Source: a virus
Taxonomy: Duplodnaviria > Caudoviricetes
Length of the DNA: 58,695 nt
Virus record (IMG/VR): IMGVR_UViG_3300034175_000127
Location: 1 to 58,695 of that record
Strand: one strand, 5' to 3'
The notes below the pieces were generated by a model. That model saw nothing but the letters and a program-made list of their open reading frames with translations, searched no databases and was not told the origin of the DNA. Made by a program: the position numbers and the translations under genes. Below, piece by piece: positions 1 through 58,695 of this stretch (the first letter of the stretch is position 1; the number at the start of each line of letters is the position of its first letter).

Positions 1-3000
1 AAGCGGCCACAAGTCTCGCTCGTATTGACAACATTCTCGATACGGGCCAGAAGTCGTTTGATCGTTACGGCTCGGCTCTGGTCGCCTTGGGTGCTGATGG
101 TGCATCTACGGAAAGCGAAATCACCGAGATGTCGCAGCGCCTCGCAGGTCAGGCCAAGCAGATCGGTTTGTCAGCGCCACAGGTTCTAGCCTTTGGCGCG
201 GCAATGGCGTCGGTTGGTATCGAGTCCGAAGCAGGCGGCACGTCGATGTCCAAAAACTGGAAGGAAATCGACTCAGCAGTGCGCGCAGGTGGCAAGAGCC
301 TCGAAAACGTAGCTAAAGTCGCTGGAATGACCGCTTCTGAATTCAAGCGGGCATGGCAAACCGATGCAGCGGGTGCAACGGTGGCGTTCGTCGAAGGACT
401 CTCAAAAATTGGCGCCGCAGGTGGCAACGTCGCGGGCACGCTCGAAAAGCTCGGCATGACCGATAGCCGCCAACAAGATGCCTTTATCCGTCTGGCGGGC
501 GCGAGTGGACTTCTGGCAAACAGCCTCCAGACTGGCGAAACAGCATGGCGCGAAAACTCGGCGATGGTGACAGAAGCGGGCAAACGCTACGAAACGACAG
601 CCTCACAGCTTCAAATTCTGCAAAACCGTGCGCGTGAGTTAGCCATTCAAGCCTCTGAAGTTGTTTTGCCCGGTGTCAATCGTGAATTGAAGGGATTCTC
701 CGATGGCATTCCCGAAAACGCGCAAAAAATCGCCGCTGCCTACGATGCCCTGGGTCCAGCAGGCCAAAAAGCAATTATTGGCCTGTTGGGTATTGGAGTC
801 GTCTCAGGCCCGATTTTGAAAGTTGCGGGCAATGTGATGACGCTTACGGGCGCGCTAGTGAAGCTGGGCGGTTGGGTTTTGCCGTCTACGCTGACCGCTT
901 CGCTTGCTGGCCTTGCTCCGCTTTTGGCTAATCCATTGGTTGGTATTCCGCTTCTGGTCACCGCGCTCGGCGTCGGCGCTATTGCGTGGGAAAATTATAA
1001 AGCCAAGGTCGAAGACTCTCTGACTGCTCAGCACAATGCGGAGATGAGCGCGCGCAGTTTGGCCTCGGCTCTGGAACGCGCTCAGGAATATGCAGGCACT
1101 AGCAGTGCTGCAAAATCTTCGCTGGGCCGGTTGCAAGAAGACGCCAAGGCCGCAGGGCAAGACACCGACAAGTTGATTGCGCTCATTAAAAAAGCGACGG
1201 ATGCCAAAGTAACTGTCGGCAAAGATATGAAGCTCGATCCGCTGGCTAAAAACGCGGTTCAGAACGAGTTACAGCGCTTCATTAACAACTTGTCGTCGAA
1301 GACCATCGAACTGAATGTGAAGCTCAAAGGCGCCGTTGAGTCAGCGCAGGGCCAAAACACAGGTTTGGCTAACCTTGCGGCGTCCGAACTCAGCTTCCAG
1401 CAACGTGCCCAGCGAGCGGGTGTCTCCATTCCCACGAGGCCAGCGGCGAGCCGACCTGCTACGTTTATGGAGCGGCTAACGACGGGTTCAGACACCATCA
1501 ACAACACAGCCGCCATTGAGCGCTACAATCTGGCGATGGATAATGCCAATTCACGCGTTTTGGCATGGGAGCGCGCTAATTTGCGGGCCAGTGGCACAGC
1601 CCGCGCCGCAACGGCGGCCACAACCCAAAAGCTGACTGAGCAAAACAAGCTGGTTTCGGATTTAACCGACAAAGAACTTGCACGCGAGAAAAAGCGGCTC
1701 GAAAACATGGCAGCTCAGGGCAAGCTCACGATGGGCGCAGGCAGCTATGACGCGGGCGCTTATCAGCGGTCGCTCGAAGTGCAGGATGAAGCCAAGGAGC
1801 GCGCATCGGCGGCGAAATCTAAAAGTGATGCTGACAAGCGAGAGAAAGAGCTCGCATCGGGCCGCGCGCGGGATGAAGCACAACGCAAAAGTGAAGAGGC
1901 GGCTCTGAAGCGACAGCAGGAAGCTGAAGCGATTGCCGATCAGGCGCGCCACGATTTGGGACGTTCGCTCCAGGACCAACTAAGCGACTGGAAAACCTTT
2001 GAGGGTGTGGTCGATAGTGTGCGCTCCAATCTGGCTCAAACCGCTGAGGCGGGCAGTGCAGTGAGCGAAAAAACCGCGCGCGCCAAAGTCGAAGCGCAGC
2101 TCGCGCGCAGCGAATTTGATGGAATTCCCCAACCGCTCAAAGAAAGTGCGGTGGCGTTGGCTGGAATCCAGGTGCAGCTCCAGAAGATTGTAGGCACCCG
2201 CGACGCTGTGCGCGAAACGTTTAACGGCATTTTCGCGGGCCTTGGCAGCAGCGATCAAGCGAAATTTGCAGCGTTCGCACAGCGTTTACAAAATGATTTG
2301 AAGTTGGGAGAACAGGCTAAAGCGCTGGCCGATGACGCGCAGCGCCACAGTCGCACCCTCGATAGCGCGGTGAGCGGTCGCACTTCCTCACTCGAGTCAC
2401 AAATTCGGGCGAATCAATTGGCAGGGCGCAAACCGTTTGACGATCCGAATAACCCAAACGATGGCAGAGCCAACGGCGACTTAGTGAGCGCCGCGCGTGC
2501 CTTCGTGGGAGCGACCGGCGCCGATATGCGTGCGTCGGGCAAAGCTCACGGCTTAGAGTGGTGTGTTGGCTTTATTCAGGCGCGCCGCGAGGAACTGGGA
2601 CAAGAACCTTTAGCGGGCGGGACTTTGAAAGTCAAAGGTCTGCGTTCGTGGGCCGAAAAAGCGGGCCGCACAACCATTGACCCGCAGGCTGGTGACATCT
2701 TCACCCGCGTTGTGGGTGGCGAGCGCCATGCCGCGATTGTGGCTTCTCGTAAGGGCAACACGGTTACAACTATTGGCGGCAATGAGGGAGGCGAACGCAA
2801 CAACCTCAAATCACGAGTCGTCGAAGGCGCAACCTACAACATCAATGCGCCCGGCGTGGTCTTCATTCGACCTGATGCAGCGCCTGGGCCTTCAGCCAAT
2901 GTTTCGATAGAGCCCAGCGTCTCGACACTTTCGGATGCGGCTGCTTACAAGCGTTGGAAAGCCTCGGTTGGCTCCGATGGTCTGACACCCGAAGAACGCG

Positions 3001-5093
3001 CCAGCAACAAAACGCCCGCTACCTCCTCACAAAGTCCATCTGTTGCGTCGCCAGCTACTAACGGATCTCGCACTGCGCCTTTGGGCCAGTTCGATTCTCG
3101 TCTTTTAACAGCGCGTGCACTTCCAAACTCTTTTGGCCCCAGCATGGCCGATTATCAGGCACGCGATGGCGAATCCACGAAGTTTCGGCAGGATCTCGAA
3201 ACCCTCATCACACAGCTTTTAGGTCGAGGTGTGAAGCTTTCAGACGCTTCGATTAAAGATGCAGGGAAAACCGCACTTAACCTCGATTTGAGCGCCAGCC
3301 GACGCGAGGCGACCCGCGAAGCCTATCGTGAGATGGCTGGCCTTAATCGTGACATTCGACTTATTGGACGCGAAAACAACCCGTATTTGGCGCTGCTTGA
3401 AGAATTTGAGAGTGGTGGAGCCGAATTCGTCACAGCGGTCGCTAAAAACCGCAAGCTGGGCACCGTGCTTTCGTTCATGAAAGGCCAGCTGCAACAGGGA
3501 ACTGATGAATTAGTCAAGGAGGCCAGCCGCGCGGCACGAATCGCATCGGAAAATCTGGGGATGTTGGGCGCAAACTATAACGGTGCTGATTATGAAAGGG
3601 CACAGTTCCAGACTGAAAAACGGTTTGAAATCTGGGAATCGCCGGATATCGTCGCCACATCTCAGACCATAGAAAAATTGCGAGGGCAGGGCCAAGAACA
3701 CCAGGCACTCGCTCTTCAAAAGGATCTTAATACCGAAGCGACACGCCGCCTGACAGCCGCGATGCAAGCGTATGATTCAAACGCTCATTCGCGCGCTCTG
3801 GTTGGCCACGCAGAACAATTGAAAGCGTTGAAAGATGAGGCCGATGCTCTCGAAAACCTCATCAGGTTGCGTGGCCAAACTGGAATTGCTCGTGGCTTGG
3901 CCGATGACCACGCCGCAGCGGATGAAGCGGAGAAAAAAGCGCGCGAAAAATTCCAGCCTTTGGTCAACAGTGGGAAGATCACTCAGGATGAAGCGGATGA
4001 AATGGTGCGCGACGTGGGTGAATCGACGTTTGGCAACGCTCAGAGAAAACGGGGGAGCAACCAAAACACCTCGCTTGAGGACTATAACGCGGCTCTGCGT
4101 GACAACATGGCGTTGCTCTCAGACCAAAAGCGAGCACACGAAACGATGGCTGTGGACTCGCCGGAGCTAGAAACCGAGATTGCGCTGTTGCAGGAACGGG
4201 CGCGGTTGTTGTCCAACGAATTCAAAGACCGTGTTGGTCGAGACGCAAAAGGCGGGCTGGTAATTCCTGCTGATGTTCAAACAGAACTGGAGCAGCGTTT
4301 GGGTTTGAAGCGAGAAGAGCTTCAGCTTGAAAGCCAACTCGCCCGCGTTGTGAAAGAGCGCCAGAACTTGCTTTCTCTGCAAAACAGCGTGTTGGACGAG
4401 CAAATGCAGCGCGAAATGACGCGTGCCGATACAGCGCGGGAACGCTTGGAGATTGAACTCCGCTACGAAGCTCAGAAACGAGAATTTGCCGCAGAAGCAG
4501 AAACAGCCGCAGAAGCTGCTGCACGAACGCAGCTCGACAACGAACGCAAAATCAGTGCGGCCCAAGAAGACCGTATCACGAGGGAGAAAGCCAACGCAGA
4601 GCAACTGAAAGGCGCTTTTGGGATGCTTCTTAATGGAGATATAAGCGGGATGGGGAATCAAGTGATGGGGAATTTTAAAGATTCAATTTCCCGAAAAGCG
4701 GCTGATTTCCTTTCAGGACGTGGCAAGGGAGATCAGTCACCTAACCCGTGGAACAATCCCGATTTCACGCCCGATTTTGGCACTCGCATGGGGCCAGAGA
4801 AGTTTCTTCCTAACCCGCAGAAATTCCCTGGCATTCCAGCGAGCACATCGGCGGGAGATATTGCGGGTGCTGTGCGTGCGGCTCTGGCCGGTGGTATCAT
4901 GGCCGCGCGTGTTGAAGTGCGAACCGGACAAACTAATGTGCAGGGAATGAATGTAAATGTGGCTGGCGGAGGCAATGGCGGCAATGCAACTGGTCTTATG
5001 AATCTGATGCTTAGCGGCCGCGACAATGGTTCTGGCGGCAGTGGGACGACACCAACGACTGCACAGAGCGTGTCGGGAGTTATTGAAGCATGA
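1..5093 (+). CDS. Tail tape measure protein (TP901-type), C-terminal part, with internal CHAP-like domain at about 2481-2877
   Basis: Frame is open from base 3 (AATSLARIDNIL...LGADGASTESEI). TP901-like motifs (GIESEAGGTSMS, KRYETTASQL), long helical Ala/Glu/Gln-rich body, CHAP-like WCVGF...GDIF...HAAIV...TIGGN. Lies directly upstream of the tail-tip genes. Confidence 0.92.
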   Translation, partial: AATSLARIDNILDTGQKSFDRYGSALVALGADGASTESEITEMSQRLAGQAKQIGLSAPQVLAFGAAMASVGIESEAGGTSMSKNWKEIDSAVRAGGKSLENVAKVAGMTASEFKRAWQTDAAGATVAFVEGLSKIGAAGGNVAGTLEKLGMTDSRQQDAFIRLAGASGLLANSLQTGETAWRENSAMVTEAGKRYETTASQLQILQNRARELAIQASEVVLPGVNRELKGFSDGIPENAQKIAAAYDALGPAGQKAIIGLLGIGVVSGPILKVAGNVMTLTGALVKLGGWVLPSTLTASLAGLAPLLANPLVGIPLLVTALGVGAIAWENYKAKVEDSLTAQHNAEMSARSLASALERAQEYAGTSSAAKSSLGRLQEDAKAAGQDTDKLIALIKKATDAKVTVGKDMKLDPLAKNAVQNELQRFINNLSSKTIELNVKLKGAVESAQGQNTGLANLAASELSFQQRAQRAGVSIPTRPAASRPATFMERLTTGSDTINNTAAIERYNLAMDNANSRVLAWERANLRASGTARAATAATTQKLTEQNKLVSDLTDKELAREKKRLENMAAQGKLTMGAGSYDAGAYQRSLEVQDEAKERASAAKSKSDADKREKELASGRARDEAQRKSEEAALKRQQEAEAIADQARHDLGRSLQDQLSDWKTFEGVVDSVRSNLAQTAEAGSAVSEKTARAKVEAQLARSEFDGIPQPLKESAVALAGIQVQLQKIVGTRDAVRETFNGIFAGLGSSDQAKFAAFAQRLQNDLKLGEQAKALADDAQRHSRTLDSAVSGRTSSLESQIRANQLAGRKPFDDPNNPNDGRANGDLVSAARAFVGATGADMRASGKAHGLEWCVGFIQARREELGQEPLAGGTLKVKGLRSWAEKAGRTTIDPQAGDIFTRVVGGERHAAIVASRKGNTVTTIGGNEGGERNNLKSRVVEGATYNINAPGVVFIRPDAAPGPSANVSIEPSVSTLSDAAAYKRWKASVGSDGLTPEERASNKTPATSSQSPSVASPATNGSRTAPLGQFDSRLLTARALPNSFGPSMADYQARDGESTKFRQDLETLITQLLGRGVKLSDASIKDAGKTALNLDLSASRREATREAYREMAGLNRDIRLIGRENNPYLALLEEFESGGAEFVTAVAKNRKLGTVLSFMKGQLQQGTDELVKEASRAARIASENLGMLGANYNGADYERAQFQTEKRFEIWESPDIVATSQTIEKLRGQGQEHQALALQKDLNTEATRRLTAAMQAYDSNAHSRALVGHAEQLKALKDEADALENLIRLRGQTGIARGLADDHAAADEAEKKAREKFQPLVNSGKITQDEADEMVRDVGESTFGNAQRKRGSNQNTSLEDYNAALRDNMALLSDQKRAHETMAVDSPELETEIALLQERARLLSNEFKDRVGRDAKGGLVIPADVQTELEQRLGLKREELQLESQLARVVKERQNLLSLQNSVLDEQMQREMTRADTARERLEIELRYEAQKREFAAEAETAAEAAARTQLDNERKISAAQEDRITREKANAEQLKGAFGMLLNGDISGMGNQVMGNFKDSISRKAADFLSGRGKGDQSPNPWNNPDFTPDFGTRMGPEKFLPNPQKFPGIPASTSAGDIAGAVRAALAGGIMAARVEVRTGQTNVQGMNVNVAGGGNGGNATGLMNLMLSGRDNGSGGSGTTPTTAQSVSGVIEA

Positions 5094-5674
5094 AGATTGA
5101 ACTACATCCTGTGATTTTGCCAATTTCTCCGAAGATTCGCGTTGTTGGCGGTCCTAGGTTCAAAAACACGTATTTGGAAGATGCACAAGGCGACCCACAA
5201 TCTCAAATTTATTGGGACAAGGCCAAGTGGGAATGGACGCTTCGTTTTGTCGAAGAGTCGATGACATCGCTGATCGGGTTTTTTCTCGCCCGCAATGGTT
5301 GCGGATGGTTTTTGAAAGACGACTTTGATTACCGCGCTGACTTTACGACTGGCCTTGTCAAAACCATGCCAGACGGTAATCGCTATTTGATGAAGCGTTA
5401 CCCGGACACGGACAACTTTCGGCCCTACGAGCGGCGGATTCGTTGCCCCCTTCCTGGAACTATCGCGTTTTCGGGCGTTTCTGGTTCACCTGTTGTCGAT
5501 CCATATAGCGGCCAAGTGACAGGGGCCACAGGCGATGGAGCTGCAAGCTTCGATTTTGTCTGTCCAGTCATCTTTGCTACCGATTTCATGGAAATGGAGC
5601 GTAAGCCAGGTGATGCAGGTAGTACTTGGCAAGTGCAAATCAAAGAGATCGGGAAGTTCTCGGTCGCAAACTGA
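5090..5674 (+). CDS. Distal tail protein, DUF2460/GTA g12-like
   Basis: GGPRFKN, FFLARNG, FDFVCPVIFATD motifs; overlaps the tape-measure stop (ATGA). Confidence 0.75.
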   Translation: MKIELHPVILPISPKIRVVGGPRFKNTYLEDAQGDPQSQIYWDKAKWEWTLRFVEESMTSLIGFFLARNGCGWFLKDDFDYRADFTTGLVKTMPDGNRYLMKRYPDTDNFRPYERRIRCPLPGTIAFSGVSGSPVVDPYSGQVTGATGDGAASFDFVCPVIFATDFMEMERKPGDAGSTWQVQIKEIGKFSVAN

Positions 5675-5675
5675 A

Positions 5676-6612
5676 TATGCCATTTCACGTTTCCAATTCC
5701 ACTCCAGAGCGCGAAGCCGAAGCGCTCGCCTATTTGCAGGGCACGACGCGGCTTTCGTTGGCGCTACGTGTCGAGTGCGGCGATGGGCAGGTTTTCGCCT
5801 TCACCGATGCCGAAGAGGATATTTTGCTACCCGCTGGCACCTGGGACGACATCACGATTCCGCAAACTCTTTATCAGTCTGGCGAAGGCATCTTTCCCAA
5901 GAACATCCAGCAGAACCGCGACCCGCGCAAAGTCGATCACTGGGAGTTTGTCGCGTTCATAGGTGCAATCGGTTACGTCTTGGAAAGCGATGTGGCACGC
6001 GGCAAGTTCCAGAAAGCGCGGTTTTCCTTCATCATTTTCGCGCGTGATCGGCTTGATTTTCAATGGCTCAGACAACGCGGCAAACTGGGTGACAAGAGCG
6101 ACGACAAAGGGCAATCCAAGTGGAAGATGAACGGTTTGTCTCGCTTGCTTCAACAGGAAGTTTTGGAAGTAACTTCGCCTTTATCGCGCGCCAAATGGGG
6201 CGACCCGGCGCTCGCCTTTTTCGACTTAAACGGCGACACTGGCGACGGTTTCGCGGCGCGTGTGTCGGGCGCGGTTTCGCTTGTGGACGCAACGTTCCCA
6301 CGTCGGCGCTTCGTTCTCGCAGCGGCGCAAGGCTTTCCCGAAGGACGTTTCGCCGATGGCACGATTGAGTTTTTGGACGGCGCAAACGATGGCGTTGTTA
6401 TGTCCGTTCAGGATTATGAGAGCGCGACAGGCTTGTTTACGCTGGATGAAAGCGCGCCATTCCCAGTCGCGAACGGCGTCACGGTGCGCGCTCAAATCCG
6501 CGCGCCTATGACGTTCGAGGACTGGAAACTGTATTTTGGCACAGGCTTTGGCTTTCCCGGCGAACCGCAAATCCCCAACGCAGAAGATGCTCAGGACATC
6601 AAGGCGGGCTAA
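5676..6612 (+). CDS. Baseplate hub protein, DUF2163/BR0599-like
   Basis: DGQVFAFTDAEEDI, FADGTIEFLDGANDG and C-terminal FPGEPQIP; follows the DUF2460-like gene. Start codon approximate (MPFHV). Confidence 0.75.
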
Positions 6613-6617
6613 TCTCT

Positions 6618-9164
6618 ATGAATTTCCTGGGTTCTCTCGTCAACATCGGCGCCGCGTTCGCAACCGGCGGCGCCGCGTTGTATTGGCAAATTGCGGCTGT
6701 CGCGTATGGCGTTATCAAGGGTGGCCCAGAACAAAAAGGGCCAAGACTCAATGACCTCACCATCACTCTTGACGGCGAAGGGCAAGCGATTAGTCGGGGT
6801 TGGGGCCGTTGGCGTCAAGAGCAGTTGCGGCTCTTGTGGACAACGGGCCTGCTCGAAGACAAAAGCAGCAAGCGAAAGGGTGGTTTGTTTGGAATCGGCG
6901 GCACCAAGATTACCAGCTATAAATACAGCGCGAGCGGCTTATTGCTGGGCGGGAAAGGCCCAGTCACGCGTTTGCGGCGCCTCCAATTGAACCAGCACGT
7001 TGAATACGACTATGGCGACGGCGATGAAAAAGGACTGACGCTGACATGGAACGGCCAATTTTGGAGCAGCGCACCGATTTCAACGGCCTTACCGCCACCT
7101 CCATCACTCTTTAGCCGATGGGGTTTTCGAGTCAATCCGGCGGCCACGAGCAACGCGAATTTAATTGTTCGCGTTTATCCCGGCACTCTGGCTCAGCCGG
7201 TCGATTCGTTGCTTGTGGCCGCGAAAGGCGCTGACGAATGGACGAATTATCCCGACAAGTGGATTGTCGCGGTCGAAATCAAAAATCTGGAAAAATACGG
7301 CAACTCGATGCCGCGCATTTCGGTTGAGATGGAATATGCTCAAACCGATCTGGCCGAGGTAATTTTAGAAGTCGCTTCGTGGGTGGGGTTAGAAGCTGCG
7401 GATTTCGATTTGAGCGCGCTCGAAGGTCTGAGCGTGGCGACGAATGGGATGGTCGGTTTTCAGGTCGATTCCAGGCGCAAGGCGTGTGACATCATTGGCG
7501 AGCTAATGGACATCTACCATTTCAGCTTGCCGGAAGTGGACGGCGTTCTGCGCGCTGTGCGTCGTCCAAGTGGCTTTTTGGTCGAGCTTGATGAGAACGC
7601 GCTTCGTGTGCGCGCTGGCTATGAAGCGGGTGAAGTGGCTGGCGCGCCGCTTTCTGAGCGCGACGAAGAGAGTCTTTCGCGGGACAGCGAATATTTGTTT
7701 CGTGATCCAAACCGCGAATTTGCGCCCGGCTATCGCTATTCAAGGCGCTTCGATGCGGCCACAACTCGCAAGAACACCCAACAAACCGGCGCCAGCATGG
7801 AAGGCTCGCGCGCATCGAGCGTCATTCGTGTCTTGCAAGCGGAAGAGTGGGCCGGTGCGCGAGGTAGAAAGGGCACACGCGGCCTTGAGGCGCTGATAGA
7901 CGCCGCTGGTGATGAAGGCTGGATTGCTACGCCCGATGGTGCGGTTCCGATGGTGCTGGATCAAACCGACGTGCCGCTTTTTGGACCAGTAGGCGAGACG
8001 TGGCAGGGCTTAGACCCGCTCGTTTACAACTTGCCTCTGCGCGACGAAACGGCAGGTCTTACGCGGCGCACACCAATCGAGCGCGGCTTTCCCATCGTTT
8101 GGGCGGGCGAATGTTCCTTCGTGGAGGGCTCAGGTGCGTGGATTACTCAGAAATCGTTTGTCATTGGCGTGTGCCGTAGCATCGGTGACTTGCGATGGAA
8201 TGGTGCTGATGTGGAGATCGAGCGCCGTGAACCGGGCGGCGACTGGATAGAAGTGGCTGAAACCGGAGTCGGCGACGAGTCGATCATCGGTGAACTGACT
8301 GCACCTTGGACACCCACAGAAGGTTTTTCGAGCGATGGTTTCTCATGCCAACTCTACGGCGGCGCACTCACTTCAACGACGGAAGCCCTGGCGCTCAGCG
8401 GCGCGAATCTGGCTTTGTTCGAGAATGGCATGGCCGTTGTCATTCAGACCGCAACACAAACCGCAGCAAACGCCAACAGCAAGTTCTACAGCACAACGAA
8501 CCTGACCAGCGGCATTTATGGAACAGATGACTTCCTAGAACCGCTGGCAGCGGGCGCTCGCTTCATAATTCTCAACGATGCAAACGCGCTTCCGCTTGAT
8601 GGGCCGGAGTGGAAAACATTGCCAACGGCGCCGGTCTTAGGGTCTGAGTTTCGTCTCATCGTGCAGGAAGATGGCGCGCAGGGTGAAGAGGTTGTGTGGA
8701 CGCTCGGTGAGTTCGAGGGCGAAAACATTCGCACGCCATCGCCTGCTGTCGAGGCTACGCGAGACATCGACGGTGGCCTGAGTCTGGTGGTAGCAGGTCG
8801 CACGCGCTATCTCGAAGACATGGATTTGGACGCGTTGCCCAGTGGCGCAACCTACCGAGAAACGTCAACACCAAGCGGCTTCAAGTTTCAGATTATTTTG
8901 ACTTGCGAGGGCGCTAGTGTGACGGTAACGCACTATTCGACCGACGAGCGCGCAGAATTTGATTTTGCATGGACGGCGGGCGAACTGGCAACGCTACTTT
9001 CGCTCTCCGAAGCGCAAATTGCGGCCAATGAAATTACGGGCACGTTAGCTCTGTGGGGCGCGACTGCGCTCGGTAGGGCAGCGAACTTCTCGGCTTCTCC
9101 CTTAAATGGCGAGGTTGTCGATGAAAATTACGGATTCTTCCCATTATTTGAAAGTTGGAGCTAA
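6618..9164 (+). CDS. Tail tip/host-specificity protein (GTA g15, Phage-tail_3-like)
   Basis: GPRLNDL, YPGTLAQPVDS, YGNSMPRISVE motifs; 848 aa; position after the hub gene. Confidence 0.8.
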   Translation: MNFLGSLVNIGAAFATGGAALYWQIAAVAYGVIKGGPEQKGPRLNDLTITLDGEGQAISRGWGRWRQEQLRLLWTTGLLEDKSSKRKGGLFGIGGTKITSYKYSASGLLLGGKGPVTRLRRLQLNQHVEYDYGDGDEKGLTLTWNGQFWSSAPISTALPPPPSLFSRWGFRVNPAATSNANLIVRVYPGTLAQPVDSLLVAAKGADEWTNYPDKWIVAVEIKNLEKYGNSMPRISVEMEYAQTDLAEVILEVASWVGLEAADFDLSALEGLSVATNGMVGFQVDSRRKACDIIGELMDIYHFSLPEVDGVLRAVRRPSGFLVELDENALRVRAGYEAGEVAGAPLSERDEESLSRDSEYLFRDPNREFAPGYRYSRRFDAATTRKNTQQTGASMEGSRASSVIRVLQAEEWAGARGRKGTRGLEALIDAAGDEGWIATPDGAVPMVLDQTDVPLFGPVGETWQGLDPLVYNLPLRDETAGLTRRTPIERGFPIVWAGECSFVEGSGAWITQKSFVIGVCRSIGDLRWNGADVEIERREPGGDWIEVAETGVGDESIIGELTAPWTPTEGFSSDGFSCQLYGGALTSTTEALALSGANLALFENGMAVVIQTATQTAANANSKFYSTTNLTSGIYGTDDFLEPLAAGARFIILNDANALPLDGPEWKTLPTAPVLGSEFRLIVQEDGAQGEEVVWTLGEFEGENIRTPSPAVEATRDIDGGLSLVVAGRTRYLEDMDLDALPSGATYRETSTPSGFKFQIILTCEGASVTVTHYSTDERAEFDFAWTAGELATLLSLSEAQIAANEITGTLALWGATALGRAANFSASPLNGEVVDENYGFFPLFESWS

Positions 9165-9166
9165 CC

Positions 9167-9391
9167 ATGAAACCAAAACTACCCTCAACGCTTTCCGTTC
9201 TCTACACGCTAGGCATTATCGCTGCTGCGTGGGAGATGTGGACAATCGTAAACCGCGAAAACGGCGATACCTTCAGCGCGACGCTTCGCCGACTCGGACA
9301 AAACCAGCCGTTTATTGTGCTGGCGACCGGCCTCGTTGTCGGACATCTCTATTGGCCTTTGCTTGACAAAGAGGACATCGAATCGAAATGA
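9167..9391 (+). CDS. Small two-TM membrane protein
   Basis: Two hydrophobic stretches; GGAG upstream of ATG 9167; coupled to the next gene. Confidence 0.55.
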   Translation: MKPKLPSTLSVLYTLGIIAAAWEMWTIVNRENGDTFSATLRRLGQNQPFIVLATGLVVGHLYWPLLDKEDIESK

Positions 9392-9912
9392 ACTATCAAC
9401 TTTTAAAAGACGAACTCAACAAGCCTGAAAATGACGGGAAAACCGACGCGGAAATTGTCGCCGCTCTTTACGCAAAAACCATCCCCAACCCAGAGCCTCA
9501 AGGCGCTGTGCTGCGCGCTCTGGTGAAGATGGAGGTCATGTCTCATCTGAGCGAGGAATCTGTCGCTAAGGTCTTGTTCTATCCGAATCTGCCTCTGGTT
9601 TTTGAAGCCTTTAACAACCAAGACCATCCCAGTTCGGTTTCGTGGGTTTACTCGTTATGGATGGCAAAGCAAATCACCGAGGCAGAGCGAAATGCCTGTG
9701 TCGCTTTCATCCAGACGCCGATTCCTGACCCAGCATGGAGTCCTTTGGTTTCGTGGTGCGAACTCCACGAAACGGAATGTTCTGGGCAGGATCTTCGCAT
9801 CGCGCGCTTGATCGACAAAGCTGCATTTGCGCGCCAGAGAGCGGAAGTGTGGAAGAGCATCACCTCTAATCTCGAAGCGGGCAATGATGTGGACATCGAA
9901 GGGGTGAGCTAA
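9388..9912 (+). CDS. Hypothetical tail-region protein
   Basis: 174-aa ORF packed between overlapping or abutting genes. Confidence 0.6.
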   Translation: MNYQLLKDELNKPENDGKTDAEIVAALYAKTIPNPEPQGAVLRALVKMEVMSHLSEESVAKVLFYPNLPLVFEAFNNQDHPSSVSWVYSLWMAKQITEAERNACVAFIQTPIPDPAWSPLVSWCELHETECSGQDLRIARLIDKAAFARQRAEVWKSITSNLEAGNDVDIEGVS

Positions 9913-11226
9913 ATGGCACTCGGCGGCCTATGTCAATTTGAAGTCAAACCAACTGGGAACGACTTAAACGCGGGTGGCTTTAATGCTGCTGGCACCTCAC
10001 CGGGCACGGATAGAAGCCAACAGGACGCGCCACACGTCATCATCGACGGCGCGACCATAACGGCAACTGTTCATACCACGACCACTCAAATCATTCTCGC
10101 GGGATACACCGTCACATCTGCCGACAATCGCAATTTAGTGAGAATTTCAGGCGGCACAGCAACGGCGGGCCTGTATGAAATCGTAGCCTTTGACACAGTA
10201 AATAACCGCTGGACTCTGGATAGAGCAGTAGGGACAGCAGCCGCAACCGCGACGGGCCGCATGGGTGGCGCTCTGGCGTCTCTTGGAATGGCCGCAGGTT
10301 CGATGGGCGCTCAGGGCCATAAGTCATGGGTGAAGTCTTCCACCTATGTCACCACTGTTAACACTGCTAACGTCTCTGGTGGAATTGTGAGCTTGTCAGC
10401 GGGCGGCTCCATAGAGGCATACGACACGGTTCGCGGAGATAAGGCGGCAAAAACCATCGTTCGCCCTCATGCCAACAGCATGACCATGTTTTCGTGGGGT
10501 GGCACAGGTGTCTCCATCTTGGCAAATATAAGAGTTGAAGCAGATGGATTCACTGGTATCACAGCGTTTTCGAGCGGCAGTAGCGGGCGCGGCTCCATTA
10601 TTGACTGCGAAGCGATTAACTGCGCGACTGGTTTTACTGCGGTCTCCGCGACTCGCAGTTATGCCCAAGGTTGCACAACAGGATTCACAGGTGGCTCAAT
10701 GGCGTTCTGTGTTGCAAAAGCCTGTGCGACTGGTTTTGCAAGCGGTTCGAGTCTTGGCTGCATTGCAGTGGGGTGCACATCTACTGGATTCGCCACAAGT
10801 AACGGTGCCCAAGGTATTATTTTTCATTGTGTTGCTCATGCGTGTGCAACTGGATATTCCGTCAACACAATTATTGCTCGTTTCATCAATTGTATCGCAT
10901 CGAGTAACACAGTTAAGGGATTTGCCAGTTCAGTTGGCACATCCCTAAAACTCGCGTCGCACAACAATACAAACGACCTAACGCCTGATTATGTATTAGT
11001 CGCAGACCCATTCGTGAACAGTTCGGCGACTATAAACAATGTGGCCGATGCGTTCGCGGCTTTCACCCTGAACGATGTCGCAAACGGGGGCGCTTTATTA
11101 AAGGGTGTTGGTTTGATGGGCTATTCAGACATTGGCGCTTTTCAACATCAAGATACTGGTGGTAGTGGCACAGGCGGAGCGGCCAGTTTTATTGGAAGTT
11201 CCTTTATTGCAGGTGGATTATTATGA
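9913..11226 (+). CDS. Putative receptor-binding protein with parallel beta-helix (CxxGF repeats)
   Basis: Repeated CATGF/CTTGF/CTSTGF/CATGY units; C-terminal DIGAFQH; Gly/Ala/Thr-rich. Confidence 0.6.
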   Translation: MALGGLCQFEVKPTGNDLNAGGFNAAGTSPGTDRSQQDAPHVIIDGATITATVHTTTTQIILAGYTVTSADNRNLVRISGGTATAGLYEIVAFDTVNNRWTLDRAVGTAAATATGRMGGALASLGMAAGSMGAQGHKSWVKSSTYVTTVNTANVSGGIVSLSAGGSIEAYDTVRGDKAAKTIVRPHANSMTMFSWGGTGVSILANIRVEADGFTGITAFSSGSSGRGSIIDCEAINCATGFTAVSATRSYAQGCTTGFTGGSMAFCVAKACATGFASGSSLGCIAVGCTSTGFATSNGAQGIIFHCVAHACATGYSVNTIIARFINCIASSNTVKGFASSVGTSLKLASHNNTNDLTPDYVLVADPFVNSSATINNVADAFAAFTLNDVANGGALLKGVGLMGYSDIGAFQHQDTGGSGTGGAASFIGSSFIAGGLL

Positions 11227-12287
11227 GTTACAAACCAGGCGATGTTGTTTACCTCTCGCTCCCAACGCAAAACAGCACCGGTGCAGCAACCAACGCTGAC
11301 TCTACACCTGCCGTGATTGTCAGGCGTAACGGCGTCACCGATGCAACCGTGACGCCGACCGTCTCCAATGCAGCAACGGGCCTTTATAACGTCTCGTTCA
11401 CAATCCCTGTGGGCTACGCGGCGGGCGACACGGTAGCAGCTCTCGCACAGGTTACAATGGGCGGCGTCACCGGGCCTTACACCGCGATTTGGCGCCAGCA
11501 ACTCGACACGGCGCGCGTTTCCGAGGTCCATTCACGACTCGGCGTGGCGGGTGCTGGGTTAACCGCTCTCGGCGACACCCGTATCGCAAACCTCGACACG
11601 ACAGTTTCGAGCCGTTCCACCTTTGCGGGCGGCGCGGTGGCGAGCGTGACGGCACCGGTTACTCTCCCGGCCACAGCCGCACTTGAGGCTACCGTGCAGA
11701 GTGTTAAAGCGAAAACGGATTTGCTTCCGTCTGACCCTGCCGACGCCTCAGATATTGCGGGCGCTTTTAGCACCGTGAATACGACGCTGGCAGCCATCGC
11801 AGCCTACATTGATACCGAGGTCGCGGCCATCAAAGCGAAAACCGATGCGTTGCCTTCAGATCCCGCCGATGCGTCTGAGATTGCTGCGTCATTTACTGCA
11901 ATCGCGGCATCTCTTGCAACCTTGAGCGGGTATGTTGACACAGAAGTTGCGGCTATCAAAGCGAAAACCGACAATCTGCCCGCTTCTCCTGCTGCGGTCG
12001 GTTCTGCTATGACGCTAGAAACAGCCGAGCGAACAGCTATCCGCACCGAAATCGACGCCAATAGCACACAGTTCAAGCGGCTTCTGGGACTTAATCAGGA
12101 AAACGCAGTGTTCGATGATACGACTTACGCCGATGGGAAGCTCACTGCTGCGACCGTGTATGTTTACGATTCGAAAGCGAACGCTGTGACTCACAACAAA
12201 GTGACTGGGCTCTTGTTCAAATACTCGATTGCCCAGACATTTGTGAGCGGCAATCGCACTGTCGGCAAAGTTTTGCGCGAAACCTAA
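11223..12287 (+). CDS. Tail fibre/appendage-like protein with Ig-like N-terminus and 42-aa repeats
   Basis: TGLYNVSFTIP N-terminal domain; KAKTDxLP units starting at 11706, 11832 and 11958. Confidence 0.65.
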   Translation: MSYKPGDVVYLSLPTQNSTGAATNADSTPAVIVRRNGVTDATVTPTVSNAATGLYNVSFTIPVGYAAGDTVAALAQVTMGGVTGPYTAIWRQQLDTARVSEVHSRLGVAGAGLTALGDTRIANLDTTVSSRSTFAGGAVASVTAPVTLPATAALEATVQSVKAKTDLLPSDPADASDIAGAFSTVNTTLAAIAAYIDTEVAAIKAKTDALPSDPADASEIAASFTAIAASLATLSGYVDTEVAAIKAKTDNLPASPAAVGSAMTLETAERTAIRTEIDANSTQFKRLLGLNQENAVFDDTTYADGKLTAATVYVYDSKANAVTHNKVTGLLFKYSIAQTFVSGNRTVGKVLRET

Positions 12288-12304
12288 TAACAAATGAGAA
12301 ACCA

Positions 12305-12334
12305 AAAGGGCCGCTGCAATTGCAGCGGCCCTTT
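12305..12334. terminator. Bidirectional intrinsic terminator between the convergent tail and lysis operons
   Basis: Perfect 30-bp palindrome AAAGGGCCGCTGCAATTGCAGCGGCCCTTT between convergent stop codons. Confidence 0.8.
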
Positions 12335-12349
12335 CTTGTTCTGGGGTTA

Positions 12350-13369
12350 TTATTTAGCGTGATCGAGCAAGCGAGCGATGCGCGCCGCCAATTCGATAGG
12401 AGGCATAGGCTTCTCCCAAATGTCGGCAATTTGATGGGAGTGGCAATCTTCCGCGCTAACACGGCGTTTATTGCCCGTGAAAAAAGCGATAAGCGTTGGA
12501 TTGGCCAGTGTTTCCCTTACGCGAATTTCGTGAGCTACCTCACATCCATCCATGCCTGGCATCTCGTAATCGAGAATGACGACATCGAAGGCGTGGCCGG
12601 CTGTCTGAGCGTCAACGAATTGCTGTATCGCGTCGCGTCCGCTTGATGCCATCCTGATTTCAAAATAGGGGCTGAGTCCCATTTCAAACAGCGTGCGAGT
12701 GTCGGCTGCATCCTCCACCATCAAGACGCGAATGCGAGTAGGTATCACGTTTGGAACATCGTGAATCTTGGGCGGAATAGGGCAGAGCGTGCCGAACCAT
12801 CCCAAGATGTCGCCTTTAGGACTGCACATCACTTCGCCTTTGCCAATGACAGGCACAATTTGACCGTCTGGCCGCTGGATTCGATACGGAATGACACAAT
12901 CGCGTCCATCGGTGACAACCGAGGCCCATTTAGAAGTCACGTCGGCCACATCAGGCGGATAAACCGTGTTTTTCCAGTTGGAGCCCATCAAGTCCTCAAT
13001 GGAGTGTCCGACCAGCTCAGCAAAACGCCGGTTAACCTTGATGATTTCACCGTTAGCATTGGTTTCCCACTGTGCAATTTCTTCCAGATTGAACTTCGCT
13101 TGCTCCCGCGCTTCGCTTTTTGTGACAAGGATTTCCACGCGTTTAACCGAATCGTTGAGACTCGATCCACCATTAGGCCGGACTTCCTTATGGATTTCCT
13201 GCACCAGCTTTTGCGTTTGACCAAAGGATTTGAGGAATGTCACAATGCCCTTGCCGACGTTGAAACACCCCAGAAAAACGGTTTTGGTTTGCTTCCAAAA
13301 CACGAGCAAAATGGTGAGGAACGCACTCAACACCATAATCTGCTGTTTAAATTGATCAAAGAATTCCAT
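12350..13369 (-). CDS. Membrane-anchored PAS + receiver (REC) domain protein in the lysis operon
   Basis: N-terminal TM and NGGSSLND motif; PAS (VNRRFAELVG...VYPPD...YRIQRPDG); REC with VED, DYEMPGMDG, FTG, EKP. ATG overlaps the endolysin TAA. Confidence 0.85.
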   Translation of the reverse strand: MEFFDQFKQQIMVLSAFLTILLVFWKQTKTVFLGCFNVGKGIVTFLKSFGQTQKLVQEIHKEVRPNGGSSLNDSVKRVEILVTKSEAREQAKFNLEEIAQWETNANGEIIKVNRRFAELVGHSIEDLMGSNWKNTVYPPDVADVTSKWASVVTDGRDCVIPYRIQRPDGQIVPVIGKGEVMCSPKGDILGWFGTLCPIPPKIHDVPNVIPTRIRVLMVEDAADTRTLFEMGLSPYFEIRMASSGRDAIQQFVDAQTAGHAFDVVILDYEMPGMDGCEVAHEIRVRETLANPTLIAFFTGNKRRVSAEDCHSHQIADIWEKPMPPIELAARIARLLDHAK

Positions 13370-13941
13370 TATTTCGCCACCACCGAGCTTGCATCCACCA
13401 GCAAATAGGGCAATTTTGCTATGCCTGCGCGGTTCATTTCGGCGTAAACGAGCGCAATAAATGCGCTGTATTGGTCAGGTGGCAAAGTCTGGCAACCTTC
13501 GGAGTAGGTATTGTTCACGCCGCCACGGTGGATGTTGATAGCTACGCCAGGGCGTGGGTTTGTCTGCTGGTCGCGTGAAACCGGCACTTGCTCGTTAACG
13601 GTCGCTGGCCGGAGTGCAGCATAGGGCACAAACGGCGGTTTGCGCGAGATGCCGTGCTTGCCCTTTTTATACCAATGCACGCCCAAACGAAGCGTAGCCA
13701 TGCCATACCGAAATAGTGATGGGTCGGTATTAGCGTTGAATGAAGTGAATGTGTGGGGAGAGACGACAAACATCGCGTCGTCGTAAACGCCACGATCGTT
13801 GCCCGGACTCCCAAAAGTGTGGGAATAATAGCCGCGCACACCCACAAGTGCCACAGGAGCAGTAACGCCGTGTTTTTTGAGCAGTGCGCGCACTTCGGCT
13901 TCTGTAAGTCGGGGGCGCGCTGAGGGAATGATGGGTTTCAT
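13369..13941 (-). CDS. Putative endolysin, L,D-transpeptidase(YkuD)-like
   Basis: INIHRGG...SEGCQT His/Cys catalytic motif; follows the holin-like gene. Confidence 0.7.
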   Translation of the reverse strand: MKPIIPSARPRLTEAEVRALLKKHGVTAPVALVGVRGYYSHTFGSPGNDRGVYDDAMFVVSPHTFTSFNANTDPSLFRYGMATLRLGVHWYKKGKHGISRKPPFVPYAALRPATVNEQVPVSRDQQTNPRPGVAINIHRGGVNNTYSEGCQTLPPDQYSAFIALVYAEMNRAGIAKLPYLLVDASSVVAK

Positions 13942-14390
13942 AATTTGGTGTCGATCTCGTAAGAGACGTTGGGGATTCCGTCTTCAGGGTCGTTGGGTAG
14001 GCCTGGTATCGGCGTGCCGTGTAGTGGTCTTCCGTGAACGCGCCGAATCGGTTGCCCGTATTCTTGTGAGGGAAGCGTCTGCGCACGCGGTTCTGGCGGC
14101 GCAGGCAAAATGTCGGTTTGCTCTTCGAGAGCATCAGCGACACCCAAAGGCTTCCAAAAACCTTTGAAGAACACGATGGTAGCTCCCAAAATAGTCAGCG
14201 TGGAACCGGTGAGGTTGGTCGCAGTGAGTTCACCTTTGAGCGAGACCTCGATGAACGCCGCAATTAAACAGACAATCGCAGCAGCGGTCGTTTTAATGGG
14301 TTTAGACCAGTGGGATTGGATGACGATAGACACGATCAGGGGCATGATGAAACTTACAATGCCAGTCCAGAGGTCAATTGATGGGGACAA
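13938..14390 (-). CDS. Putative holin (three TM segments)
   Basis: Three hydrophobic helices; TTG start at 14390 preceded by AAGGAG; overlaps the endolysin start. Confidence 0.7.
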   Translation of the reverse strand: MSPSIDLWTGIVSFIMPLIVSIVIQSHWSKPIKTTAAAIVCLIAAFIEVSLKGELTATNLTGSTLTILGATIVFFKGFWKPLGVADALEEQTDILPAPPEPRAQTLPSQEYGQPIRRVHGRPLHGTPIPGLPNDPEDGIPNVSYEIDTKL

Positions 14391-14447
14391 AACAAACTCC
14401 TTAGCCGTAAAAATCGCACGCGAAAAAGCGGGCAGCGGCTCAAACAA

Positions 14448-14476
14448 ATTGTAGGGCCGCAAACCCGCTTTGTGAA
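14448..14476 (-). promoter_or_regulatory. Sigma70-like promoter of the lysis operon
   Basis: TTCACA-17 nt-TACAAT on the minus strand. Confidence 0.55.
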
Positions 14477-14486
14477 CGATATGGAG

Positions 14487-14513
14487 GACATTGCGAAGCT
14501 GCTTCGCAATGTC
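14487..14513. repeat. Dispersed palindrome, copy 1 (GACATTGCGAAGC-T-GCTTCGCAATGTC)
   Basis: Perfect 27-bp inverted repeat; related copies at 43112, 57923, 48094 and 24547. Confidence 0.9.
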
Positions 14514-14515
14514 TC

Positions 14516-15313
14516 TTAAAATGGTGTCGAGCGAATCCTCTGTGCGTAAGTGCCGCCAATAGCTTTCTTTTCGACTTTCGGCACGGAAACCAGCTCTCCT
14601 TTCAATTCGCCAACGCTCACTCCTTGTATTCTTGCGTTGGTCTCCAGCATTGAATCCAGCTTTTGGCGCACGTCGGGCGCGACTTTTGGCGGGGCTGTCT
14701 CGACCTCGATAGCTTCGACCGGCTCACTCTCACCATTTTGCAGGTTTTGAAGCATCGACGCGATTGTTGCGTGGCTTTCAGCTACTTCCGCAACGCGCGC
14801 GCTGTTATCGCGCCATGCTGTTTCTAATGACGATGCACCTTCATAAATGCGGATAATGTTGGGCTGGCCTTCGCAAGACGTCTCACCTCCCTTTTTGCGT
14901 TTGGCTACTATGTCCCGATGATATTCCTCGATAGAAATACCCAGTTCGTCTGCGCGGCGTTGCTGGCCACGACGAATCTTCTCGCCACGGGAAAGAACCG
15001 GCTCGGGCGGCTTCGGCTCATTTGATTCCAATACGCTGCTACCAACCGCCACAACATTGTTAAAACCGCGTTCAACTGGTTCAGATACTATCGCTGCTCG
15101 CGTATAGAAAGGCTTCGCCAACTGCAAAAAGACGGTTGAGATTTCAACCGTCTCGCCCTGGCCAAGCAGCACCGTTGCGCGCGGAAAGTTCTCGTTTGGA
15201 CGGGTAGGGTGTATTTGCGAAATGAAAACTTCGCGCCCGTCCAAGTCTCCTAGTCCGGGCTGGCAGCTGATGATCTGCACTTTGTCGTGAATTTGGAAAA
15301 TTGTGGGATTCAT
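14516..15313 (-). CDS. Hypothetical protein containing a 30-aa tape-measure-like segment
   Basis: 265-aa ORF; ETAWRDNSA...ASMLQNLQN matches the tape measure at 537-626. Confidence 0.7.
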   Translation of the reverse strand: MNPTIFQIHDKVQIISCQPGLGDLDGREVFISQIHPTRPNENFPRATVLLGQGETVEISTVFLQLAKPFYTRAAIVSEPVERGFNNVVAVGSSVLESNEPKPPEPVLSRGEKIRRGQQRRADELGISIEEYHRDIVAKRKKGGETSCEGQPNIIRIYEGASSLETAWRDNSARVAEVAESHATIASMLQNLQNGESEPVEAIEVETAPPKVAPDVRQKLDSMLETNARIQGVSVGELKGELVSVPKVEKKAIGGTYAQRIRSTPF

Positions 15314-15567
15314 GGTTTAGTCTCATATTCGCCGAGGCGCAGGCGACCTTTCGTGCCGTCCGCGTCGATTTCAAACAACTCAATTGACCCCTTCAGTTCG
15401 CATTTGTAATATCGGGAAGCGTTCGTTGACAAGATATAAGTCTTCGCACACATCTCGTTAAAAGCAGCGAGGGCTTCGGCTAAGGTGGTGCCATCGGGAG
15501 ATGTGGTGTTTGTTTCTTCTACCTCTCCATTTGGAAGCATGGTTTTCTGCACGAGTTCGTATTTCAT
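15310..15567 (-). CDS. Hypothetical protein
   Basis: ATG with GGGG RBS; 4-nt overlaps with both neighbours. Confidence 0.55.
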   Translation of the reverse strand: MKYELVQKTMLPNGEVEETNTTSPDGTTLAEALAAFNEMCAKTYILSTNASRYYKCELKGSIELFEIDADGTKGRLRLGEYETKP

Positions 15568-15845
15568 CGCTTCCCCTTTTTCTTGTTGCGGCGATGCTTG
15601 GCCGCGCGTTTTTGAGCGCGATTGGATGGAGGAATAATTACGACCGGAATGGTTTCCAAGCGAACCTTGATGCGTTTCCATTCAGATTTAGTCATGCGCG
15701 CGCCCTGCGTCTCATCCAGGCCAAGAATTTGACGAGCGCGTTGCTCCTCAATGCCCAAATCGGCGGCGACTTTCATCATGGCGTGGTTGATTGGGTTTGT
15801 GTTTTCGGTTCTCAAATTGTCTCCAACCCAAAAGGGTGATCCCAT
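15564..15845 (-). CDS. Hypothetical basic protein
   Basis: ORF in the tightly packed minus-strand operon. Confidence 0.5.
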   Translation of the reverse strand: MGSPFWVGDNLRTENTNPINHAMMKVAADLGIEEQRARQILGLDETQGARMTKSEWKRIKVRLETIPVVIIPPSNRAQKRAAKHRRNKKKGKR

Positions 15846-15999
15846 TCCTCTTCACTGCCAACAGGTGCGGGCGGTGCGGAAAAGTCCGGTTCATTGTCTT
15901 CCGGCTCTTCCCACTCCGGTTCAACTATTTCCGGTTCATCGTGGCAAAGGTCATTAAAGTCGCGGCGCGCTATGGCGCGGTCATATTCTTCAGCGGTCA

Positions 16000-16434
16000 T
16001 TATTCCTCCCGTAATTTCTGCCACACGGCGCTCCCATCAGGAGTCACGATGCAGCGGGCTTTGTTGACTCGGAACGAATAACGCAGCGTTGCCCATGTGC
16101 CACTACGCTGCACTTCCGTGTCTTGAAACGGCGTGGCGATGATCAAATCGGTTAGGTCAACGATGGCTTGATTTCGTTCGAGCGGCGGCAAAATGTCGTG
16201 CATCATGTCACATTCCAGATCGGCGCGCATTTCATGGCCGATAGGGTAGGCCGGGTGGCCAACGGTCACAATGCCGAGCGCCTGAGCCGTTTCGTGAAAT
16301 GTAGCATCTGCACCAACACAACAGCCGTGATGCACCTGCGCCCGCTCGCGCCAGAAGCCGCGCAAAATGTTCTCGACCGCGACCATTTGCGCTTCTGTCA
16401 TGCCGTCGCGGGTGCCAGTGAATCCAATCTTCAT
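16000..16434 (-). CDS. SLOG/DprA-Rossmann-like nucleotide-binding protein
   Basis: KIGFTGTRDG, HHGCCVGAD, LERNQAIVD, SGTWAT motifs. Confidence 0.7.
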   Translation of the reverse strand: MKIGFTGTRDGMTEAQMVAVENILRGFWRERAQVHHGCCVGADATFHETAQALGIVTVGHPAYPIGHEMRADLECDMMHDILPPLERNQAIVDLTDLIIATPFQDTEVQRSGTWATLRYSFRVNKARCIVTPDGSAVWQKLREE

Positions 16435-17126
16435 GGCGTAAGCCTCTTGAACACAACAACCCAAACCCACGGGTTCGCCTTCCAAGAGCCGGCGCCGTTG
16501 ATTCTTTCCCATAGCTTTTGAAACTCCTCACGTGCTGTGATGTCACGATCTGGAACCGGAGGCAAGCAAGAATAATCAATTTTCTCCCAAGCCTCACAGC
16601 CTTCGGCCACTGCATCCTCTTCACTAATATCGTTCAAACGTTCAACACGAATATCCAAAATATCGAGGGTAATACGCGAAGCCCAACGCGGCATAAAAAT
16701 AGACGGACGCCAGGCAGGTTTCCCTACTTCTGGTGATGCACATTGACACTCGGGGATTTGGTCACAACATTCACCATCGACGCGATAGTAAATTCCATCC
16801 TCAATTGGTGGCAAATCAGCGAGCGGTTTGCCGATGTAATCCACATGATCGATGTAAAACGTTTCTCTCACCCAGAGATGGAAGCCAGGAGCACCGTAAG
16901 GGCATTTGATTCCGATTGGGTCGCCATTCCGATCAAGGAAGACAAAACGCGGCCTTCCATCCGAATAGCCATCTTGAATACGGTCAAATTTCCATTCGTC
17001 GGGGCTTTCGTTAATTATTTTCAAACCGCGCGTGCGGCGGGTATTGGTTTTCGGCTGAATGTTGCGGAGTGTTTCATCAACCATCTCAGCTTTCATTAGT
17101 AATGGAAGTTCAGGTATTTGCAGCAT
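16431..17126 (-). CDS. Conserved phage ASCH/PUA-like protein
   Basis: LWVRETF, WRPSIFMPRWASRITL, RVERLNDISEEDAVAEG, ANPWVWVV motifs. Confidence 0.75.
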   Translation of the reverse strand: MLQIPELPLLMKAEMVDETLRNIQPKTNTRRTRGLKIINESPDEWKFDRIQDGYSDGRPRFVFLDRNGDPIGIKCPYGAPGFHLWVRETFYIDHVDYIGKPLADLPPIEDGIYYRVDGECCDQIPECQCASPEVGKPAWRPSIFMPRWASRITLDILDIRVERLNDISEEDAVAEGCEAWEKIDYSCLPPVPDRDITAREEFQKLWERINGAGSWKANPWVWVVVFKRLTP

Positions 17127-17523
17127 TTTGTTCCTTGAGCGCCCGGTAAAGCGCCTCAATTTCGTCTTCTGGCTCAATCTTTTGAACCGGAAACAGCAAG
17201 TCGTTAAGCGCGGCGTTAGATCCAGCGCAAAGCATCGGTGGTTCCATACCGCGGGGCGATTCCCAAACTCCATGCTGAGTTCCTGGAACCGAGACAACCA
17301 CGCTTTTAAAATCACGGATTTTCCAGAGATATGCAAATCTATGTGGTGTCTTGTAAGGTTTGGTCTCAACAAGCTCGCAAATAAGCCATGTGTAACCCTG
17401 CGAAACAAACGCAATAGGGCCGCGATAGCTTGTATCCCAAAGTCGGATAACGAAGCCCAACTGTTGAATTATTGGGAGCGATTCGGTTGGGAAATCAAGG
17501 GGGATGACGCGAAAGCTTTTCAC
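17110..17523 (-). CDS. Hypothetical protein
   Basis: ORF overlapping neighbours in the operon. Confidence 0.5.
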   Translation of the reverse strand: MKSFRVIPLDFPTESLPIIQQLGFVIRLWDTSYRGPIAFVSQGYTWLICELVETKPYKTPHRFAYLWKIRDFKSVVVSVPGTQHGVWESPRGMEPPMLCAGSNAALNDLLFPVQKIEPEDEIEALYRALKEQNAANT

Positions 17524-17735
17524 GATTTCACATCCTCAAGAGTTGGAAACTCGAACGACTTCATCTCGGCAAATTCTTCATCAGGAACATTTTCCAGAAC
17601 CAGATCAGCGCTCGATCCAACTTTCGCCTTTTGTGCCCAGACACGAATAAGGGCAAATAAATCGTTAAGGTCTTCATCGTTGTTGGTTGGAGCTTTGAAA
17701 CTTTCGCCTCCACTCACAAAGCTAAGGACTTTCAT
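17520..17735 (-). CDS. Hypothetical protein
   Basis: 4-nt overlaps with neighbours. Confidence 0.5.
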   Translation of the reverse strand: MKVLSFVSGGESFKAPTNNDEDLNDLFALIRVWAQKAKVGSSADLVLENVPDEEFAEMKSFEFPTLEDVKS

Positions 17736-18133
17736 GAAGTTAGCTCCAGAGCTACATTCTCGCTGATAGCCGCTTCAAATGAGCGTGTAGCTGGCTCCCA
17801 CTCAATTTCGCCGAGTTCACGCTCGAAAGTCAGAATCTTGACCGCTTCAAAGCACACTTGACCCTGCGACTTGGGAAGCGGACGCGAGCGAATCATGTAA
17901 CGAGTCTCCGCTAACTTTTGCAGGTGAAAGATTAGGTCGGCTTCCTCATCACTTGGCTCGTAAAAGTGATTAGTTGGGTTGGCTTGTCCACCTCTACAAA
18001 TGAGTGGCTGGTTATTCACTTTGTCGAGGACTTCGTAAATCACGTTGACCGTTGCAGGCGGCGTTTTCTGGCCAGGGGAAGTGACGCCTGGAAAAATCTT
18101 CGTAGTGTGCTTGTAGCGTAAAGATATTTTCAT
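17732..18133 (-). CDS. Hypothetical protein
   Basis: 4-nt overlaps with neighbours. Confidence 0.5.
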   Translation of the reverse strand: MKISLRYKHTTKIFPGVTSPGQKTPPATVNVIYEVLDKVNNQPLICRGGQANPTNHFYEPSDEEADLIFHLQKLAETRYMIRSRPLPKSQGQVCFEAVKILTFERELGEIEWEPATRSFEAAISENVALELTS

Positions 18134-18333
18134 CCTCTGATGTCCTTCTCGATCAAATCATTGAGTTTCAAAGCAAAGTTCGCCACGCTTTGAAGCAATA
18201 AATTACGATATTTATTAGGTGCAGCAGAGCAGGCAGCAACACAAAGAATCGCCGCTGCGAAAAGTGGGTCTGTGGTTTGACAACGAGCTGCTAAATCACT
18301 CAGTTCGTTTTCAATTTCTTGGGTTTGATTCAT
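18130..18333 (-). CDS. Hypothetical protein
   Basis: 4-nt overlaps with neighbours. Confidence 0.5.
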   Translation of the reverse strand: MNQTQEIENELSDLAARCQTTDPLFAAAILCVAACSAAPNKYRNLLLQSVANFALKLNDLIEKDIRG

Positions 18334-18899
18334 ACCGAAAGCGCCCCCCGTTTCTGAATTTCAATCCAGACTCGCGCACAGGCAGCAGCATCGGCCAGAG
18401 CCGAGTGCGCGCCGTCGAACGCCGCGTTAAAGAAAAATTGATGAGCCTCAGCGAGATTCGGCCATTTGTAATCGCCGTATTGCCCTGGCAGTTGCAAAAT
18501 TGGTTTGGCAGCTAGCATGGCGCAGCGGCCCTGAAGCGCCTCCATTTCGTCCGTGATGTTTTCGCGCAGAAACTGGGTCTTCATTACTCGAAGGTCAAAA
18601 TCGAGATTAAAAGCGACCATCATTTCAGCGCGCCGACAAAGTGCGTTAAAAGCGTTCAAAGCCATTCTGCGAGGAACGCCGTGTTTTTCGCAAAATTCCG
18701 TCGTGTAGCCATGAACGGCAGCGGCTTCGTCAGGGATAATCCAGCCATTGGGTTTCACCAGAAACTCCACCTGAGCTACGATTTCGCCCCCATCGGTGCT
18801 CAGAAGCGCGCCTATTTGCACCAGATCGGGCTGGCTGGGATGCAAATAGGCGGCTTTAGTGGTTCTGCCGGTTGTTTCAGTGTCGAAAAACAGGATCAT
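18330..18899 (-). CDS. DEDDh 3'-5' exonuclease (DnaQ-like)
   Basis: FFDTETTG, AFNLDFD, AHSALADA motifs. Confidence 0.9.
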   Translation of the reverse strand: MILFFDTETTGRTTKAAYLHPSQPDLVQIGALLSTDGGEIVAQVEFLVKPNGWIIPDEAAAVHGYTTEFCEKHGVPRRMALNAFNALCRRAEMMVAFNLDFDLRVMKTQFLRENITDEMEALQGRCAMLAAKPILQLPGQYGDYKWPNLAEAHQFFFNAAFDGAHSALADAAACARVWIEIQKRGALSV

Positions 18900-19534
18900 G
18901 GCGCCGCCTCTGGCGATACCACTTCGGCTTTTTTGTGCAGGTCGAAAACGATGCGAGCCGCCACGCCTCGCCCATTGTCGCGCTCATAGGCCGCGATATG
19001 CAACACGTCCGAGGAAAGATCAACTTTCATCACGCGACCGCGCAGATAATCGAACTTGGTCTGCCGAAGTAGGATTTCGCCCGCCTCGACAACATCGAGC
19101 GGCGAGGGATTGTAATGCAGATGCCCCATTCCCTGTGGTTTGGCCGCGTTGTAAAGTGCCGCCAAAAGCGCCGCTTTGTCGATGCCGTTGATGGACAGTG
19201 AAACTACATAGGACAAACCCTCTTCATAGTTCGAGATTCGGCGATCTCCTTGGGTTATTTCCTTCAAGGCGGTCTCAAAAATTTGGCTTAGGGCGTAATT
19301 GTCGAAAGCCAACGGCGCCATTGAACCCGCCAAACGGTCGATGTTCTGCAAACTGACGCAGGGCCTCGCCTCACCAATCATCGCTAGCAAACCGCGCCCG
19401 GAGGCATAATCGCCAGTGATGATGATGGCATTTGGGCAGTTTTTGACGCCTTCGACCATCGTGTGCGTGTGGCCACAGGCGCGAGAACGGTTGTAATGCA
19501 AAACCAAGGTGCGTAAAACAGTTTCGATGTTCAT
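18896..19534 (-). CDS. Hypothetical, apparently two-domain phage protein
   Basis: 212 aa; C-terminal LLAALYNAAKPQGMG...FDYLRGRVMKVDL resembles a recurring small phage domain. Confidence 0.55.
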   Translation of the reverse strand: MNIETVLRTLVLHYNRSRACGHTHTMVEGVKNCPNAIIITGDYASGRGLLAMIGEARPCVSLQNIDRLAGSMAPLAFDNYALSQIFETALKEITQGDRRISNYEEGLSYVVSLSINGIDKAALLAALYNAAKPQGMGHLHYNPSPLDVVEAGEILLRQTKFDYLRGRVMKVDLSSDVLHIAAYERDNGRGVAARIVFDLHKKAEVVSPEAAP

Positions 19535-19551
19535 AAATTATCCCTTGATGC

Positions 19552-20151
19552 CTAAAATCCGTTCATTCCTTGAAAAACGCCAAGAGCAAAAATTGCACAT
19601 GTCCACTCGCCATCGGTCAGGTCGCCTCGCTCATTAAGGGCAGTGATAACCTCTCGCAGAGATGCTTTATTCTCGATCATCTTGCCGATAAATTGCTCGA
19701 TTTCATCATTTCGCGTGGGCGAGCAGAGCACGGCGGCCAGTTGTCCGCCCTTGGGATTCCATTGCAGCAATCGTTTGACTTGCGGCACTGGAATGCTGAC
19801 CAAATCGCCTTTGCAGCGTGCGCGGATTTCACGATCAATCTCAGCCGCGATAAGGGCACCCGATTTCACGAGGTTGAAAATACGATCATCTTCGATCTTC
19901 AAATGGTCATATTGGCCTTCCTGATTCCGCCAAGGCCAATCCATCTGAGCGTATGGCTCGCCTTCATCGAAAACCTCGCGTATTTCAGCGCCAGTGGCGC
20001 CGCGCGCCTGTATTGAAGAGCACTCACCGTAAACCAGTGCAGCGTCTACCAGCTCACCGTCTGTGTGCTTGTCGTCATGCTCCGGCGTGTAGCCGTCGAT
20101 GTTCATTTGCCGCATTCTCTCAGCGGCGATCAATTCAATTCCAGATTTCAT
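19552..20151 (-). CDS. Phage 'GYTPEHDD' family protein, paralog 1
   Basis: IAAERMRQ...GYTPEHDD...LVKSGALIAAEIDR. Confidence 0.65.
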   Translation of the reverse strand: MKSGIELIAAERMRQMNIDGYTPEHDDKHTDGELVDAALVYGECSSIQARGATGAEIREVFDEGEPYAQMDWPWRNQEGQYDHLKIEDDRIFNLVKSGALIAAEIDREIRARCKGDLVSIPVPQVKRLLQWNPKGGQLAAVLCSPTRNDEIEQFIGKMIENKASLREVITALNERGDLTDGEWTCAIFALGVFQGMNGF

Positions 20152-20154
20152 AGA

Positions 20155-20973
20155 TTATTTCCTGAGCATAAGCTCTGCATTCCAATCTTTAGCGTGAGGA
20201 GGCGCGTAACGTTTGACGCGCGCGCCTGCTTTCTCGAGAAGCGGTTTCCACACTTCGAAATCCGTGTCTCCCTGCTCATCATTGTCGCTAGCGATCAACA
20301 CGACTTTCCCGCTCGCGGCAGCAGGTAGCCAGTCCGGAAGGCCAGAGCCGCACGTCGCTACGGCTGGGATGTCGAAAAGTAGCAGTGACATCGCATCGAT
20401 GGGCGCTTCGGTGATGGCGAAATCACCGGTCAGTGCGTAGGGTGTGGAAAAAACGCCCGTCATTTTCGGGCCTTTGGTGATTTTGGCATCGCCCCGAATC
20501 GCGCGGCCCTGAACGGCAACTATTTGCCCTGCACTGTTCTTTATGTCGAACAGCACCGAAGCGCGACCAAACCACGAACCAGCGAACCGGACGCCACACG
20601 AAAACGCGATGTCATGCGGGATGCCGCGGCCTTCCAAATACTTCTGTCCCGGACTGCCATAGAGCGGCCCTACGACGGATTTCTCCATCACTTGCTCTAA
20701 AGACAATTTGGGTTTTAAGTTCTTTGGTGGCTTGGGCGCGCGAAACAGACCTTGCCGCGACTCTTCGCCCAGTTTTCCGCCCTGGTTGCATCTGTGGCAC
20801 GTCCAACACCCCTGCGACACATCAGCGTCCAGACTGCGCTTTTCCTTGCCAGTGCAAACACCGGGCATCGGGCAAAGGAATCGGCGACGTGGCCAACCAG
20901 CGGGCGCACCCGGGTCAAAGGCTTCGAGGTCAGCGAGGGCGATCATTTTCATGACTAAAGCTCGTTTTCCCAA
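20155..20973 (-). CDS. Zn-finger + TOPRIM primase-like protein
   Basis: CP...C...CHRC zinc motif, YLEGRGI, TEAPIDAMS, SDNDEQG, KDWN. Confidence 0.8.
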   Translation of the reverse strand: MGKRALVMKMIALADLEAFDPGAPAGWPRRRFLCPMPGVCTGKEKRSLDADVSQGCWTCHRCNQGGKLGEESRQGLFRAPKPPKNLKPKLSLEQVMEKSVVGPLYGSPGQKYLEGRGIPHDIAFSCGVRFAGSWFGRASVLFDIKNSAGQIVAVQGRAIRGDAKITKGPKMTGVFSTPYALTGDFAITEAPIDAMSLLLFDIPAVATCGSGLPDWLPAAASGKVVLIASDNDEQGDTDFEVWKPLLEKAGARVKRYAPPHAKDWNAELMLRK

Positions 20974-21545
20974 AAATCGTCTTCATCTTCCTTTTCCATT
21001 TGTTCCAAGGTTTTGCCGGGATCGGCGGGGCTTTCTTCGGCCCAGCGTTCAGTGACAGCTTCTACCGCAGCTTGTAATTCGTCATTGTCGAGCGGGTCAA
21101 CGACATAAATAACCGTTGCGATAGTGGAACCGTCGCTCCGATTCATCGCGAGAGCCATAGAACCGGCGTTCATTTTCCGCATGAAATGAATCGCATCGGC
21201 GGGGCGCAGGATCAAGATTTCTTCGATTTTGGGGTCTCGTGGAACAATACCGAACTCACGCTCAATTCGCTCCGCTTCGGCGATGCCAAGGGCCACGGCT
21301 TTGATGAGGTCACGCACGCGGGCGCGGGCTTCAAGTTCGGTAGAAACATCATATTCGAGCGCACCTTCGGCCCTCGGCCTATAGGTCTCTGAGTCGAAAG
21401 GCCAACTATCACGCTCGCCGCTAAGATAAGAAATCGCAGCGCGAGCGAGTTCACCCTTTTTGTGTCCGTCATCATGCTCCGGCGTATAGCCTTTGCGGGT
21501 CTTTTGTTCGGCACGTTCGAGTGCCACGCGATCTAGAATGTTCAT
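20955..21545 (-). CDS. Phage 'GYTPEHDD' family protein, paralog 2
   Basis: ALERAEQ...GYTPEHDD...WPF...LIKAVALGIAEAER. Confidence 0.65.
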   Translation of the reverse strand: MNILDRVALERAEQKTRKGYTPEHDDGHKKGELARAAISYLSGERDSWPFDSETYRPRAEGALEYDVSTELEARARVRDLIKAVALGIAEAERIEREFGIVPRDPKIEEILILRPADAIHFMRKMNAGSMALAMNRSDGSTIATVIYVVDPLDNDELQAAVEAVTERWAEESPADPGKTLEQMEKEDEDDFWENEL

Positions 21546-21742
21546 GACTGTCCGATAATCTTGGCGAGACTGGCATTGTCGAAGCGGTCAAACGCGCTTT
21601 TAAGGTTCTGAAAATCAATCCAGTAGGATTTCGCCCACTGGTCATCTTCGTCGCGCTCGATACGCTTGCAGAACTCGCTGTAATCCATATTGCAGTAAGC
21701 CGAAGTGATGGCTCTGCGAACTTCATTGATTTTTTCTTCCAC
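21542..21742 (-). CDS. Hypothetical protein
   Basis: GTG start with AGGAG RBS; overlaps the next gene. Confidence 0.55.
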   Translation of the reverse strand: MEEKINEVRRAITSAYCNMDYSEFCKRIERDEDDQWAKSYWIDFQNLKSAFDRFDNASLAKIIGQS

Positions 21743-21772
21743 GATTGAAACTCCTATTTTGATTGTTCGAAA

Positions 21773-22051
21773 TCACCAAGATACTTCGTCTTCTTGGCGT
21801 GCTCTGTGGTCAAGATGCTTCGCATCCATGCCCGACGCCACTGTGTAGCCTTGACCGCGCAATGCGGCGTAAACCGCTCTTTTCTGCGCGGCGGAAACCG
21901 GCGTGCGGATTCCCTTCAGCGGGTCTTTGATCGACAATTCGCCTTTGTTGGCGGCAGCTTCGATCTTCTTTTTCACAAAAGCAACCAGAACGGTCACGTC
22001 CAAATTTTCATTCTTCTTGTGCGCGAGTTCGCGCGCTTGTTGTGCGTTCAT
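21773..22051 (-). CDS. Hypothetical protein
   Basis: GGAGG RBS; abuts the upstream gene. Confidence 0.6.
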   Translation of the reverse strand: MNAQQARELAHKKNENLDVTVLVAFVKKKIEAAANKGELSIKDPLKGIRTPVSAAQKRAVYAALRGQGYTVASGMDAKHLDHRARQEDEVSW

Positions 22052-22564
22052 CTAAACCTCCAATATCTTGATTTTGTAAAGCGCCATCATCAGATTGCGC
22101 TTGATGACGTAGGCAGACTTCGCCCGAGTCGGTTTGCTCTTGGCATCGACCACGTAGGACTCGCCGGGCTTCATGGCTTTTTGACCGTCCAACGTCGGCA
22201 GGTGAAATGCGCGCTCGACAGTGAAAGCACCATCGGCCTCGTATTGACAGATGCGAACTCCATTCACATCGAGCGCAAACATCAGCTCGCGTTTATCGAC
22301 TTTTAAAGCCGAAATGTAACCTTGATTTTGAAGCAGCAAAAGCTGGTCGGCCATTTTCGCCTCATGCTTTGAGTCGAATTCACCTTGATCATTTTTCACT
22401 TTCTTCGCGCCGAATTTGTTGGGAATCTTCGCACCTGCATCCACTTCGGATTCAACGCGATCCTGAAAATCACGCACGGGAACAGGTTTTTGCAGGCCAC
22501 CATCTGTGGGCAAGCCCATGATTTCCCGCGCTTGCCTTATGTTCATGCCGTTTTTGATTCTCAT
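22052..22564 (-). CDS. DUF1064-like PD-(D/E)XK endonuclease (possible resolvase)
   Basis: NKFGAKK...FDSKHEA...YEADG...VVDAKS motifs. Confidence 0.75.
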   Translation of the reverse strand: MRIKNGMNIRQAREIMGLPTDGGLQKPVPVRDFQDRVESEVDAGAKIPNKFGAKKVKNDQGEFDSKHEAKMADQLLLLQNQGYISALKVDKRELMFALDVNGVRICQYEADGAFTVERAFHLPTLDGQKAMKPGESYVVDAKSKPTRAKSAYVIKRNLMMALYKIKILEV

Positions 22565-22567
22565 GCT

Positions 22568-22885
22568 TCAGGATTTCTCGTTAGCGCAGTGGCCAAAAAA
22601 CACCTGTGATTCGCGCATTTCGCGGGCAATGGTGTTACTTTGTTCCTCAGCCATGTGCGTGTTGCGAATCAGTTGCGCCGTCCTTTCCAGCGTCGCCAAT
22701 ACGATAAATAAGTTGTCGCTCGCGTTCCATAGTGTGGAGCCGGGAATAAGCTGCATATTGTGGTCGAGAAGGCCACCGAGCATTTTCGTCTCCCCTAAGC
22801 GGTCTGGCCAGAGCACAACCGCGCCGATCTGATCTGGAGCGGTTGCAACGATGGCCGCGATTTGGTTCTTGATTTCTTCTTCCAT
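22568..22885 (-). CDS. Hypothetical protein
   Basis: ORF in the operon; ATG next to the upstream stop. Confidence 0.5.
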   Translation of the reverse strand: MEEEIKNQIAAIVATAPDQIGAVVLWPDRLGETKMLGGLLDHNMQLIPGSTLWNASDNLFIVLATLERTAQLIRNTHMAEEQSNTIAREMRESQVFFGHCANEKS

Positions 22886-22886
22886 A

Positions 22887-23021
22887 TCAAATCCAGTGGT
22901 CGGGGTTGTCGTCCCACATCGCAAACTCTTTGTTGCTGTGGGTCAGGCACATCAACAAAACCCCCAATACGATGGCAGTAATCACGACGGGCAGAAACAC
23001 CCAGTGCAAAAATGTTTTCAT
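22887..23021 (-). CDS. 44-aa single-TM protein (below the ORF-track cutoff)
   Basis: MKTFLHWVFLPVVITAIVLGVLLMCLTH...; fills the gap between flanking genes with start/stop coupling. Confidence 0.5.
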   Translation of the reverse strand: MKTFLHWVFLPVVITAIVLGVLLMCLTHSNKEFAMWDDNPDHWI

Positions 23022-23236
23022 GGTTGATCGGGGAAAAAAGCGGCTTCAAAAGTGGTGTTCAGTGACGCCACTTGTAAAACGAGGGCATGGAGAGCCAACA
23101 AAATTGCGGCATTGGATTGAACCAACGCAATCGTAGCGGGATCAGCCAGACCAGCGGCCTTTTGAGATTCCTGAGCCAATTTGGAGGATTCTTGCAGCTT
23201 TTCACCAATAGGTGTGGCTAGAGAAATTGTTTTCAT
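23018..23236 (-). CDS. Hypothetical protein
   Basis: ORF coupled to the downstream gene. Confidence 0.5.
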   Translation of the reverse strand: MKTISLATPIGEKLQESSKLAQESQKAAGLADPATIALVQSNAAILLALHALVLQVASLNTTFEAAFFPDQP

Positions 23237-23365
23237 GGTTTGTTTTCTCGCCAGTAGCGGCGATTTAAATAAAGCGTTTGGCGCTCGCGTATCTGGCCTT
23301 TGAGCCATGCGCGAGCGCCAAACATTTGAATGTTAGACCAGGCTCGTTCTATCTCTGCGAGCCAA

Positions 23366-23569
23366 TTAGCCTTTGGTGCCAACGGCGGCTTTGAAGGTGA
23401 CGATTTGTTTTCCGTCCTTTTCTTCAACGTTGATGCTGGCATTGGTAAGTTGGGGAAAATGCGAGGCGTGATGTTTTTTCACAGCTTCGTTGGTCATGGA
23501 CTTGTCCGGCAGTTCGAGGCGTTGTCCATTGAACATGAACACGCGGGGCAGGGTAGTTTTTTCGGCCAT
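23366..23569 (-). CDS. Ubiquitin-like protein, PRTRC system protein C
   Basis: 67 aa, RVFMFNG...LPD...FPQLTNA...FKAAVGTKG ending in a free Gly; ATG overlaps the ParB-like stop. Confidence 0.85.
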   Translation of the reverse strand: MAEKTTLPRVFMFNGQRLELPDKSMTNEAVKKHHASHFPQLTNASINVEEKDGKQIVTFKAAVGTKG

Positions 23570-25476
23570 CAGTCAGCTTCCTCCTCGGAATCATCTACAT
23601 CGGTGGGCACGGCGCGCCCTTCCAGTTCAGCGATCATGTTTTCGGGTTCGATTCCCGCGCCTTCACACGCCACGTGAAAGCGTCGATACAGCGCACAGAC
23701 AGTCGCTACATTCAAATCGTGTTCGTCCAACCAGTCTGCTTCAGCGCCTGGGATGGTCGCTGTCATATCGGGGCTGGAGCTTTCGATAGGCGGCGCGGGT
23801 TTGGGCGTAGCTTTCGGCGCCGGCTTGAGGTTCTGGCCTTCACTGCTGGCGGTCGCAAAGCCAACGCCCTGGCTTACTGGTGGCGTGCTGGCCACACCGC
23901 CAACGCCCGCTTTTTGCGCGGGCGATTCGTGCGCGCGGCTTTCAAGCTGTTTGTCGTTCTCGCTCTTTTCCGGTGCTTCGTTGGCAGCATCACCGGCGCC
24001 GTCTTGGGCTACTGGCGTAGCGGCGCTTGTCCGCATTTGTAGCACGAGGAATTCGCCCTGATCGGTTAGTTTGAAATGGTGGCGCCCGTCTTTTTCTTCA
24101 TCAGTCACAAAGCGCGGTTGCAGAGCTACAAGCATCGCCGCGACGTTCGCAGGGCTGACATCGATTTCTTCGGCACTGCGCGCGATAGTCGAATTAGGAT
24201 GAAAATCGAGAGTCTTGAGAATTCGCTTTTGCTCGAAGCTGAGTTCGATGGTGCCGCTGAGAGGTGCAGCCATTACAGAGGTTTCATTTTGACTGTTTGC
24301 GCGTGCCTTTTGATCTGCAAGCAATTCAGTGCCTCGCAACGACAAAAGCAAACTTTCGCCTTGATCGGTCAGCGCAAACGTATTGTCTTCAACAACAACT
24401 AACCCTCTGGAACCCAACTCCGCTACAATGAGGCTGACTTTACCTTCCGGAATCTGTGTTTCTTCGGAGATGCTGGCCACGTCTGAATCTTGGTCAGCAC
24501 CAATAGCAACTAACACCTTTGATTCAAGAACAAGGAGTTCTTCGTCGACACTTTGCGAAGCTGCTTCCAATTGTGTCTGGGCTGGCTCTGCTTTCGGGAT
24601 TTTGGGCAGCTTTTTGACGTTGAAATCGAGGTGAATTGTCTCGGTCATGCCATCCGGTAAAACAACCAGATATTTTGGATGGACTTCTTTGACGGTCCCG
24701 AAAATCTTCGCATCCGGTGCGAGCTTCGACTTCCATTCAATGCGATCATCTGACTCGAAGACCGAAACCAGCGGCGCGCCTTTGCGTTCAACGCCACCGG
24801 CTGGCTCTTCGATTAGCTTCGGTTGCTCGCCGGCGGATTTCGCTTTTTCGGCAGCGTCCAAGCTTTCACGGACGGGCGCAACTTCCGCATCAAGACGGCG
24901 TGATGACCACTGCTCATCAGCGCATCTCTGGCCCAAAACCTCAACGGCGGTTTTGTCTTCGATGATGCTGCACAGAGTTTTAGCGTGGGTTTCAGTAATT
25001 TGGCCGCGCGTGAGCAGATCCAGCACGCTTGCGGGCAAGGCCAACAATCGCATCCGGTTGGAGACGACGGGCGCTGAAACCTTGTATTCCTCGGCAACTT
25101 GAACATTCGTTTTCCCGAAATGCTCAATCAAGTTGCGATAGCCGATGGCGATTTCCACGACGTTGAAAGAAACGTGTTCCGTGTCAGATTTGAGGGCGAG
25201 CGTCGCCATTTGCAAATCCGAATAGTCGCCAACTTCGGCATCGCAAAACTCCCATTGGAGATGTCTGAAAGCACGCACACGGCGCTCGCCATTCAGAATC
25301 TGGTGGGTGCCATCGCCGTTTGGAGTGGGACGCGCCACGATTCTATGGAGCAATCCATCATTAGCGATGCTGTCGGCCAGGGAGTCGATGTCATCGAACA
25401 ACTGGCGGGGCTGAAAAGGGTTGGGCAGAATGTCTGCAACGCGCAACCGCACTATTTTGGTGGGTGTCTGGCTCAT
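23569..25476 (-). CDS. Large ParB/Spo0J-like protein with C-terminal winged-helix-like repeats
   Basis: PNPFQPRQLF, LADSI...GLLHRIVAR, NGERRVRA, VSNRMRLLALP; two ...LTDQGE wHTH-like units. Confidence 0.85.
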   Translation of the reverse strand: MSQTPTKIVRLRVADILPNPFQPRQLFDDIDSLADSIANDGLLHRIVARPTPNGDGTHQILNGERRVRAFRHLQWEFCDAEVGDYSDLQMATLALKSDTEHVSFNVVEIAIGYRNLIEHFGKTNVQVAEEYKVSAPVVSNRMRLLALPASVLDLLTRGQITETHAKTLCSIIEDKTAVEVLGQRCADEQWSSRRLDAEVAPVRESLDAAEKAKSAGEQPKLIEEPAGGVERKGAPLVSVFESDDRIEWKSKLAPDAKIFGTVKEVHPKYLVVLPDGMTETIHLDFNVKKLPKIPKAEPAQTQLEAASQSVDEELLVLESKVLVAIGADQDSDVASISEETQIPEGKVSLIVAELGSRGLVVVEDNTFALTDQGESLLLSLRGTELLADQKARANSQNETSVMAAPLSGTIELSFEQKRILKTLDFHPNSTIARSAEEIDVSPANVAAMLVALQPRFVTDEEKDGRHHFKLTDQGEFLVLQMRTSAATPVAQDGAGDAANEAPEKSENDKQLESRAHESPAQKAGVGGVASTPPVSQGVGFATASSEGQNLKPAPKATPKPAPPIESSSPDMTATIPGAEADWLDEHDLNVATVCALYRRFHVACEGAGIEPENMIAELEGRAVPTDVDDSEEEAD

Positions 25477-26789
25477 TCGGCCTCCTCGACTTCAGCGGCA
25501 GCGGTCGGGAGCGGCCCCCAGGAAAGAAGTTTGAAATTCACTTCGGTCATAACTTTGAACGCGAGCGCGGGCGTCAAATCGTTGAATGACTCGATACCAT
25601 CATGTCCATGCGCTTTGAGGAAGCGACTCACCACATCGATGCGTTCCGCGCGAAACTGGGCCGCCATGGAAAGTCCTTGCTGTTCACACGCAATAATCAG
25701 CTTTTGAACTGCACTTGAGATTCTGCGTTTGGGCGGCGTGGCCTCGCCTGCTGGCGCTGATTCGACTGGGGCCGGTTCGGAAGCGATTTCGGGTTCAAGG
25801 ACAACCTCTGCTTCAGGAATGGTCTCGGCATCGGTGGTCTCACCGTCAACCGGAGCGGTTTCGCTGACTTCACCCTCGGCCACATCGTCTTCTGTGGCTT
25901 CTTCCACGCCTTCATCCATCGCTTCGGCGTAGTCTTTTGTCCGCTCAGCTAAAACGCGTTCGACTTCGGCGCGCATTTCAGGCCGGACAGCTGCGCCACC
26001 ATCCCAACGCTTGATGCATCCTTCGAGAAACTCGGTAGGGCAATCAGCTGGAGTGCGACCTGCACATGCACCTTTTTTAAACGTCAGGGAATTTTCAGTA
26101 GATGCAGTGGCCGTAGATGGAGCTGGGGACGTTTTGGGAGTCGTCACTTTTTGGCGACCAGACGGTGGCTCAGGTGCCGAAGCGACAACAGCGTTACCAG
26201 CCACATCGGTTTCAGTTTCTAACTCGTCAGGTGTGTAATAAGTTTGGCTAAAGACATCTGGGGCAAATCGTCTCATGCCCCGTGAAATGACGCGAGCGAA
26301 GAGCATATCGCTAGGTGTCCGTTGCCAATTGGCTTTGGGTTTTCCATAACCGTTGCTGGTCAGGCCCGCTGCTGTTGCCTCTTCTATTGTCATTCCAAGT
26401 GTTCCGACGCTTTGACCTTCCTCGAAAAATTCAAGTTGGCAATCAAAGTCATTGGAAACAATGATTCTGAAGTCGTATTTCTTCGACTTTTTGATAGCAG
26501 CGGCCATGATGCCCGCGCCGATGGATGGTTTGCCTTCAATGACATGAATGCCTGTCATTGAGGCTATCGGACTTATGCCGATTTCTTGGCCGAAAAGCAC
26601 TTTGACGATAGCCTGTGATTCACTTTTTGCGTCTGAAAAATAGCCACTTTTGGCCAAATGAGAGGCTAAAGTAATAATGTCCAAGCCGGGATACAGCGGT
26701 TGTATAGAAGGCTGGCCTAACTGTGGCATGACGAGCATATCGCCAGCGGATACACGGGCCAATTGTTGATTCTGGCTCATATTATTCAA
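25473..26789 (-). CDS. RecT-like single-strand annealing recombinase
   Basis: VKVLFGQEIGISP...GIHVIEGKP, NWQRTPSDMLFAR...FAPDV; adjacent to the exonuclease. Confidence 0.8.
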   Translation of the reverse strand: MNNMSQNQQLARVSAGDMLVMPQLGQPSIQPLYPGLDIITLASHLAKSGYFSDAKSESQAIVKVLFGQEIGISPIASMTGIHVIEGKPSIGAGIMAAAIKKSKKYDFRIIVSNDFDCQLEFFEEGQSVGTLGMTIEEATAAGLTSNGYGKPKANWQRTPSDMLFARVISRGMRRFAPDVFSQTYYTPDELETETDVAGNAVVASAPEPPSGRQKVTTPKTSPAPSTATASTENSLTFKKGACAGRTPADCPTEFLEGCIKRWDGGAAVRPEMRAEVERVLAERTKDYAEAMDEGVEEATEDDVAEGEVSETAPVDGETTDAETIPEAEVVLEPEIASEPAPVESAPAGEATPPKRRISSAVQKLIIACEQQGLSMAAQFRAERIDVVSRFLKAHGHDGIESFNDLTPALAFKVMTEVNFKLLSWGPLPTAAAEVEEAE

Positions 26790-27945
26790 GTTCCTCCAGG
26801 GGTTTTACGAGAGCGAGGCTTTGCGATACGGATAAGGTGACTGCGCCGACTGCACGCAAATCTTCCATCATCGCATTGGCGGCAGCGGTTTTTTCGCCTC
26901 TTGGCGCCGCACTTTTCACTGTTTCGAGCAACCTCGTTTTGTTGATGTCGCACACGGCAAACATCTGATCTTCTGAAAGTTGGGTCTGCATTACCTTTGC
27001 GGATTCTGGTGTAAGCGCAATGGTTTCGCGGTTCATCGGGCGCAGGTCGAGCACTTTGCCTGTGTCAGTGAGAATTGGGCCGCCACCAAAAACGAATTGC
27101 TTTATGGCCATCTTCACATCTTCCACGCGTTTGCCCAGTGCTTGGGCTACGAAATACAATTCGGCAGCATTGTCGGGCGTGATTTCAAACGATTCACCGC
27201 TTTCCTTTGCCATGACAAATAGGCCAGCCTGATTGTGAAGTTGGGGGCACCTCGAAACGGGACAGTAGTGACACTGCTCGCCAATGCGTAGTACACCTCT
27301 GAGCGCTTCACTTCCGGCGATCACCAAGGTTTCTTGCCAAGCCTGAAGCTGGTCGAGTGTGAATGTCTCGCTGTCTATAACTCCTTCGCGAAGCCAAAGT
27401 ATGGAAACAATCACTCGGTCTATCGCGGCTTCTGAGGTAGAAGCAAAACGTTCATACGCCAACATCGCGTAGGTTTTAAGCTGTGCGCCGTAGTCGCCTT
27501 CACGCCAGCCTGATTTCCAGTCGCCAACGCGGATCGAGCCATCGCCCGGCAGCGATATTATGTCCGCGTGCCCCGTGATTTCTAGGTCGATTGCTGTGCC
27601 GTCGCCGACAGGAACATCTAAAACGGTGCAAAGTTCGACTTCCGCCTCAGGTTCTGGAAAAAATTGTTGGCATTTCTGCCAGAGGTTCGATGCTGCCCAG
27701 CTGAGCTTGATTAGTTCGGTCTTATCAACATCGTGAGCAGCGGCCACGACATCCACACTGGCGGGCATCCCGTATATTATGCGCTCGCAGCAATCGTGAA
27801 CTGCGGTTCCCAAACGGGCTGGGGCGGACGTGGATTCAAAGGTGGGAAGCATCATTGAACCCGGACATTTGGTGACACGCGGCGTTGAACTGGCACGCAA
27901 TGTCAGGTGCGGTGGTGAAAAAATTTGGTGTGGTTGGAGCGGCAT
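26782..27945 (-). CDS. PD-(D/E)XK Cas4/RecB-like exonuclease
   Basis: CPGS, GTAVH, GHAD, DWKSG, QLKTYA, CHYCP. Confidence 0.85.
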   Translation of the reverse strand: MPLQPHQIFSPPHLTLRASSTPRVTKCPGSMMLPTFESTSAPARLGTAVHDCCERIIYGMPASVDVVAAAHDVDKTELIKLSWAASNLWQKCQQFFPEPEAEVELCTVLDVPVGDGTAIDLEITGHADIISLPGDGSIRVGDWKSGWREGDYGAQLKTYAMLAYERFASTSEAAIDRVIVSILWLREGVIDSETFTLDQLQAWQETLVIAGSEALRGVLRIGEQCHYCPVSRCPQLHNQAGLFVMAKESGESFEITPDNAAELYFVAQALGKRVEDVKMAIKQFVFGGGPILTDTGKVLDLRPMNRETIALTPESAKVMQTQLSEDQMFAVCDINKTRLLETVKSAAPRGEKTAAANAMMEDLRAVGAVTLSVSQSLALVKPLEELE

Positions 27946-27951
27946 AAGTCC

Positions 27952-28380
27952 TCAGTTTTTTGACAAAACTACTTTGTCTAGAGGGCTTTTTGGCACCTGG
28001 TTGTAATACCGTTGGTGCAGTCTGGTTAGTTCGTTTTGGACAATGGAAAGCTGATTCTGAGCTTCAATGCGAAGGGTGTCAGCTTGCACAATTCCGGTTG
28101 CTAATTGGTGATTCAATCCGAGAAGTTCATTAGTTGATTTGTTGGCTTCCGCAATGCAGCGGTCTTTATCTTTCAATTCCGCCTTTTGCTTACGAATGTC
28201 GGCACACAAGTCCGTGATTTTCTCGGTCAATCTATCGTTGTCTTCGCACTTGTCGAGGATGATTTCTTCCTGCTGATGCACTTTGCAAAGCAGGTAATAC
28301 GCCATACAGCCAAGTGCGGACGCTATTATGAGGGTGAGGATCTGATAGATCATCTTGTCAAAACTCTCCTTGGCAGCCAA
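27952..28380 (-). CDS. Membrane-anchored coiled-coil protein
   Basis: N-terminal TM followed by a heptad-rich region; start uncertain. Confidence 0.55.
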   Translation of the reverse strand: MAAKESFDKMIYQILTLIIASALGCMAYYLLCKVHQQEEIILDKCEDNDRLTEKITDLCADIRKQKAELKDKDRCIAEANKSTNELLGLNHQLATGIVQADTLRIEAQNQLSIVQNELTRLHQRYYNQVPKSPLDKVVLSKN

Positions 28381-28398
28381 GGCCGCCGGTTGTTGTGG

Positions 28399-28614
28399 TT
28401 ATTGACGCGGAATCATTCTGATTTGCAGGTCGCAGGCTGGTAAATTGCCGCCGTGCTCTGCTTTGAGCAGCTTGATTTGGCTTTCTAAGTCGCGTCCGAT
28501 GCGTTCCAGCAAAGCCGTGGTTGCGAGTCGTTTGCCCTCTATGCTCTGGGCTGCGTCGACTATCGCGGTTTTTAGGCTTTCGTCGATGTTTGCTGCCACA
28601 ATTTCTCTTCCCAT
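28399..28614 (-). CDS. First gene of the leftward operon (Cro position), hypothetical
   Basis: GGGAGG RBS; divergent from the repressor-like gene. Confidence 0.6.
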   Translation of the reverse strand: MGREIVAANIDESLKTAIVDAAQSIEGKRLATTALLERIGRDLESQIKLLKAEHGGNLPACDLQIRMIPRQ

Positions 28615-28633
28615 TTTCCCTCCCGTGTAGGTT

Positions 28634-28785
28634 TATAATCAGTCAAGAAAAATAATTGATTGATTAATTGTGTCAAATCATACGCCCGTAATTGATTATC
28701 GTCAAGTGCTTCTTGACTGATTTTCGACTTTTTTTTCTTAATTGATTATGCTTTGTGGAAATCAATTGAATAATTGATTGATTCT
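28634..28785. promoter_or_regulatory. Immunity/control region: leftward promoter and clustered operator-like motifs
   Basis: Minus-strand TTGACG(28700-28705)-17-TATGAT(28677-28682); TATAATCAGTCAAG at 28634, CTTGACTGATT at 28712, and four TAATTGATT motifs. Confidence 0.75.
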
Positions 28786-28829
28786 CACAGGGAAAAACGC
28801 GATGAATTATGAAAAAGGGGGAAAAACTG

Positions 28830-29561
28830 ATGGCCAGAGTCACATACACCTGCAAAGTCTGCGGCCATCAGTGGCACCCGCGTAAAGCGGCATTGCCAGA
28901 GGTTTGCCCAAACCGCAAATGCCACTCGGCCTATTGGCAAGAAGGGCCACAACGCGCCTCGCGCGCTGAATCGCTCGCCAAAGCGAAGGCTAAACGTGAA
29001 TTGGAGCAAAGCGTTCTGGCAAAACGAGTCCCTGTCTCGCAGAAAGTGCGCGAAGCGACCTACTACAAATTAGGTCTTATGCACCCCAAAGATGACGGTT
29101 TAATCACCATTGGCAAGACCAACGCGAACGAGTGGTATGACGCAGGCACCGAGCCGGAAGAGGAATATCCGAAAGCGGGAATGCTCGACTTGCTCTCGTT
29201 CAATAAAGAAACCGACGTCATGTTCGTGGTCAACGAACAGGAGAATTCGGGCATCTGTTTGACCGGAGATGGTATTTACCCCGGCGACATTATCCATTTC
29301 CGGAAGGGCATCCAACCCAATAACGGTGACATCGTGCTGGCAGAAGGCTTCGATATCGAGGGGCACTGGTTTGTTACTGCCAAGCACTATCATGTGCGTG
29401 GTCTGCGCTGGAACGGCCTTCCGATCGTGGAGCTCCGGCCCTCAAACCCACGGTGCAAAGTCATCCGCGTTTTTCCACAAAACATTCTGGAAATTAGCGT
29501 CGAAATCTCTCGGACACACCGCAATATCCACAAGCGCAACAGCAGAGGACGGAATAAATGA
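28830..29561 (+). CDS. Repressor-like protein: N-terminal Zn ribbon + LexA/S24 peptidase-like domain
   Basis: CKVCGHQW...CPNRKCHS; GICL...GIYPGD...NGDIVLA...TAKHY...LRPSNP; divergent from the early operon. Confidence 0.75.
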   Translation: MARVTYTCKVCGHQWHPRKAALPEVCPNRKCHSAYWQEGPQRASRAESLAKAKAKRELEQSVLAKRVPVSQKVREATYYKLGLMHPKDDGLITIGKTNANEWYDAGTEPEEEYPKAGMLDLLSFNKETDVMFVVNEQENSGICLTGDGIYPGDIIHFRKGIQPNNGDIVLAEGFDIEGHWFVTAKHYHVRGLRWNGLPIVELRPSNPRCKVIRVFPQNILEISVEISRTHRNIHKRNSRGRNK

Positions 29562-29890
29562 ACAACAAGTTAAAGATTTTCTTGGTCGGCTCACTGATTT
29601 TTGCAAGCGGTTTTGCTGTGGCTCAAACACCAGCCGCGCGCAGTTGGGCAACCACGGTCGCAACGGCGGCCTTTAGTGGCGAAAAGGGCGATGACGAAAA
29701 GTTAGCCAGGGCGTATCAAAGCGCTGCTGGCAATGCGGACCTCACAAAGATGGCGGCGCAACTCGCCTTTAGTTGGGAAGAAAACGCGAAGCCAACTGAA
29801 ACCAGTCTGGCTGTCTTGCAGGTCATGCAAAACCAAAAAATCATTGAGCAAAACGCTCAAATTATCAAGTTGCTTTCCCGCAAGAAATAA
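29558..29890 (+). CDS. Secreted/periplasmic protein with signal peptide (superinfection-exclusion candidate)
   Basis: MNNKLKIFLVGSLIFASGFAVA signal-like N-terminus; co-oriented and overlapping with the repressor gene. Confidence 0.55.
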   Translation: MNNKLKIFLVGSLIFASGFAVAQTPAARSWATTVATAAFSGEKGDDEKLARAYQSAAGNADLTKMAAQLAFSWEENAKPTETSLAVLQVMQNQKIIEQNAQIIKLLSRKK

Positions 29891-29891
29891 G

Positions 29892-30482
29892 ATGATCATC
29901 ACCATTTACTCAGGCAAAGGCGGCGTCGGCAAATCAACGACAACAGCCACACTCGCCCACATCTGGCGCGCGAAAAATCCGATTGTTATCGACATGGACG
30001 AACAAAAAGCAACTGCCGTGTTTGCGGAGTCGCTTGCAGGTATCAGTCGCCACGATGTCGAATCATCAGACTTTTCGCAATTCGTAGCGATCCTTGACCC
30101 GCGCCAACTCGTAATCATCGACTCGCCGCCATTGTGGTCCTTTGCCAGCGAAGCCATTCGCATAGCTGACCTCGTTGTTATCCCTTGCGTCACCGAGCTT
30201 TTACCCTTTCGCGCTACGCTTGCGACTCGCACGAACGTAGGAGGAAAAGGGCGCATTTTGCTCACTCGCTACAACTCATTCGACGCTGAAGCGAACGAAG
30301 TCCGCGCGGAGGTTAATTCGGAGCTCATGGGGAGCGTTTTTAAGAGCGTCATACCAGGCAGCCGCGCCGTGCGCGCCGCAACATTGTTGGGCCAGTGCGT
30401 CACCGAATTTGAGCCAGAAAGTAAAGCGGCAATCGCTTACTTTTCATTGGCCGAAGAAATTGAAGATTATTTGAAGTTTTAA
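29892..30482 (+). CDS. parA: ParA partition ATPase
   Basis: KGGVGKST deviant Walker A, IDMDEQ, IIDSPP. Confidence 0.92.
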   Translation: MIITIYSGKGGVGKSTTTATLAHIWRAKNPIVIDMDEQKATAVFAESLAGISRHDVESSDFSQFVAILDPRQLVIIDSPPLWSFASEAIRIADLVVIPCVTELLPFRATLATRTNVGGKGRILLTRYNSFDAEANEVRAEVNSELMGSVFKSVIPGSRAVRAATLLGQCVTEFEPESKAAIAYFSLAEEIEDYLKF

Positions 30483-30494
30483 GAGGAGCATCCA

Positions 30495-31583
30495 ATGGCT
30501 GGAGTTTTAGACCGAGCAAAAAACTCGCTCGAAGGCGTGAAAATCGCGCCCAAATCGGGCGAGATTATCTACGATAACAACGTGGGAAAAGTCAGCATCG
30601 ACGCTGTTTTTCCGATGGGGCAAGACAAATGGGGCACGATGGACACGGTTTCGCGTTCACAGCCTCGCCAGAATTTCAATGAGAAAGAAATGGCGAGTCT
30701 GGCCGAGAGTCTTAGAGAACATGGCCAGCAACAGCCTATCGTGGTGCGAAGAGCGCCCCACGTTCGCGGCGCAGATCGAGTCGCCGAATATGGCATTATC
30801 AACGGCGAGCGCCGTTGGCGGGCACTCAAAAGAATCGGCGCTACGGAAATTCTTGTGCGTGTCGTGAAAGCGGACACCCGTAGCGCTTATCGTCTGGCTG
30901 TTATCAACGATATCCACAATGTCAGCCACAACTCGCTGGAGCGAGGGCAATCGCTGATTGAATGCGAAGAGGATATGCGCGAGGAATTAACAGAGTTTTT
31001 GGCCAAGCATCTGCCGCTGGCTCTGGAACAGCCACTTTCGCAGGCTGGATATGAACGGCTGCAAAAAGTCGAGCACCTCACGCCGTTGTGGATGCGAAAG
31101 GTGTTTGAGCGTGCACTTAAAACGAAACGGCAGCCAAAGGTTATTGATGAAGATGTTGCAGCGACCGTGGGTATCACCACGAAGCGCATGCAGGATCTAA
31201 CGAAACTCACAACGCTCGAGACAGAATTCAAAACCGCACTGGAAGAAGATCAAATCAACACGCGCCACGCAGGCGCACTTTTGCGGTTACCAGACAAGAA
31301 AGCTCGCAAGAAGCTCTATAAAATGATTTTGGATGATGGCTTATCAGGTGTCGATGCCGAGCAACGCGCCAAGGATATGCTTGAGCCGATTCAGAAAATC
31401 GGCGGGACTTGGAAAATCAAAGCCGCTGATCCGATGGTTCCGATGCGCGCTGCACTTTCCAGTGTGGAAGAGGCGGCCAAGGTTCTGCGCGAAACGGATG
31501 CACCAGAAAACCGCGATGAGCTGCGGCAAATGAGCGCGCAAATGCTCGAACTTCTGGCCGAAATCGAAAGCCGTTTAGCCTGA
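30495..31583 (+). CDS. parB: ParB partition protein
   Basis: QPRQNF, LAESLREHGQQQPIVVR, NGERRWRA; directly downstream of parA. Confidence 0.92.
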   Translation: MAGVLDRAKNSLEGVKIAPKSGEIIYDNNVGKVSIDAVFPMGQDKWGTMDTVSRSQPRQNFNEKEMASLAESLREHGQQQPIVVRRAPHVRGADRVAEYGIINGERRWRALKRIGATEILVRVVKADTRSAYRLAVINDIHNVSHNSLERGQSLIECEEDMREELTEFLAKHLPLALEQPLSQAGYERLQKVEHLTPLWMRKVFERALKTKRQPKVIDEDVAATVGITTKRMQDLTKLTTLETEFKTALEEDQINTRHAGALLRLPDKKARKKLYKMILDDGLSGVDAEQRAKDMLEPIQKIGGTWKIKAADPMVPMRAALSSVEEAAKVLRETDAPENRDELRQMSAQMLELLAEIESRLA

Positions 31584-32765
31584 TTCCAACTGCTTTTGAT
31601 AGAGGTCAGCGTGTTGTTGAGCTACGATTTCCCACAACACAAGCGCCATTGGGGAGTCGGGGCGTTCTAACCTGTCCCAAAACACAGGTTCGACTTCGGC
31701 GCGCGCTAATTGGCGCAAACGCTCTTGTTCGGCCTCTGGCAGTGATTCCCAGACCGCAAAGGCTTCGCGAGGATAGATTGCGTCGTCAGGTTGCGAAGGC
31801 TTCAAAACAGGCGGTTTTGGCGCTTTAGCAACCTGTTTTGAAGTCGCGGGCGTGTCGGTAGGTGGAGCGTCAATGCGTAAGGCAACATCTCCAAACTTAA
31901 AAATCGCGATTTCACCGTCATTTCCCTTGCGGTAATCGACACTTGAGAGATAGCCACGCGAGATCAATTCTTCAATGCCAGAGACCAATTTCTCGCGGAT
32001 TTTGGACGGATAAGCGTAAGGTGCCATTCCCAGCCGGTCGCGTAGTTTCATCACACCGATTTCAAACTCACGGCGCGGTGGCTTGTGAGCATTACGCATC
32101 ATGTCCAGAAAACGAAACAGGCGGCGCGCGGTAGGAATATCCAGCGAGAGCATGAAATCCAAAGCAAGTGAGCGAACATTGCCCGCTAAAAACGACTCGT
32201 GCAGCGTTTCACTCCAACGAAACCACGAAAGGGGCAGTGTATTTTGGCCTTTGCGCCCAGGTGGCTCCGCAACAATACCAAAGGCTTCGAGCAAACCAAA
32301 TGAAACAGCTTCGTAAGTGGCTTTAGCTCGGGCGTTCCAAAATGAGTGGCGTGCACTTATTGTCACGCTGGCGAGTCGTTTAAAACAGTCTTCCAGCGTG
32401 CGATAGGTGCGCGCATCATGGCTCCAACCCATGCGTTTGAGCACATCGAAGCGCGAAAAAGGCACGAGACGCGGCCATTCACCATGGCGCGCGATTTCGC
32501 GTGTCAGCTGCAAAAGCACCAAATAAAGCAATTCTTCATTGGGCCCAGGCAAGCCTAATTCTGTGTGGCCATTGACTTCCCACGAGGCTTTCACGATTTT
32601 GCCGTTGGGGAGTTGGCGATCATATTCGTATTGAATCAGTGATTGCCCCGCTCGTGATGCCGCTTGCAAAAGCGCGAAGGGGTTTCCTGCGAGATTCATT
32701 TCATCGCGTCCCGAATGTTCTTCTCCGATTAAAACCAATGTGCTTTGCGACTTTGAGTGGAGCAT
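31575..32765 (-). CDS. repA: Plasmid replication initiator (RPA/RepA-type)
   Basis: DEMNLAGNPFAL, GLPGPNEE, ARRLFRFLD motifs; iteron array directly upstream. The ORF-track extension to 33134 reads through the iterons. Confidence 0.8.
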   Translation of the reverse strand: MLHSKSQSTLVLIGEEHSGRDEMNLAGNPFALLQAASRAGQSLIQYEYDRQLPNGKIVKASWEVNGHTELGLPGPNEELLYLVLLQLTREIARHGEWPRLVPFSRFDVLKRMGWSHDARTYRTLEDCFKRLASVTISARHSFWNARAKATYEAVSFGLLEAFGIVAEPPGRKGQNTLPLSWFRWSETLHESFLAGNVRSLALDFMLSLDIPTARRLFRFLDMMRNAHKPPRREFEIGVMKLRDRLGMAPYAYPSKIREKLVSGIEELISRGYLSSVDYRKGNDGEIAIFKFGDVALRIDAPPTDTPATSKQVAKAPKPPVLKPSQPDDAIYPREAFAVWESLPEAEQERLRQLARAEVEPVFWDRLERPDSPMALVLWEIVAQQHADLYQKQLESG

Positions 32766-32862
32766 GATTTTGGATTTTAAATTTAAAAATGTCTCTTTTC
32801 TTTTTCTTTCTAAAGAATACATTCTTTCTAAGGCTTTCCCCTTGGCATTTTGAGCGTGCTTT

Positions 32863-33078
32863 CTTCCCCCAAATACCGCGTTTCCTTCCTCTACATACCG
32901 CGTTTTGGTGGCTTTTTTCTTCCCCCAGATACCGCGTTTCCTTCCCCTGCATACCGCTTTTCCCCAAAAAGACTTCCCCCAGATACCGCGTTTCCATGTT
33001 CTAAACGCGGTATCTGGGGGAAATCCACGCTCAAACAGACTCCCTCCTTTTAAAAGAAACGCGGTATCTGGGGGAAGA
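32863..33078. repeat. Iteron array / plasmid origin
   Basis: Seven copies of TTCCCCCAGATACCGCGTTT-like units: five direct (about 32863, 32886, 32919, 32941, 32973; two degenerate) and two inverted (33003, 33056). AT-rich tract at about 32770-32830. Confidence 0.9.
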
Positions 33079-33087
33079 AATAGCCTC

Positions 33088-33558
33088 TCAGGGTGTTTTT
33101 TCTTTGCGTGGTCGTCCCCGTCCCCTCTTTTCACCCTGTGGCTTGGTTAGGTCGGTGCCGGTTTTAATCCGCGGGTATTGTTTGCGAGGTGCTGGATCAA
33201 AGCGTCGGCCGCCATTGTGGACTTCTTCGAGTGCTTCACAATAATTCCGGATTGCTGCATCGAAAAATGAGGTTTGGTCGAGAAAAAGCGGCGACCCACT
33301 CAGCGCAGCAACACAATTATCAATGCGCTGTGCGTTGTCTATGCTGACGTAGATGTTCTTCTGGCCGAGCGTTTCAGGTGGCGCGCCCGCCTTGACGAGC
33401 GAGCCAATAGCCTGCGAAGTGACGGTGCGTGACCGCCTGGGACGCACTTGACCTAACTTTTTGCGCTCGCGATGACGCTCCAGCACATCTTTGTCGTATT
33501 GGCGACGCTGTTCAGGCGTCATATTTTTGAGTGGGATTGGAAGTCGTTTAATTGGCAT
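33088..33558 (-). CDS. Ribbon-helix-helix/ParB_C-like DNA-binding protein with C-terminal AT-hook
   Basis: QTSFFDAAIRNYCEALEEVHNGGRRF; KRGRGRPRK; starts next to the recombinase stop. Confidence 0.55.
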   Translation of the reverse strand: MPIKRLPIPLKNMTPEQRRQYDKDVLERHRERKKLGQVRPRRSRTVTSQAIGSLVKAGAPPETLGQKNIYVSIDNAQRIDNCVAALSGSPLFLDQTSFFDAAIRNYCEALEEVHNGGRRFDPAPRKQYPRIKTGTDLTKPQGEKRGRGRPRKEKTP

Positions 33559-33559
33559 T

Positions 33560-34546
33560 TTAAATTCCCAGCGGCAAGTGCATCAAATCAACGGCTTTCT
33601 GTTTGTGCACCTCGCCGCGCATATCGTATTTTTGTGTTGTTGAGATTGATTCATGACCCATCAGAGCTTGAATCATCGGAGCATCGGCACCCGCTTCAAA
33701 CAAATGAGTTGCGAAGCTGCGGCGCATATCATGTGGCGAAAAGGCTTTGACGCCAGCCCGCTCGCGGCAACGTTCGAGCGATGTCAAAACCGTCTGGTCG
33801 TTGAGGCGACGCATCTCGATTTTGCCACCTTTGGGAGTTGGCAAAAACAGCGGCCCGGCATCCTCACCACGAAGCGCAATCCAAGATTCCACCATCGGAC
33901 GCACAAAAGCACTGGTCTGCACCAAACGCTCTTTGTTGCCTTTGCCACTGCGAACCCGAATCGTGCCAGTCTCACGGTCATAGTCCGCCAGATCGAGCGC
34001 CACAACTTCAGAGCGGCGCAGGCCTGCGCCATAAGCGACGATGAGCAGGGCACGATCACGAACGCCGCACGCAGTTGCAGGACAGGCTTTAATCATCGCG
34101 ACCAGCTCACCTTTCGTGAGACTGCGACCGCTCGGCAAAACCGTGCCCTTCACGCTTTTCACGTTCTTGGCGCGCATATAATCGTCGGTGTCTATCTGCT
34201 CCAGATTCCAGGCAGCTTCAAGCACTCCGCGCAGAGCGCACAACATTTTGTTGGCTGTATTTGGCTTGTGACGTCGCGCTAACTCAGATTTAAGCGCAGT
34301 CGTAAGACCCACACGAAGACCAGCCCAGTTGAAATCCATCGCGCCACAACGACCACCCGAAAGCATGAGCGCCATCGTTTCGAGTGCTGCGCCCATTGTG
34401 CGCCGACTAGAATCAGCGGAGAGGCTGGCCAGATAAAGCAAAACGGGATTCTGGTCGGCGCTCCGAGCCGGTGCCCAAATTTGAAAAGATGCTGGCAGCG
34501 ACAGCTGTGACTCGGTGGACGAAGCGGAAACGATGGACGTGCTCAT
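33560..34546 (-). CDS. Tyrosine recombinase (XerC/Cre-like resolvase)
   Basis: GLRRSEV, GKGNKER, HDMRRS, GHESISTTQKY: full R-K-H-R-H-Y catalytic set. Confidence 0.95.
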   Translation of the reverse strand: MSTSIVSASSTESQLSLPASFQIWAPARSADQNPVLLYLASLSADSSRRTMGAALETMALMLSGGRCGAMDFNWAGLRVGLTTALKSELARRHKPNTANKMLCALRGVLEAAWNLEQIDTDDYMRAKNVKSVKGTVLPSGRSLTKGELVAMIKACPATACGVRDRALLIVAYGAGLRRSEVVALDLADYDRETGTIRVRSGKGNKERLVQTSAFVRPMVESWIALRGEDAGPLFLPTPKGGKIEMRRLNDQTVLTSLERCRERAGVKAFSPHDMRRSFATHLFEAGADAPMIQALMGHESISTTQKYDMRGEVHKQKAVDLMHLPLGI

Positions 34547-34553
34547 GACAATC

Positions 34554-34582
34554 ATTATATGCCTGTAATTGAAATAATGCAA
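34554..34582 (-). promoter_or_regulatory. Sigma70 promoter of the recombinase (leaderless)
   Basis: TTGCAT-17-TATAAT, with ATG 7 nt after the -10 box. Confidence 0.75.
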
Positions 34583-34597
34583 GTATTATTTCATTTT
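34567..34597. repeat. 12-6-12 inverted-arm site, copy A (27 bp identical to 40579-40605)
   Basis: AATTGAAATAAT-GCAAGT-ATTATTTCATTT; 11 of 12 arm positions pair. Confidence 0.85.
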
Positions 34598-35400
34598 TGG
34601 CGAATCATAAGCGGGTTAACGTGCCCGGAGTCGAGATTGATAAAGGCGCCGTGTCTGTCGATTGGACCACGAAACAAACGCCAAAGCAGGTCGAGCGCGA
34701 AAGTCACAACGGTTTGGTTAATGAAGAGATCTTGCTTCTCAAGCGCTTCGGCCAGTGAGCAAGAAGGCGTGTCATCTTCAGGTAGGGCCTCATCGAGGAG
34801 CTCAGGGAAAATATCGAACAAGTGAGGAAGGCGTGGCATCAGTTCCTCTTTGACACTGTGATTTGTCCCACTCTTCAAAGCACGCTTTGAGACTGGGACT
34901 AAACGCTTTTGGGCTTGGAGTTCGCCTAAAATTACTTGGCCGTCACGCGAACGATTTCCCATGTCGAGCCAGTATTTAGAAAGGTAGTTATTCTCCATGC
35001 CCTTGAATATCTCACGCCGTGAAGCTGCTGTATCTGTGCAGGTAATCAAGATGTTGCATGAGTTTCGTCCCTGGAATTTCTCTGGGCGCGCTGTCCAATT
35101 AAGCCCATAAAAGCAGTTCAGGCGATGGATCAGCACAGTAGCTTTGTTCTGGCCGATATCGGAAGGGCTAAAGAGTTGGCGACCGACGTTACTTTCGCTC
35201 ACACGGTCAAAGTCATACGCCGTCACATCGAGACCACTCGGATGACCAATAGCCCGTAAACCACGGTCAATGCGAGCTAACCCAGTCAACATCTGTGAAC
35301 CATTGCCACCACAGCCAATAACAAAAACCGAAATGGATTGGGTCAGCATTGAGGACGCAATTGTATGCGTCTCATTATTAGGGTCAATCGGTTTCGTCAT
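34591..35400 (-). CDS. PRTRC system ThiF/E1-like protein
   Basis: GCGGNGS, DFDRVSESNVGRQ, CTD, WLDMGN..GQVILG, PSCSLAEALEKQDLFIN. Confidence 0.92.
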   Translation of the reverse strand: MTKPIDPNNETHTIASSMLTQSISVFVIGCGGNGSQMLTGLARIDRGLRAIGHPSGLDVTAYDFDRVSESNVGRQLFSPSDIGQNKATVLIHRLNCFYGLNWTARPEKFQGRNSCNILITCTDTAASRREIFKGMENNYLSKYWLDMGNRSRDGQVILGELQAQKRLVPVSKRALKSGTNHSVKEELMPRLPHLFDIFPELLDEALPEDDTPSCSLAEALEKQDLFINQTVVTFALDLLWRLFRGPIDRHGAFINLDSGHVNPLMIRQK

Positions 35401-36151
35401 GATTTAAGATGTCCTCCACTGTGACAGGGCTTTCTGCGCCTTGAATTGGTTCTAAGTAGGACCAGGGAAACCTTTCGGCCCCGACCATTTCCCGCCAGAG
35501 CGCATCATGGCTCGAATAATTGAGAAATTTGATCCGGTAATTGGAGTGCGTGTAATGGGTGTCGAAAAATGCGCGTTCCCACTGAGGAATACCACTCGTC
35601 GCCAAATTGTCTGGATAGGGTGCGTTGCCTCGGCACATCGCGCCAGTCGCGTAAAGGTTGAAATAAGGAGCGTAATAGATTGGTGTATCATTTCGAGGAC
35701 GCTCAGAATTTGCTAACGCGAAAACATAAAGGCGCCCTGGTCTTGCCAAAAACAAAAGTGATGGATGACAAACGATCTTGCCGCTCATTTCTTTATTGAA
35801 TTTTGAATTCGAAGTGCTGAAGTAAATTGGGCGTCTTTCCGAGGGAACAAACCACGCCAGCAACCCACCATCACTGCAAAGAACATGATCGGGCGAGACG
35901 GTTCGACGACTGGGTGTAGCTTCCAGTGTGCGAACCAAATTTTCCAGTGCCGGGCGGCTCAATAACTCACCGGCAGTGAGTGCCATTTTTTCCCCGTCAT
36001 TATGAACGCCGTGGACTGTAGCCAGGGCGGTATTGCTTCCTTCATAAATCAGCAGGGCGCGGTTGCATTTCAGCTGTTCGCCCTTAGGCAGAAAGCCCCG
36101 AACGGGCATCAACTCTGGCTCCGTCCTTGTCTGTGTGCGGATGAGTGTCAT
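35384..36151 (-). CDS. PRTRC system protein B (prokaryotic E2 family D)
   Basis: ATVH, WFVPSERR, LYVFAL...RP, APYFNLYATGAMCRGN, WERAFF..HYTH. Confidence 0.88.
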   Translation of the reverse strand: MTLIRTQTRTEPELMPVRGFLPKGEQLKCNRALLIYEGSNTALATVHGVHNDGEKMALTAGELLSRPALENLVRTLEATPSRRTVSPDHVLCSDGGLLAWFVPSERRPIYFSTSNSKFNKEMSGKIVCHPSLLFLARPGRLYVFALANSERPRNDTPIYYAPYFNLYATGAMCRGNAPYPDNLATSGIPQWERAFFDTHYTHSNYRIKFLNYSSHDALWREMVGAERFPWSYLEPIQGAESPVTVEDILNHDETD

Positions 36152-37461
36152 ATTAAAGTCCTAAATTCTTGGTCATCATCTTCGTTCAATATTTCCATGA
36201 GCGTGGCTTTCGCTTTAAAGGGATCGTTTTCAACGGGATCTGGCCACAATTGCGCCCACCGTTCCCGCGCCGCGACGGAAGGTCGATATTTTTTCCCGAT
36301 GTTCTTTTCCGTATTGATTGCGGTCAGAATCGAGTCGGCAAGGCGAATAAGCCGCGCGCTGCGCCTGAGCCTGTCTATGGCGCTACTGACAGAAGCTGGA
36401 TCTTCGGTGTGGAAAAGGAACGCCATGCAGCTCTCGCAGAAATCCCCCGCTTGCCATGCGTTTTCTGCGTTGTCATCGTAAACCTGAAAAGTGCAGTCGG
36501 TAGATTGCCATGCGACGAGCACAGGTATTACGAAAAAATCCCATTCGCCCAGCTCGGCAAGTTGGCTAAGTTGGTCGGGCCGTTCATTGCCCGTCGGGAG
36601 CAGAGATTTGATTTCAAGTGCTGATGTAAGTGCTTGGTGTTCCCAAGAGACAGGATCGACCTTCTGAAGCGCGCGGCGGACTGCTTTTTCATTCCAGACC
36701 GGATTTATCGCTTTTGCCGGAGCATTCTTTTCAAGTTCCAAGAGAGAGGGATTATAAAACTGGCATTTTTCGCCAGTTTCTTCCGCCTGGGCTATCTCTT
36801 CCATCAAACACTGCTCATACCAATCGCTTCCATCTAGATATTCGTGGGCATCAGTTGTTGACCATCGACCAACAGTAACCCCGAGCGCGTTTAGCAAGCT
36901 GTGAAGAGTTGCATAGCCTGCGCCTCGAGCGCGTTTTTCTAGTTGAGTGATGCACTCACTCACAATGCAGCGAATCGCGCGGCGACGCGCGGTTAGCTCT
37001 ATCATGATCGCGCCTTGGGCCCAGTCATTCTTCGCAGAGTCGGAATAATCGAAATTGAGATGAATCGTGTGCAAATCATGTATATGCAGGTCATCGCGTA
37101 CGAAACGTTCGAGCCCGCTTTGAAGTGTTTCACCGAATGAACCGCGCCAATCGTTATCGATCAAGACACCTTCACGATGAAGGGCGGCACAGATCGAGCG
37201 GGCGCTGTGGTCGGTGGCGATTTTATAACCAGTTGGAATTGTCGAGGGAATCGCGGGAATGCTAAGCGTGTTCAAGGGAGAATCGGCAATTGGTGCCAGG
37301 CGGGGCGCAGTGGCTCGCCGCGATTTTTCGCCAGAGCGTCCGACACTTGCATCGCGAGTCGTTCCGCGTCGGGGTTGCTTTGAAATTGTTCCGCGATGAG
37401 TAGTGCTTCGCCTGTCTTTGGTTTGTCTTGCAGGGCTTGGGTTAAGGTTTTGGGTTCGCAT
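36148..37461 (-). CDS. PRTRC system protein F-like
   Basis: Position upstream of proteins B and ThiF; LSIPAIPSTIP N-terminal motif; start uncertain. Confidence 0.65.
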   Translation of the reverse strand: MRTQNLNPSPARQTKDRRSTTHRGTISKQPRRGTTRDASVGRSGEKSRRATAPRLAPIADSPLNTLSIPAIPSTIPTGYKIATDHSARSICAALHREGVLIDNDWRGSFGETLQSGLERFVRDDLHIHDLHTIHLNFDYSDSAKNDWAQGAIMIELTARRRAIRCIVSECITQLEKRARGAGYATLHSLLNALGVTVGRWSTTDAHEYLDGSDWYEQCLMEEIAQAEETGEKCQFYNPSLLELEKNAPAKAINPVWNEKAVRRALQKVDPVSWEHQALTSALEIKSLLPTGNERPDQLSQLAELGEWDFFVIPVLVAWQSTDCTFQVYDDNAENAWQAGDFCESCMAFLFHTEDPASVSSAIDRLRRSARLIRLADSILTAINTEKNIGKKYRPSVAARERWAQLWPDPVENDPFKAKATLMEILNEDDDQEFRTLI

Positions 37462-37954
37462 GGTGTTTTCATGGGTTATCGCGTAACTGCAACCAAAATT
37501 AGCTTGCAATTTTTGGTTTCGCATATTGAATTGATTGTGAGTTTGGGAGTTGGTAGGTTGGCGGCAAGGAGTCAAAACGAGTGCTTTAAATCCCTTCTGC
37601 CATTTCCTGCTTCGCTGAGTGCGTTTGATGTGAAAGCTGAAAGTGAATGGTTAACGGCAAGGAGTTGAAACGAGCGCGATTTTCAGGGAGTTGAAAGGTC
37701 TTTTCCACATAAGCACGCGGGCAACTCTTTCCGTCGCTGCAATGCTACTTCCGCGCAGCGTAGGAAACGGGGCGCCGCGACTTTTGGGGCAGACTCGGCA
37801 AACGGCAAGGCCCAAAAATGGCGCGGCTCCGAGCGAACAACATTTGGGAGCCGCAAAATAGCGGGGCGCGATTTTCGCGCGAAATTGCGGTTTCGCCTTA
37901 TGCGCCCGCCGTCAGACTCAACGCGCGGGCGCCTCGGTATATGTGGTTGAGTTT

Positions 37955-38371
37955 TCATGGCGTCGCCTCATTTTCGAGCGTTTCGAGATAGGTTTCAGCG
38001 GCAATTTTGGCCGCGTCTATGTCCTCGAAGAAATCTATGAAAATGGCGTCGCCGCCGCGCTCATCAACGCGCCAAAGAGTAAAAGCGGTTTCGTTGCTGA
38101 CACAAGAGGCAACAGTAAAAGCGGGAAAAGTTTCGCCGTCGTCGTTGGTTTCGCTAACGATTTCGCCCGCTAGGGCATCGTAGTAATCAACCCACACAAG
38201 CGGGCAAAGGTGCGCCGCGATTTCGTTTAATTCTGATGTGTCACGCCCATTAAGGGCGATTAAGCGGCGCGCGGCAGTACGATAAATGACCCGCATTTTG
38301 GCAATTTCGCAAGGCGTTTTGCCCGCTTTGAGCCACTGCGCGTATTTTTGGTTAGCAGTGAGTTTCGACAT
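37955..38371 (-). CDS. Hypothetical protein
   Basis: 138-aa ORF downstream of the ArdC-like gene. Confidence 0.5.
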   Translation of the reverse strand: MSKLTANQKYAQWLKAGKTPCEIAKMRVIYRTAARRLIALNGRDTSELNEIAAHLCPLVWVDYYDALAGEIVSETNDDGETFPAFTVASCVSNETAFTLWRVDERGGDAIFIDFFEDIDAAKIAAETYLETLENEATP

Positions 38372-38381
38372 GATGTTCCGC

Positions 38382-38426
38382 CGTGAAACGGGGCCGCGTC
38401 TCCCACACGCGGCCCGCGTTTTCACG
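38382..38426. other. Long stem-loop between the ArdC-like gene and the next gene
   Basis: CGTGAAACGGGGCCGCGT-loop-ACGCGGCCCGCGTTTTCACG. Confidence 0.6.
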
Positions 38427-39297
38427 CTATCGGCTCACCCGCCTTGATTATCTTGTCAGCGGCTCCAAAGATACGCCGCGCGCTCTTTTCGGGCACTTGC
38501 TCACCTTTAAACCAGTGCTGAATGTAGCCGCGCGAGTAATCAGCGCCAGCTAAACCGAAACTTTCACAGAGAATATAGGCAACGCTTTCCGCTTCCAATT
38601 CCCTTAAATCGCGCGTGATTGTCTCACCATCAGCAAAGGTTTCGCCTGTTACATGACCTAAAACATGGTGCGCGATTTCATGGAAAAGCGTTTTATGTGG
38701 CAACGCGGCCACCGGATTAACGGCCAAGACCGCGCGCCCGTCTCGCATCCCTGCAAACCCCTGACAATTACCATCAGGATGTGAAAACGGAACTTGTGAA
38801 ATTCCAAGCACGCCAAAGGCTTTTGCTTTGTCCCATGCCAGAGCGGGCGGCTCCGGTGTCAGCATCGGTTCCCCTTCGGTTTGTGAGTAGGTGAACCAGT
38901 GAGGGCGCCAGATAAAGAAGCGGCGCACAACAACGCCAGCCGCGTTTCGTTCCGTCTCGCTCGCCTCTGTTGTTTCCGCGCCTTGCGCGTCACTTTTGGC
39001 CCGCGTTTCGACTGGTTGGCACAATTGCAAACCGCGCTCGCCCTTTTTGATTTTGCGGCCCTTATTGAGCCAGCCCGCAAACGTATCGAGAGGCCCGACC
39101 TCAATTTCGCGCGCGGTGCATTGCATAATCGCGGCGATTTGATTGCCCCGCGAGTAGGGCCAAAACGCGCGGTAGGCGTCGTGCATCAGTCCTGGAACTG
39201 TCACCGCTTCGCGCAGAATTTTTTCCCACTGCATCGGGTTAGGCTTGACTGTTGGCGCCACTTTGGGCGCGGTTACTTCTGTTGTCGTATATCCCAT
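38422..39297 (-). CDS. ardC: ArdC-like ssDNA-binding/zincin antirestriction protein
   Basis: YSRGNQ, TFAGW..GRKIKKGE, QTEGEP, HEIAHH, ELEAES, SRGYIQHW. Confidence 0.82.
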   Translation of the reverse strand: MGYTTTEVTAPKVAPTVKPNPMQWEKILREAVTVPGLMHDAYRAFWPYSRGNQIAAIMQCTAREIEVGPLDTFAGWLNKGRKIKKGERGLQLCQPVETRAKSDAQGAETTEASETERNAAGVVVRRFFIWRPHWFTYSQTEGEPMLTPEPPALAWDKAKAFGVLGISQVPFSHPDGNCQGFAGMRDGRAVLAVNPVAALPHKTLFHEIAHHVLGHVTGETFADGETITRDLRELEAESVAYILCESFGLAGADYSRGYIQHWFKGEQVPEKSARRIFGAADKIIKAGEPIA

Positions 39298-39325
39298 GAT
39301 AAAATCTTCCTTGTCGTATCCCTTG

Positions 39326-39363
39326 ACGGTTCCAGTGCGCTAACACTGGAACCGTCTTTTTTT
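39326..39363 (+). terminator. Hairpin with T-tract, antisense to the cassette
   Basis: GACGGTTCCAGTG-CGCTAA-CACTGGAACCGTC followed by a T run. Confidence 0.6.
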
Positions 39364-39367
39364 GGGT

Positions 39368-40510
39368 TTACGCTGTTGTTTTGGCGGCTGTTTTTGGGGC
39401 CGCGACTTTGGCATCAAACGCGGCGCGGGCGCGTTCTTTCCACTGAGCGGGCGCAAGTGTTCCGAGTTGCCCCAGTTGAAAATCAAGCGATTTTTGAAGG
39501 CGTGGTTTAGCGTCGGGGTTTTGGCTCACAAGCGTTGCCACATAATCAAGCGCCCACTCTGAGAGGTCAGCGCGACTGAGTTGCGGCGCGGTGCGCGTTT
39601 CGCTTGCAGTTGGCGCAGCCGGAGCGGGAACCGCTTCACAAGGGGAAACCGCGTCAATGACAACGCGCGGCGCGGCTTGCTTCGGTTTTGGCGGCTCGCA
39701 TTGTGGCTCAATTCGCGCAGCGACAACGCCGCTTTTTTTGGTGCTTTTTGTGGCGCTTTTCGCCATTTTGGGCGCTTCTCTGTTGCAAGGCATCAAAAGC
39801 CCGCTAAAGTCACCATCTTTGAATAAGAGCGGTTTTTTTGGCCCTTCAATCGAGGCGGAAAAGCGGGCGCCCTTCACACTTTGCAGGGCATCGCGCAGAT
39901 AATCCAATTTCATGGCGAAGGAAAAGCAATCGCCCGAAACTTTGCCGAAAATCGGCAGAAAGAGCGGCCCGCCGGATGTTCTCACACAGAGATAAGGCGC
40001 GACCCCATCAGCGACGAAATAAACGGCGCCCTCTGGTTCATCGCTCGCCAGCGGCGCAACCTTTTCGAGAAGCGACAAAAAGTGCGGGCGCTCCAAGTCA
40101 AGCACCATGCCGCGAGGCGAGGCTTTCGCAGCTTCTAACGGCTTTTCCCAGTCCACATAAGCCGTTTTCGCGTCAAGCGACGCCACACGCGCCCCATCAA
40201 TTAAAAGTGCATCCATGCCAAATGAAAGCGTTATATCGCCCTTTTTGGCTTTCAACGCGGCAAAAACCTTTTCGACTTGTGCGCCAGCGAGAAGCGCAGA
40301 ACCGCCGATTTTGCCTTTACCCACAGCGCGGGCGCTAACACTCGCCAGATGCAAGCGGCTCGCATCGCATCCAACGATAAGGAGCGCCGCGTTTGTGTAG
40401 CGCAATTGCAACGAGTTGAGGCTTTGACCGCCTGAGTCTTTGGAAACGGCTATTTTTGCCGCTTGGAGAGCGCCGCTAAACGCCCGTCCATCTACTGCTA
40501 TTTGTGTCAT
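39368..40510 (-). CDS. DNA polymerase III beta-clamp-like protein with C-terminal extension
   Basis: VGCDASRLHL, YVDWEK, MKLDYLRDAL, KPLLF...GLLMP resemble DnaN motifs. Confidence 0.65.
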   Translation of the reverse strand: MTQIAVDGRAFSGALQAAKIAVSKDSGGQSLNSLQLRYTNAALLIVGCDASRLHLASVSARAVGKGKIGGSALLAGAQVEKVFAALKAKKGDITLSFGMDALLIDGARVASLDAKTAYVDWEKPLEAAKASPRGMVLDLERPHFLSLLEKVAPLASDEPEGAVYFVADGVAPYLCVRTSGGPLFLPIFGKVSGDCFSFAMKLDYLRDALQSVKGARFSASIEGPKKPLLFKDGDFSGLLMPCNREAPKMAKSATKSTKKSGVVAARIEPQCEPPKPKQAAPRVVIDAVSPCEAVPAPAAPTASETRTAPQLSRADLSEWALDYVATLVSQNPDAKPRLQKSLDFQLGQLGTLAPAQWKERARAAFDAKVAAPKTAAKTTA

Positions 40511-40561
40511 TGTATCCCTTTTGCCACCGCTTTGGATTGATATATCACGGCGACAAGAGAA

Positions 40562-40590
40562 ATTATAATCAGTCAAGAGAAATAATGCAA
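40562..40590 (-). promoter_or_regulatory. Sigma70 promoter driving the clamp/ArdC/PRTRC cassette
   Basis: TTGCAT-17-TATAAT; overlapped by TATAATCAGTCAAG and by site copy B. Confidence 0.8.
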
Positions 40591-40605
40591 GTATTATTTC
40601 ATTTT
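40575..40605. repeat. 12-6-12 inverted-arm site, copy B
   Basis: AAGAGAAATAAT-GCAAGT-ATTATTTCATTT; same spacer and orientation as copy A. Confidence 0.85.
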
Positions 40606-41232
40606 ATTTTTAAAAAAGAGCGTTCACGCCTTGTATATCTTCAATCTGTGTCAAAAAATAGTGCGCTTGACTGATTATAATCACGCGTAAACGAGACACG
40701 ATAACACGCATTTTAAGAGAGGAAAACAGGGGAGAGAGCGCACCTTTTGACGAAAGTTGGCGCCGATTTTACGAGGTGGGCGCCCTGATTCTCGCAAAAT
40801 CGTGACATTTTGAGAAAAACGGGCGTAAATCAGTCAAAACGGGCCTTTTCGGGCGGTTTTGGCTCGCTTTGTGACGTTTTGGCGTCATTTTGTCACGTTT
40901 TCGGGCCTTGCCTCTGGTCGCGCCATTTTGAGGCGGTTTCTGTTTTGGAAGATACATTCTCATACACAAAAAGCGGGGCGATTTTGGCGGCGTTTCGAGA
41001 GCCAGAGGCGAGCGACGCAAGGTGATGAGCGAGCGCACCACATCGCGGCGCACTTTCGGCTGTTTGTGGCTGATTTTGTCACGTTTCGGGCGGTTTTTTG
41101 GCGATTTACACAGGGGTGGCCTTGCATCCTGCGAGGGGTAGTCGCCACGATCTACAACCATTTTTATTTTGGGAGGGGAAAACGCGGTTTTTTGTGTCGT
41201 TTTCTGTCTCGAATCAACACAATTTTGAAGAG

Positions 41233-41375
41233 CAAGGTAACTATTTTTTGAAAATCCACGCTCAGACAGTTACTTTAGTTACCCTGATTACCCAAAAAAA
41301 TAATCTTTTCGCGTGGGCGCACGTTAGAAAAAACTTTTAGTATTTTGGGTAACTAAGGTAACAAGGTAACTATTT
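41233..41375. repeat. GGTAAC/GTTACC repeat cluster, putative P4/D5-type origin
   Basis: GTTACT, GTTACC, ATTACC (41269, 41278, 41287) face GGTAAC x3 (41348, 41357, 41365); extra GGTAAC at 41236; just downstream of the D5 helicase gene. Confidence 0.7.
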
Positions 41376-41393
41376 GGAATTCGGCTCAAAAAC

Positions 41394-41423
41394 AAAAAAA
41401 CCCGCGACGAATCGCGGGTTTTT
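41394..41423. terminator. Bidirectional intrinsic terminator
   Basis: AAAAAAACCCGCGA-CGAA-TCGCGGGTTTTT just after the helicase stop. Confidence 0.8.
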
Positions 41424-41438
41424 GGTGGTGTGACATCG

Positions 41439-42992
41439 TTAATCGTCCTCGGAAGGAAAGCCCAAATTGTAGTTCGCTCCGCTGGCCTGCGGCGCCAATA
41501 TACCAATGCCGCGCCTGATGGGAGCATTGCCGCTGCCGCGCTCTGGCCGAAAACCGCGCTCTTCGAGACGTTGCCCGAGTTCCTTTTTGCTCATGGGTCG
41601 CTCGCCGCTTTCGCTGGCCCAGGCTGTGTAGGCGCCGTAGAGGGTTGACATCTTGACCTGCGCTTTCTCGCCGAAAAAACACTCTTCGTCCAAAAACACC
41701 TGAAGCGTATCTTGCGTGGATCGATAAGCATCGGTTGCCTGCATCACCTCGGCGGGCCAGCCCAAACCCTGATTCTTCCAGTTCAAACATCCGGTGATGG
41801 CCCATGTCAGAATTCCGACCGCTTCGCTCTGGAGTTTTTCGCTGAGCGTTTTGTCCATCCGCAGTTCGTCGGGTCCTGACTCGCCTTTTTCTGGATTCCA
41901 AAATGTTTGGCTGAAGGGTATCAGCGGAAGTCGGCGCCAAATGGCGTGGTCAGTTCCCTTCACGCGCGGCAGATGGTTGGTCGCAAGCCAAATTTTGTGT
42001 GTGGGGCGAAACTCGAACTGCTCTTGGAATTTGAATTCACCCACGAGCACATCGTCGCCTGTCATCTGCTTCACCTTGTTTTCGTCAAGGCGCCGCCCCT
42101 CGCCTGTTTCACTGGTCGCGACGAATCGCGCTCCGCGTAGACGGGCAATGTCGTTGGCGATTTTGGTTTGCTGGCGCGACGTGATGGTTTCGCTGTCCAT
42201 TTGCAGCGCATATTCGCCAAGCAGACTTTGAATTGTGTTGAGAAAAGTGCTTTTCCCGTTGGCGCCGTTGCCGTGCAAAATGAACATCACCTGCTCGCGC
42301 ACATTGCCTGTGAGCGAGTAGCCGATGGCTCGTTGCAGATATTGAACTAGATTTTCGTTGCCTCCCATAATCGACATTAGAAAATCTTTCCATTGCAGAC
42401 ATTCTGCTTCTGGATCGAAGTGAATGGGAAGACATCGACTCAGATAATGCTCGGGGTTGTGTGGCAGCAGCTCGCCGGTTTGCAAGTCAATGGTCCCGTT
42501 TTGCACGTTGAGGAAAAACGGGTGCGTGTCGAGGTCATCTGCGACCATTGACCGCTTCGACTGCGCTGATTCGAGCATTCCACGAATGGCTTTGGCGCTG
42601 GCAGACGAAAAAAACCACTTCGATTTCGCCGCTGGGTCTGCATCGCGCGCGGCTTCAATCAAAATCGAGCGCACGGTTTTCTCTGCGAGCCGGTTGATCG
42701 TGCCGTTTTTGTCGGGCTGCCAGTGGGTGCCAGTCCAAACCATCCATTTTTTCCATGTGTAGCAATAGCGAATCTGGTCGCCGAAAAGATGAACCAGCCT
42801 GTCGGCGTTTGCCAACTCAGTGCACGGCAATTGAATAATGGGCTTTGGAAAATCTTCGGCAGAGACGCCGGTGTGGTCCGCCGCTGTGACGGCTTGATCC
42901 GATGGCTCAGCGGGGAGCGATTTAGATGAACGCCTTGGCGTCTTGATTTTTTCGCTGCTGGAAGATTTCTCTTGAGTGGGTGTTATACTCAT
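41439..42992 (-). CDS. P4/D5-family SF3 helicase (D5_N + ATPase), no primase domain
   Basis: NADRLV, LNVQNGTIDL, GNGANGKST, KQMTGDD, ATNHLP, AIWRRL. Confidence 0.92.
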   Translation of the reverse strand: MSITPTQEKSSSSEKIKTPRRSSKSLPAEPSDQAVTAADHTGVSAEDFPKPIIQLPCTELANADRLVHLFGDQIRYCYTWKKWMVWTGTHWQPDKNGTINRLAEKTVRSILIEAARDADPAAKSKWFFSSASAKAIRGMLESAQSKRSMVADDLDTHPFFLNVQNGTIDLQTGELLPHNPEHYLSRCLPIHFDPEAECLQWKDFLMSIMGGNENLVQYLQRAIGYSLTGNVREQVMFILHGNGANGKSTFLNTIQSLLGEYALQMDSETITSRQQTKIANDIARLRGARFVATSETGEGRRLDENKVKQMTGDDVLVGEFKFQEQFEFRPTHKIWLATNHLPRVKGTDHAIWRRLPLIPFSQTFWNPEKGESGPDELRMDKTLSEKLQSEAVGILTWAITGCLNWKNQGLGWPAEVMQATDAYRSTQDTLQVFLDEECFFGEKAQVKMSTLYGAYTAWASESGERPMSKKELGQRLEERGFRPERGSGNAPIRRGIGILAPQASGANYNLGFPSEDD

Positions 42993-43111
42993 GGTGTTCG
43001 GTCAAATAAAGCGCGCCCAGGGGCCAATTCCTGCGGCGCGCTTTTTCGTGCGTGGGCGAGAAAAAGGGCGCGCCGACGGCGCGGATGTGTAGCGAAAATT
43101 ATAGCAATCTT

Positions 43112-43168
43112 GGAGACATTACGAAGCAGCTTCGCAATGTCTCCCTTTAGGCGCTATAATCAGTCAAG
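43112..43168 (+). promoter_or_regulatory. Late-operon promoter overlapped by a 33-bp palindrome and the 14-mer motif
   Basis: GGAGACATTACGAAGC-A-GCTTCGCAATGTCTCC (43112-43144); TCGCAA-17-TATAAT; TATAATCAGTCAAG at 43155. Confidence 0.7.
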
Positions 43169-43173
43169 CGTAA

Positions 43174-43980
43174 ATGTCATTCTCTCCTGCGCCCCAAAAA
43201 AAGCCCGATGGCCGAAGCGATTCCGCGCGAAAAGCCGATCAATCTGTGCGTGCCAAGGCTCGCGCCGCGAAAGATGGAATGCCCATATCAACGGGGCGCC
43301 CGCTCAAAGCTGTGGCACTGGAGCCCGACTATAAGCATCCGGATTTAATCGCGGGTGGACTCGCGCGCCCTGGTCGCGAAGCCAAAAACGTTCTGAAATA
43401 CGGTTATGAGTCGGTGCAGGATCACTATGTGAATGGACCAGCTGACTTGCCGATCGCGGCTTTGGCTCGTGTGTGGAATATCACTCCTACTACGATTCAA
43501 CGCTGGATCAACGATTTTGGATGGGGCAAGCTCCGCGCGGAGCGTCTCTCGGAAACCTCCGTTTTGCATGGCGGCACCAAGGGCGATGATATTGTCAAAG
43601 CCGCGCGAGAACAGTTCCTTGAGAAAGAAACCAAAATCATCAATTTGATGCTCGACGACATCGAAGAGCGCCTTGAGGACAAGATCGAAGAACTGATGTC
43701 GCCAACGGGTAAGCTCGAAAAAGTGAAAAAGCGCGCAGCAACACTCCGCACCGAGGTGCAGACCTTCAAAATGATTTCGGAGCACGCGCGCATGGCGCTC
43801 GGACTGCGAACCAAACCGGGCATTTTTGAAGGTGCGAACATCGACGCGCGCTCCGTCACAATCATCAACGAAACGCGCCCGGCTCAAGCCGAAACGACCG
43901 CGTATTTAAACGAAACGCTGAAAGAGATTTTGCCACCTGAAATGGATGCTATCGAGGGCGAAGTTGTGGAGAAACCATGA
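43174..43980 (+). CDS. terS: Putative terminase small subunit
   Basis: HTH-like IAALARVWNITPTTIQRW; first gene of the operon, upstream of TerL. Confidence 0.65.
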   Translation: MSFSPAPQKKPDGRSDSARKADQSVRAKARAAKDGMPISTGRPLKAVALEPDYKHPDLIAGGLARPGREAKNVLKYGYESVQDHYVNGPADLPIAALARVWNITPTTIQRWINDFGWGKLRAERLSETSVLHGGTKGDDIVKAAREQFLEKETKIINLMLDDIEERLEDKIEELMSPTGKLEKVKKRAATLRTEVQTFKMISEHARMALGLRTKPGIFEGANIDARSVTIINETRPAQAETTAYLNETLKEILPPEMDAIEGEVVEKP

Positions 43981-44195
43981 AACGCGAAACTTTGGAAGTC
44001 GAAGGTGACAATTTCGGTTTGAATTATGTGTTTCGTGTGCGTTTGTCCTTCTGGGATCGCTTTTGGATTTTGATAGGTTGGCCCTGTAAAAAAAGTGGTA
44101 TCAACCAAATTTCAGCGGCTGCTTTTCCAGTTCCAGAAAACGAAACCGTTTTCATTCGTCTCGAAATCCGTTTTAACGATTTGGAAACCCTATAA
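43977..44195 (+). CDS. Hypothetical protein
   Basis: Coupled between TerS and TerL. Confidence 0.5.
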   Translation: MKRETLEVEGDNFGLNYVFRVRLSFWDRFWILIGWPCKKSGINQISAAAFPVPENETVFIRLEIRFNDLETL

Positions 44196-45779
44196 ATGGC
44201 CTCTGACCTTGTAGAAGTTGATGACGACGGCAAAATGACCGTCAATTACCACTCCGGCCAAGCGATGGCGATGGACTCTATTGCGACTGAGACCTATGTT
44301 ATCGCCGGTTTGCAGAGTGGGAAAACCACGTTTTTGCCCCATTGGTTGCGCCGCGAAATGATACGTTGCGGCCCAGGCAATCGTGGTTTGGTTTATCTCG
44401 CCTTCGGCCCGACGTATGCGGTTCTTGGCAACAAGGGCGTGCCCGAATTCCGTCGCATTTTCGAGGACATAACCGGCTGGGGCCGCTTCATCGGCTCGCC
44501 GAAATCGCGTATCGAGATCACCAAAAAAGGTGAACAGGCTTTATGGGGACACGAGCAAAAAGAAACGACGAGCATTTATTTTTGCTATGCCGATGACCCG
44601 AGCAGCTTCGCGGGATATACCGCGCTCGCGGCTGTTGGTGATGAAATCGGCCAGCATCGTTTCAAGAGTTCAGCCTACGACGAAATGAAGGCGCGTCTCA
44701 CCATCGCACGTGGCAAAGTGGCGCCAAACAACGCGAAAGTCGGGATGCCTGCGGGTTTGAAAATGGGCCGTTTTTGTGGTGGCTCCATCGTTTACGGTTT
44801 GAACTGGGTTTACGAACATCGAAAGCAGTGGGCTGCCGCCGTGGTTGCAGCGAAAAACGACCCCGATTTCCAAGAGCGGCTACGAATCGGCGCAATCCAT
44901 CCTGTTTATCACTTCGTGCGTTTTGACTCGACCATGAACCCGGCTTTTCCTCAACACGAGTTTGAGATTGCTAAAGCCACGATGGAAGAATGGTATTTCA
45001 ATATGCGCTATCGCGGCATATTTTCGCGCCCTGCGGGCCTCATCTACGGCGCATGGAAACCAGAATTTGAGCGTTTGGAAGCCGATTTAGCACGCGCGCA
45101 GATGTGGCCGATTCCTCTTGACTGGCCACGTGCAGCGGCATTTGATCCAGGCGATGTGAACTTTTACGGGTTATTTGGTGCTCAGCAGCCCAATGACAAA
45201 TGGTTGCTTTACGACACCTATTCGGATGGAGGTGAGTTGTCCTTTCGCCAGCGGGGACAAGTTATTTCTGAGCGAGAGCCTAACCTAATTTGGAGTGTTG
45301 TCGGCCAGATTTCCGAAGACCGTTGGCGTCGTGAGCTTCGCCTAGGCGGGTTGCAGTGCGAGGCGCCGCCAATCAAAGATTTTTGGGCGGGCATTAACAC
45401 CAGCATCGCGGCGATAAAACTCGCTCAAATCGAAATGGTGAAGGAGAAAATGCGCGATGTCATTGACGACTTCGGCACATTTTCAAGGCCTGTCGATGAT
45501 CGCACTGGCCATGTCATCATGGGCCAAAAACCTGACGATGAATCGCAGCGGCATTACATGGCCGCGCTTCGTTATTTCAGTCTTAAAGCATTTTTTGGGC
45601 TGGGCACCAACTATGGCGCGGTTGCTGGCGGTGGCGATTCCGGAAGTGGATCTGCGCCGCCTCCAATCGACCTGAGAAACCGTCATCAACCAGCTTGTGA
45701 GTCTTCGCTTCGAGCGCACGTAGTGCGCGGCGGTCCCATTCGTGGCGCGCGCACTTCTGGCGACCGTTTTTTGGACTGA
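44196..45779 (+). CDS. terL: Terminase large subunit
   Basis: AGLQSGKT Walker A, VGDEIG Walker B, MNPAF, AFDPG nuclease motif, HYMAALRY. Confidence 0.85.
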   Translation: MASDLVEVDDDGKMTVNYHSGQAMAMDSIATETYVIAGLQSGKTTFLPHWLRREMIRCGPGNRGLVYLAFGPTYAVLGNKGVPEFRRIFEDITGWGRFIGSPKSRIEITKKGEQALWGHEQKETTSIYFCYADDPSSFAGYTALAAVGDEIGQHRFKSSAYDEMKARLTIARGKVAPNNAKVGMPAGLKMGRFCGGSIVYGLNWVYEHRKQWAAAVVAAKNDPDFQERLRIGAIHPVYHFVRFDSTMNPAFPQHEFEIAKATMEEWYFNMRYRGIFSRPAGLIYGAWKPEFERLEADLARAQMWPIPLDWPRAAAFDPGDVNFYGLFGAQQPNDKWLLYDTYSDGGELSFRQRGQVISEREPNLIWSVVGQISEDRWRRELRLGGLQCEAPPIKDFWAGINTSIAAIKLAQIEMVKEKMRDVIDDFGTFSRPVDDRTGHVIMGQKPDDESQRHYMAALRYFSLKAFFGLGTNYGAVAGGGDSGSGSAPPPIDLRNRHQPACESSLRAHVVRGGPIRGARTSGDRFLD

Positions 45780-46486
45780 TGATATTGACTCCGATGAAAG
45801 TCTTGATTTCACGATACGCGGATGCTCCAAGCATCGGGCAGGCAGAGGTCGAACGACTTTTGCCGCTTTTTCGCGCCGGTGATGAGCGGGCAGGTCAAAT
45901 CATCGTCGAAGGCAATATGCGTTTTGTGGTTTATGTGGTTAGCACACAATTCGTGTGGGCGTGGAACCATCAGGGCGCCGCTTTATCAGCTGAAGATTTA
46001 TTCCAGGAAGGTGCTATCGGTTTGTGTCGCGCTCTGAGTAGCTACGACCCGAATCGCGGGCGTTTTATAACACATGCTTGGTATTGGGTGCGCCACTCGA
46101 TTCAGTCTGCGGTCAAAAATACCGTTTCGCGCGGAAACGAAGAAACCAGTCTGGAGAAATTTGAGGGTGTCGAATCGAGCCATTGGCGAGATGAACCTTT
46201 TTTAATTGAGGCTTTCACTGATCCTCAAAACATTGCGGTTGAAGTCGAAGACCACGAGCAGAAAGAGTTGTTGAGACAGCGAATTGCCCAAGCTCTGGAG
46301 CAGCTATCGCCCCGCGACGCGCATATTTTGCGCTGGCGTTTTGGGATAGGTTGTTCGCCTGCGACGCTTCAGCAAATAGCTACATCGCTTGGCGTGAGCC
46401 GTGAGCGTGTTCACAAAATCGAGAAGGATGCCCGTGTGCGCCTGGGCAAAACCCTTGTCGTTCACAGCGATAACTCGAAAACCTAA
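45779..46486 (+). CDS. Sigma-70 family RNA polymerase sigma factor
   Basis: NMRFVV, EDLFQEGAIGL...YDPNRG.F.T.AWYWVR (region 2); TLQQIA..LGVSRERVHKIE (region 4). Confidence 0.9.
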   Translation: MILTPMKVLISRYADAPSIGQAEVERLLPLFRAGDERAGQIIVEGNMRFVVYVVSTQFVWAWNHQGAALSAEDLFQEGAIGLCRALSSYDPNRGRFITHAWYWVRHSIQSAVKNTVSRGNEETSLEKFEGVESSHWRDEPFLIEAFTDPQNIAVEVEDHEQKELLRQRIAQALEQLSPRDAHILRWRFGIGCSPATLQQIATSLGVSRERVHKIEKDARVRLGKTLVVHSDNSKT

Positions 46487-46496
46487 AATTTCTCTG

Positions 46497-48221
46497 ATGC
46501 CTACCAATTTAGAACCGCCTATCGTGTCGCTGCAAGAGATTCAGCAGATGGCGGGCGCGCTCGGCTACAACGTGCGCCCGGCCAATAACCTTTCGGAATA
46601 TGTCACAGGTGGCAGTAACAATCGTTCTTGGACGTGGCTTGAAAGCTTGCCCACACCTGACGACGATTTAGACAATCTGATTGGGAACGACGTTTATACG
46701 CGCATGGGAAATGATGAGCAGGTGCAAAGCTCGACCATGCTGCTCATCATGATGGCGCTGCGGCGTCCGCTGACTCTCGATCCGGCCTTTGCTGACCGTG
46801 ATGAGAGCGACGAAGATTTCAAGATGGGTTTGGAAGTCCGCGACTTTTGCCAGCGGGCACTTGACAATCTGGGAAAACATCGCGGCTCACTGTTTCGCTT
46901 TCACTTCGAAATGCTTTATAACGCGATGCGCTTCGGCAATTCCGTCGCGGAAATCACTTATGAGCGTGGTTCTGGCGAAGATGCAAACAAACTCGTTTTC
47001 AAATGTATCAAGGTCAAACAGCGTCACGCGCTGGCTTTTGTCGTCGATTATTTTTGGAATCACCTGGGGTTTACGGCTTATCGTGGGCCTTACACCGGCT
47101 GGCTGGGTGAAATGAAGCGGGTTTTGCAGGTGGCAACCGGTAGCACGATGGTCGGGAGCGAAGAATTAAACGCGAAGAAAGCTCCTGTGAACGATGGTGA
47201 AAATAAGGAAAAGGCGCCGCCACTATGGGAATTCTTGCCGCGTGATAAATTCGCGGTGCTTTCCCTTCTCACCGAAAATAACGATCCACGCGGGCGCTCA
47301 TGGTGGCGCTGCACCTACAACGCTTGGCAACAGAAAATGCGGCGACTCAAGCAACTCGATTCTTTCGCGCGTCGTTTTGGTGAGCCAATTGTGGTCGGCG
47401 AAGTCGCTCCAAACGCGAGTGACCAGCATCCGCTCGATGGCAACGGCAACGAAGATCGGACACAGCCTAAAGTGGCGCCACAATTTGCGCTTTTACAAGC
47501 GCTCATTCAAATGAAGGCTGGCGACGCTTTGGCTGTGGCCGAAGGCACCAAAGTTCACGTAATTGAAAACGGTAATGACGGTGGCGTGCTGATGAATTCG
47601 ATTCACTTTCACGATTCACAGATTGTGAAAGGCATCACGTTCCAAAAACTGGCTACCTCTCCGGATGCACACCAGGCCAAGAACGCGGGTGAAGTTCATC
47701 AGGACGTTTTGAATTCGCCGGTTCACTATCTCAAAAACGAGTTAGTGACGATGGATCTCAATGACCTGCTTATTCCGCTTGTCATTCGCAACTATGGCCC
47801 GACGGCGCGCAAATACGTTCCTAAACCAAACCTTGGGCGCACCGATCCTGAGGATTTGGCCAACCTGCTGATTGCGCTGGGCACAGCTTTCGAGAAAGGC
47901 GGTTTGCACTGGTCGATGCTGCCCGAAATTTGGGCCGATTGGGGTTTGCCGCGTGTCAACATTGAGGAATGGATGGCCGACATGAAGGCCAAACGTGGTG
48001 GCGCGCCGTCCGATGCTGACAGTGACCCAGCGGCGCAAATCGCGAGCGCTCTCACCAAGACCGCGGGCAAGGGAGCCGAATTTTCGAGTAAAAGCGAAGC
48101 AGCTTCGCAAAGTCTCACTATCGAAAATGTGTTGTCGCATATGCCCGAAAACCTACGCGAATGGGGCCGCGAAATGCTGGAAAGCATGGTCGAAAATTCC
48201 AAGGAGGCCAACAGTGGCTAA
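46497..48221 (+). CDS. Portal protein (DUF935/Mu gp29-like)
   Basis: FGNSVAEI, NDPRGRS, RRFGEPIVVG, QKLAT, GEVHQDV. Confidence 0.85.
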   Translation: MPTNLEPPIVSLQEIQQMAGALGYNVRPANNLSEYVTGGSNNRSWTWLESLPTPDDDLDNLIGNDVYTRMGNDEQVQSSTMLLIMMALRRPLTLDPAFADRDESDEDFKMGLEVRDFCQRALDNLGKHRGSLFRFHFEMLYNAMRFGNSVAEITYERGSGEDANKLVFKCIKVKQRHALAFVVDYFWNHLGFTAYRGPYTGWLGEMKRVLQVATGSTMVGSEELNAKKAPVNDGENKEKAPPLWEFLPRDKFAVLSLLTENNDPRGRSWWRCTYNAWQQKMRRLKQLDSFARRFGEPIVVGEVAPNASDQHPLDGNGNEDRTQPKVAPQFALLQALIQMKAGDALAVAEGTKVHVIENGNDGGVLMNSIHFHDSQIVKGITFQKLATSPDAHQAKNAGEVHQDVLNSPVHYLKNELVTMDLNDLLIPLVIRNYGPTARKYVPKPNLGRTDPEDLANLLIALGTAFEKGGLHWSMLPEIWADWGLPRVNIEEWMADMKAKRGGAPSDADSDPAAQIASALTKTAGKGAEFSSKSEAASQSLTIENVLSHMPENLREWGREMLESMVENSKEANSG

Positions 48222-48600
48222 AGTTAAGGTCAATAACATCAAGGGCTTGCCTGGGGTTCGCATCGCGTATTTTCGTTGTCCAGGCTGCGACGAAGTTCAC
48301 GGCGTTAATGTTGGGTTGGTCAACTTACATTGTCCGGTTGTCTGGCAATTCAATGAGGACGTAGAAAAACCGACGTTTTCCCCATCGCTCTTAATCCGTA
48401 GCGGTCATTTCGTTCCGGGCCAAGAAGGTCGCCAGTGTTGGTGTTCCTATGACTGGGAAGAGAAAGAACCTGTATTTTCGTGCTCTGTATGCCACTCTTT
48501 TGTGAACAACGGGCAAATCCAATTCTTGAGTGACTGCACTCACAAGCTCGCTGGCCAAACCGTCGAACTTCCCGACTGGGAGAAAAAATCATATGACTAA
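48214..48600 (+). CDS. DUF6527-like Cys/His-rich protein
   Basis: GTG start with AAGGAGG RBS; CPGC..H, WQFN...PTFSPSLL, CHSFV..GQIQFLSDCTH. Confidence 0.75.
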   Translation: MAKVKVNNIKGLPGVRIAYFRCPGCDEVHGVNVGLVNLHCPVVWQFNEDVEKPTFSPSLLIRSGHFVPGQEGRQCWCSYDWEEKEPVFSCSVCHSFVNNGQIQFLSDCTHKLAGQTVELPDWEKKSYD

Positions 48601-49966
48601 AATTGCAACTAAAACCCGCACTGGTGTTGTCTTCCGTCCCGGCAATTATCCCGATAAGGGCATCCCTGTCGTCACCGAAGCAGACATGGACGCAATCGTG
48701 GCCGCAAGCCGCGACTCTGTTGAATTCGACTCGGAGCATGGCCCTAGCCTTTTCGACGGTCTTCTCGGCAAGGCTAGGAACTTTCGCACAGGGACCGATG
48801 GCGGTCAAAAAGTCGTGTTCGCGGATTGGGATGAACCCGAACCCCTGGCACAACTGCTGGGAGATACGCCTCGCACGGTCAGTCCCGCTTTCGAGGATTG
48901 GAACACGCGCAAAATCACCAAGATTGCGCTTGCAAAGTTCCCGCGCATCACGGATGCCCAATTTTCGGCGGCCATTGCGGGCGCTTATACGGCGTTCAGT
49001 GAGGGCAAGCCGATTGTCCCTCTGGCTGTTAATTTCGCGTTTTATTCCAAGGATGAGCGCGATGTGATTGCGCTCGAAGATTTCGGTGACCCCGAGAACA
49101 AGCTATTTCCAGCTCGCACTCAGGACGAAGCGAACGAAGCGATGCGCCAACTGGTGCATGCCCAAGATCCAACCAAGGTCAAAGCCAATCTGCTCGCTAT
49201 TTGCGAGCGTAAAAAGTTCAAGGTGAGTGGCTACCCGCACGCGCGGCCCGGTGTGAGCACTGACATTCCAGCCGATTACTACAACTCGGATTACTACTTC
49301 TCAGCCTCGCCCGTTCACAACGCAAAAGGCCAACCCTATAATAATTCTGAGACTCAACAGGAGCAAAAACCGATGTCCCAACACAACGACAACAAAAACG
49401 AACCCAGCTTGTGGGATAAATTCTGCGCGTCACTCGGCTTGAATGAGCAGCAAAAGGCAACCGCCGCTGCGACGTTCACAGCCAAAACCCCGCGCGAAAT
49501 CGAACTCGAGGCCGAAAATGCGCGCCTCGCCGCGCAGGTTGCCACCAGCAATGGCACCAACTTTTCTGCGCAGAAAGCTACCCGCGATGAGCAGGCTAAA
49601 AATGCCGCTCAAAAGTTGCTGGATGAAAAGCGGATTTTGCCGCACCAGCTCGAACCCGTGCGCGCTGACTTTTCGCGCGCTCTTGAAGATGACGCGACCA
49701 GCCCGGTCAAAGTCGCTTTCAGCGTGACCGACGCGCAAGGCAACGCCAAAACCGTGGAGTGCACACGCTTTCAGTCGCTTCAAGCGGTCTATTCAGGTTT
49801 GCCCCCGCATGATCTCGAAACCGAGAAAGTGCGCGAGATGGCACCTGAAACGGTCGCGCTCTTTTCGCGCGAAGCGACTCGACAAGTCAATGCACAGACC
49901 TCAAAGGAAGAGGTTGATAAGGATGCTTATCAGCAGATGACGGGCAAAGAATACAAGCCCGAATAA
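48593..49966 (+). CDS. Prohead protease/scaffold with inserted DUF6582-like domain
   Basis: VFRPGNYPDKG, FDSEH, VSPAF, ALAKFPRI; insert DERD...DFGDPENKLFP...DPTKVKANL; helical C-terminus. Confidence 0.7.
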   Translation: MTKIATKTRTGVVFRPGNYPDKGIPVVTEADMDAIVAASRDSVEFDSEHGPSLFDGLLGKARNFRTGTDGGQKVVFADWDEPEPLAQLLGDTPRTVSPAFEDWNTRKITKIALAKFPRITDAQFSAAIAGAYTAFSEGKPIVPLAVNFAFYSKDERDVIALEDFGDPENKLFPARTQDEANEAMRQLVHAQDPTKVKANLLAICERKKFKVSGYPHARPGVSTDIPADYYNSDYYFSASPVHNAKGQPYNNSETQQEQKPMSQHNDNKNEPSLWDKFCASLGLNEQQKATAAATFTAKTPREIELEAENARLAAQVATSNGTNFSAQKATRDEQAKNAAQKLLDEKRILPHQLEPVRADFSRALEDDATSPVKVAFSVTDAQGNAKTVECTRFQSLQAVYSGLPPHDLETEKVREMAPETVALFSREATRQVNAQTSKEEVDKDAYQQMTGKEYKPE

Positions 49967-49991
49967 TCTATTCCATTTCAGGAGACCATAT

Positions 49992-50765
49992 ATGAACCGT
50001 CAAACTCACACATTTCTAAATCAGAGCCTTCAGCCGTATATGCGGCCTAGAGATGCACGCACTCAGGCTTGCGCTATGCTTGCTGCCGCTGCAACCTACC
50101 GCATGGGAGATCGGCTTGCACAAATCACCGCAGAAGGGGCTTCGAAGGGTAAGTGGACAAAAGCCGACATAGCTAAGGTTGTAGCTCCTCTTGCTGCTCC
50201 CGGACTTAGTGCTGCTGGTGCCGACGGCACTTTGGCGGCTGGCATCTATGCCCTTTGCTACACCTACAAGAACGCTAATGGAGAGACCACAATCTCGCCC
50301 GTCGCTACCGTCACAGTTGGAGCGACCAATCATATTACAGTTGCAGCTCTAACACCGCTCCCAGCCGGTGTGCTTTCGGTCAATCTCTACATGACTGACG
50401 CGGGCGGCAACGACTTACATTTCGTAGCCAATTACGACGGCGCTACTCGAAACATCCTCGCGCCTGTTCAGAGCGCGCAAGAACCGCCTTCTTCGAATAC
50501 CGCGTTTTTAAAATCGGATGGCACACAGAAGCCTTCGCGCCTCTGCGTCCGCGACTTCGTTACCGATGCTAATGGCGTGGTCTTTCACGGCGTTGAACCT
50601 CCTACAACTGGTCCTATTGCTTCCCCGGAAGATACGGCTATGGGTTTTGATAAGGGCTATTTTTTGTTGGCCGATTTCGTCAATGCCATGACTGATGATG
50701 AAATTGCTGCTATGGGTGCACAAAAAATTGGCGTCGGAGACAAAACCCACATCCAACTCAAGTAA
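49992..50765 (+). CDS. Head decoration protein with Ig/FN3-like insertion
   Basis: Position before the capsid gene; DGTQKP..L..DFVTDANG; insert YALCYTYKNANGETTISP. Confidence 0.65.
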   Translation: MNRQTHTFLNQSLQPYMRPRDARTQACAMLAAAATYRMGDRLAQITAEGASKGKWTKADIAKVVAPLAAPGLSAAGADGTLAAGIYALCYTYKNANGETTISPVATVTVGATNHITVAALTPLPAGVLSVNLYMTDAGGNDLHFVANYDGATRNILAPVQSAQEPPSSNTAFLKSDGTQKPSRLCVRDFVTDANGVVFHGVEPPTTGPIASPEDTAMGFDKGYFLLADFVNAMTDDEIAAMGAQKIGVGDKTHIQLK

Positions 50766-50808
50766 GCGGGCTAGTCCCGATTCCAACATCCATTACAGGA
50801 GAATTTAA

Positions 50809-51894
50809 GTGCCCGCACAATTTACTTACACAAATCCCGTTACTCTGCGCAAAATCGCGCGCGAACTGATCATTGGCCCTATTGAGGGACAGTGGATTTT
50901 CACGGAAGTCTTTCCGATTGAAAATATCGAAGCCACCGTGATGCGCTGGATCATTGAAGACAACATGTTTGGTCTTATGGCCATGCGTGGCGTCGGCGGC
51001 GAGCCAACCCGAATCAAAAACGTAGGCTCGACTGGTTACGAAGCCACTCCCGCGTACTTCGGTGAATTTGGCACCCTTGACGAGAATGAGATCCTTCGTC
51101 GTGCGATGCTAGTGGCAGGTGTTCCTGGAGAAGTTCCGATTTCGGTCAATGACCTGATTCAGAACTACTTTGACACGATGAAGGTGCATTATTACAACCG
51201 CCTCAAGCAGATGGCAGGCGACCTTCTCAATACGGGAACACTCACTATCACGTTGCCAGACGGTGCTCCTCTCACTTTGGGCCAATACACTCAGGTAACC
51301 GATAGTCCTGCCGTTCCTTATACGACATTAGGAACTGCTGCACCGATGAAGGAAGGCCAATTATTCCAGGCTCGTTATGGACGTGGCACCAGCGCCAAAT
51401 TCAATAACACGGCTACACGATGGATGAACGGACGCACTTTCACCCTCATCCAACTTAACACCAATGCCAACGACATTTACGGCAAAAAAAATGTCGGCGG
51501 TGATTCGTTAGTTTCACTCGAAGAATTCAACCGAGTGTTCGTCGCGGCTGGAGCTCCCCAAATTGGTATTGTTGATGATTTCTACCTCGACAACGCCGGT
51601 GAAACTGTGATGGATATTCCGGACGGTGTTGAATATGTTATTGGTTCGCGGCCTCAGAATGAAAAGCCTGGCGCTTTTATGCTTACAGCCAACGCTAATA
51701 ACCCCAACAACGCCTCAGGTGTTTATGCATTTGTTGATGATCGCACCAAAGGTCCCAATAAAACTGTTCCTCCTCGTATTGATGTTCATATGGGTTTCAA
51801 CGGTAACGCGGTTATCAAACGGCCAAAGCAAATCATCAAACGTGTTTTGGCTACCCCGGAAGATATGGATACCGTTTTGGGAGCCATTGAATAA
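50809..51894 (+). CDS. Major capsid protein (lambda gpE-like)
   Basis: 361 aa; AGGAG RBS; VFP, GLMAMRG, PAYFGE, IPDG motifs; follows the decoration gene. Confidence 0.8.
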   Translation: MPAQFTYTNPVTLRKIARELIIGPIEGQWIFTEVFPIENIEATVMRWIIEDNMFGLMAMRGVGGEPTRIKNVGSTGYEATPAYFGEFGTLDENEILRRAMLVAGVPGEVPISVNDLIQNYFDTMKVHYYNRLKQMAGDLLNTGTLTITLPDGAPLTLGQYTQVTDSPAVPYTTLGTAAPMKEGQLFQARYGRGTSAKFNNTATRWMNGRTFTLIQLNTNANDIYGKKNVGGDSLVSLEEFNRVFVAAGAPQIGIVDDFYLDNAGETVMDIPDGVEYVIGSRPQNEKPGAFMLTANANNPNNASGVYAFVDDRTKGPNKTVPPRIDVHMGFNGNAVIKRPKQIIKRVLATPEDMDTVLGAIE

Positions 51895-51921
51895 CCAAAC
51901 TTCTTTGGGGGATAAATTTAT

Positions 51922-52275
51922 ATGAATTTTCGCATTCTACATTCGCGGGCTGGTTCGTTCAAACAAGGCCAGATTGTGTCTGACAAACAAATCAAGCACA
52001 GTGGCGCTGACCTCACTTTCTGGAAGAAAATCAAGGCAGTCGAAGAAGTGACTGTTTTGACTCAATCCGAGATCGTTGAACAAAAACTTCCTGCTGAAAT
52101 CACTGATCCAGGAGCTGCAACGCGCGATGCATTAGATGCTGCAACGCGCACACAACAGGAAGCACTGGAGGCCGTTGCTGCTGCGGCTAAGCGTCGCAAG
52201 GAAAAGCCAGCTACAGGCACCGGTGACGACCAGAACCAGAGCGACGACAGCGCTGACACCGGCCAAAACGAGTAA
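51922..52275 (+). CDS. Hypothetical head-associated protein
   Basis: ORF directly after the capsid gene. Confidence 0.6.
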   Translation: MNFRILHSRAGSFKQGQIVSDKQIKHSGADLTFWKKIKAVEEVTVLTQSEIVEQKLPAEITDPGAATRDALDAATRTQQEALEAVAAAAKRRKEKPATGTGDDQNQSDDSADTGQNE

Positions 52276-52277
52276 CT

Positions 52278-52706
52278 ATGGCACTTGGAACTTATGATGA
52301 AAACCGCTGGAGCATTTTAGATGTTCTGCGCTCGCTCTTTACTGACATGGAAACGACGGAAGGCACAACCATTGTGCCGGACGCTGTTTTGTCGGACACG
52401 GTTTTCACTAAAGTTCTGGCCGAGAACGGCACCCGCGAGGGTGCCGCTCTTTTGGCTCAAATGTATTCGACTTTCTACGCTCAGCAAGCAATTTCTTATG
52501 CAGACCCGACCTTGAAAGTCACTTTCACAGACCGCTCTAAACATTACGCTGGTCTCGCTCAGCAAATCCGAAGCGGCCTTATCAATCTCGAAGCTCTCGC
52601 ATCAGGCGGGCGTGGTGTGCTTCTGGGCCGAAGCATCGTAGGCCGCGCCGATGCGGCTTATTTCGATGCAACTGGCGTTTGGCCAACGCCTTCCCTACTC
52701 GACTAA
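52278..52706 (+). CDS. Putative head-tail adaptor
   Basis: Position; LRSLFTD...LSD...AALLA...RSKHYAGLA. Confidence 0.6.
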   Translation: MALGTYDENRWSILDVLRSLFTDMETTEGTTIVPDAVLSDTVFTKVLAENGTREGAALLAQMYSTFYAQQAISYADPTLKVTFTDRSKHYAGLAQQIRSGLINLEALASGGRGVLLGRSIVGRADAAYFDATGVWPTPSLLD

Positions 52707-52888
52707 TGTTCAGACTTGAAGTAGAAAATCACCTCCGCGAAATCGCTCCTGTGGATGGATGGAAATGTTTTGAAGACACCGGGCGGCGAACTTACACAGT
52801 TTCTTTTAATGTTCCTACTTTCGTCGGTCGGGCTATCTGGAATCTGCAAAGTTTGCGTTGGAAGTTGATCGCAAAGTTTTCTCGCTAA
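52706..52888 (+). CDS. Small hypothetical protein
   Basis: ATG overlaps the upstream TAA; ends just before the next ATG. Confidence 0.4.
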   Translation: MFRLEVENHLREIAPVDGWKCFEDTGRRTYTVSFNVPTFVGRAIWNLQSLRWKLIAKFSR

Positions 52889-52889
52889 T

Positions 52890-53531
52890 ATGGCACGCAT
52901 TGGGATTTCGCTCAAACGCATCGAGAAGAGCCTCCGCAAAACGGTGGCTCCTGGCGTTGGAGATGACATTATCGAGGTCTGGCGTGGTAAAACAGGCAGC
53001 GTTGGAGCCCCAGGTGGAGCATTGCTGAACGAAATGGGCCGCACGGTGAGAACGAATGCTGCAACGCCAACAGCGGTAGGAATTGTTAAAGTCGCTGCAT
53101 ATTATGGTCGTTTCAGTCCAGGGCGCGCCGGCATGGAAGGCGATTTTGGCACACGCGCCAGCGTGACAGCGTTTACCTTTACTTTCAACGCTGGTGATGC
53201 GCCGAAAATTGAGAGCGATGATCGTTTGATCGTGGCTGTCAAGCGCGAGTTGAAACAGAAAATCGAGGATTTGGGTTGGCAATCGAACGCAATTTACAGC
53301 GTCGGAGCGCGCGAGCAACCTACTCAAAGCAATGGATTTTCTTACCTGCGAACATCTGGAACGGTGTCAGGTGCGGTTGAGCCGGTTTGGCCACGAGTGA
53401 AGGGCCAGATAGTGGTCGATGGTGATGGAGAGTGGAAATGTGAGGGTGAGCTTCCAGCTTATGGCGTGATTGATCCGGGCGGCATGGGAACCATTGCCGT
53501 CAATTACATTGTGACGGCGGAGCGTAAATAA
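52890..53531 (+). CDS. Head-closure-like protein with carbohydrate-binding-module-like insert
   Basis: Insert WQSNAIYSVG...SGAVEPVWP...VDGDGEWKC. Confidence 0.55.
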   Translation: MARIGISLKRIEKSLRKTVAPGVGDDIIEVWRGKTGSVGAPGGALLNEMGRTVRTNAATPTAVGIVKVAAYYGRFSPGRAGMEGDFGTRASVTAFTFTFNAGDAPKIESDDRLIVAVKRELKQKIEDLGWQSNAIYSVGAREQPTQSNGFSYLRTSGTVSGAVEPVWPRVKGQIVVDGDGEWKCEGELPAYGVIDPGGMGTIAVNYIVTAERK

Positions 53532-54074
53532 ATGAGCACTCATTTTATTATCGAGCGGGATAACCGCGAAGCCACTTATCACGCGATGGGCGAGGTTTAC
53601 GAAGAATCTCACGTAGATGCAGCCTGCACTCTACGTGGTGCCCTGCACGCTCACTTGCTTCAAGGCGGCAACCTGGGGCCGGAAACCGGAACAATGGCCG
53701 AAACGCTCTATGTTCAGACGCGCGATGAAAGTGACTATGACGAGCGGCGCGACGCGGCCAAAGATGCCTATTTGGGTGAAGAGTCTTTCTGGCGCGAAAT
53801 CGTGCGTGATGTATTGACGCAAGCGGCCTATACGGACGAGCATTTCGAAGAGCGCGCGATGGACGAGGAAGATTTGCCACGCGGCGCGCTGGCCGCAGTT
53901 GCGACGTTTTGGGCAGTTGGGTTTTGGTGGCAGATGGGGCATTTCAATTTGCTAACGCAGCAGTGGGAGCGGGTTTCATGGTTCATTGAACCAACGGCAC
54001 GTTGGGCACAAATGGAACTGGAGCGCTCCTTTGACAATTTCGAAGCGCGTGTGCAGCAAAAGGTGGGGTTATGA
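53532..54074 (+). CDS. Putative neck/tail completion protein
   Basis: Position; ETGTMAETL and QMGHFN motifs. Confidence 0.55.
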   Translation: MSTHFIIERDNREATYHAMGEVYEESHVDAACTLRGALHAHLLQGGNLGPETGTMAETLYVQTRDESDYDERRDAAKDAYLGEESFWREIVRDVLTQAAYTDEHFEERAMDEEDLPRGALAAVATFWAVGFWWQMGHFNLLTQQWERVSWFIEPTARWAQMELERSFDNFEARVQQKVGL

Positions 54075-54538
54075 GTCCAGTCGATGCACTGATTTTTGGC
54101 GTGATGCGCGTTTTATCGGAAAGTGAGGTTTTGGCCCTGCTTCCAATTTCAAGTGACCTACTGGGTTCTGATCATCCGCTTCCAGCGGGGTTAATCTCGG
54201 TTCATTCGGATGTGCCCTCGCACACAATGGGACCAACCGAGGCGTATCGTGTGATTCGGTTATCGGTGGAGTGGATCGGCGAGGATGCGGATGGCAAAGG
54301 CGCCGACGATATCACCGATCCGCTGAACGAACTGGCACGAGAGAAATTGTTTGTGGACGATGAAAACGAAACCGCGCAAGAGCGCCTAGCGCGGCACATG
54401 GAGCCAAAAGGTGTTGGTATCGGCATACCGATGGAAGTCGGGAGCATCCTGCCCTACACCAAAAAGCTAGGCAAGGACACAACCGAGTTTCGCCGCGCGC
54501 GAGGCTACTTTTTCGAGTTTCATACGGAGCGGATTTAA
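54071..54538 (+). CDS. Putative tail terminator
   Basis: Position and size, just before the tail-tube-like genes. Confidence 0.5.
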   Translation: MSPVDALIFGVMRVLSESEVLALLPISSDLLGSDHPLPAGLISVHSDVPSHTMGPTEAYRVIRLSVEWIGEDADGKGADDITDPLNELAREKLFVDDENETAQERLARHMEPKGVGIGIPMEVGSILPYTKKLGKDTTEFRRARGYFFEFHTERI

Positions 54539-54540
54539 CT

Positions 54541-56511
54541 ATGAAGAGATTTGATACCGCAGCTCGCGGTGCTGTTATGATCGGCGGGCGTGACAATACG
54601 CGTCACACCAAACGCTTTTCTTCGACTGAAACAATTGTTGCGGTCGATGATACGCATATGCAGCCTGAAGGCGACGCAATGAATTTCATTGCTGGCCTTG
54701 AAACGGCGGCCATTTCGATTTCTGGTTCTCTGCCCGTCTCGAAGGCATTGGTTGAACTGGAAATGCGTAAAGCTCTTGGCTTGATGCGTAATGCTGAGCC
54801 GCTATTGCTCGCGCCTTGGGGCACTGTCCCAGGTCATTATGCTGAGTTCTTGGACACGGAGCAAACCCGCTTTGGCTCTGATGGCCTGACACCGAGCATC
54901 ACGGCATATAACGCTGACTTCATCGGAACTGGCGGGCTGAAGCGCGGCACTATCTTGCACACGTCTCAGGGCACAGCGGGCGTGACTCAAAACGAGATTT
55001 ACGCAATTAATTTCGTGAGTGCTGACCCTAACCAGTTTTTTGGCGCGCGCGCTGTCGGCACAACGGAAGTTTTTGAGTTCACGACCTCAACAACTAACGC
55101 GCAGTGGAAAGCAGGTCTCGAAGCGCTCCCAGCGTATGCGGGACGCACTGTGACAGTCACGGGATCTTTAACCGGCATCTCACTCAAAAGCGGGATACGT
55201 CTGGCTGAGTTCTCAGGTGGTAGTGAAGTCCCTGCCATTGAGATTATCTCAGGCGCAGTGCGTCGTGCCCTTGTGATCGGTGGCGATGCTGACGCCGATT
55301 ACTCGTTTGGAGGCGGCGATGCTTTCGCGCTTGGTATTTCTCAGGCGGACTTTCAAGCCAACCAGCGCGCAACGGGTGGCGCATTTGGGAATGTTGTGGC
55401 AATTGGTAGCAGTGCAGCCAACAATGCAAGCGGCGAATTGCACAATTTAATTGCGACTAATGCGCTAGCCAACGCTACGATTTACGGCGATGTGACTGTA
55501 ACCCCTGGCATGACCGCAGATGCATTAGAAGATGCGATTCAGGCCAAGGGTGGCACGTATGCAAACCGAACGGTGTCAGGCTCCAGCACAGCGCCTGTCG
55601 CAAGCACTATTGTTGGTAGCGGTGCTGATTCTCAAATTGGGAATCGAACATTTACCTACGATGGCGGAAGCGACACCTTTCTTGGTGGAGAAGTATCGTC
55701 TCTGCCGACGGTGGCTTATTGGGATTCAGGCGACTTGCGCTGGAAAATTCGGCATGGCGCTCAAGTTTATTATTTGAACTCAGGAACACAATCAAAAGCA
55801 GCAGGGCCAACCCCTAACTGGACTGTTCACCCTGATTTAGCTTTCGGTCTTTTCGCTGCACCAACAACGGTCTATACGGCTGGAACCGGCTCAAATGGTT
55901 CCTACACCGTCACTATTCCGGCAGGACTTGGCGACGTGGCGAATTTGGCGGTTGTGGGTGATGGGTGGAGTGCAAACTCAACACCCCCAGCGCCCAAAAA
56001 CGGCACTCTCGATTTCAAAATTTACTTTCACGTTGGCGACAATCCCGGTATTAATTCCCATCCTGCATCTGGCACAGGAGCAACTAATACGACTTTGGTT
56101 GTTGCTGGAAGCATCGCCACAACAATTACTCCGGAAGTCACTCAGGCGGGCGGCACATTTACGGGCAACATCATCACGGGCGCCTTCAACGGCACCTGGG
56201 TTGATTTGGGCGCGATCACTGGCGACGACACCACCAACGATGGAGGTGCAGTCATCATCCAAGTGCCTTTCACCTCACCCAACTGCAACGCTACTGTTCG
56301 CGTCCAGCACGCGGATGACAATGGTTCTGGTGCTCCGGGTTCAGCGACATCGGTTGCTGTTTTCGATGTCATCACCCAAAACGGCGCGCAGTTCCTCATT
56401 ATTCCGCGCGGAACTATTTGCAAACAATGGGTGCGTGTCGCGATTTCGTCAGGCCAGATTACCGGCCAAATCGCTTTTACCGCGGCTATTTGCCGCAACT
56501 CAATCATTTAA
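54541..56511 (+). CDS. Tail-tube-like structural protein with large internal insertion
   Basis: N-terminal DDTH...FIAGLETAAISISG tube-like motif; C-terminal beta domain (VRVQHADDNG...WVRV). Confidence 0.55.
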   Translation: MKRFDTAARGAVMIGGRDNTRHTKRFSSTETIVAVDDTHMQPEGDAMNFIAGLETAAISISGSLPVSKALVELEMRKALGLMRNAEPLLLAPWGTVPGHYAEFLDTEQTRFGSDGLTPSITAYNADFIGTGGLKRGTILHTSQGTAGVTQNEIYAINFVSADPNQFFGARAVGTTEVFEFTTSTTNAQWKAGLEALPAYAGRTVTVTGSLTGISLKSGIRLAEFSGGSEVPAIEIISGAVRRALVIGGDADADYSFGGGDAFALGISQADFQANQRATGGAFGNVVAIGSSAANNASGELHNLIATNALANATIYGDVTVTPGMTADALEDAIQAKGGTYANRTVSGSSTAPVASTIVGSGADSQIGNRTFTYDGGSDTFLGGEVSSLPTVAYWDSGDLRWKIRHGAQVYYLNSGTQSKAAGPTPNWTVHPDLAFGLFAAPTTVYTAGTGSNGSYTVTIPAGLGDVANLAVVGDGWSANSTPPAPKNGTLDFKIYFHVGDNPGINSHPASGTGATNTTLVVAGSIATTITPEVTQAGGTFTGNIITGAFNGTWVDLGAITGDDTTNDGGAVIIQVPFTSPNCNATVRVQHADDNGSGAPGSATSVAVFDVITQNGAQFLIIPRGTICKQWVRVAISSGQITGQIAFTAAICRNSII

Positions 56512-56559
56512 TTTTCTTTCCCTCTTGGGATTCCACTTTTCAGAGGAGCATCTTCAACT

Positions 56560-57042
56560 ATGGCAGTCAAACACCAAATCGGCGCGGGCGGGCGCATCTA
56601 CATCGCCGCTGCTGCGGACCCTACCGCTGTTTCGCGCATTGCGAATCTCAATAAGAAGGACTTTGTTAAGTCCATCACCATCAACGAGTCAATTTCCAAC
56701 GACAATGTAACTACGATGAGCGCTGACGAAGACGGTTTTGCCGAGCGTTTCATCCAGGCACTTTCTAACGCCAACGGCACGATGGATGCGCTTTACGGCG
56801 CGCCAACGGGCGAATTCTTGCTGTTCATCAAAGCTATCAAAGAAGGCAATTTGCACACGCTGGGACGGGGTAAAACCAACCTCATATACGATCCTTTCGG
56901 TTCGGTGGCTGGCTACCTGTCTTTTTCGTGGACGATGCTTTTCACCCAAATCCCGCTCACTGGCGAATTGGGTCGTGCTGTTGGTGGCCAACTAGGGTTT
57001 CAAGTGGATGGACCAATCGCAGTGGGGACTGTCCCGGCTTAA
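56560..57042 (+). CDS. Major tail tube protein
   Basis: GAGGAG RBS; NVTTM...FIQALSNANGTM...FQVDGPI; precedes the chaperone gene. Confidence 0.7.
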   Translation: MAVKHQIGAGGRIYIAAAADPTAVSRIANLNKKDFVKSITINESISNDNVTTMSADEDGFAERFIQALSNANGTMDALYGAPTGEFLLFIKAIKEGNLHTLGRGKTNLIYDPFGSVAGYLSFSWTMLFTQIPLTGELGRAVGGQLGFQVDGPIAVGTVPA

Positions 57043-57058
57043 AACTCGTTAATCCGAT

Positions 57059-57101
57059 GAAAATGGCCCGGTTTTGCTTGCGCGATGCTGGGCCATTTTT
57101 T
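57059..57101 (+). terminator. Stem-loop after the tail tube gene
   Basis: AAAATGGCCCGG...CTGGGCCATTTTTT. Confidence 0.55.
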
Positions 57102-57115
57102 CACTTCATTCTCTC

Positions 57116-57912
57116 ATGCCTTCTAAACAAGCTATTCACGAAATTACAATCCCGGTTGCCGTTACCTACGGAAACCAAATCATCACGCTCGATGCCGCGT
57201 TAGAACGTCCCTTTTTGCAAAAAGACGAATGGAATGCGCTTCTCGAAGCTGCCCAGATCGCGCGCCGCGATTTGGCTTTTACGGTGATCGCGGTAGAAGA
57301 AATCGTGGACTTGCAAGAAGAGGTCACTGAGGCCGACAGGGAACGTCTCAAAGAACTCAAAGCCGAAATCAAAGTGATTCAAGATCGGATGCACCAAAAT
57401 CGCGCGGAGCGAATCGCGTTTTTGTGTCCGAGTTGGGATGTAACCGAAAACGATGAACCAGATAGCCCGCTCGTGCCCTGCACTCCTGAGAATCTATCGG
57501 ACTTCTCGGATGAACTGCTCGAAGCGATGCTGGATGAGCTGAAAAAAAAAACGGGCCTTTCGCTGACCCTGTAATCTATTACCAGCAGGTCGCATGGCTG
57601 GGATTTCTTGGCAAAGAAGATCCGGTTGAATACGGCGCCGCACTTCAAAGCGATGCTGCGAACGAAGAGCCAGGTTTTGACATTCCGATTCCGCTCGCAG
57701 GTTGGGCAAAGAACATCCAAAGCGTCGCAAGGTGGACGGACACGACCTGGTTTAAAGCGCGCGAATTAAGCGAACAAAACCCGTTTTTATTTGATTTCCT
57801 GTTGGGTTGTTCAAGTGTCGAGCGCGATGCAGAGCCAATTCAACTCAAGACCCTCAAGGCGCAGGCTGATGCTGATGCGAGCCACACTGAGGCTGCTAAC
57901 TCTGGCTGGTAA
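57116..57912 (+). CDS. Tail assembly chaperone G (57116-57574) with -1 frameshift extension GT (to 57912)
   Basis: A10 run at 57542-57551 near the G stop; the -1 frame is open (NGPFADPVIYYQ...NSGW) to TAA 57912, ending just before the tape measure. Confidence 0.8.
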
Positions 57913-57922
57913 AAGAAAGAAA

Positions 57923-57951
57923 AGACATTACGAAGCAGCTTCGTAATATCT
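57923..57951. repeat. Dispersed palindrome copy (AGACATTACGAAGC-A-GCTTCGTAATATCT)
   Basis: 29 bp with one arm mismatch, 7 nt before the tape-measure ATG. Confidence 0.9.
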
Positions 57952-57958
57952 CCCCATC

Positions 57959-58695
57959 ATGGCAGACGTTCTTACACTCCGGACAATTTTTCAGGGCGAT
58001 GACTCCAACGTGCGCGCGGTTGCGCGTGCTGTGGACAGGCTCATTGACGAGACCATTGCCAAGCGTCGCGGCTCCATCGTCCTGCCGATTCAAATCGGTA
58101 GCGGTTCCGGTGGAAGTGGCGGCGGTTTTGGCGGCAATCCCGAAAAAATTATTGCGGCCACTCTTGCCAAAATCGAGCAGGTCGAGAAGGTGTCTGCGGC
58201 CAGACAAGCCCAAATCGCGGGCGAAGGTGAAGCCAAACGTGCAGCTATCGAGGCTCAGGGCACGCAGCGGAGACTCAATCAACAGGCTCAAGCTCAGGCT
58301 CGTTTGGAAGCTCAACAGAGCGCGCATCTCCAGAAGCTGATTCAAAATCAGGAAAAAGCGGAGCAGCGTTTGGCGCTCAAGCCAAAAATGACGCTGGAAC
58401 AACGTGGCGAGCGTTTGCAAAACCTCGGAGGCTCGCTCAATCAAGCGGGCAACTCGCTCACGATGGGCGTGACGGCACCTGTTGTCGGCACAGCGGGTTT
58501 GGCTTTGCGTGAAGGCATCAAATTCGAGTCGAACTTTGCAGATGTCAAAAAGACCGTAGACGGCACGCTGATTCAGCTTGGGCGCATCCGATCTGAACTG
58601 CGCGAGATGTCCGCAGGAAAAAGCCCGATCCCAATTGATGTGAACGAACTGGCGCAAATCGCGGCCAGTGCGGGCGAACTCGGCATCCGGACTCC
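57959..58695 (+). CDS. Tape measure protein, N-terminal part (runs off the window end)
   Basis: MADVLTLR...LTMGVTAPVV...FESNFADVKKTVDG...ELAQIAASAGELGIRT; no stop codon before the window end. Confidence 0.9.
   Translation, partial: MADVLTLRTIFQGDDSNVRAVARAVDRLIDETIAKRRGSIVLPIQIGSGSGGSGGGFGGNPEKIIAATLAKIEQVEKVSAARQAQIAGEGEAKRAAIEAQGTQRRLNQQAQAQARLEAQQSAHLQKLIQNQEKAEQRLALKPKMTLEQRGERLQNLGGSLNQAGNSLTMGVTAPVVGTAGLALREGIKFESNFADVKKTVDGTLIQLGRIRSELREMSAGKSPIPIDVNELAQIAASAGELGIRT

Follow-up and report, generated by a model that had tools for sequence, protein, structure and literature searches.

A membrane-anchored PAS-receiver protein encoded behind a candidate phage lysin and its possible role as a signal input to lysis

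Lysis timing sets the burst size and the fitness of a phage, and the known lysis regulators, antiholins and dual-start holins, take their cue from superinfection or from the energisation of the membrane. In a soil-crust phage (IMG/VR record IMGVR_UViG_3300034175_000127, completeness rated about 64%) the whole stretch of 58,695 nucleotides that was analysed, here called the window, carries on its minus strand three overlapping open reading frames that encode a holin candidate, a lysin of 190 residues and a 339-residue protein in which a membrane anchor is followed by a PAS domain and a response-regulator receiver. What could a receiver do directly behind a lysin? The initial annotation of this DNA proposed a lysis-timing component that reads a ligand and host kinase phosphorylation, or a phosphate sink acting on host signalling. 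Our analysis agrees with it on the gene unit, the kinship of the membrane module, the receiver and the lack of a kinase in the window, and does not bear out a strict link to lysis.

Layout of the three-gene unit

All elements of the annotated gene order, holin, endolysin and a 339-residue protein whose ATG overlaps the endolysin stop, are found in the sequence (Table 1). The stop of the holin candidate is overlapped by the lysin ATG (ATGA junction) and the lysin stop is overlapped by one base by the ATG of the 339-residue gene (TAATG junction). The description of a lysis operon as a tight unit also holds, given these start/stop overlaps and the signals at its ends: it has a promoter-like site in front and, immediately behind, a strong terminator, which lies between the cassette and a convergent tail-fibre-like gene ending at 12287. 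The promoter-like site is a consensus match only, and four such sites in the region compare with 2.7 +/- 1.3 in shuffles. The three genes are presumably co-transcribed. The GC3 of the 339-residue gene (0.565) is close to that of its neighbours (0.576), which argues against a fresh insertion. Identical sequence was found in contigs of other runs, with no variants among those DNA contigs. One of them covers 12924-13408 with zero differences and bridges the gene junction, which therefore did not arise by misassembly in a single sample.

Table 1. Features of the cassette and its flanks, in coordinates of the window
Feature	Position	Strand	Details
Promoter-like site	14448..14476	-	TTCACA, 17 nt, TACAAT; 10/12; just upstream of cassette
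Holin candidate	13938..14390	-	150 aa from TTG 14390
Lysin	13369..13941	-	190 aa, predicted YkuD fold
Membrane-anchored PAS-receiver protein	12350..13369	-	339 aa
TM helix, residues 11-25, IMVLSAFLTILLVFW	13295..13339	-	hydropathy; sole hydrophobic segment
Juxtamembrane motif, residues 62-79, EVRPNGGSSLNDSVKRVE	13133..13186	-	phrog_9869, family invariants
PAS domain, residues 99-197	12779..13075	-	PAS_3 match and model
Receiver (REC), residues 214-338	12356..12730	-	Response_reg match, phospho-site residues
Bidirectional intrinsic terminator	12304..12335	both	14-bp stem, 9 G-C pairs, T-runs on each strand

The holin and endolysin calls stand as to position and had to be amended in the holin start and in the family assignment of the endolysin, which matches nothing in Pfam or NCBIfam. 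The frame of the holin candidate is open from a TTG at 14462 (13938-14462, 174 aa from this first TTG), but TTG 14390 is the more likely start because a TAAGGAG precedes it at 14403-14397. By hydropathy, hydrophobic helices are clear at about residues 5-25 and 33-52 and a third is weaker; a proline-rich, hydrophilic tail of roughly 70 residues follows, and the protein matched no family in Pfam, PHROG or NCBIfam. Its membrane character and its position suggest that it is a holin. A complex prediction, run without controls, of the 150-residue form with residues 1-100 of the 339-residue protein scored 0.00, which we read as no answer.

For the lysin, neither Pfam (E <= 0.1) nor NCBIfam gave a family match, YkuD models included; it does match phrog_3000 (E 2.5e-6). 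Its structure model (pLDDT 87.8, pTM 0.87) was aligned by VIA-align to Pgp2 (Z 9.1, rmsd 3.5, 119 residues) and Csd6 (Z 9.0, rmsd 3.5, 122 residues), and 40 of the 41 entries listed have the YkuD fold. Foldseek returned nothing at E <= 0.001, its weak best matches being Csd6 and LdtMt1 (E 5e-3, best 5.3e-3; probability 0.97-0.98). Residues H138, S147, G149 and C150 are invariant across 33 sequences in the pattern His...Ser-x-Gly-Cys, and this motif suggests that H138 and C150 are the YkuD catalytic residues. IMG/VR holds 454 relatives; the JGI name is 'lysozyme' for 21 among 120 relatives listed, and in the best 80 loci the typical order is tail fibre, small TM proteins, a lipobox protein and then the lysin. 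The 190-residue protein thus appears to be an L,D-transpeptidase or L,D-carboxypeptidase of the YkuD fold, from a sequence-divergent family of that fold and with a match that is weak by Foldseek, and its lytic identity rests on the modelled fold, the conserved motif, and the JGI name and gene context of its relatives. It has neither a signal peptide nor a hydrophobic N-terminus, and we rejected on the latter ground the idea that the 339-residue protein is the partner of a SAR or signal-anchored lysin.

Domains of the 339-residue protein

The 339-residue protein consists of a TM helix, an E-x-R-P-N-G-G-S-S motif, a PAS_3 domain and a receiver, in this order, and its structure model (pLDDT 84.8) is confident for both the PAS domain and the receiver. 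Residues 1-10, ahead of the TM helix, have a net charge of -1 and four lysines lie within residues 26-47 behind it; the positive-inside rule and the need for a cytoplasmic receiver point to an N-out/C-in topology. An i-spanin was rejected, since the topology of an i-spanin would place the receiver in the periplasm. The model has helices at residues 2-63 and 69-95 with a break at 64-68, and the pLDDT falls below 50 at residues 60-67. The PAS domain was modelled as a five-stranded sheet with flanking helices (pLDDT about 90-97) and matches PAS_3 (PF08447) over residues 109-194 (E 2.3e-12, 47.4 bits, cut-off 25.6), and the receiver matches Response_reg (PF00072) over residues 215-331 (E 6.1e-14, 52.6 bits, cut-off 30.2, profile positions 1-110 of 111). 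A six-frame search of the window found this one receiver only, at 55.3 bits. The acidic pocket, phosphoacceptor Asp, Thr and Lys that had been read from the letters are in place as E219-D220, D267 (in LDYEMP), T298 and K320, which, going by the motif and the alignment to 3a0r_B, would occupy the CheY positions; 3a0r_B is a stand-alone response regulator and the best solved relative of the receiver (E 3e-8). By these residues the receiver looks phosphorylatable, and D267 would be the residue phosphorylated. Soluble proteins of similar size that combine a PAS domain and a receiver are common among bacteria, and the cytoplasmic part taken alone is ordinary.

No output domain follows the receiver in a Pfam scan, and HisKA and HATPase_c are absent from the protein and, in all six frames, from the window, in line with the annotated lack of a histidine kinase there; at about 64% record completeness the phage could encode a kinase outside the window. 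A degenerate histidine kinase was rejected as there is no room for DHp and CA domains; the PAS domain and the receiver are separated by only 16 residues. The jumbo-phage receiver-like domain described in the part of PMC7824862 considered here is a different domain and has no bearing on this protein.

A receiver with no output domain behind it, in a window with no phage kinase, could also serve as a decoy at the membrane, draining or intercepting the phosphoryl groups of a host histidine kinase or phosphotransfer protein and so reprogramming a host response such as stress, dormancy or motility late in infection, with the gene as accessory cargo placed before the terminator. The best NCBIfam matches of the receiver fit this idea, being of the phosphorelay type: they are PleD-type regulators and the receivers at the C-terminus of hybrid kinases (EspC, LetS, ArcB, BarA). 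The membrane anchor would put the receiver beside host sensor kinases, receiver domains are known from phage families (phrog_731, phrog_5982, phrog_20458), and the PAS-bearing relatives described below lie mostly away from lysins. Such a sink, however, leaves unexplained why a phage-specific PNGGSS anchor that recurs in lysis cassettes was chosen over any TM helix, and it sits poorly with the overlap between the gene start and the lysin stop and with the addition of the receiver to an older viral protein that had none. We regard it as unlikely, while giving it real weight.

Relatives of the membrane module and of the PAS-bearing part

The N-terminus had been likened to the small membrane proteins found next to phage lysins, and this likeness proved to be a kinship. 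The family phrog_9869, of 'unknown function', matches residues 57-87 (E 2.2e-4) and also matches every small motif protein tested; judged by sequence, the TM and motif module is phage-specific. HHalign paired the module with five proteins of cultured actinophages, which came from tblastn, at a probability of 97.4% (E 9.6e-12, 45 columns), and with small IMG/VR proteins at 99.4%, a value that is partly circular since those proteins had been retrieved by their motif. The homology is based on a stretch of 40-45 residues. Within the motif, E62, P65, N66, G68 and D73 are invariant in nine family members. Against 50,697 phage records the whole 339-residue protein gave no tblastn match at E <= 1e-5, and the small IMG/VR motif proteins gave nothing at E <= 0.01 in the same collection. 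A homologue search with the N-terminal 96 residues by themselves gave no candidate with three 5-residue words in common. In the small PNGGSS proteins, as in the 339-residue protein, the TM helix is N-terminal, the juxtamembrane stretch is basic and a helix comes after the motif, whose common form is E-x-x-P-N-x-G-x-S-[LI]-[RK]-D-x-[VIL]-x-R-[IL]-E. The small proteins are 65-184 residues long and end soon after the motif, whereas the 339-residue protein adds 240 residues of PAS domain and receiver; those of actinophages carry an extra RPGVP-repeat stretch that it lacks. By this comparison the 339-residue protein is a fusion built on the phrog_9869 module and not a plain member of that family.

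The small proteins recur beside lysis genes. Five of the seven cultured actinophage records examined have the motif protein at most two genes from an annotated lysin: gp040 of Thermobifida phage P1312 overlaps the amidase gene, the order is endolysin, holin, gp52 in Streptomyces phage mu1/6 and endolysin, holin, gp37 in Streptomyces phage TurkishDelight, and it is gp22, endolysin, holin in Arthrobacter phage Sonali and gp22, metallo-endopeptidase in Arthrobacter phage Mufasa8. RefSeq labels several of the actinophage motif proteins 'holin', by annotation only. In nine of 16 IMG/VR clusters of small motif proteins a holin-like protein and/or a lysin comes immediately downstream; Amidase_2 or Peptidase_M15_4 lies within two genes in five of the 16 and four further clusters adjoin Phage_holin_9 or a holin-like TM protein. 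Two of the 16 clusters (18 loci) are upstream of the large terminase and not of lysis genes.

A second set of relatives also has the PAS domain. ESM-Atlas clusters of TM-motif-PAS proteins of about 200 residues have 72, 74, 65 and 50 members, all viral, and by this sampling of sequences the proteins are a virus-only family. Seven lineages other than that of the 339-residue protein were distinguished (L002, L003/4, L005/6, L007/8/L076, L074, L075, L083), and in L002, L003, L005, L007, L074, L075 and L083 the TM helix, motif and PAS domain follow in the same order as in the 339-residue protein, in about 200 residues and without a receiver. Over its residues 47-198 the identity is 25-39%, viral TM-motif-PAS proteins are 36-38% identical to it in the PAS domain, and a TM-motif-PAS relative was matched in structure with a TM-score of 0.72 normalised by the target. 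When 1.84 billion representatives were searched with a TM-motif-PAS profile, multi-PAS proteins crowded the results, so that this search gives only a lower bound for the size of the family; the only true members among its top 150 were P0191, P0208, P0227, P0262, P0002 and P0003. No locus matching from motif through receiver turned up when JGI metagenomes and GTDB genomes were scanned by pattern; these scans added L074, L075 and L083, and most of their matches were generic PAS or receiver domains. In P0227 the unit of motif and PAS domain is present twice.

The expectation that TM-PAS genes would stand beside lysins in other phages was borne out in part. L002, which lies directly upstream of a Peptidase_M15_3 gene and two genes for TM proteins, is the one lineage of the seven with a recognisable lysin beside it, among the few neighbours that were scanned against families. 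By path length it is also the nearest PAS-bearing relative after P0002 and P0003, in a poorly resolved tree of the TM-motif-PAS region where eight of nine inner branches have no support. The six remaining lineages have other surroundings (tail, structural or nucleotide-metabolism genes, or a jumbo phage): L005/6 and L083 are found between tail-fibre and other structural genes, L074 is beside thymidylate-synthase-like genes, and one family member belongs to a jumbo phage, among glycosyltransferase-like genes. In none of the best 80 loci of YkuD-type lysins did a PN[GA]G protein lie within three ORFs, which argues that a lysin of this type works without a PNGGSS protein.

These contexts give room to a membrane sensor that serves a process other than lysis: it might, for instance, exclude superinfecting phages, control late development or have a function associated with the virion or envelope. 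The module would then have a general membrane role, and the proximity to the lysin would reflect a common position after the tail genes. Members amid structural genes, before the large terminase (the 18 loci above), in the jumbo phage and beside thymidylate-synthase-like genes are in accordance with such a sensor, as is the 'unknown function' of phrog_9869. P0002 is in addition a weak match to phrog_404 'minor tail protein' (E 6.5e-4); it also weakly matches phrog_15431 'holin' (E 1.7e-4), a family that the 339-residue protein does not match. Holins are small membrane proteins encoded with the endolysin; the 339-residue protein has a TM helix and a place in the cassette, but its length is 339 residues. 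Against a role outside lysis, lysin or holin genes are immediate neighbours of the gene, or overlap it, in five cultured actinophages, in L002 and in the window itself, and we consider such a role quite unlikely.

The receiver fusion itself is rare. The two full-length homologues of the 339-residue protein have the same architecture, one being 47% identical over 94% of the length and the other 33% over 83%, and only three proteins with the receiver were found (the 339-residue protein, P0002 and P0003), all three keeping the phospho-site residues. The likeness of the three receivers, and this only, suggests a single origin of the fusion. Because the receiver was added to an older, receiver-less viral TM-motif-PAS protein, it looks like an added input and not like the core function. 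So few receiver-bearing members could also mean a non-functional or decaying fusion, or an artefact of gene calling or assembly. Yet 339 codons are open, all catalytic and family-invariant residues are kept, homologues at the above identities share the architecture, contigs of other runs carry the identical sequence, in one case across the junction, and the model is confident for both domains; we therefore judge this explanation highly improbable.

A possible signal input to lysis

At a probability of roughly 0.42 for the reading as a whole, we propose that the 339-residue gene closes a phage lysis cassette of three genes and that its product is most likely a partner or regulator of the holin, with a cytoplasmic tail that was turned into a signal input. 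The N-terminal 95 residues would form an N-out/C-in TM helix and a helix-break-helix with E-x-[RK]-P-N-G-G-S-S, and the short cytoplasmic tail of this module would have been extended stepwise, by the PAS domain first and by the receiver second. The TM and motif module would be the output, working together with the membrane-borne holin or acting upon it, and the PAS domain and receiver would be cytoplasmic inputs. A phosphoryl group on D267 (from acetyl phosphate, a phosphotransfer protein or a host kinase), a cue sensed by the PAS domain, or both would alter the oligomeric state of the cytoplasmic part, and this change would make hole formation earlier or later, tying lysis timing to host physiology. 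Both the contact with the holin and the effect on lysis timing are predictions from sequence. The broader claim, that a holin-partner protein of a lysis cassette is itself a two-component receiver and that TM-PNGGSS-PAS proteins are widespread, undescribed signal-gated lysis regulators, is one we hold to be rather unlikely.

If the proposed signal input were true, host signal transduction or metabolic state would be wired straight to the lysis decision, and the host network would act post-translationally and directly on the lysis clock. This could be useful in soil crusts, where hosts alternate between active and dormant states, and a signal-gated lysis module is a potential part for synthetic biology. 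The analysis also flags two uncharacterised phage-specific families, the single-pass PNGGSS proteins of lysis cassettes and the TM-PAS proteins of roughly 200 residues, both testable in cultured actinophages, as well as a large Pfam-less family of YkuD-fold lysins.

A close parallel in topology and context is LysF1b of the F1-cluster mycobacteriophages Girr and NormanBulbieJr, a lysis-cassette protein with an overlapping start codon. It is reported to have a multi-TMD holin-like protein as its partner in action and, on genetic evidence, to be required for efficient and correctly timed lysis (10.64898/2025.12.04.692442). As described there, LysF1b is like the 339-residue protein in having a single N-terminal TMD, a predicted N-out/C-in orientation, an extended helical cytoplasmic part and a gene within the cassette, and unlike it in its length of 124 residues, its highly charged tail without PAS domain or receiver and its mycolata Gram-positive host. 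Since LysF1b is needed for efficient lysis, the class of N-out/C-in proteins with a single TMD can act in lysis. Searches with the actinophage motif proteins found no mycobacteriophage, and the likeness to LysF1b described here is one of topology and context.

Membrane-anchored sensing in lysis has a precedent in the T4 antiholin RI, which senses superinfection through its periplasmic domain, modulates the holin and retimes lysis. RI resembles the proposed role in being a phage-encoded, membrane-anchored sensor that retimes lysis, but its sensor is periplasmic, whereas that of the 339-residue protein must be cytoplasmic and consists of a standard PAS domain and receiver, and the two have no sequence relation. 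Among hosts, the two-component system LytSR controls the holin-like CidA/LrgA and likewise couples two-component phosphorylation to holin-like membrane proteins and lysis; There, however, the regulator is a DNA-binding response regulator that controls transcription in the host genome, while here the receiver is encoded by the phage and would be part of the membrane protein itself. VqmA of vibriophage VP882 is a phage-encoded PAS-domain receptor for a host-derived cue that decides when the host is lysed. Unlike the 339-residue protein it is a soluble transcription factor, which controls the lysis-lysogeny switch, and not a membrane protein of a lysis cassette, and it has no receiver domain.

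Organisation of the cassette

The window is a linear IMG/VR virus record of 58,695 bases with a completeness rating of about 64%, and its source is a tailed phage. PHROG matches comprised a primase/helicase (E 3e-124), a tail protein (E 5e-46) and a portal (E 3e-24) as well as RecT-like and ParB-like proteins. The record ends open, with a 1696-aa ORF (3-5093, plus strand) open at its 5' side and a 245-aa ORF (57959-58693, plus strand) open at its 3' side; their frames do not join on simple circularisation and part of the genome is therefore missing between them. Contigs from several biocrust metagenome runs carry the same DNA with no differences.

The plus-strand structural genes stop at 12287 and a long minus-strand gene array stops at 12350, which places the cassette at the convergence point. 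The layout is that of one putative promoter-to-terminator unit, its signals being consensus matches only. The initial annotation had described a three-gene lysis operon, and this holds as far as the overlapping starts and stops and the flanking promoter-like and terminator-like sites are concerned. The terminator-like hairpin lies fifteen bases past the third gene, with a tail-fibre-like convergent gene ending on its other side, and in form it is a textbook bidirectional terminator. A weak hairpin within the third gene (13301-13281) was taken as chance, the search having listed 12 terminator-like sites where shuffled sequence gave 6.2 +/- 2.8.

Features of the cassette and its flanks
Feature	Position	Strand	Basis
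Promoter-like site	14476-14448	-	sigma-70-like TTCACA, 17 nt, TACAAT; consensus match only
Three ORFs (holin candidate, lysin, 339-aa protein)	12350-14462	-	
Lysin, 190 aa	13369-13941	-	YkuD fold, conserved motif, relatives' context
Bidirectional terminator-like hairpin	12304-12335		strongest of the region; perfect 14-bp stem, T-runs on both strands; consensus match only

The first ORF is open from a TTG at 14462; a far better predicted start is the TTG at 14390, 3' of TAAGGAG (14403-14397), which would give a protein of 150 aa. Hydrophobicity is clear for two helices of this holin candidate and weaker for a third; its tail is hydrophilic and proline-rich, and the protein has no match in Pfam, PHROG or NCBIfam. 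Its stop overlaps the lysin ATG (ATGA), and the lysin TAA overlaps the ATG of the 339-aa gene (TAATG).

For the 190-aa lysin no Pfam or NCBIfam family was matched, and its sole PHROG match was phrog_3000 (E 2.5e-6), whose function is not annotated. Relatives of similar length number at least 833 clustered proteins; among the 120 listed, JGI names 21 'lysozyme' and three hypothetical, the others being unnamed, and the closest of those listed (82% identity) lies in a MAG labelled Armatimonadetes. A structure model built from 33 sequences was confident (pLDDT 87.8, pTM 0.87). Foldseek returned nothing at E <= 0.001 and its best matches, all weak, were without exception YkuD-fold enzymes (Csd6, LdtMt1, Pgp2, Bd1075 and DpaA); VIA-align gave Z scores of 9.1 for Pgp2 and 9.0 for Csd6, with the YkuD fold making up 40 of the 41 entries listed. 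H138 and S147-x-G149-C150 are invariant in the 33-sequence alignment, and we equate them with the His/Cys motif that serves catalysis in L,D-transpeptidases and L,D-carboxypeptidases. Relatives were present on 454 stretches of IMG/VR. In the best 80 of these loci a tail-fibre-like protein typically precedes the lysin (48 loci); further genes upstream of it encode small TM proteins (30 and 16 loci) and, in 30 loci, a 77-aa protein whose LTGC resembles a lipobox. This gene order has the appearance of a lysis cassette after tail genes. Because of the predicted fold, the invariant residues, the 'lysozyme' names and this context, the protein is accepted, in line with the initial annotation, as a putative endolysin, and is assigned to the cysteine L,D-peptidase type. 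The family looks like a large, Pfam-less and apparently undescribed class of such enzymes. In related phages (L122-L201) a metallophosphoesterase-like gene (phrog_221, E 4e-18) often comes next after the lysin. The cassette at 12350-14462 and its immediate surroundings showed no spanin-like gene, whether a lipobox protein or a type-II TM coiled-coil protein, unlike related YkuD-lysin cassettes where a lipobox protein is present.

The 339-aa protein and its family

In the third gene's product Pfam matched PAS_3 (residues 109-194) and Response_reg (215-331), both well over the cut-offs. The receiver retains E219-D220, D267, T298 and K320, so that the acidic pocket, phosphoacceptor Asp, Thr and Lys read earlier from the sequence are all present, and its best solved relative is the stand-alone regulator 3a0r_B. 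PAS and receiver are only 16 residues apart, leaving no room for kinase domains, and HisKA and HATPase_c are absent in all frames of the window, in agreement with the earlier view that it encodes no histidine kinase. A receiver that lacks an output domain and resembles those of hybrid kinases would suit a protein that interferes with host signalling as a decoy or a phosphate sink; we regard this as rather unlikely. It leaves the specific TM and motif anchor unexplained.

In the AlphaFold model (pLDDT 84.8) a helix at residues 2-63 is followed by a second one at 69-95 running into the PAS domain, and the break between them at 64-68 coincides exactly with P-N-G-G-S of the juxtamembrane motif (E-x-[RK]-P-N-G-G-S-S). 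After the PAS domain come a low-confidence linker and the receiver. The sole hydrophobic segment spans residues 11-25; the first ten residues carry a net charge of -1 and four lysines follow the TM helix. This charge distribution, together with a receiver able to work only in the cytoplasm, suggests an N-out/C-in topology.

Among 5.8 billion clustered proteins there are only two near-full-length relatives, P0002 (326 aa; 47% identity, 94% coverage) and P0003 (358 aa; 33% identity, 83% coverage), both with motif, PAS and REC and with every receiver residue retained; a further relative, P0005, ends after the PAS domain. Such conservation, and the independent contigs carrying the same DNA, make an artefact or a decaying gene highly improbable. 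Pattern and tblastn scans of IMG/VR, JGI metagenomes and GTDB genomes yielded TM-motif-PAS proteins of about 200 aa without a receiver (L002-L008 in IMG/VR; L074, L075 and L083 in JGI metagenomes), and no locus in these three sets matched from motif through receiver. The ESM Atlas held four clusters (72, 74, 65 and 50 members), 100% viral, of proteins of 183-229 aa; all four match the N-terminal part of the 339-aa protein structurally, and PAS families occur in most members of three and in about a quarter of the fourth. We conclude that a virus-only TM-motif-PAS family forms the core, onto which a receiver was added later and only rarely. A tree of the common region lacks resolution in its branching. 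One relative, P0227 (385 aa), carries motif and PAS in tandem, the first PAS being followed by a degenerate motif (K-N-G-K-S-L...I-E) and a second PAS, which suggests that helix-motif-helix and PAS may duplicate as a single unit.

Genomic neighbourhoods of the membrane motif

The pattern K-E-[VF]-[RK]-P-N-G-G found 62 loci in IMG/VR, 60 with a complete motif-bearing ORF: 53 encode single-TM proteins of 65-138 aa and seven bear a PAS domain. All five small proteins tested matched phrog_9869. Grouped at 80% identity the small proteins formed 16 clusters; their neighbours received family assignments from a scan of one representative per BLAST cluster. Amidase_2 or Peptidase_M15_4 lies at most two genes downstream in five clusters. 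Four more adjoin either Phage_holin_9 or an unclassified TM protein of 70-90 aa, two (18 loci) are found upstream of the large terminase, and five have an ambiguous context. In the group containing L019 and L031 the motif gene is directly upstream of the large terminase; these two loci are copies of one 72-aa gene, one towards each end of a single 18.5-kb contig, an arrangement resembling a terminal repeat in a genome assembled as a circle.

Cultured actinophage relatives were reached by tblastn, independently of the pattern. In Thermobifida phage P1312, gene 040 (L010, 4695-5138) overlaps the amidase gene and encodes a 147-aa single-TM protein with a PN-x-G-x-S-L-R-D motif; its name 'sensory protein kinase CreC' is almost certainly a mis-annotation. 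Endolysin, holin and motif protein follow one another in Streptomyces phage mu1/6 (gp50, gp51, gp52) and TurkishDelight (35, 36 and 37, a 'membrane protein'), while the motif protein comes first in Arthrobacter phage Sonali (gp22, then endolysin 23 and holin 24) and Mufasa8 (gp22, a 'holin' by its RefSeq label, followed by a metallo-endopeptidase). LiSara and BIM BV-113 have no annotated lysin near the motif gene. A module profile from the PAS-bearing proteins matched that of five actinophage proteins with 97.4% probability (E 9.6e-12, 45 columns), a kinship over a short region. The proposed resemblance of the N-terminus to small membrane proteins beside phage lysins is thus borne out.

Among the seven other PAS-bearing lineages, one adjoins a recognisable lysin: L002, where Peptidase_M15_3 and two TM proteins lie directly downstream. 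At L074 a 70-aa protein of holin-like form, with two hydrophobic stretches (8446-8658, plus strand), begins 5 bases past the TM-motif-PAS gene; the surrounding genes resemble nucleotide-metabolism genes, not lysins. Such varied contexts would fit a membrane sensor serving some other phage process, which we consider unlikely.

A possible role in lysis timing

In the stepwise series from small TM-motif protein, through addition of PAS, to addition of PAS and REC, the TM and motif module looks like the effector, with inputs supplied by the domains that were added. By topology, the closest experimentally studied analogue is LysF1b, a single-TMD, N-out/C-in lysis-cassette protein that genetics recently showed to be needed, with a two-TMD partner, for lysis that is efficient and correctly timed (10.64898/2025.12.04.692442); the comparison is one of topology. 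Series and analogue together lead us to propose, tentatively and with a probability of about 0.42, that the 339-aa protein and the 150-aa holin candidate act together in the membrane to retime lysis. PAS-mediated and phosphorylation-driven changes would alter the oligomeric state of its cytoplasmic part and so advance or delay triggering; possible phosphoryl donors are a host kinase, an Hpt protein and acetyl phosphate. Against this proposal stand the single lineage beside a recognisable lysin among the seven other PAS-bearing ones, the lack of any motif protein within three ORFs in the best 80 of the 454 YkuD-lysin loci and those small motif genes that adjoin terminase.

In the literature searched, a full-text search for holin-like proteins together with PAS domains in bacteriophages found no paper, nor did this architecture appear among the matches listed for phage-encoded response regulators or PAS proteins with a connection to lysis or antiholins. 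Proteins combining PAS with REC are common among bacteria in their own right, and PHROG contains phage families with receiver domains. The new element is that PAS and REC inputs are fused to a phage lysis-cassette membrane module.

Follow-up and report, generated by a model that had tools for sequence, protein, structure and literature searches.

Gene Content and Plasmid Replicon

The DNA analyzed here (the window, 58,695 nt in its whole length) derives from a tailed phage of ~59 kb from biological soil crust that also carries plasmid replication genes. The features relevant to this work are:

23276-23323, minus strand: terminator-like hairpin, 17-bp GC-rich stem followed by GCUUUAUUU (inverted repeat I15)
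23366-23569, minus: PRTRC protein C/Prok_Ub ubiquitin-like protein (Ubl), 67 aa (TIGR03738, PF14454)
23569-25476, minus: ParB-like protein, 635 aa (parB_part, 105.4 bits; Pfam domains)
25473-26789, minus: RecT-like single-strand annealing protein (phrog_561, 9.3e-19; phrog_4171, 7.9e-17)
26782-27945, minus: PD-(D/E)XK exonuclease (DUF2800; PF10926, 61.7 bits; PF12705, 47.7 bits; phrog_69, 2.1e-25)
27952-28614, minus: two small ORFs opening the leftward operon (from the ORF list)
28649-28705, minus: two overlapping sigma-70-like promoter matches, 10/12 each, upstream of the exonuclease/RecT/ParB/Ubl operon
28809-29561, plus: protein of 250 aa, zinc-ribbon N-terminus and LexA/S24-like C-terminus (Atlas structure matches)
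29733-30482, plus: ParA ATPase (ParA_partition, 69.8 bits; phrog_164 and phrog_4715 for the ParA/ParB pair)
30495-31583, plus: second ParB, 362 aa, partition partner of ParA (parB_part, 83.6 bits)
31575-33134, minus: replication initiator RepA, RPA family (PF10134, 40.3 bits)
32838-33080, no strand: iteron array and putative plasmid origin, at least seven copies of a ~20-nt repeat in both orientations
33560-34582, minus: tyrosine recombinase, XerC/D-like (PF00589, 127.4 bits; phrog_1, integrase)
34591-35400, minus: PRTRC ThiF-family E1, 269 aa (TIGR03736, 300 bits; cut-off 144.75)
35384-36151, minus: PRTRC protein B, E2-like (Prok-E2_D), 255 aa (TIGR03737, PF14460)
36148-37575, or from 37461, minus: divergent PRTRC protein F (alpha-hel2; TIGR03742, jackhmmer)
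37556-37677, minus: direct repeat of 26-29 nt, two copies 93 nt apart (repeat D2)

CheckV classes the IMG/VR record as linear and 64% complete. Its 5′ end (3-5093, plus strand) aligns with positions 197-451 of phrog_13339, a tape-measure family, and its 3′ end (57959-58693, plus strand) with positions 17-144 of the same family; both ends thus lie in one tape-measure gene, so that almost the entire genome is in the record, and the unseen piece of this gene probably amounts to ~50-170 codons. Logan contigs from three biocrust metagenome runs, one of them possibly the origin of the record, tile positions 22000-40000 with at least 99% identity. We found no close relative of the phage, the best identity for its E1 being 56%, on a 2.8-kb contig.

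In tblastn searches, RepA matched 77 plasmids with genes annotated as replication initiator protein A or TrfA. The iterons were delimited from repeat families D1 and D8 plus inverted repeats I1, I3, I5, I6, and I9, and the true start of RepA is probably downstream of them. Judging from these predicted functions, RepA, the iterons and the ParA/ParB pair make up a plasmid replicon, which defines the element as a phage-plasmid.

A PRTRC Tag Gene and Its Enzymes in Two Operons

PRTRC stands for ParB-Related, ThiF-Related Cassette, defined by NCBIfam models TIGR03734-03742 and corresponding to operon type 6d of Iyer, Burroughs and Aravind (2006; PMC1779556). The sequence-only reading of the window had proposed a PRTRC-C Ubl ending in GTKG and coupled to a large ParB-like gene within a RecT/exonuclease operon, with E1, E2, and protein F about 11 kb away; all of these elements occur at the places it gave for them.

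The Ubl exceeds the cut-offs of both TIGR03738 (52.8 bits; cut-off 45.95) and Prok_Ub PF14454 (62.9 bits; cut-off 25), and ends in AAVGTKG, without any extension. It retains R9, F11, L18, P21, V30, G64, K66, and G67, which are invariant columns among 24 sequences, and deviates, with D20 and P49, at positions that are at least 90% conserved. The proposed coupling is evident in the overlap of its ATG with the stop codon TGA of the gene for the 635-aa ParB-like protein (TGATG), preceded by a GAGGAGG Shine-Dalgarno sequence. The Ubl gene is the last of the exonuclease/RecT operon, and directly 3′ of its stop codon is the terminator-like hairpin (-37.5 kcal/mol, z -5.1), with none of 200 shuffled sequences folding as well; this hairpin was missing from the terminator consensus scan because its loop exceeds 8 nt.

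The 635-aa ParB-like protein contains a ParB_N domain with the motif GERRVRA, a ParB HTH, two TrmB-like winged helices and an acidic tail; sequence searches with it returned only itself. It was rejected as a PRTRC-type ParB, with a PRTRC_parB score of 43.9 bits (cut-off 278.6) and a match spanning only profile positions 7-196 of 555, and its pairing with the Ubl may therefore be secondary, not ancestral. Farther upstream in the operon, the RecT-like protein shows a weak match to Pfam RecT (19.3 bits, below the cut-off), and the two small ORFs, of 142 aa (membrane-like N-terminus and coiled coil) and 71 aa, had no family match above threshold in profile searches.

The enzyme genes form a second unit, with 11.0 kb between the Ubl start and the E1 stop. 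The E1 contains a GxGGxG motif at residues 29-34 and the motif PSCS with Cys214, and shows no change at the 41 columns that are invariant across 34 sequences, among them G29/G31/G32/G34, R74, Q75, D123, and P212-S213-C214-S215. The E2-like protein B also scores above its curated cut-off (TIGR03737, 155.7 bits; cut-off 131.45), with 113.1 bits for PF14460 (Prok-E2_D); it contains the motif AMCRG with Cys173 as well as His202, and keeps the C.G and H conserved among 118 distinct relatives, while Y200 deviates from a residue that is at least 95% conserved.

The claim of a protein F held for its position and family kinship, but its TIGR03742 score of only 29.8-30.1 bits fell short of the cut-off (58.4). 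This model matched 45 of 50 aligned members (the window's protein plus 49 HMMER relatives), and jackhmmer seeded with the pPRO1 protein that occupies the F position recruited the window's protein with E 1.2e-30. We consider it, on these profile relationships, a true though divergent protein F, with a likely start at the ATG at 37461 (437 aa). Its structure model (pLDDT 76.9) found no fold match among solved structures. The three genes are located just upstream of the tyrosine recombinase, which begins 8 bp past the E1 stop and scores 131.9 bits with recomb_XerC, below the cut-off of that model, and of the RepA/iteron origin.

Modeling of the E1-Ubl complex, part of the Ubl-E1-E2 modeling suggested in the sequence-only reading, gave a score of 0.82 for an E1 dimer plus Ubl versus 0.00 for the best of three controls, the runs sharing at least 95% of contacts with a partner pLDDT of at least 85; 116 of 157 solved complexes and 2 of 215 mismatched pairs reach this mark. 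In the model, Ubl residues 61-67 would lie against E1 residues 31-34, 121-125, and 147-150. As ThiF/MoeB-type complexes have already been solved, the pass may reflect likeness to these structures.

It is plausible that the Ubl operon and F-B-ThiF are separate transcription units, as had been proposed. Besides the hairpin after the Ubl gene, sigma-70-like sites precede the exonuclease operon, being consensus matches near background (16 in the region versus 11.7 expected), and ~270-490 nt upstream of F appear to be non-coding. This probably non-coding stretch contains the D2 repeats (two matches in the window versus 0.00 expected), which are candidate regulatory sites. The 250-aa protein, whose gene precedes parA-parB and diverges from the Ubl operon, is a candidate repressor to be taken only as a lead: all its Atlas structure matches were Peptidase_S24 clusters (TM 0.35-0.41 by query; feature score 0.81), and it had no Pfam match.

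Absence of a JAB Peptidase and Protein E

Six-frame HMM searches of the whole record did not reveal JAB, RadC, or proteins A, D, or E, in line with the earlier failure to find a JAB or protein E gene from the sequence alone. TIGR03735, PF14464, PF01398, PF04002, TIGR03741, and TIGR03739 gave no match at E ≤ 10, although TIGR03735 likewise gave none in control genomes; the pattern HxHx(6-12)[ST]xxD had no match in frames of at least 80 aa, and the best E value with a purpose-built protein-E profile was 0.75. As the record is nearly a whole genome, the third missing according to CheckV is an unlikely reason for these absences.

The JAB-less form is common and not new, contrary to the novelty attributed to it, being the majority form among fetched relatives: protein A was not seen in 182 of 185 related loci, in a sample biased by its collection with peptide patterns from the window's E1. 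Among Ubls from loci without A (n = 138, counting that of the window), the last residues are KG in 137 and GTKA in one, whereas the two from loci with A, of 126 and 129 aa, bear ~60 extra residues after G[RT]KG. This pattern fits the suggestion that the window's Ubl needs no maturation.

A Probable Intact but Rearranged Conjugation System

We favor, with a probability of about 0.68, that the window carries an intact, reduced and rearranged PRTRC ubiquitin-like conjugation system. The Ubl would emerge from translation with the reactive glycine at its C-terminus exposed, so that no peptidase would be needed; the ThiF-type E1 would adenylate Gly67 and then hold the Ubl as a thioester on Cys214, from which the E2-like protein B would receive it on Cys173 for its transfer to lysines of target proteins. 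Protein F would probably be an adaptor or an accessory enzyme, and the supplies of Ubl and of enzymes would most likely be under separate control. In the parts of the literature reached by our search, there was no experiment on any PRTRC system, whose function is described there as unstudied.

From the sequences compared, the sole unusual point appears to be the location of the tag gene, 11 kb from its enzymes and in a different operon. A contiguous cassette is the norm, as the sequence-only reading assumed: in 133 of the 140 relatives that could be evaluated, the Ubl gene precedes E1 by ~2 kb. In the window, the usual order ParB-E-C-F-B-(A)-ThiF is permuted: F-B-ThiF open a unit that continues into the tyrosine recombinase, and the separate exonuclease/RecT operon, located on the same strand 11 kb downstream, ends with the ParB-like gene and C and begins at a promoter region facing the LexA/CI-like gene. 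Such an order could have originated if a circular PRTRC-bearing replicon was opened between C and F on joining the phage or, equivalently, by duplication followed by reciprocal loss; we found no direct support for this origin, with neither att-like repeats at the two borders nor remnants of C or E upstream of F.

The split cassette might instead be a decaying remnant, whose halves no longer cooperate and of which one or both are being lost, but we consider this unlikely. In its favor, the seven non-canonical layouts among the 140 relatives are all disrupted copies, by a deletion (L026), IS1595-side truncations (L131 and L138) or a group II intron (L139), or as E1 stubs beside chromosomal nrfA (L047, L050, and L178); additionally, the Ubl is just 6.9 bits over its cut-off with two well-conserved positions changed, and F is under its own. 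Conversely, the four reading frames are whole and keep their catalytic and invariant residues, translation of the Ubl gene is coupled and its ribosome-binding site is good, the E1-Ubl model passes against controls that score 0.00, and the same sequence recurs at ≥99% identity in three runs.

Less probable still is that Ubl and E1 are a sulfur-carrier pair (ThiS/MoaD-like thiocarboxylate), or adenylate another substrate, with no protein tagging. The E1, a ThiF-family adenylyltransferase of a single domain, weakly matches ThiF and MoeB models, and beta-grasp proteins with a C-terminal glycine may undergo thiolation, according to Iyer et al. (2006; PMC1779556). Nevertheless, an E2-like gene with conserved Cys and His always adjoins E1 (171 jackhmmer matches, 185 loci), profile searches found no sulfur-transfer or cofactor genes nearby, and conjugation of proteins is reported for the related operons Bil (6C) and Bub (6E).

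Finally, a chimeric or mis-joined contig is very improbable as the cause of the split: although the record is a metagenome assembly classed as linear, 22000-40000 is spanned by no single contig among the Logan contigs listed, and partial matches leave loose ends at 26841, 32025-32735, and 34597, the interval is covered by run X1 (possibly the source) with an 8135-nt contig (24149-32283) and a 15282-nt contig (32977-40000 and beyond) together with overlapping short pieces, runs X2 and X3 have pieces with at least 99% identity in 30 and 29 of 30 bins, an X3 contig of 1403 nt bridges 22573-23975 across the Ubl gene, and several of the listed loose-end records are 33-36-nt partial matches with three mismatches.

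Comparison with Known Systems

PRTRC cassettes such as that of Pelobacter propionicus pPRO1 share with the window the families of C, B, the ThiF E1 (48% identical to that of pPRO1) and the alpha-helical F; in both cases, a ParB-type gene precedes the Ubl gene, and the cassette is on a mobile replicon. However, ParB-E-C-F-B-ThiF form a single block in pPRO1, and protein A (JAB) follows two genes later, whereas the window lacks A and E, its ParB is not of the PRTRC type, and C is 11.8 kb downstream of ThiF instead of ~2.1 kb upstream.

A phage-borne PRTRC is not a novelty either, since it is already annotated in Ralstonia phage Dina (RefSeq NC_055026) and published for the Burkholderia gladioli prophage AB2 (PMC13366799). 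Dina, Burkholderia phage BgVeeders33, and AB2 are tailed phages with PRTRC among their early/replication genes, like the window; in the E1 tree, the window is in a nine-row clade (99/95) with Dina and BgVeeders33, as a weakly supported sister (83/55). Dina has a contiguous E-C-F-B-A-ThiF cassette, whose protein A combines DUF2016 and JAB and whose 129-aa Ubl bears a C-terminal extension; in BgVeeders33, B and ThiF are separated by a 268-aa gene, and the C position is occupied by one of 129 aa. In the window, A is absent, the Ubl is of mature length and the cassette is split.

The JAB-less E-C-F-B-ThiF cassettes from Bacteroidota elements and IMG/VR viral contigs resemble the window in lacking protein A, in their Ubl (69-73 aa, ending in GTKG or GVKG) and in the overlap of the B stop with the ThiF start. 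Conversely, their E1 (40-47% identity) forms a separate clade, with 24 of the 35 tree rows, and they retain protein E and the contiguous order, neither of which occurs in the window.

In Bil (6C), Bub (6E), and CBASS Cap2/Cap3, as reported, E1 adenylation, Cys (or Ser/Tyr) intermediates and target transfer follow the route proposed here, and type II Bub operons typically lack a JAB peptidase, like the window. The E2 families differ, and the only match of the window's proteins to the Bil/Bub/CBASS families was a weak, partial one between E1 and a 6A-MBL Cap2-type model. Bil and Bub serve their hosts as antiphage systems, whereas the system in the window is phage/plasmid-borne. The genes of the window point to a tagging kit that is an intact-looking member of the known PRTRC family.

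The Ubl gene and its operon

Searches with the TIGRFAM PRTRC profiles, proposed by the sequence-only reading as a six-frame check, placed protein C, protein B and ThiF above their cut-offs and protein F below its own; proteins A, D and E were unmatched in all six frames. The ubiquitin-like modifier (Ubl, PRTRC protein C) is encoded as follows:

23366-23569, minus strand: Ubl (protein C), 67 aa, C-terminus AAVGTKG; 52.8 bits with TIGR03738 (cut-off 45.95) and 62.9 bits with PF14454 (Prok_Ub; cut-off 25)

The product is a beta-grasp Ubl of the Prok_Ub family, and its C-terminus has the G-x-K-G form of protein C members of PRTRC systems. In an alignment of 24 sequences it retains all eight invariant columns, G64, K66 and G67 included, and deviates at D20 and P49, which are both at least 90% conserved. 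The ATG of the gene overlaps the stop codon of a 635-aa ParB-like gene (TGATG) and is preceded by a GAGGAGG ribosome site; 5' of Ubl, this ParB-like gene, a RecT-like gene, a PD-(D/E)XK exonuclease gene and two small ORFs form a single gene run. Two sigma-70-like consensus matches occur at 28649-28705, upstream of the exonuclease, RecT, ParB and Ubl genes, and a 17-bp GC-rich hairpin with a U-rich stretch lies directly 3' of the Ubl stop codon (-37.5 kcal/mol, z -5.1; none of 200 shuffles folded as well). We read this gene run as one putative operon, with Ubl in the last position.

No PRTRC-type ParB was found in the window. The 635-aa protein reached 43.9 bits with TIGR03734 (cut-off 278.6), aligning only to profile positions 7-196 of 555, and the second ParB of the window did no better (49.5 bits); in a pairwise comparison with the ParB from the Pelobacter propionicus plasmid pPRO1, the 635-aa protein gave E = 0.068, in the N-terminal domain. 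Since it is not of the PRTRC type, its pairing with Ubl may be secondary. It had no relatives in viral or metagenome contigs, and a search of 5.8 billion proteins, scoring the 8000 candidates that shared most words, retrieved the protein itself alone. A jackhmmer search from a PRTRC ParB yielded five rows, too few for a profile.

The F, E2 and E1 genes

At 11 kb from Ubl, on the same strand, a divergent protein F gene is followed by the genes for protein B (the E2) and ThiF (the E1). A tyrosine recombinase gene begins 8 bp 3' of ThiF, followed by a 156-aa ORF, an iteron array and RepA, and a ParA/ParB pair and a 250-aa gene occupy the opposite strand between the two halves. The E1 is a PRTRC ThiF (TIGR03736, 300 bits; cut-off 144.75) that holds all 41 columns invariant among 34 aligned sequences, among them the nucleotide loop G29/G31/G32/G34, R74-Q75, D123 and P212-S213-C214-S215, which includes the predicted catalytic Cys. 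Likewise, the E2 is a PRTRC protein B (TIGR03737, 155.7 bits, cut-off 131.45; PF14460, Prok-E2_D, 113.1 bits); compared with 118 distinct protein B sequences, it retains the conserved C.G (Cys173) and His202, and deviates at position 200.

As the candidate alpha-hel2 component, protein F scored below the cut-off with both of its profiles (TIGR03742, 30.1 bits vs 58.4; PF14456, 16.8 vs 25). Its gene is directly upstream of that for protein B, the same place as in relatives, and jackhmmer recruited it when started from the protein that occupies the F position in pPRO1. A HMMER pass with protein F over 1.84 billion representatives retrieved 50 proteins at E <= 0.001, its own entry included. When these were aligned, the window's protein together with its 49 relatives, 45 of the 50 matched TIGR03742; a word-indexed search returned only the query. 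The AlphaFold model (pLDDT 76.9, pTM 0.70, core above 90) had no usable match among solved structures (Foldseek on the PDB, best E 0.47; VIA-align wide, best Z 3.8, rmsd 3.3, 79 aligned), a result that, for a predicted structure, shows neither a new fold nor the lack of a peptidase.

The region upstream of F, of ~270-490 nt, is probably non-coding and contains a direct repeat; an ArdC-like gene lies further upstream:

37556-37584 and 37649-37677: 26-29-nt direct repeat, 93 nt apart, the sole two copies in the window (0.00 expected)
38422-39297, minus strand: ArdC-N-like protein (ArdC-like anti-restriction metallopeptidase), three genes upstream of F, whose HEIAH zincin motif is intact

Beside the repeats, a 91-aa arginine-rich ORF (37683-37958) looks non-genuine. 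A DnaN-like gene and, at 39325-39356, a strong hairpin precede the ArdC-like gene. We considered this metallopeptidase as a stand-in for the JAB peptidase and rejected it: such a role is speculation, because the relatives show no conserved link between ArdC-like proteins and PRTRC.

Absent components and integrity of the record

Proteins A, D and E of the PRTRC system were not found in the window. As the sequence-only reading had noted for the JAB peptidase and protein E, six-frame HMM searches of the whole record found nothing at E <= 10 for protein A, Prok-JAB, JAB/MPN or RadC-JAB (TIGR03735, PF14464, PF01398 and PF04002; with TIGR03735, control genomes were equally silent), nor for proteins E and D (TIGR03741 and TIGR03739). 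Window frames of at least 80 aa contained no JAMM motif, and our own protein E profile, built from 89 N-termini, gave a best E of 0.75 on the window.

The window is an entire IMG/VR virus record (58,695 bp), of linear class, which CheckV estimated to be 64% complete. The frame at the 3' end (57959-58693) corresponds to positions 17-144 of the tape-measure family phrog_13339 and that at the 5' end (1-5093) to positions 197-451, and two further tape-measure families give the same picture. Because both ends match one tape-measure family, they meet inside one gene, the unseen portion of which likely amounts to some 50-170 codons; the record probably represents a nearly whole genome in circularly permuted form, with the break in a repetitive gene. 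To the extent that sequence methods can tell, this genome genuinely lacks both a JAB peptidase and protein E.

Logan contigs from three biocrust metagenome runs (X1, X2 and X3) covered 22000-40000 at no less than 99% identity. For X1, which may be the source of the record, these comprise contigs of 8135 nt (24149-32283) and 15282 nt (32977-40000), with overlapping short pieces between them; X2 covered 30 of 30 bins and X3 29 of 30, including a 1403-nt contig that bridges Ubl and its flanks. The C at position 24176, inside the ParB-like gene, is an A in the contigs of all three runs. Contig matches in two runs stop at 34597, the recombinase/E1 junction, and continue into unrelated sequence, which could mark the edge of a mosaic segment or be a brief match by chance. 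Besides this loose end, the matched contigs show joints at 26861/32431 and 32060/32662; several of these records are partial matches of 33-36 nt. Four runs were listed in all, none of them an RNA run.

A phage-plasmid setting

The plus-strand late arm encodes a sigma factor, a Mu-like portal, a weak major-head match, a tail tube, the tape measure and tail proteins. The minus-strand arm, of ~30 kb, carries replication, recombination and plasmid genes, with the PRTRC parts inside it. A candidate repressor gene and the iterons are placed as follows:

28809-29561, plus strand: 250-aa gene, product with a zinc-ribbon N-terminus
32838-33080: iterons, a ~20-nt repeat (unit TTCCCCCAGATACCGCGTTT) present seven or more times and in either orientation

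RepA is of the RPA/TrfA plasmid initiator type and is matched by 77 plasmid records, mostly from Thermus, Deinococcus, Rubrobacter and Planctomycetota. The iterons lie just upstream of RepA or inside its annotated 5' end, and the true start of RepA is probably downstream of them; the array is a predicted plasmid-type origin on a tailed phage. Structural genes, an initiator, iterons and a partition pair are thus found on one replicon, and the combination of RepA and iterons with ParA/ParB and phage late genes makes this, by gene content, a phage-plasmid.

The 250-aa gene faces the Ubl operon and precedes parA-parB. Its product had no Pfam match, and its C-terminus appears S24/LexA-like in structure comparisons with the Atlas (TM 0.35-0.41 by query; feature score 0.81). 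LexA-type peptidases carry GDSM, and this protein reads GDG; we regard it as a possible repressor of the non-cleavable kind.

A 339-aa protein (12350-13369, minus strand), encoded where the early arm has its edge, combines PAS and response-regulator receiver domains, an unusual signalling protein for a phage. Two paralogues (19552-20151 and 20955-21545, minus strand) share an N-terminal domain of ~100 aa and the same nine PHROG families of unknown function, and flank a Toprim primase-like gene (20155-20973).

Gene order and Ubl ends among relatives

We collected 185 loci with E1 relatives (23 from IMG/VR, 80 from genomes, 80 from metagenomes, and those of phage Dina and plasmid pPRO1), a biased sample because the three collection scans used peptide patterns from the window's E1; the closest E1 (56% identity) is on a 2.8-kb contig. 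Layout could be evaluated for the 140 loci whose sequence extends 3 kb or more beyond E1 on its upstream side, and in 133 of them Ubl is 1.5-3.0 kb upstream of E1, on the same strand and in the order E-C-F-B-ThiF, agreeing with the earlier statement that PRTRC is normally contiguous. In the window there is no contiguous cassette: the start of C lies 11.8 kb downstream of that of ThiF. All seven exceptions are damaged copies:

L026, 8290-9035: Geobacterales MAG, in which ParB-E-B-ThiF remains after a deletion that took C and the 5' part of F
L131 and L138: Ubl missing from the 10 kb upstream of E2-E1; in L131, the locus scanned, that stretch contains genes for an IS1595 transposase and an outer-membrane protein
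L047, L050 and L178: E1 stubs; that of L047 (scanned) adjoins cytochrome c552 genes
L139, 4087-5553: metagenome cassette with a group II intron inserted between C and B

None of these has two intact halves in separate operons, so the layout of the window stands alone in the sample. The sequence-only reading had named a JAB gene together with a common layout as refuting; the six-frame searches found no JAB gene in the window, and a split with intact halves was seen in the window alone of 141 evaluable loci. Across the 185 loci, the window's integrase, ArdC-like protein, RecT, exonuclease and RepA had no homologues adjoining PRTRC genes.

A protein A relative was found in only 3 of the 185 loci. 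Prok-JAB (PF14464) exceeded its cut-off in none of the 23 viral records and gave four weak matches below it, three of them in 154-aa open frames; TIGR03735 was silent over the same records, as it was over the controls, so that blank carries no weight by itself. One viral locus (L007) encodes a 148-aa RadC-like JAB protein (2859-3305) ~4 kb upstream of a protease-less PRTRC cassette, and weak Prok-JAB matches in 154-aa open frames at the corresponding places of L008 and L009 suggest the same arrangement; these three loci hold the sole weak Prok-JAB matches in open frames among the 23 viral records.

The C-termini of 138 Ubls from loci without protein A, that of the window included, were GTKG (95), GVKG (41), GEKG (1) and GTKA (1), whereas the two Ubls from loci with protein A are longer (126 and 129 aa), extending beyond G[RT]KG. 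That Ubl ends track the presence or absence of protein A supports, at the sequence level, the earlier proposal that this Ubl needs no maturation. The rule that emerges is that cassettes without JAB encode Ubls that stop exactly at the reactive glycine, with the one GTKA exception.

In an E1 tree the window falls within a nine-row clade (99/95), whose other members are pPRO1, the Geobacterales MAG, Dina, BgVeeders33 and four short contigs from metagenomes; the large clade without protein A is of the Bacteroidota type. In pPRO1 (L186, 1595-2209), protein A is encoded two genes after ThiF, behind a UvrD helicase, and the Ubl ends in GTKA, not in glycine. Because the window's clade includes Dina, BgVeeders33 and pPRO1, all with protein A, JAB loss is less routine there than the plain tally implies; among this clade's short contigs, the absence of protein A refers to the stretch between B and ThiF.

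A structural model of the E1-Ubl pair

The complex modelling suggested by the sequence-only reading for Ubl, E1 and E2, run for an E1 dimer plus Ubl, gave a score of 0.82 against 0.00 for the best of three controls. Runs agreed in at least 95% of contacts, with a partner pLDDT of at least 85, a level reached by 116 of 157 solved complexes and by 2 of 215 mismatched pairs. In the model, Ubl residues 61-67 lie against E1 residues 31-34, 121-125 and 147-150, which would place the tail in the adenylation site. Since complexes of the same family type have been solved, this result shows likeness to them, not that the window pair binds.

Origin and possible meaning of the split

The order in the window, F-B-ThiF ... 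ParB-C, corresponds to the usual PRTRC order circularly permuted. It might have arisen by the opening of a circular PRTRC replicon between C and F or, alternatively, by duplication followed by reciprocal loss; no flanking repeats or gene remnants supporting either route were found, and the region upstream of F held no remnant of Ubl or protein E (best scores negative). The sole att-like candidate at the borders of the 14-kb interval, a 23-nt match of 83% (23013/37464), coincides with similar start-codon contexts and was judged to be due to chance.

If the 250-aa gene encodes a repressor, the exonuclease-RecT-ParB-Ubl genes would be an early lytic or induction operon. F-B-ThiF would then have an upstream region of their own, with its unique direct repeats, and this arrangement would gate Ubl separately from its enzymes.

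A bolder reading, which we consider unlikely at roughly one chance in eight, is that the layout is wiring and not an accident. Ubl, as the last gene of a repressor-controlled operon, would appear only once the phage-plasmid leaves quiescence, and E1, E2 and F would be produced with the plasmid-maintenance genes. The pre-loaded enzyme set would then deliver a single burst of tagging at induction or entry, irreversible because no peptidase is encoded by the phage, and its targets would be at DNA undergoing replication or recombination, the place of the ParB-like clamp that would be translated along with Ubl.

Comparison with known systems

The ubiquitin-like PRTRC system is widespread on plasmids, ICEs and phages, and we found relatives of the window's E1 in 416 plasmid records. 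The system was predicted in 2006 (PMC1779556); among 25 papers listed, of 45 retrieved by a full-text search, none was a functional study of it as judged by titles and abstracts. A 2026 paper describes a PRTRC cassette in the Burkholderia gladioli prophage AB2 and says that its function had not been studied (PMC13366799), and a 2026 preprint reports that in a Phocaeicola prophage PRTRC protein B is a hotspot of mutation. Families 6C (Bil) and 6E (Bub) are characterised; according to the Bub preprint, other families are still uncharacterised and Type II Bub operons typically lack JAB.

The window does not have the architecture of Bil, Bub or CBASS-Cap2 systems. Whereas these show a tandem-domain BilD, E2-E1 fusions or DUF6527, the E1 of the window is a 269-aa single ThiF domain and its E2 is of the Prok-E2_D type; the sole related match was weak and partial (6A-MBL cap2_3, 27.7 bits vs a cut-off of 320).

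Of the novelty first claimed, the unusual split layout stands, but a phage-borne PRTRC is already annotated, in Ralstonia phage Dina (E, C, F, B, A and ThiF in RefSeq), and the form without JAB is the ordinary one in our biased sample. The window copy leaves the view of the system unchanged, yet it is a natural dissection, with modifier and enzymes in different operons, a ready-made Ubl, and no peptidase, protein E or PRTRC-type ParB. It offers a minimal four-gene set for reconstitution (C, F, B and ThiF) and, if the Ubl operon is under a lysis-lysogeny switch, would hint at when the system acts. By its predicted genes, the ubiquitin-like system of this phage-plasmid is a genuine PRTRC type, reduced but intact-looking; its phage location and absent JAB were already known, and what is new among the evaluable loci is the permuted, apparently two-operon layout, a variation of gene order within a known family.

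Follow-up and report, generated by a model that had tools for sequence, protein, structure and literature searches.

Xer/dif sites have an 11-6-11 layout and lox sites a 13-8-13 layout, and direct repeats of such sites are excised. Phage P1 is a plasmid prophage with a simple tyrosine recombinase, Cre, and an asymmetric-spacer palindrome, loxP, near its gene; two direct loxP sites lead to deletion without accessory factors, and P1 itself carries one loxP. In the Tn3 family, where the enzymes are serine resolvases and the sites consist of multiple subsites, the recombination site res is at the same time an operator and the resolvase represses its own operon. As outlined in PMC2965235, PMC5357621 and PMC5241119, the site adjoins the recombinase gene in the single-recombinase Xer system XerS/difSL and also in XerH/difH. 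The dif modules of Acinetobacter and 'Xer-cise' are described, in outline, as cassettes between short Xer-type sites that can be lost when the sites are cognate and direct (10.1101/758037, PMC6449649, PMC7399989, PMC13141974).

The locus described here lies in a window of 58,695 nt, meaning the whole stretch of DNA analysed, which is a complete IMG/VR record with 36% of the genome estimated to be missing. It resembles XerS/difSL and XerH/difH in having one Xer-like recombinase, a near-palindromic core site, a 6-bp spacer and gene adjacency, and also in that relatives of the window recombinase (Rec) keep the linkage to the site, with one site per genome. However, those systems are found on chromosomes, whereas the window system is on a phage or plasmid-like phage, its site lies inside a predicted promoter and is present in two perfect copies and a degenerate one, and its arms are unlike those of the relatives. 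With Cre/loxP, the window shares its own simple recombinase and, near the gene, a palindrome whose spacer is asymmetric, but its arms and spacer measure 8-11 and 6 bp and the nearest solved relatives of Rec are Xer proteins. As in the dif modules and Xer-cise, a cassette is found between two short Xer-type sites. Those systems use the host XerC/XerD, whereas the candidate enzyme here is element-encoded, and dif modules are defined by recurrence across plasmids, which for the window module was sought and not found. Like Tn3 res, the window element is proposed to be both recombination site and operator; the candidate enzyme is, in contrast, of the tyrosine type and its core site would be a simple one, with repression being a prediction.

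Table 1. Repeat copies, promoter elements and genes of the locus, with positions in the window
Feature	Position	Strand	Remarks
PRTRC protein C, Prok_Ub (ubiquitin-like)	23366..23569	-	52.8 vs 45.95 bits (cut-off)
ParB-like protein	23569..25476	-	PRTRC ParB model, 43.9 vs 278.6 bits
Third palindrome, AAAATAAT-TGATTG-ATTAATTG	28649..28670	-	arms 13/16 and spacer 1/6 compared to A/B; not in the earlier note
Replication initiator RepA (Pfam RPA)	31575..33134	-	
Iteron array in front of repA	32838..33080	.	units of ~20-22 nt, direct and inverted
Basic protein, 156 aa	33088..33558	-	no assigned function; after rec, same orientation
Rec, Xer-like tyrosine recombinase, 328 aa	33560..34546	-	R-K-H-R-H-Y catalytic set present
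-10 TATAAT of P_A	34554..34559	-	11 nt from palindrome; recombinase ATG 7 nt on
Copy A of 27-mer	34571..34597	-	palindrome GAAATAAT-GCAAGT-ATTATTTC at 34571-34592
PRTRC ThiF family, E1-like	34591..35400	-	TIGR03736, 300 bits vs cut-off 144.75
PRTRC protein B, Prok-E2_D (E2-like)	35384..36151	-	155.7 vs 131.45 bits (cut-off)
PRTRC protein F-like / alpha-hel2	36148..37575	-	below both curated cut-offs; F 29.8 vs 58.4 bits
Pair of small ORFs (91 aa and 156 aa)	37683..38425	-	no family match
ArdC-N-like domain	38422..39297	-	22.9 bits vs cut-off 22.6; C-terminal part weakly zincin-like
Sliding-clamp-like protein	39368..40510	-	phrog_947, E 2.4e-8; dnaN model far under cut-off
P_B core CTTGACTGATTATAAT, -10 TATAAT	40562..40577	-	
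Copy B of 27-mer	40579..40605	-	same register, 5' of promoter P_B

Exact matching returned the 27-mer GAAATAATGCAAGTATTATTTCATTTT twice, both times on the plus strand and 6008 bp apart in the same orientation, in agreement with an earlier note on this DNA. When up to three mismatches were allowed there were still two matches, a number reached in 0/100 shuffles, and copies A and B are the only perfect palindrome sites in the complete record. The inverted arms are free of mismatches over 8 bp (9 bp in copy A) on both sides of the 6-bp spacer GCAAGT; taken to 11 bp, they contain one mismatch in copy A and two in copy B. The earlier note had described 12-bp arms around an asymmetric 6-bp spacer: the spacer was recovered, whereas the arm length is approximate, the perfect arms being 8-9 bp long. 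This asymmetric spacer is the same (6/6) in A and B, in direct orientation. Two inverted arms with a 6-bp spacer correspond to the dif/lox-type core-site architecture, and the previously noted overlap of such a site with a promoter agrees with both the arms and the TATAAT layout. The ThiF stop codon (34591-34593) is located inside copy A and the recombinase ATG (34546) is 23-24 nt from its palindrome, as expected from the neighbourhood reported before.

Both copies are found directly 5' of minus-strand genes. On this coding strand they read GAAATAAT-N6-ATTATTTC, followed by 11 unrelated bases and TATAAT, such that A and B are identical at 27/27 positions, then at 3/11 and then again at 6/6. 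This succession at the same spacing argues for selection on two separate elements, not for a decaying duplication. The predicted promoters consist of TTGCAT (3/6 compared to TTGACA), 17 nt and TATAAT (6/6), which corresponds to a sigma-70-type layout, and the palindrome covers approximately -45 to -24, centred near -34.5, i.e. on the -35 position. Each copy had been said to carry the -35 of a consensus promoter; the promoter layout stands, on the minus strand, but the consensus applies to the -10 alone. Neither site was listed by a generic promoter scanner, which requires at least 4/6 in each hexamer, and a search of sequencing runs for this DNA returned no RNA run. The operon behind copy A is that of the Xer-like recombinase and of replication (rec, the 156-aa gene, the putative origin and repA), and the recombinase mRNA is predicted to be leaderless or nearly so. 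Copy B heads an operon of clamp-like, ArdC-like and PRTRC F, B and ThiF genes, in which about 50 nt of untranslated leader, containing AAGGGA, precede the ATG at 40510. The P_B core, CTTGACTGATTATA, occurs in four exact places and one variant compared to 0.10 expected, the further places being 28634, 40666 (plus strand) and 43155, with the variant at 28712 (plus strand); the promoter of copy B is a member of a family of four to five promoters in this phage.

Allowing up to three mismatches, the palindrome pattern gave three matches in the window, compared to 0.31 expected, and three were reached in 0/100 shuffles. The third, degenerate copy is situated 11 nt from a -10 TATAAA (28632-28637), in the register of A and B, and its promoter is placed to drive the operon from 28614 down to 23366 (nuclease, RecT-like, ParB-like and PRTRC_C). 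The distance to the -10 is thus 11 nt in all three copies, with the arms kept and the spacer free in the third. Since the same register recurs at another promoter, the 27-mer element can be read as a promoter/operator module, and the palindrome is very probably a promoter-embedded binding site. Together, the different spacer of the third copy and the P_B core family indicate that a regulatory role suffices to explain the repeat. Excision is therefore not needed for it, and a duplicated promoter/operator, which the earlier note had named as the outcome speaking against its own proposal, is enough. The identity of the spacer and of five extra bases in A and B exceeds what an operator needs, judged by the third copy, and hints at a recombinational relationship.

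Rec matches the Phage_integrase family, with XerC/XerD/XerA as the best models and 4a8e and 1a0p as the nearest solved chains, and its catalytic R, K, H, R, H and Y show no change across six aligned relatives. The adjoining gene was thus rightly called a tyrosine recombinase; it is Xer-like and its catalytic set is complete. Rec is the sole ORF common to the contigs of its relatives, the phages being otherwise unrelated. The pattern TGAGAA-N6-TTCTCA (at most one mismatch) was found at 14 sites, eight of them exact, in 13 of the 59 IMG/VR loci with Rec relatives, compared to one match for the backwards pattern and a mean of 0.375 for 40 permuted-arm palindromes. A matrix scan gave a site in 20/63 loci with Rec relatives, the matrix having been built from 17 sites in 16 of these same 20. 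In eight relatives, 2-37 nt separate the end of a dif-type 11-6-11 palindrome from the start codon of rec, a range that includes the distance in the window; in several relatives the palindrome is 0.5-3.3 kb from rec, and in one (L154) it is preceded by a TTGACA-18-TATAAT promoter and followed by the ribosome-binding site. Exactly one perfect palindrome is present in each of the five complete records of relatives. Based on this single, rec-linked dif-type palindrome of the relatives, the palindrome of the window is likely the cognate site of Rec. The window arms (GAAATAAT) are unlike those of the relatives (TATGAGAA), so the assignment to Rec depends on position and architecture instead of sequence; the linkage of site and recombinase conserved in the relatives likewise backs the architecture and not the arms. 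Placement also differs, with the site being at or after the -10 in the relatives and over the -35 in the window. Neither a relatives-type site in the window nor another AT-rich dif-like palindrome near rec was found. That the palindrome is a recombinase site can be held with moderate confidence.

The explanation that we prefer, as a little better than an even call, is a portable module of binding site and promoter, with Rec as the binder and the palindrome as multimer-resolution core site and operator. The 27-mer would then comprise a palindrome of 22 bp that binds a protein and a further 5 bp, joined in a fixed register to a promoter, and two perfect copies and a degenerate one would head three early/maintenance operons of this plasmid-like phage. 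The protein bound would most likely be the Xer-like tyrosine recombinase encoded alongside, with the palindrome as its core site, at which multimers of the plasmid prophage would presumably be resolved. The palindrome might also be an operator, where Rec over the -35 region damps transcription, including that of its own gene. Promoter activity, binding of the palindrome by Rec, repression through this binding and multimer resolution at the site are all predictions. To our knowledge, few tyrosine recombinases act as repressors of transcription, which speaks against this reading. Should the palindrome be the Rec site, this would be a compact phage case of one DNA element being both recombination site and promoter operator, with a cargo operon between two recombination-competent copies of it and a testable model of gain, loss or co-regulation of accessory modules in plasmid-like phages.

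The cargo combines a ubiquitin-like conjugation system of no assigned role with a possible anti-restriction protein. The content proposed before, i.e. E1, E2, ArdC and clamp genes with the ubiquitin-like gene outside, is broadly right, as ThiF, PRTRC_B, ArdC-N-like and clamp-like genes are present. Compared to the PRTRC system (NCBIfam TIGR03734-TIGR03742), ThiF, B and C exceed the curated cut-offs, whereas ParB and F fall short. In Armatimonadota MAG relatives, ParB...F-B-ThiF are contiguous; in the window they are split over two operons about 10 kb apart, at 23.4-25.5 kb (ParB-like and C) and 34.6-37.6 kb (F-B-ThiF), with the two halves being headed by related promoter/palindrome modules. 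An anti-restriction role of the ArdC-N-like protein is tentative, and for the clamp-like protein no PDB sequence match was found.

Real excision or integration of this segment, as proposed in the earlier note, appears unlikely. Here, Rec would recombine A with B at a biologically meaningful rate, and the 6-kb segment would enter or leave as a 6008-bp circle, its loss leaving a single intact site, with the promoter, ahead of rec, which would make it a phage-borne counterpart of Xer-site-bounded modules; we consider this alternative doubtful, albeit worth weighing. Since the same asymmetric spacer is present in A and B in direct orientation, the arrangement permits excision, and the identical arms, the sharp edges of identity and a catalytically complete, adjoining Rec are in line with it. 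According to the summary given in 10.1101/758037, dif-flanked cassettes are cut out by Xer, and Xer-bounded modules are presented as mobile in PMC6449649 and PMC7399989. An operator can do without the spacer, as in the third copy, yet the spacer of A and B is kept. The -10 spacing of copy B and its phage-wide core, however, are expected of a resident promoter and not of an incoming joint. In Logan contigs of four runs, a weak test at depth 2-10 with rare forms dropped, neither site showed a joint, a loose end or a deletion. Only the full arrangement occurs in the contigs of three samples: those of X1 and X2 span both copies, with X2 (records 4 and 9) being an independent sample in which the cassette is in place, and in X3 neither copy is bridged among the contigs listed. 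With one site per genome in the relatives, the second perfect copy is an exception, and a screen of 64 relative loci for direct repeats (exact, at least 18 nt long and at least 300 nt apart) gave none holding a rec-linked palindrome around a segment.

Comparisons with other genomes speak against such an excisable module. The palindrome 22-mer has no other occurrence in IMG/VR, megablast against phage and plasmid records gave no match to the window, and neither RepA nor the D5 primase had a relative in the collections searched, so no cassette-less allele is known. Neither the module in other replicons or contexts nor empty sites in relatives were found in IMG/VR, the phage and plasmid records or the PRTRC relatives, and this recombinase was not found after ThiF in eight genome loci of PRTRC relatives. 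The GC content is 0.526 in the cassette and 0.528 in the remainder, no compositional boundary was found at the sites, and the tetranucleotide deviation peaks at 36-45 kb, crossing them. Moreover, the segment holds only part of the PRTRC genes. The claim of excision or acquisition was thus not borne out, and recombination between A and B is possible, unproven and not required to explain the repeat; the on/off switch suggested in the earlier note is conjecture. Bolder, and rather improbable, is a naturally 'floxed' cargo, in which Rec would insert or remove the 6-kb cassette at its own -35 operator and a wider phage family of single Xer-like recombinases, with one dif-type site each, could serve phages and plasmid prophages as a cassette-exchange platform; cassette content, Rec level and activity of the split ubiquitin-like system would then be coupled. 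If such a family is real, it would be previously undescribed and widespread, which we suggest only as speculation. A recognisable single cognate site in these recombinases would help annotation and possibly provide new recombination tools.

Another possibility, to which we give a low probability, is that the palindrome is the operator of another phage or host transcription factor, with the proximity of rec being incidental, the Rec site being elsewhere or in the missing part of the genome and no recombination taking place at the 27-mers; the repeat would then be an ordinary regulatory one. Three promoter-linked copies in one register, centred near the -35, would suit an ordinary transcription factor equally well; the relatives have one site per genome, and the free spacer of the third copy is as in ordinary two-fold operators. 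The unrelated arms point the same way, as do the more distant sites of several relatives, where adjacency is not obligatory. However, the site is as far from the start codon of rec as in relatives, and rec has no further dif-like palindrome nearby. No candidate regulator was found either: none of the small proteins adjoining the sites matches a DNA-binding family, and the single-sequence folds of the 71-aa first-gene product (one long helix) and of the 156-aa basic protein (low confidence, pLDDT 51.5) give no candidate. A recurrent host motif was rejected, as in 401 genomes of the phylum of the nearest PRTRC relatives the palindrome (at most one mismatch) was found at 15 places in 11 genomes, near the control level of 7. 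Beside 11 of these 15 places no homologue of the 32 window proteins tested (long ORFs) was found, the other four being outside this check. Either the true regulator or further sites might be located in the missing 36% of the genome. That the repeat is a recent duplication of no function or arose in assembly, for which nothing but the perfect A/B identity speaks, is disfavoured as very improbable, given that this identity ends sharply and returns at the -10, that the contigs of three runs (one perhaps from the source sample) show no listed difference from the window and bridge both copies in X1 and X2, that contig words of 31 letters are longer than the 27-nt repeat and that a diverged third copy is present.

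In the operon headed by copy A, the iteron array is a putative plasmid-type origin, and the true start of RepA is probably downstream of the iterons.

The identical 27-mer that an earlier note had placed at both ends of a 6-kb segment is present as two exact copies on the plus strand, 6008 bp apart (copy A, 34571-34597; copy B, 40579-40605). These are the only perfect copies in the record, which is linear and has an estimated completeness of 64% (CheckV); no further match occurs in the window at up to three mismatches, and two matches were obtained in 0/100 shuffles. The repeat is real and looks functional. Each copy was described as having 12-bp inverted arms around an asymmetric 6-bp spacer. 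The spacer (GCAAGT) is indeed asymmetric, but the perfect arms are only 8 bp long (9 bp in copy A), and extension to 11 bp brings in one mismatch in copy A and two in copy B. As proposed, copy A contains the stop codon of the ThiF-family gene and adjoins the gene of the Xer-like tyrosine recombinase Rec (328 aa), with the rec ATG (34546) lying about 23-24 nt from the palindrome.

The minus strand carries every gene from 40510 down to 31575, and on this strand both copies read AAAATGAAATAATAC-TTGCAT-TATTTC, followed by 11 nt and TATAAT. Copies A and B are identical at 27/27 positions, then at 3/11, and again at 6/6 over the TATAAT, the pattern expected of selection on two separate elements at a fixed spacing, unlike that of a uniformly decaying duplication. 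The consensus promoter claimed for each copy is correct for the -10 box and overstated for the -35, which matches the consensus at only 3/6 positions, explaining why a generic promoter scanner reported neither promoter. On the side of copy A, 7 nt separate TATAAT from the rec ATG, so the rec mRNA would be leaderless or nearly so; on the side of copy B, an ATG at 40510 comes after a leader that is about 50 nt long and contains AAGGGA. Overall, the predicted doubling of the palindrome as promoter and recombinase-type site is supported at the sequence level.

A whole-window repeat search found the core of the copy B promoter, CTTGACTGATTATA, repeated exactly at 28634 (-), 40666 (+) and 43155 (-). 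Together with the copy at 40564 and a variant at 28712 (+), the family totals five matches (four exact, one variant) on both strands, against 0.10 expected. Written as CTTGACTGATTATA(AT), this core spans 14-16 nt at the five positions; its TTGACT lies only 3 nt from TATAAT, too close for an ordinary -35. The core may represent a promoter element specific to the phage, perhaps connected with the phage sigma factor (45779-46486).

The promoter at 28632-28648 heads a minus-strand operon whose last genes encode the ParB-like and ubiquitin-like proteins. Upstream of it, in the same 11-nt register, lies a third, degenerate copy of the palindrome (28649-28670), AAAATAAT-TGATTG-ATTAATTG, which agrees at 13/16 positions in the arms and 1/6 in the spacer. 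At up to three mismatches, the palindrome pattern occurs in the window at exactly these three places, versus 0.31 expected, and its presence at another promoter makes it a module in use at three promoters. Copy B itself is mosaic: it shares its distal 27 nt with copy A and its proximal 16 nt with the 28.6-kb promoter. Since related modules head both halves of the split PRTRC (ParB-related, ThiF-related cassette) system, a regulatory role suffices to explain the repetition, a finding that the earlier note had named as refuting excision. The different spacer of the third copy points to an operator function without need of the spacer; copies A and B nonetheless keep the spacer and five extra bases identical. 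The repeat is very probably a promoter-embedded protein-binding module.

Rec has its best profile matches to Xer models, with all catalytic residues present. Its relatives are 38-48% identical, and the recombinase is the only gene that their contigs have in common with the window or with one another. These relatives carry a palindrome with the consensus ACTTATGAGAA-N6-TTCTCATAAGT, a dif-type 11-6-11 site with conserved arms and variable spacers. At up to one mismatch, the palindrome core is found at 14 sites (8 exact) in 13/59 IMG/VR loci, compared to 1 for the backwards core and a mean of 0.375 for 40 permuted-arm palindromes in the same 59 loci. A position matrix detects a site in 20/63 loci, only four of which are new, as the matrix was trained on 17 sites from 16 of the same 20 loci. 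Sites with other arms occur in three loci (L122, L154 and L173), and across the IMG/VR (L138-L196) and metagenome (L121-L126) relatives, spacers read on the rec-coding strand frequently start with TG. In eight relatives, the site ends 2-37 nt before the rec start codon, compared to 23 nt in the window; in others it heads a short rec-containing operon or sits after rec. In L154, the site is preceded by a TTGACA-18-TATAAT promoter and followed by the ribosome-binding site. Exactly one perfect site is present in each of five whole relative records (completeness of at least 94% in two), with 2-mismatch matches at control level. A linkage of recombinase and site is described for XerS and difSL (PMC2731167), and the arrangement in the Rec relatives mirrors it. 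This family-wide linkage of phage Xer-like recombinases, each to a single dif-type site, is the most useful of the new results obtained here.

The window lacks a site of the relatives' type, and near rec it has no AT-rich dif-like palindrome apart from that of the 27-mer. Based on its position, its architecture and this lack of an alternative near rec, the window palindrome is the leading candidate cognate site of Rec; as its arms are unrelated to those of the relatives, the assignment is one that we infer. On balance, we favour the adjacent Xer-like recombinase as the binder of the module, which would then be a dual recombination site and operator. Among the small neighbouring proteins, no DNA-binding family was found by Pfam, PHROGs or NCBIfam, and single-sequence folding of two of them was uninformative, giving one long helix for the 71-aa protein and a pLDDT of 51.5 for the 156-aa protein. 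A host motif or attB was rejected, with only 2-mismatch matches, at control level, in five Armatimonadota genomes with PRTRC relatives. Nor is the palindrome a recurrent motif across 401 sampled genomes of the candidate host phylum, in which matches with up to one mismatch occur at 15 places in 11 genomes versus 7 in the control. The 11 of those 15 places that were compared with 32 window proteins have no homologue of these alongside.

Recombination between copies A and B, by which the segment would be excised or integrated as the earlier note proposed, has several features in its favour. Both copies are direct, have identical spacers and lie beside an intact recombinase, and direct cognate Xer sites have been reported to recombine (10.1101/758037, PMC6449649, PMC7399989). 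Moreover, a second perfect copy is exceptional when compared to the relatives, and a direct-repeat screen of 64 loci gave no repeated recombinase-linked palindrome. However, joints at either site are absent from the Logan contigs of four runs, although this weighs little at a depth of 2-10, and since contigs drop rare forms, rare excision would be compatible with it. The contigs of one run (X1, possibly the source sample) and of an independent run (X2) span both sites and show the full arrangement; in another run (X3), both sites fall between contigs among the matches listed. Near-identical DNA was not found in phage or plasmid records, nor does the exact 22-mer have a match elsewhere in IMG/VR, where the palindrome with a free spacer occurs at at least 117 unrelated AT-rich places, none with the window spacer. 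With RepA or D5 primase as query, no backbone relatives were found, and in PRTRC relatives the genes ParB...F-B-ThiF are contiguous and ThiF is not followed by this recombinase. The segment equals the rest of the window in GC content, the tetranucleotide deviation has no boundaries at copies A and B, and the segment carries only part of the PRTRC system. An excision switch is not required by these data, and a biologically meaningful recombination between the two copies appears rather unlikely. These three judgements, on the module, its binder and its recombination, are nested.

Among the other PRTRC loci, a flanking repeat was found only in an Armatimonas MAG contig (L133), in which the operon from ParB to ThiF lies between 35-nt direct repeats (3211-3245 and 7762-7796, 89% identical). 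Just upstream of the first repeat copy is the gene of a tyrosine recombinase of 405 aa that shares 30% identity with Rec. This repeat resembles an extended -10 promoter and has no conserved palindrome, which favours repeated promoters and not a conserved recombination cassette. An ATG stands 6 nt after its second copy, which suggests that the gene there is leaderless. A 28-nt direct repeat in L158 was rejected as an attachment site, as it falls in coding sequence that is conserved in two tandem units with 85% similarity. L158 and L155 are one 15.2-kb IMG/VR record (G409) made up of a tandem pair of units, each about 8.6 kb long and about 85% identical to the other, with a recombinase copy in each unit and direct terminal repeats, which is either a tandem element or a two-variant assembly.

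Genes and repeat elements of the window, with segment genes in transcription order
Feature	Position	Strand	Remark
Sliding-clamp-like protein	segment, gene 1	-	PHROG processivity factor, E 2.4e-8; no PDB sequence match
ArdC-N-like protein	segment, gene 2	-	borderline ArdC-N domain and weak zincin-like part
Two small ORFs	segment, after ArdC-N-like	-	no family match
PRTRC protein F-like	segment, before protein B	-	below cut-off
PRTRC protein B (Prok-E2_D)	segment, before ThiF	-	
PRTRC ThiF-family protein	segment, last	-	
Xer-like recombinase, 156-aa basic protein, iteron array, replication initiator	downstream of copy A		parA and parB beyond
PRTRC ubiquitin-like protein C and ParB-like protein	23366-25476		10 kb from segment
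Mu-type portal, D5-type primase, sigma factor	window		
PAS-domain and response-regulator receiver protein	12350-13369		
Hairpin (13 bp, strong) with T-run	39325-39356	+	in 70-nt gap between clamp-like and ArdC-like genes
Long palindrome (about 29 nt), five copies	14478-14518, 24540-24580, 43106-43146, 48079-48119, 57915-57955		core GACATTGCGAAGC...GCTTCGCAATGTC
Seven TAATTGATT-type repeats	28653-28783		divergent region between 28614 operon and g28809-parA-parB operon
Iterons (about 20-22 nt), TTCCCCCAGATACCGCGTTT	32838-33080		four direct and two inverted, within 5' end of annotated repA ORF
Region without convincing gene (about 700 bp)	40700-41430		beside D5 primase; direct repeats spaced by 21 nt (40840-41107), inverted repeats (41269-41362)

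The PRTRC genes are split over two operons 10 kb apart, those in the segment covering 34591-37575, whereas those of the relatives are contiguous. Given its portal, primase and sigma factor together with the maintenance genes, the element resembles a phage equipped with maintenance functions of plasmid type. The closest relatives of its PRTRC proteins are found in Armatimonadota MAGs and its DNA is present in the metagenomes of three biocrust samples; the assignment of the host to Armatimonadota is tentative. The hairpin lies on the strand opposite to the genes around it and may partly separate the clamp transcript from the remaining operon.

Several other repeats were observed in the window. 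One copy of the five-copy long palindrome lies between the D5 primase and a divergent 268-aa DNA-binding-like gene, and the pair at 14487/43113 is 97% complementary; this palindrome may serve as a further operator or form a structured RNA element. The TAATTGATT-type repeats may form a partition-site or operator array. The iterons are probably a plasmid-type origin, with the true repA start downstream. Finally, a rightward promoter-core copy is directed into the region without a convincing gene, which may be a second (lytic?) origin.
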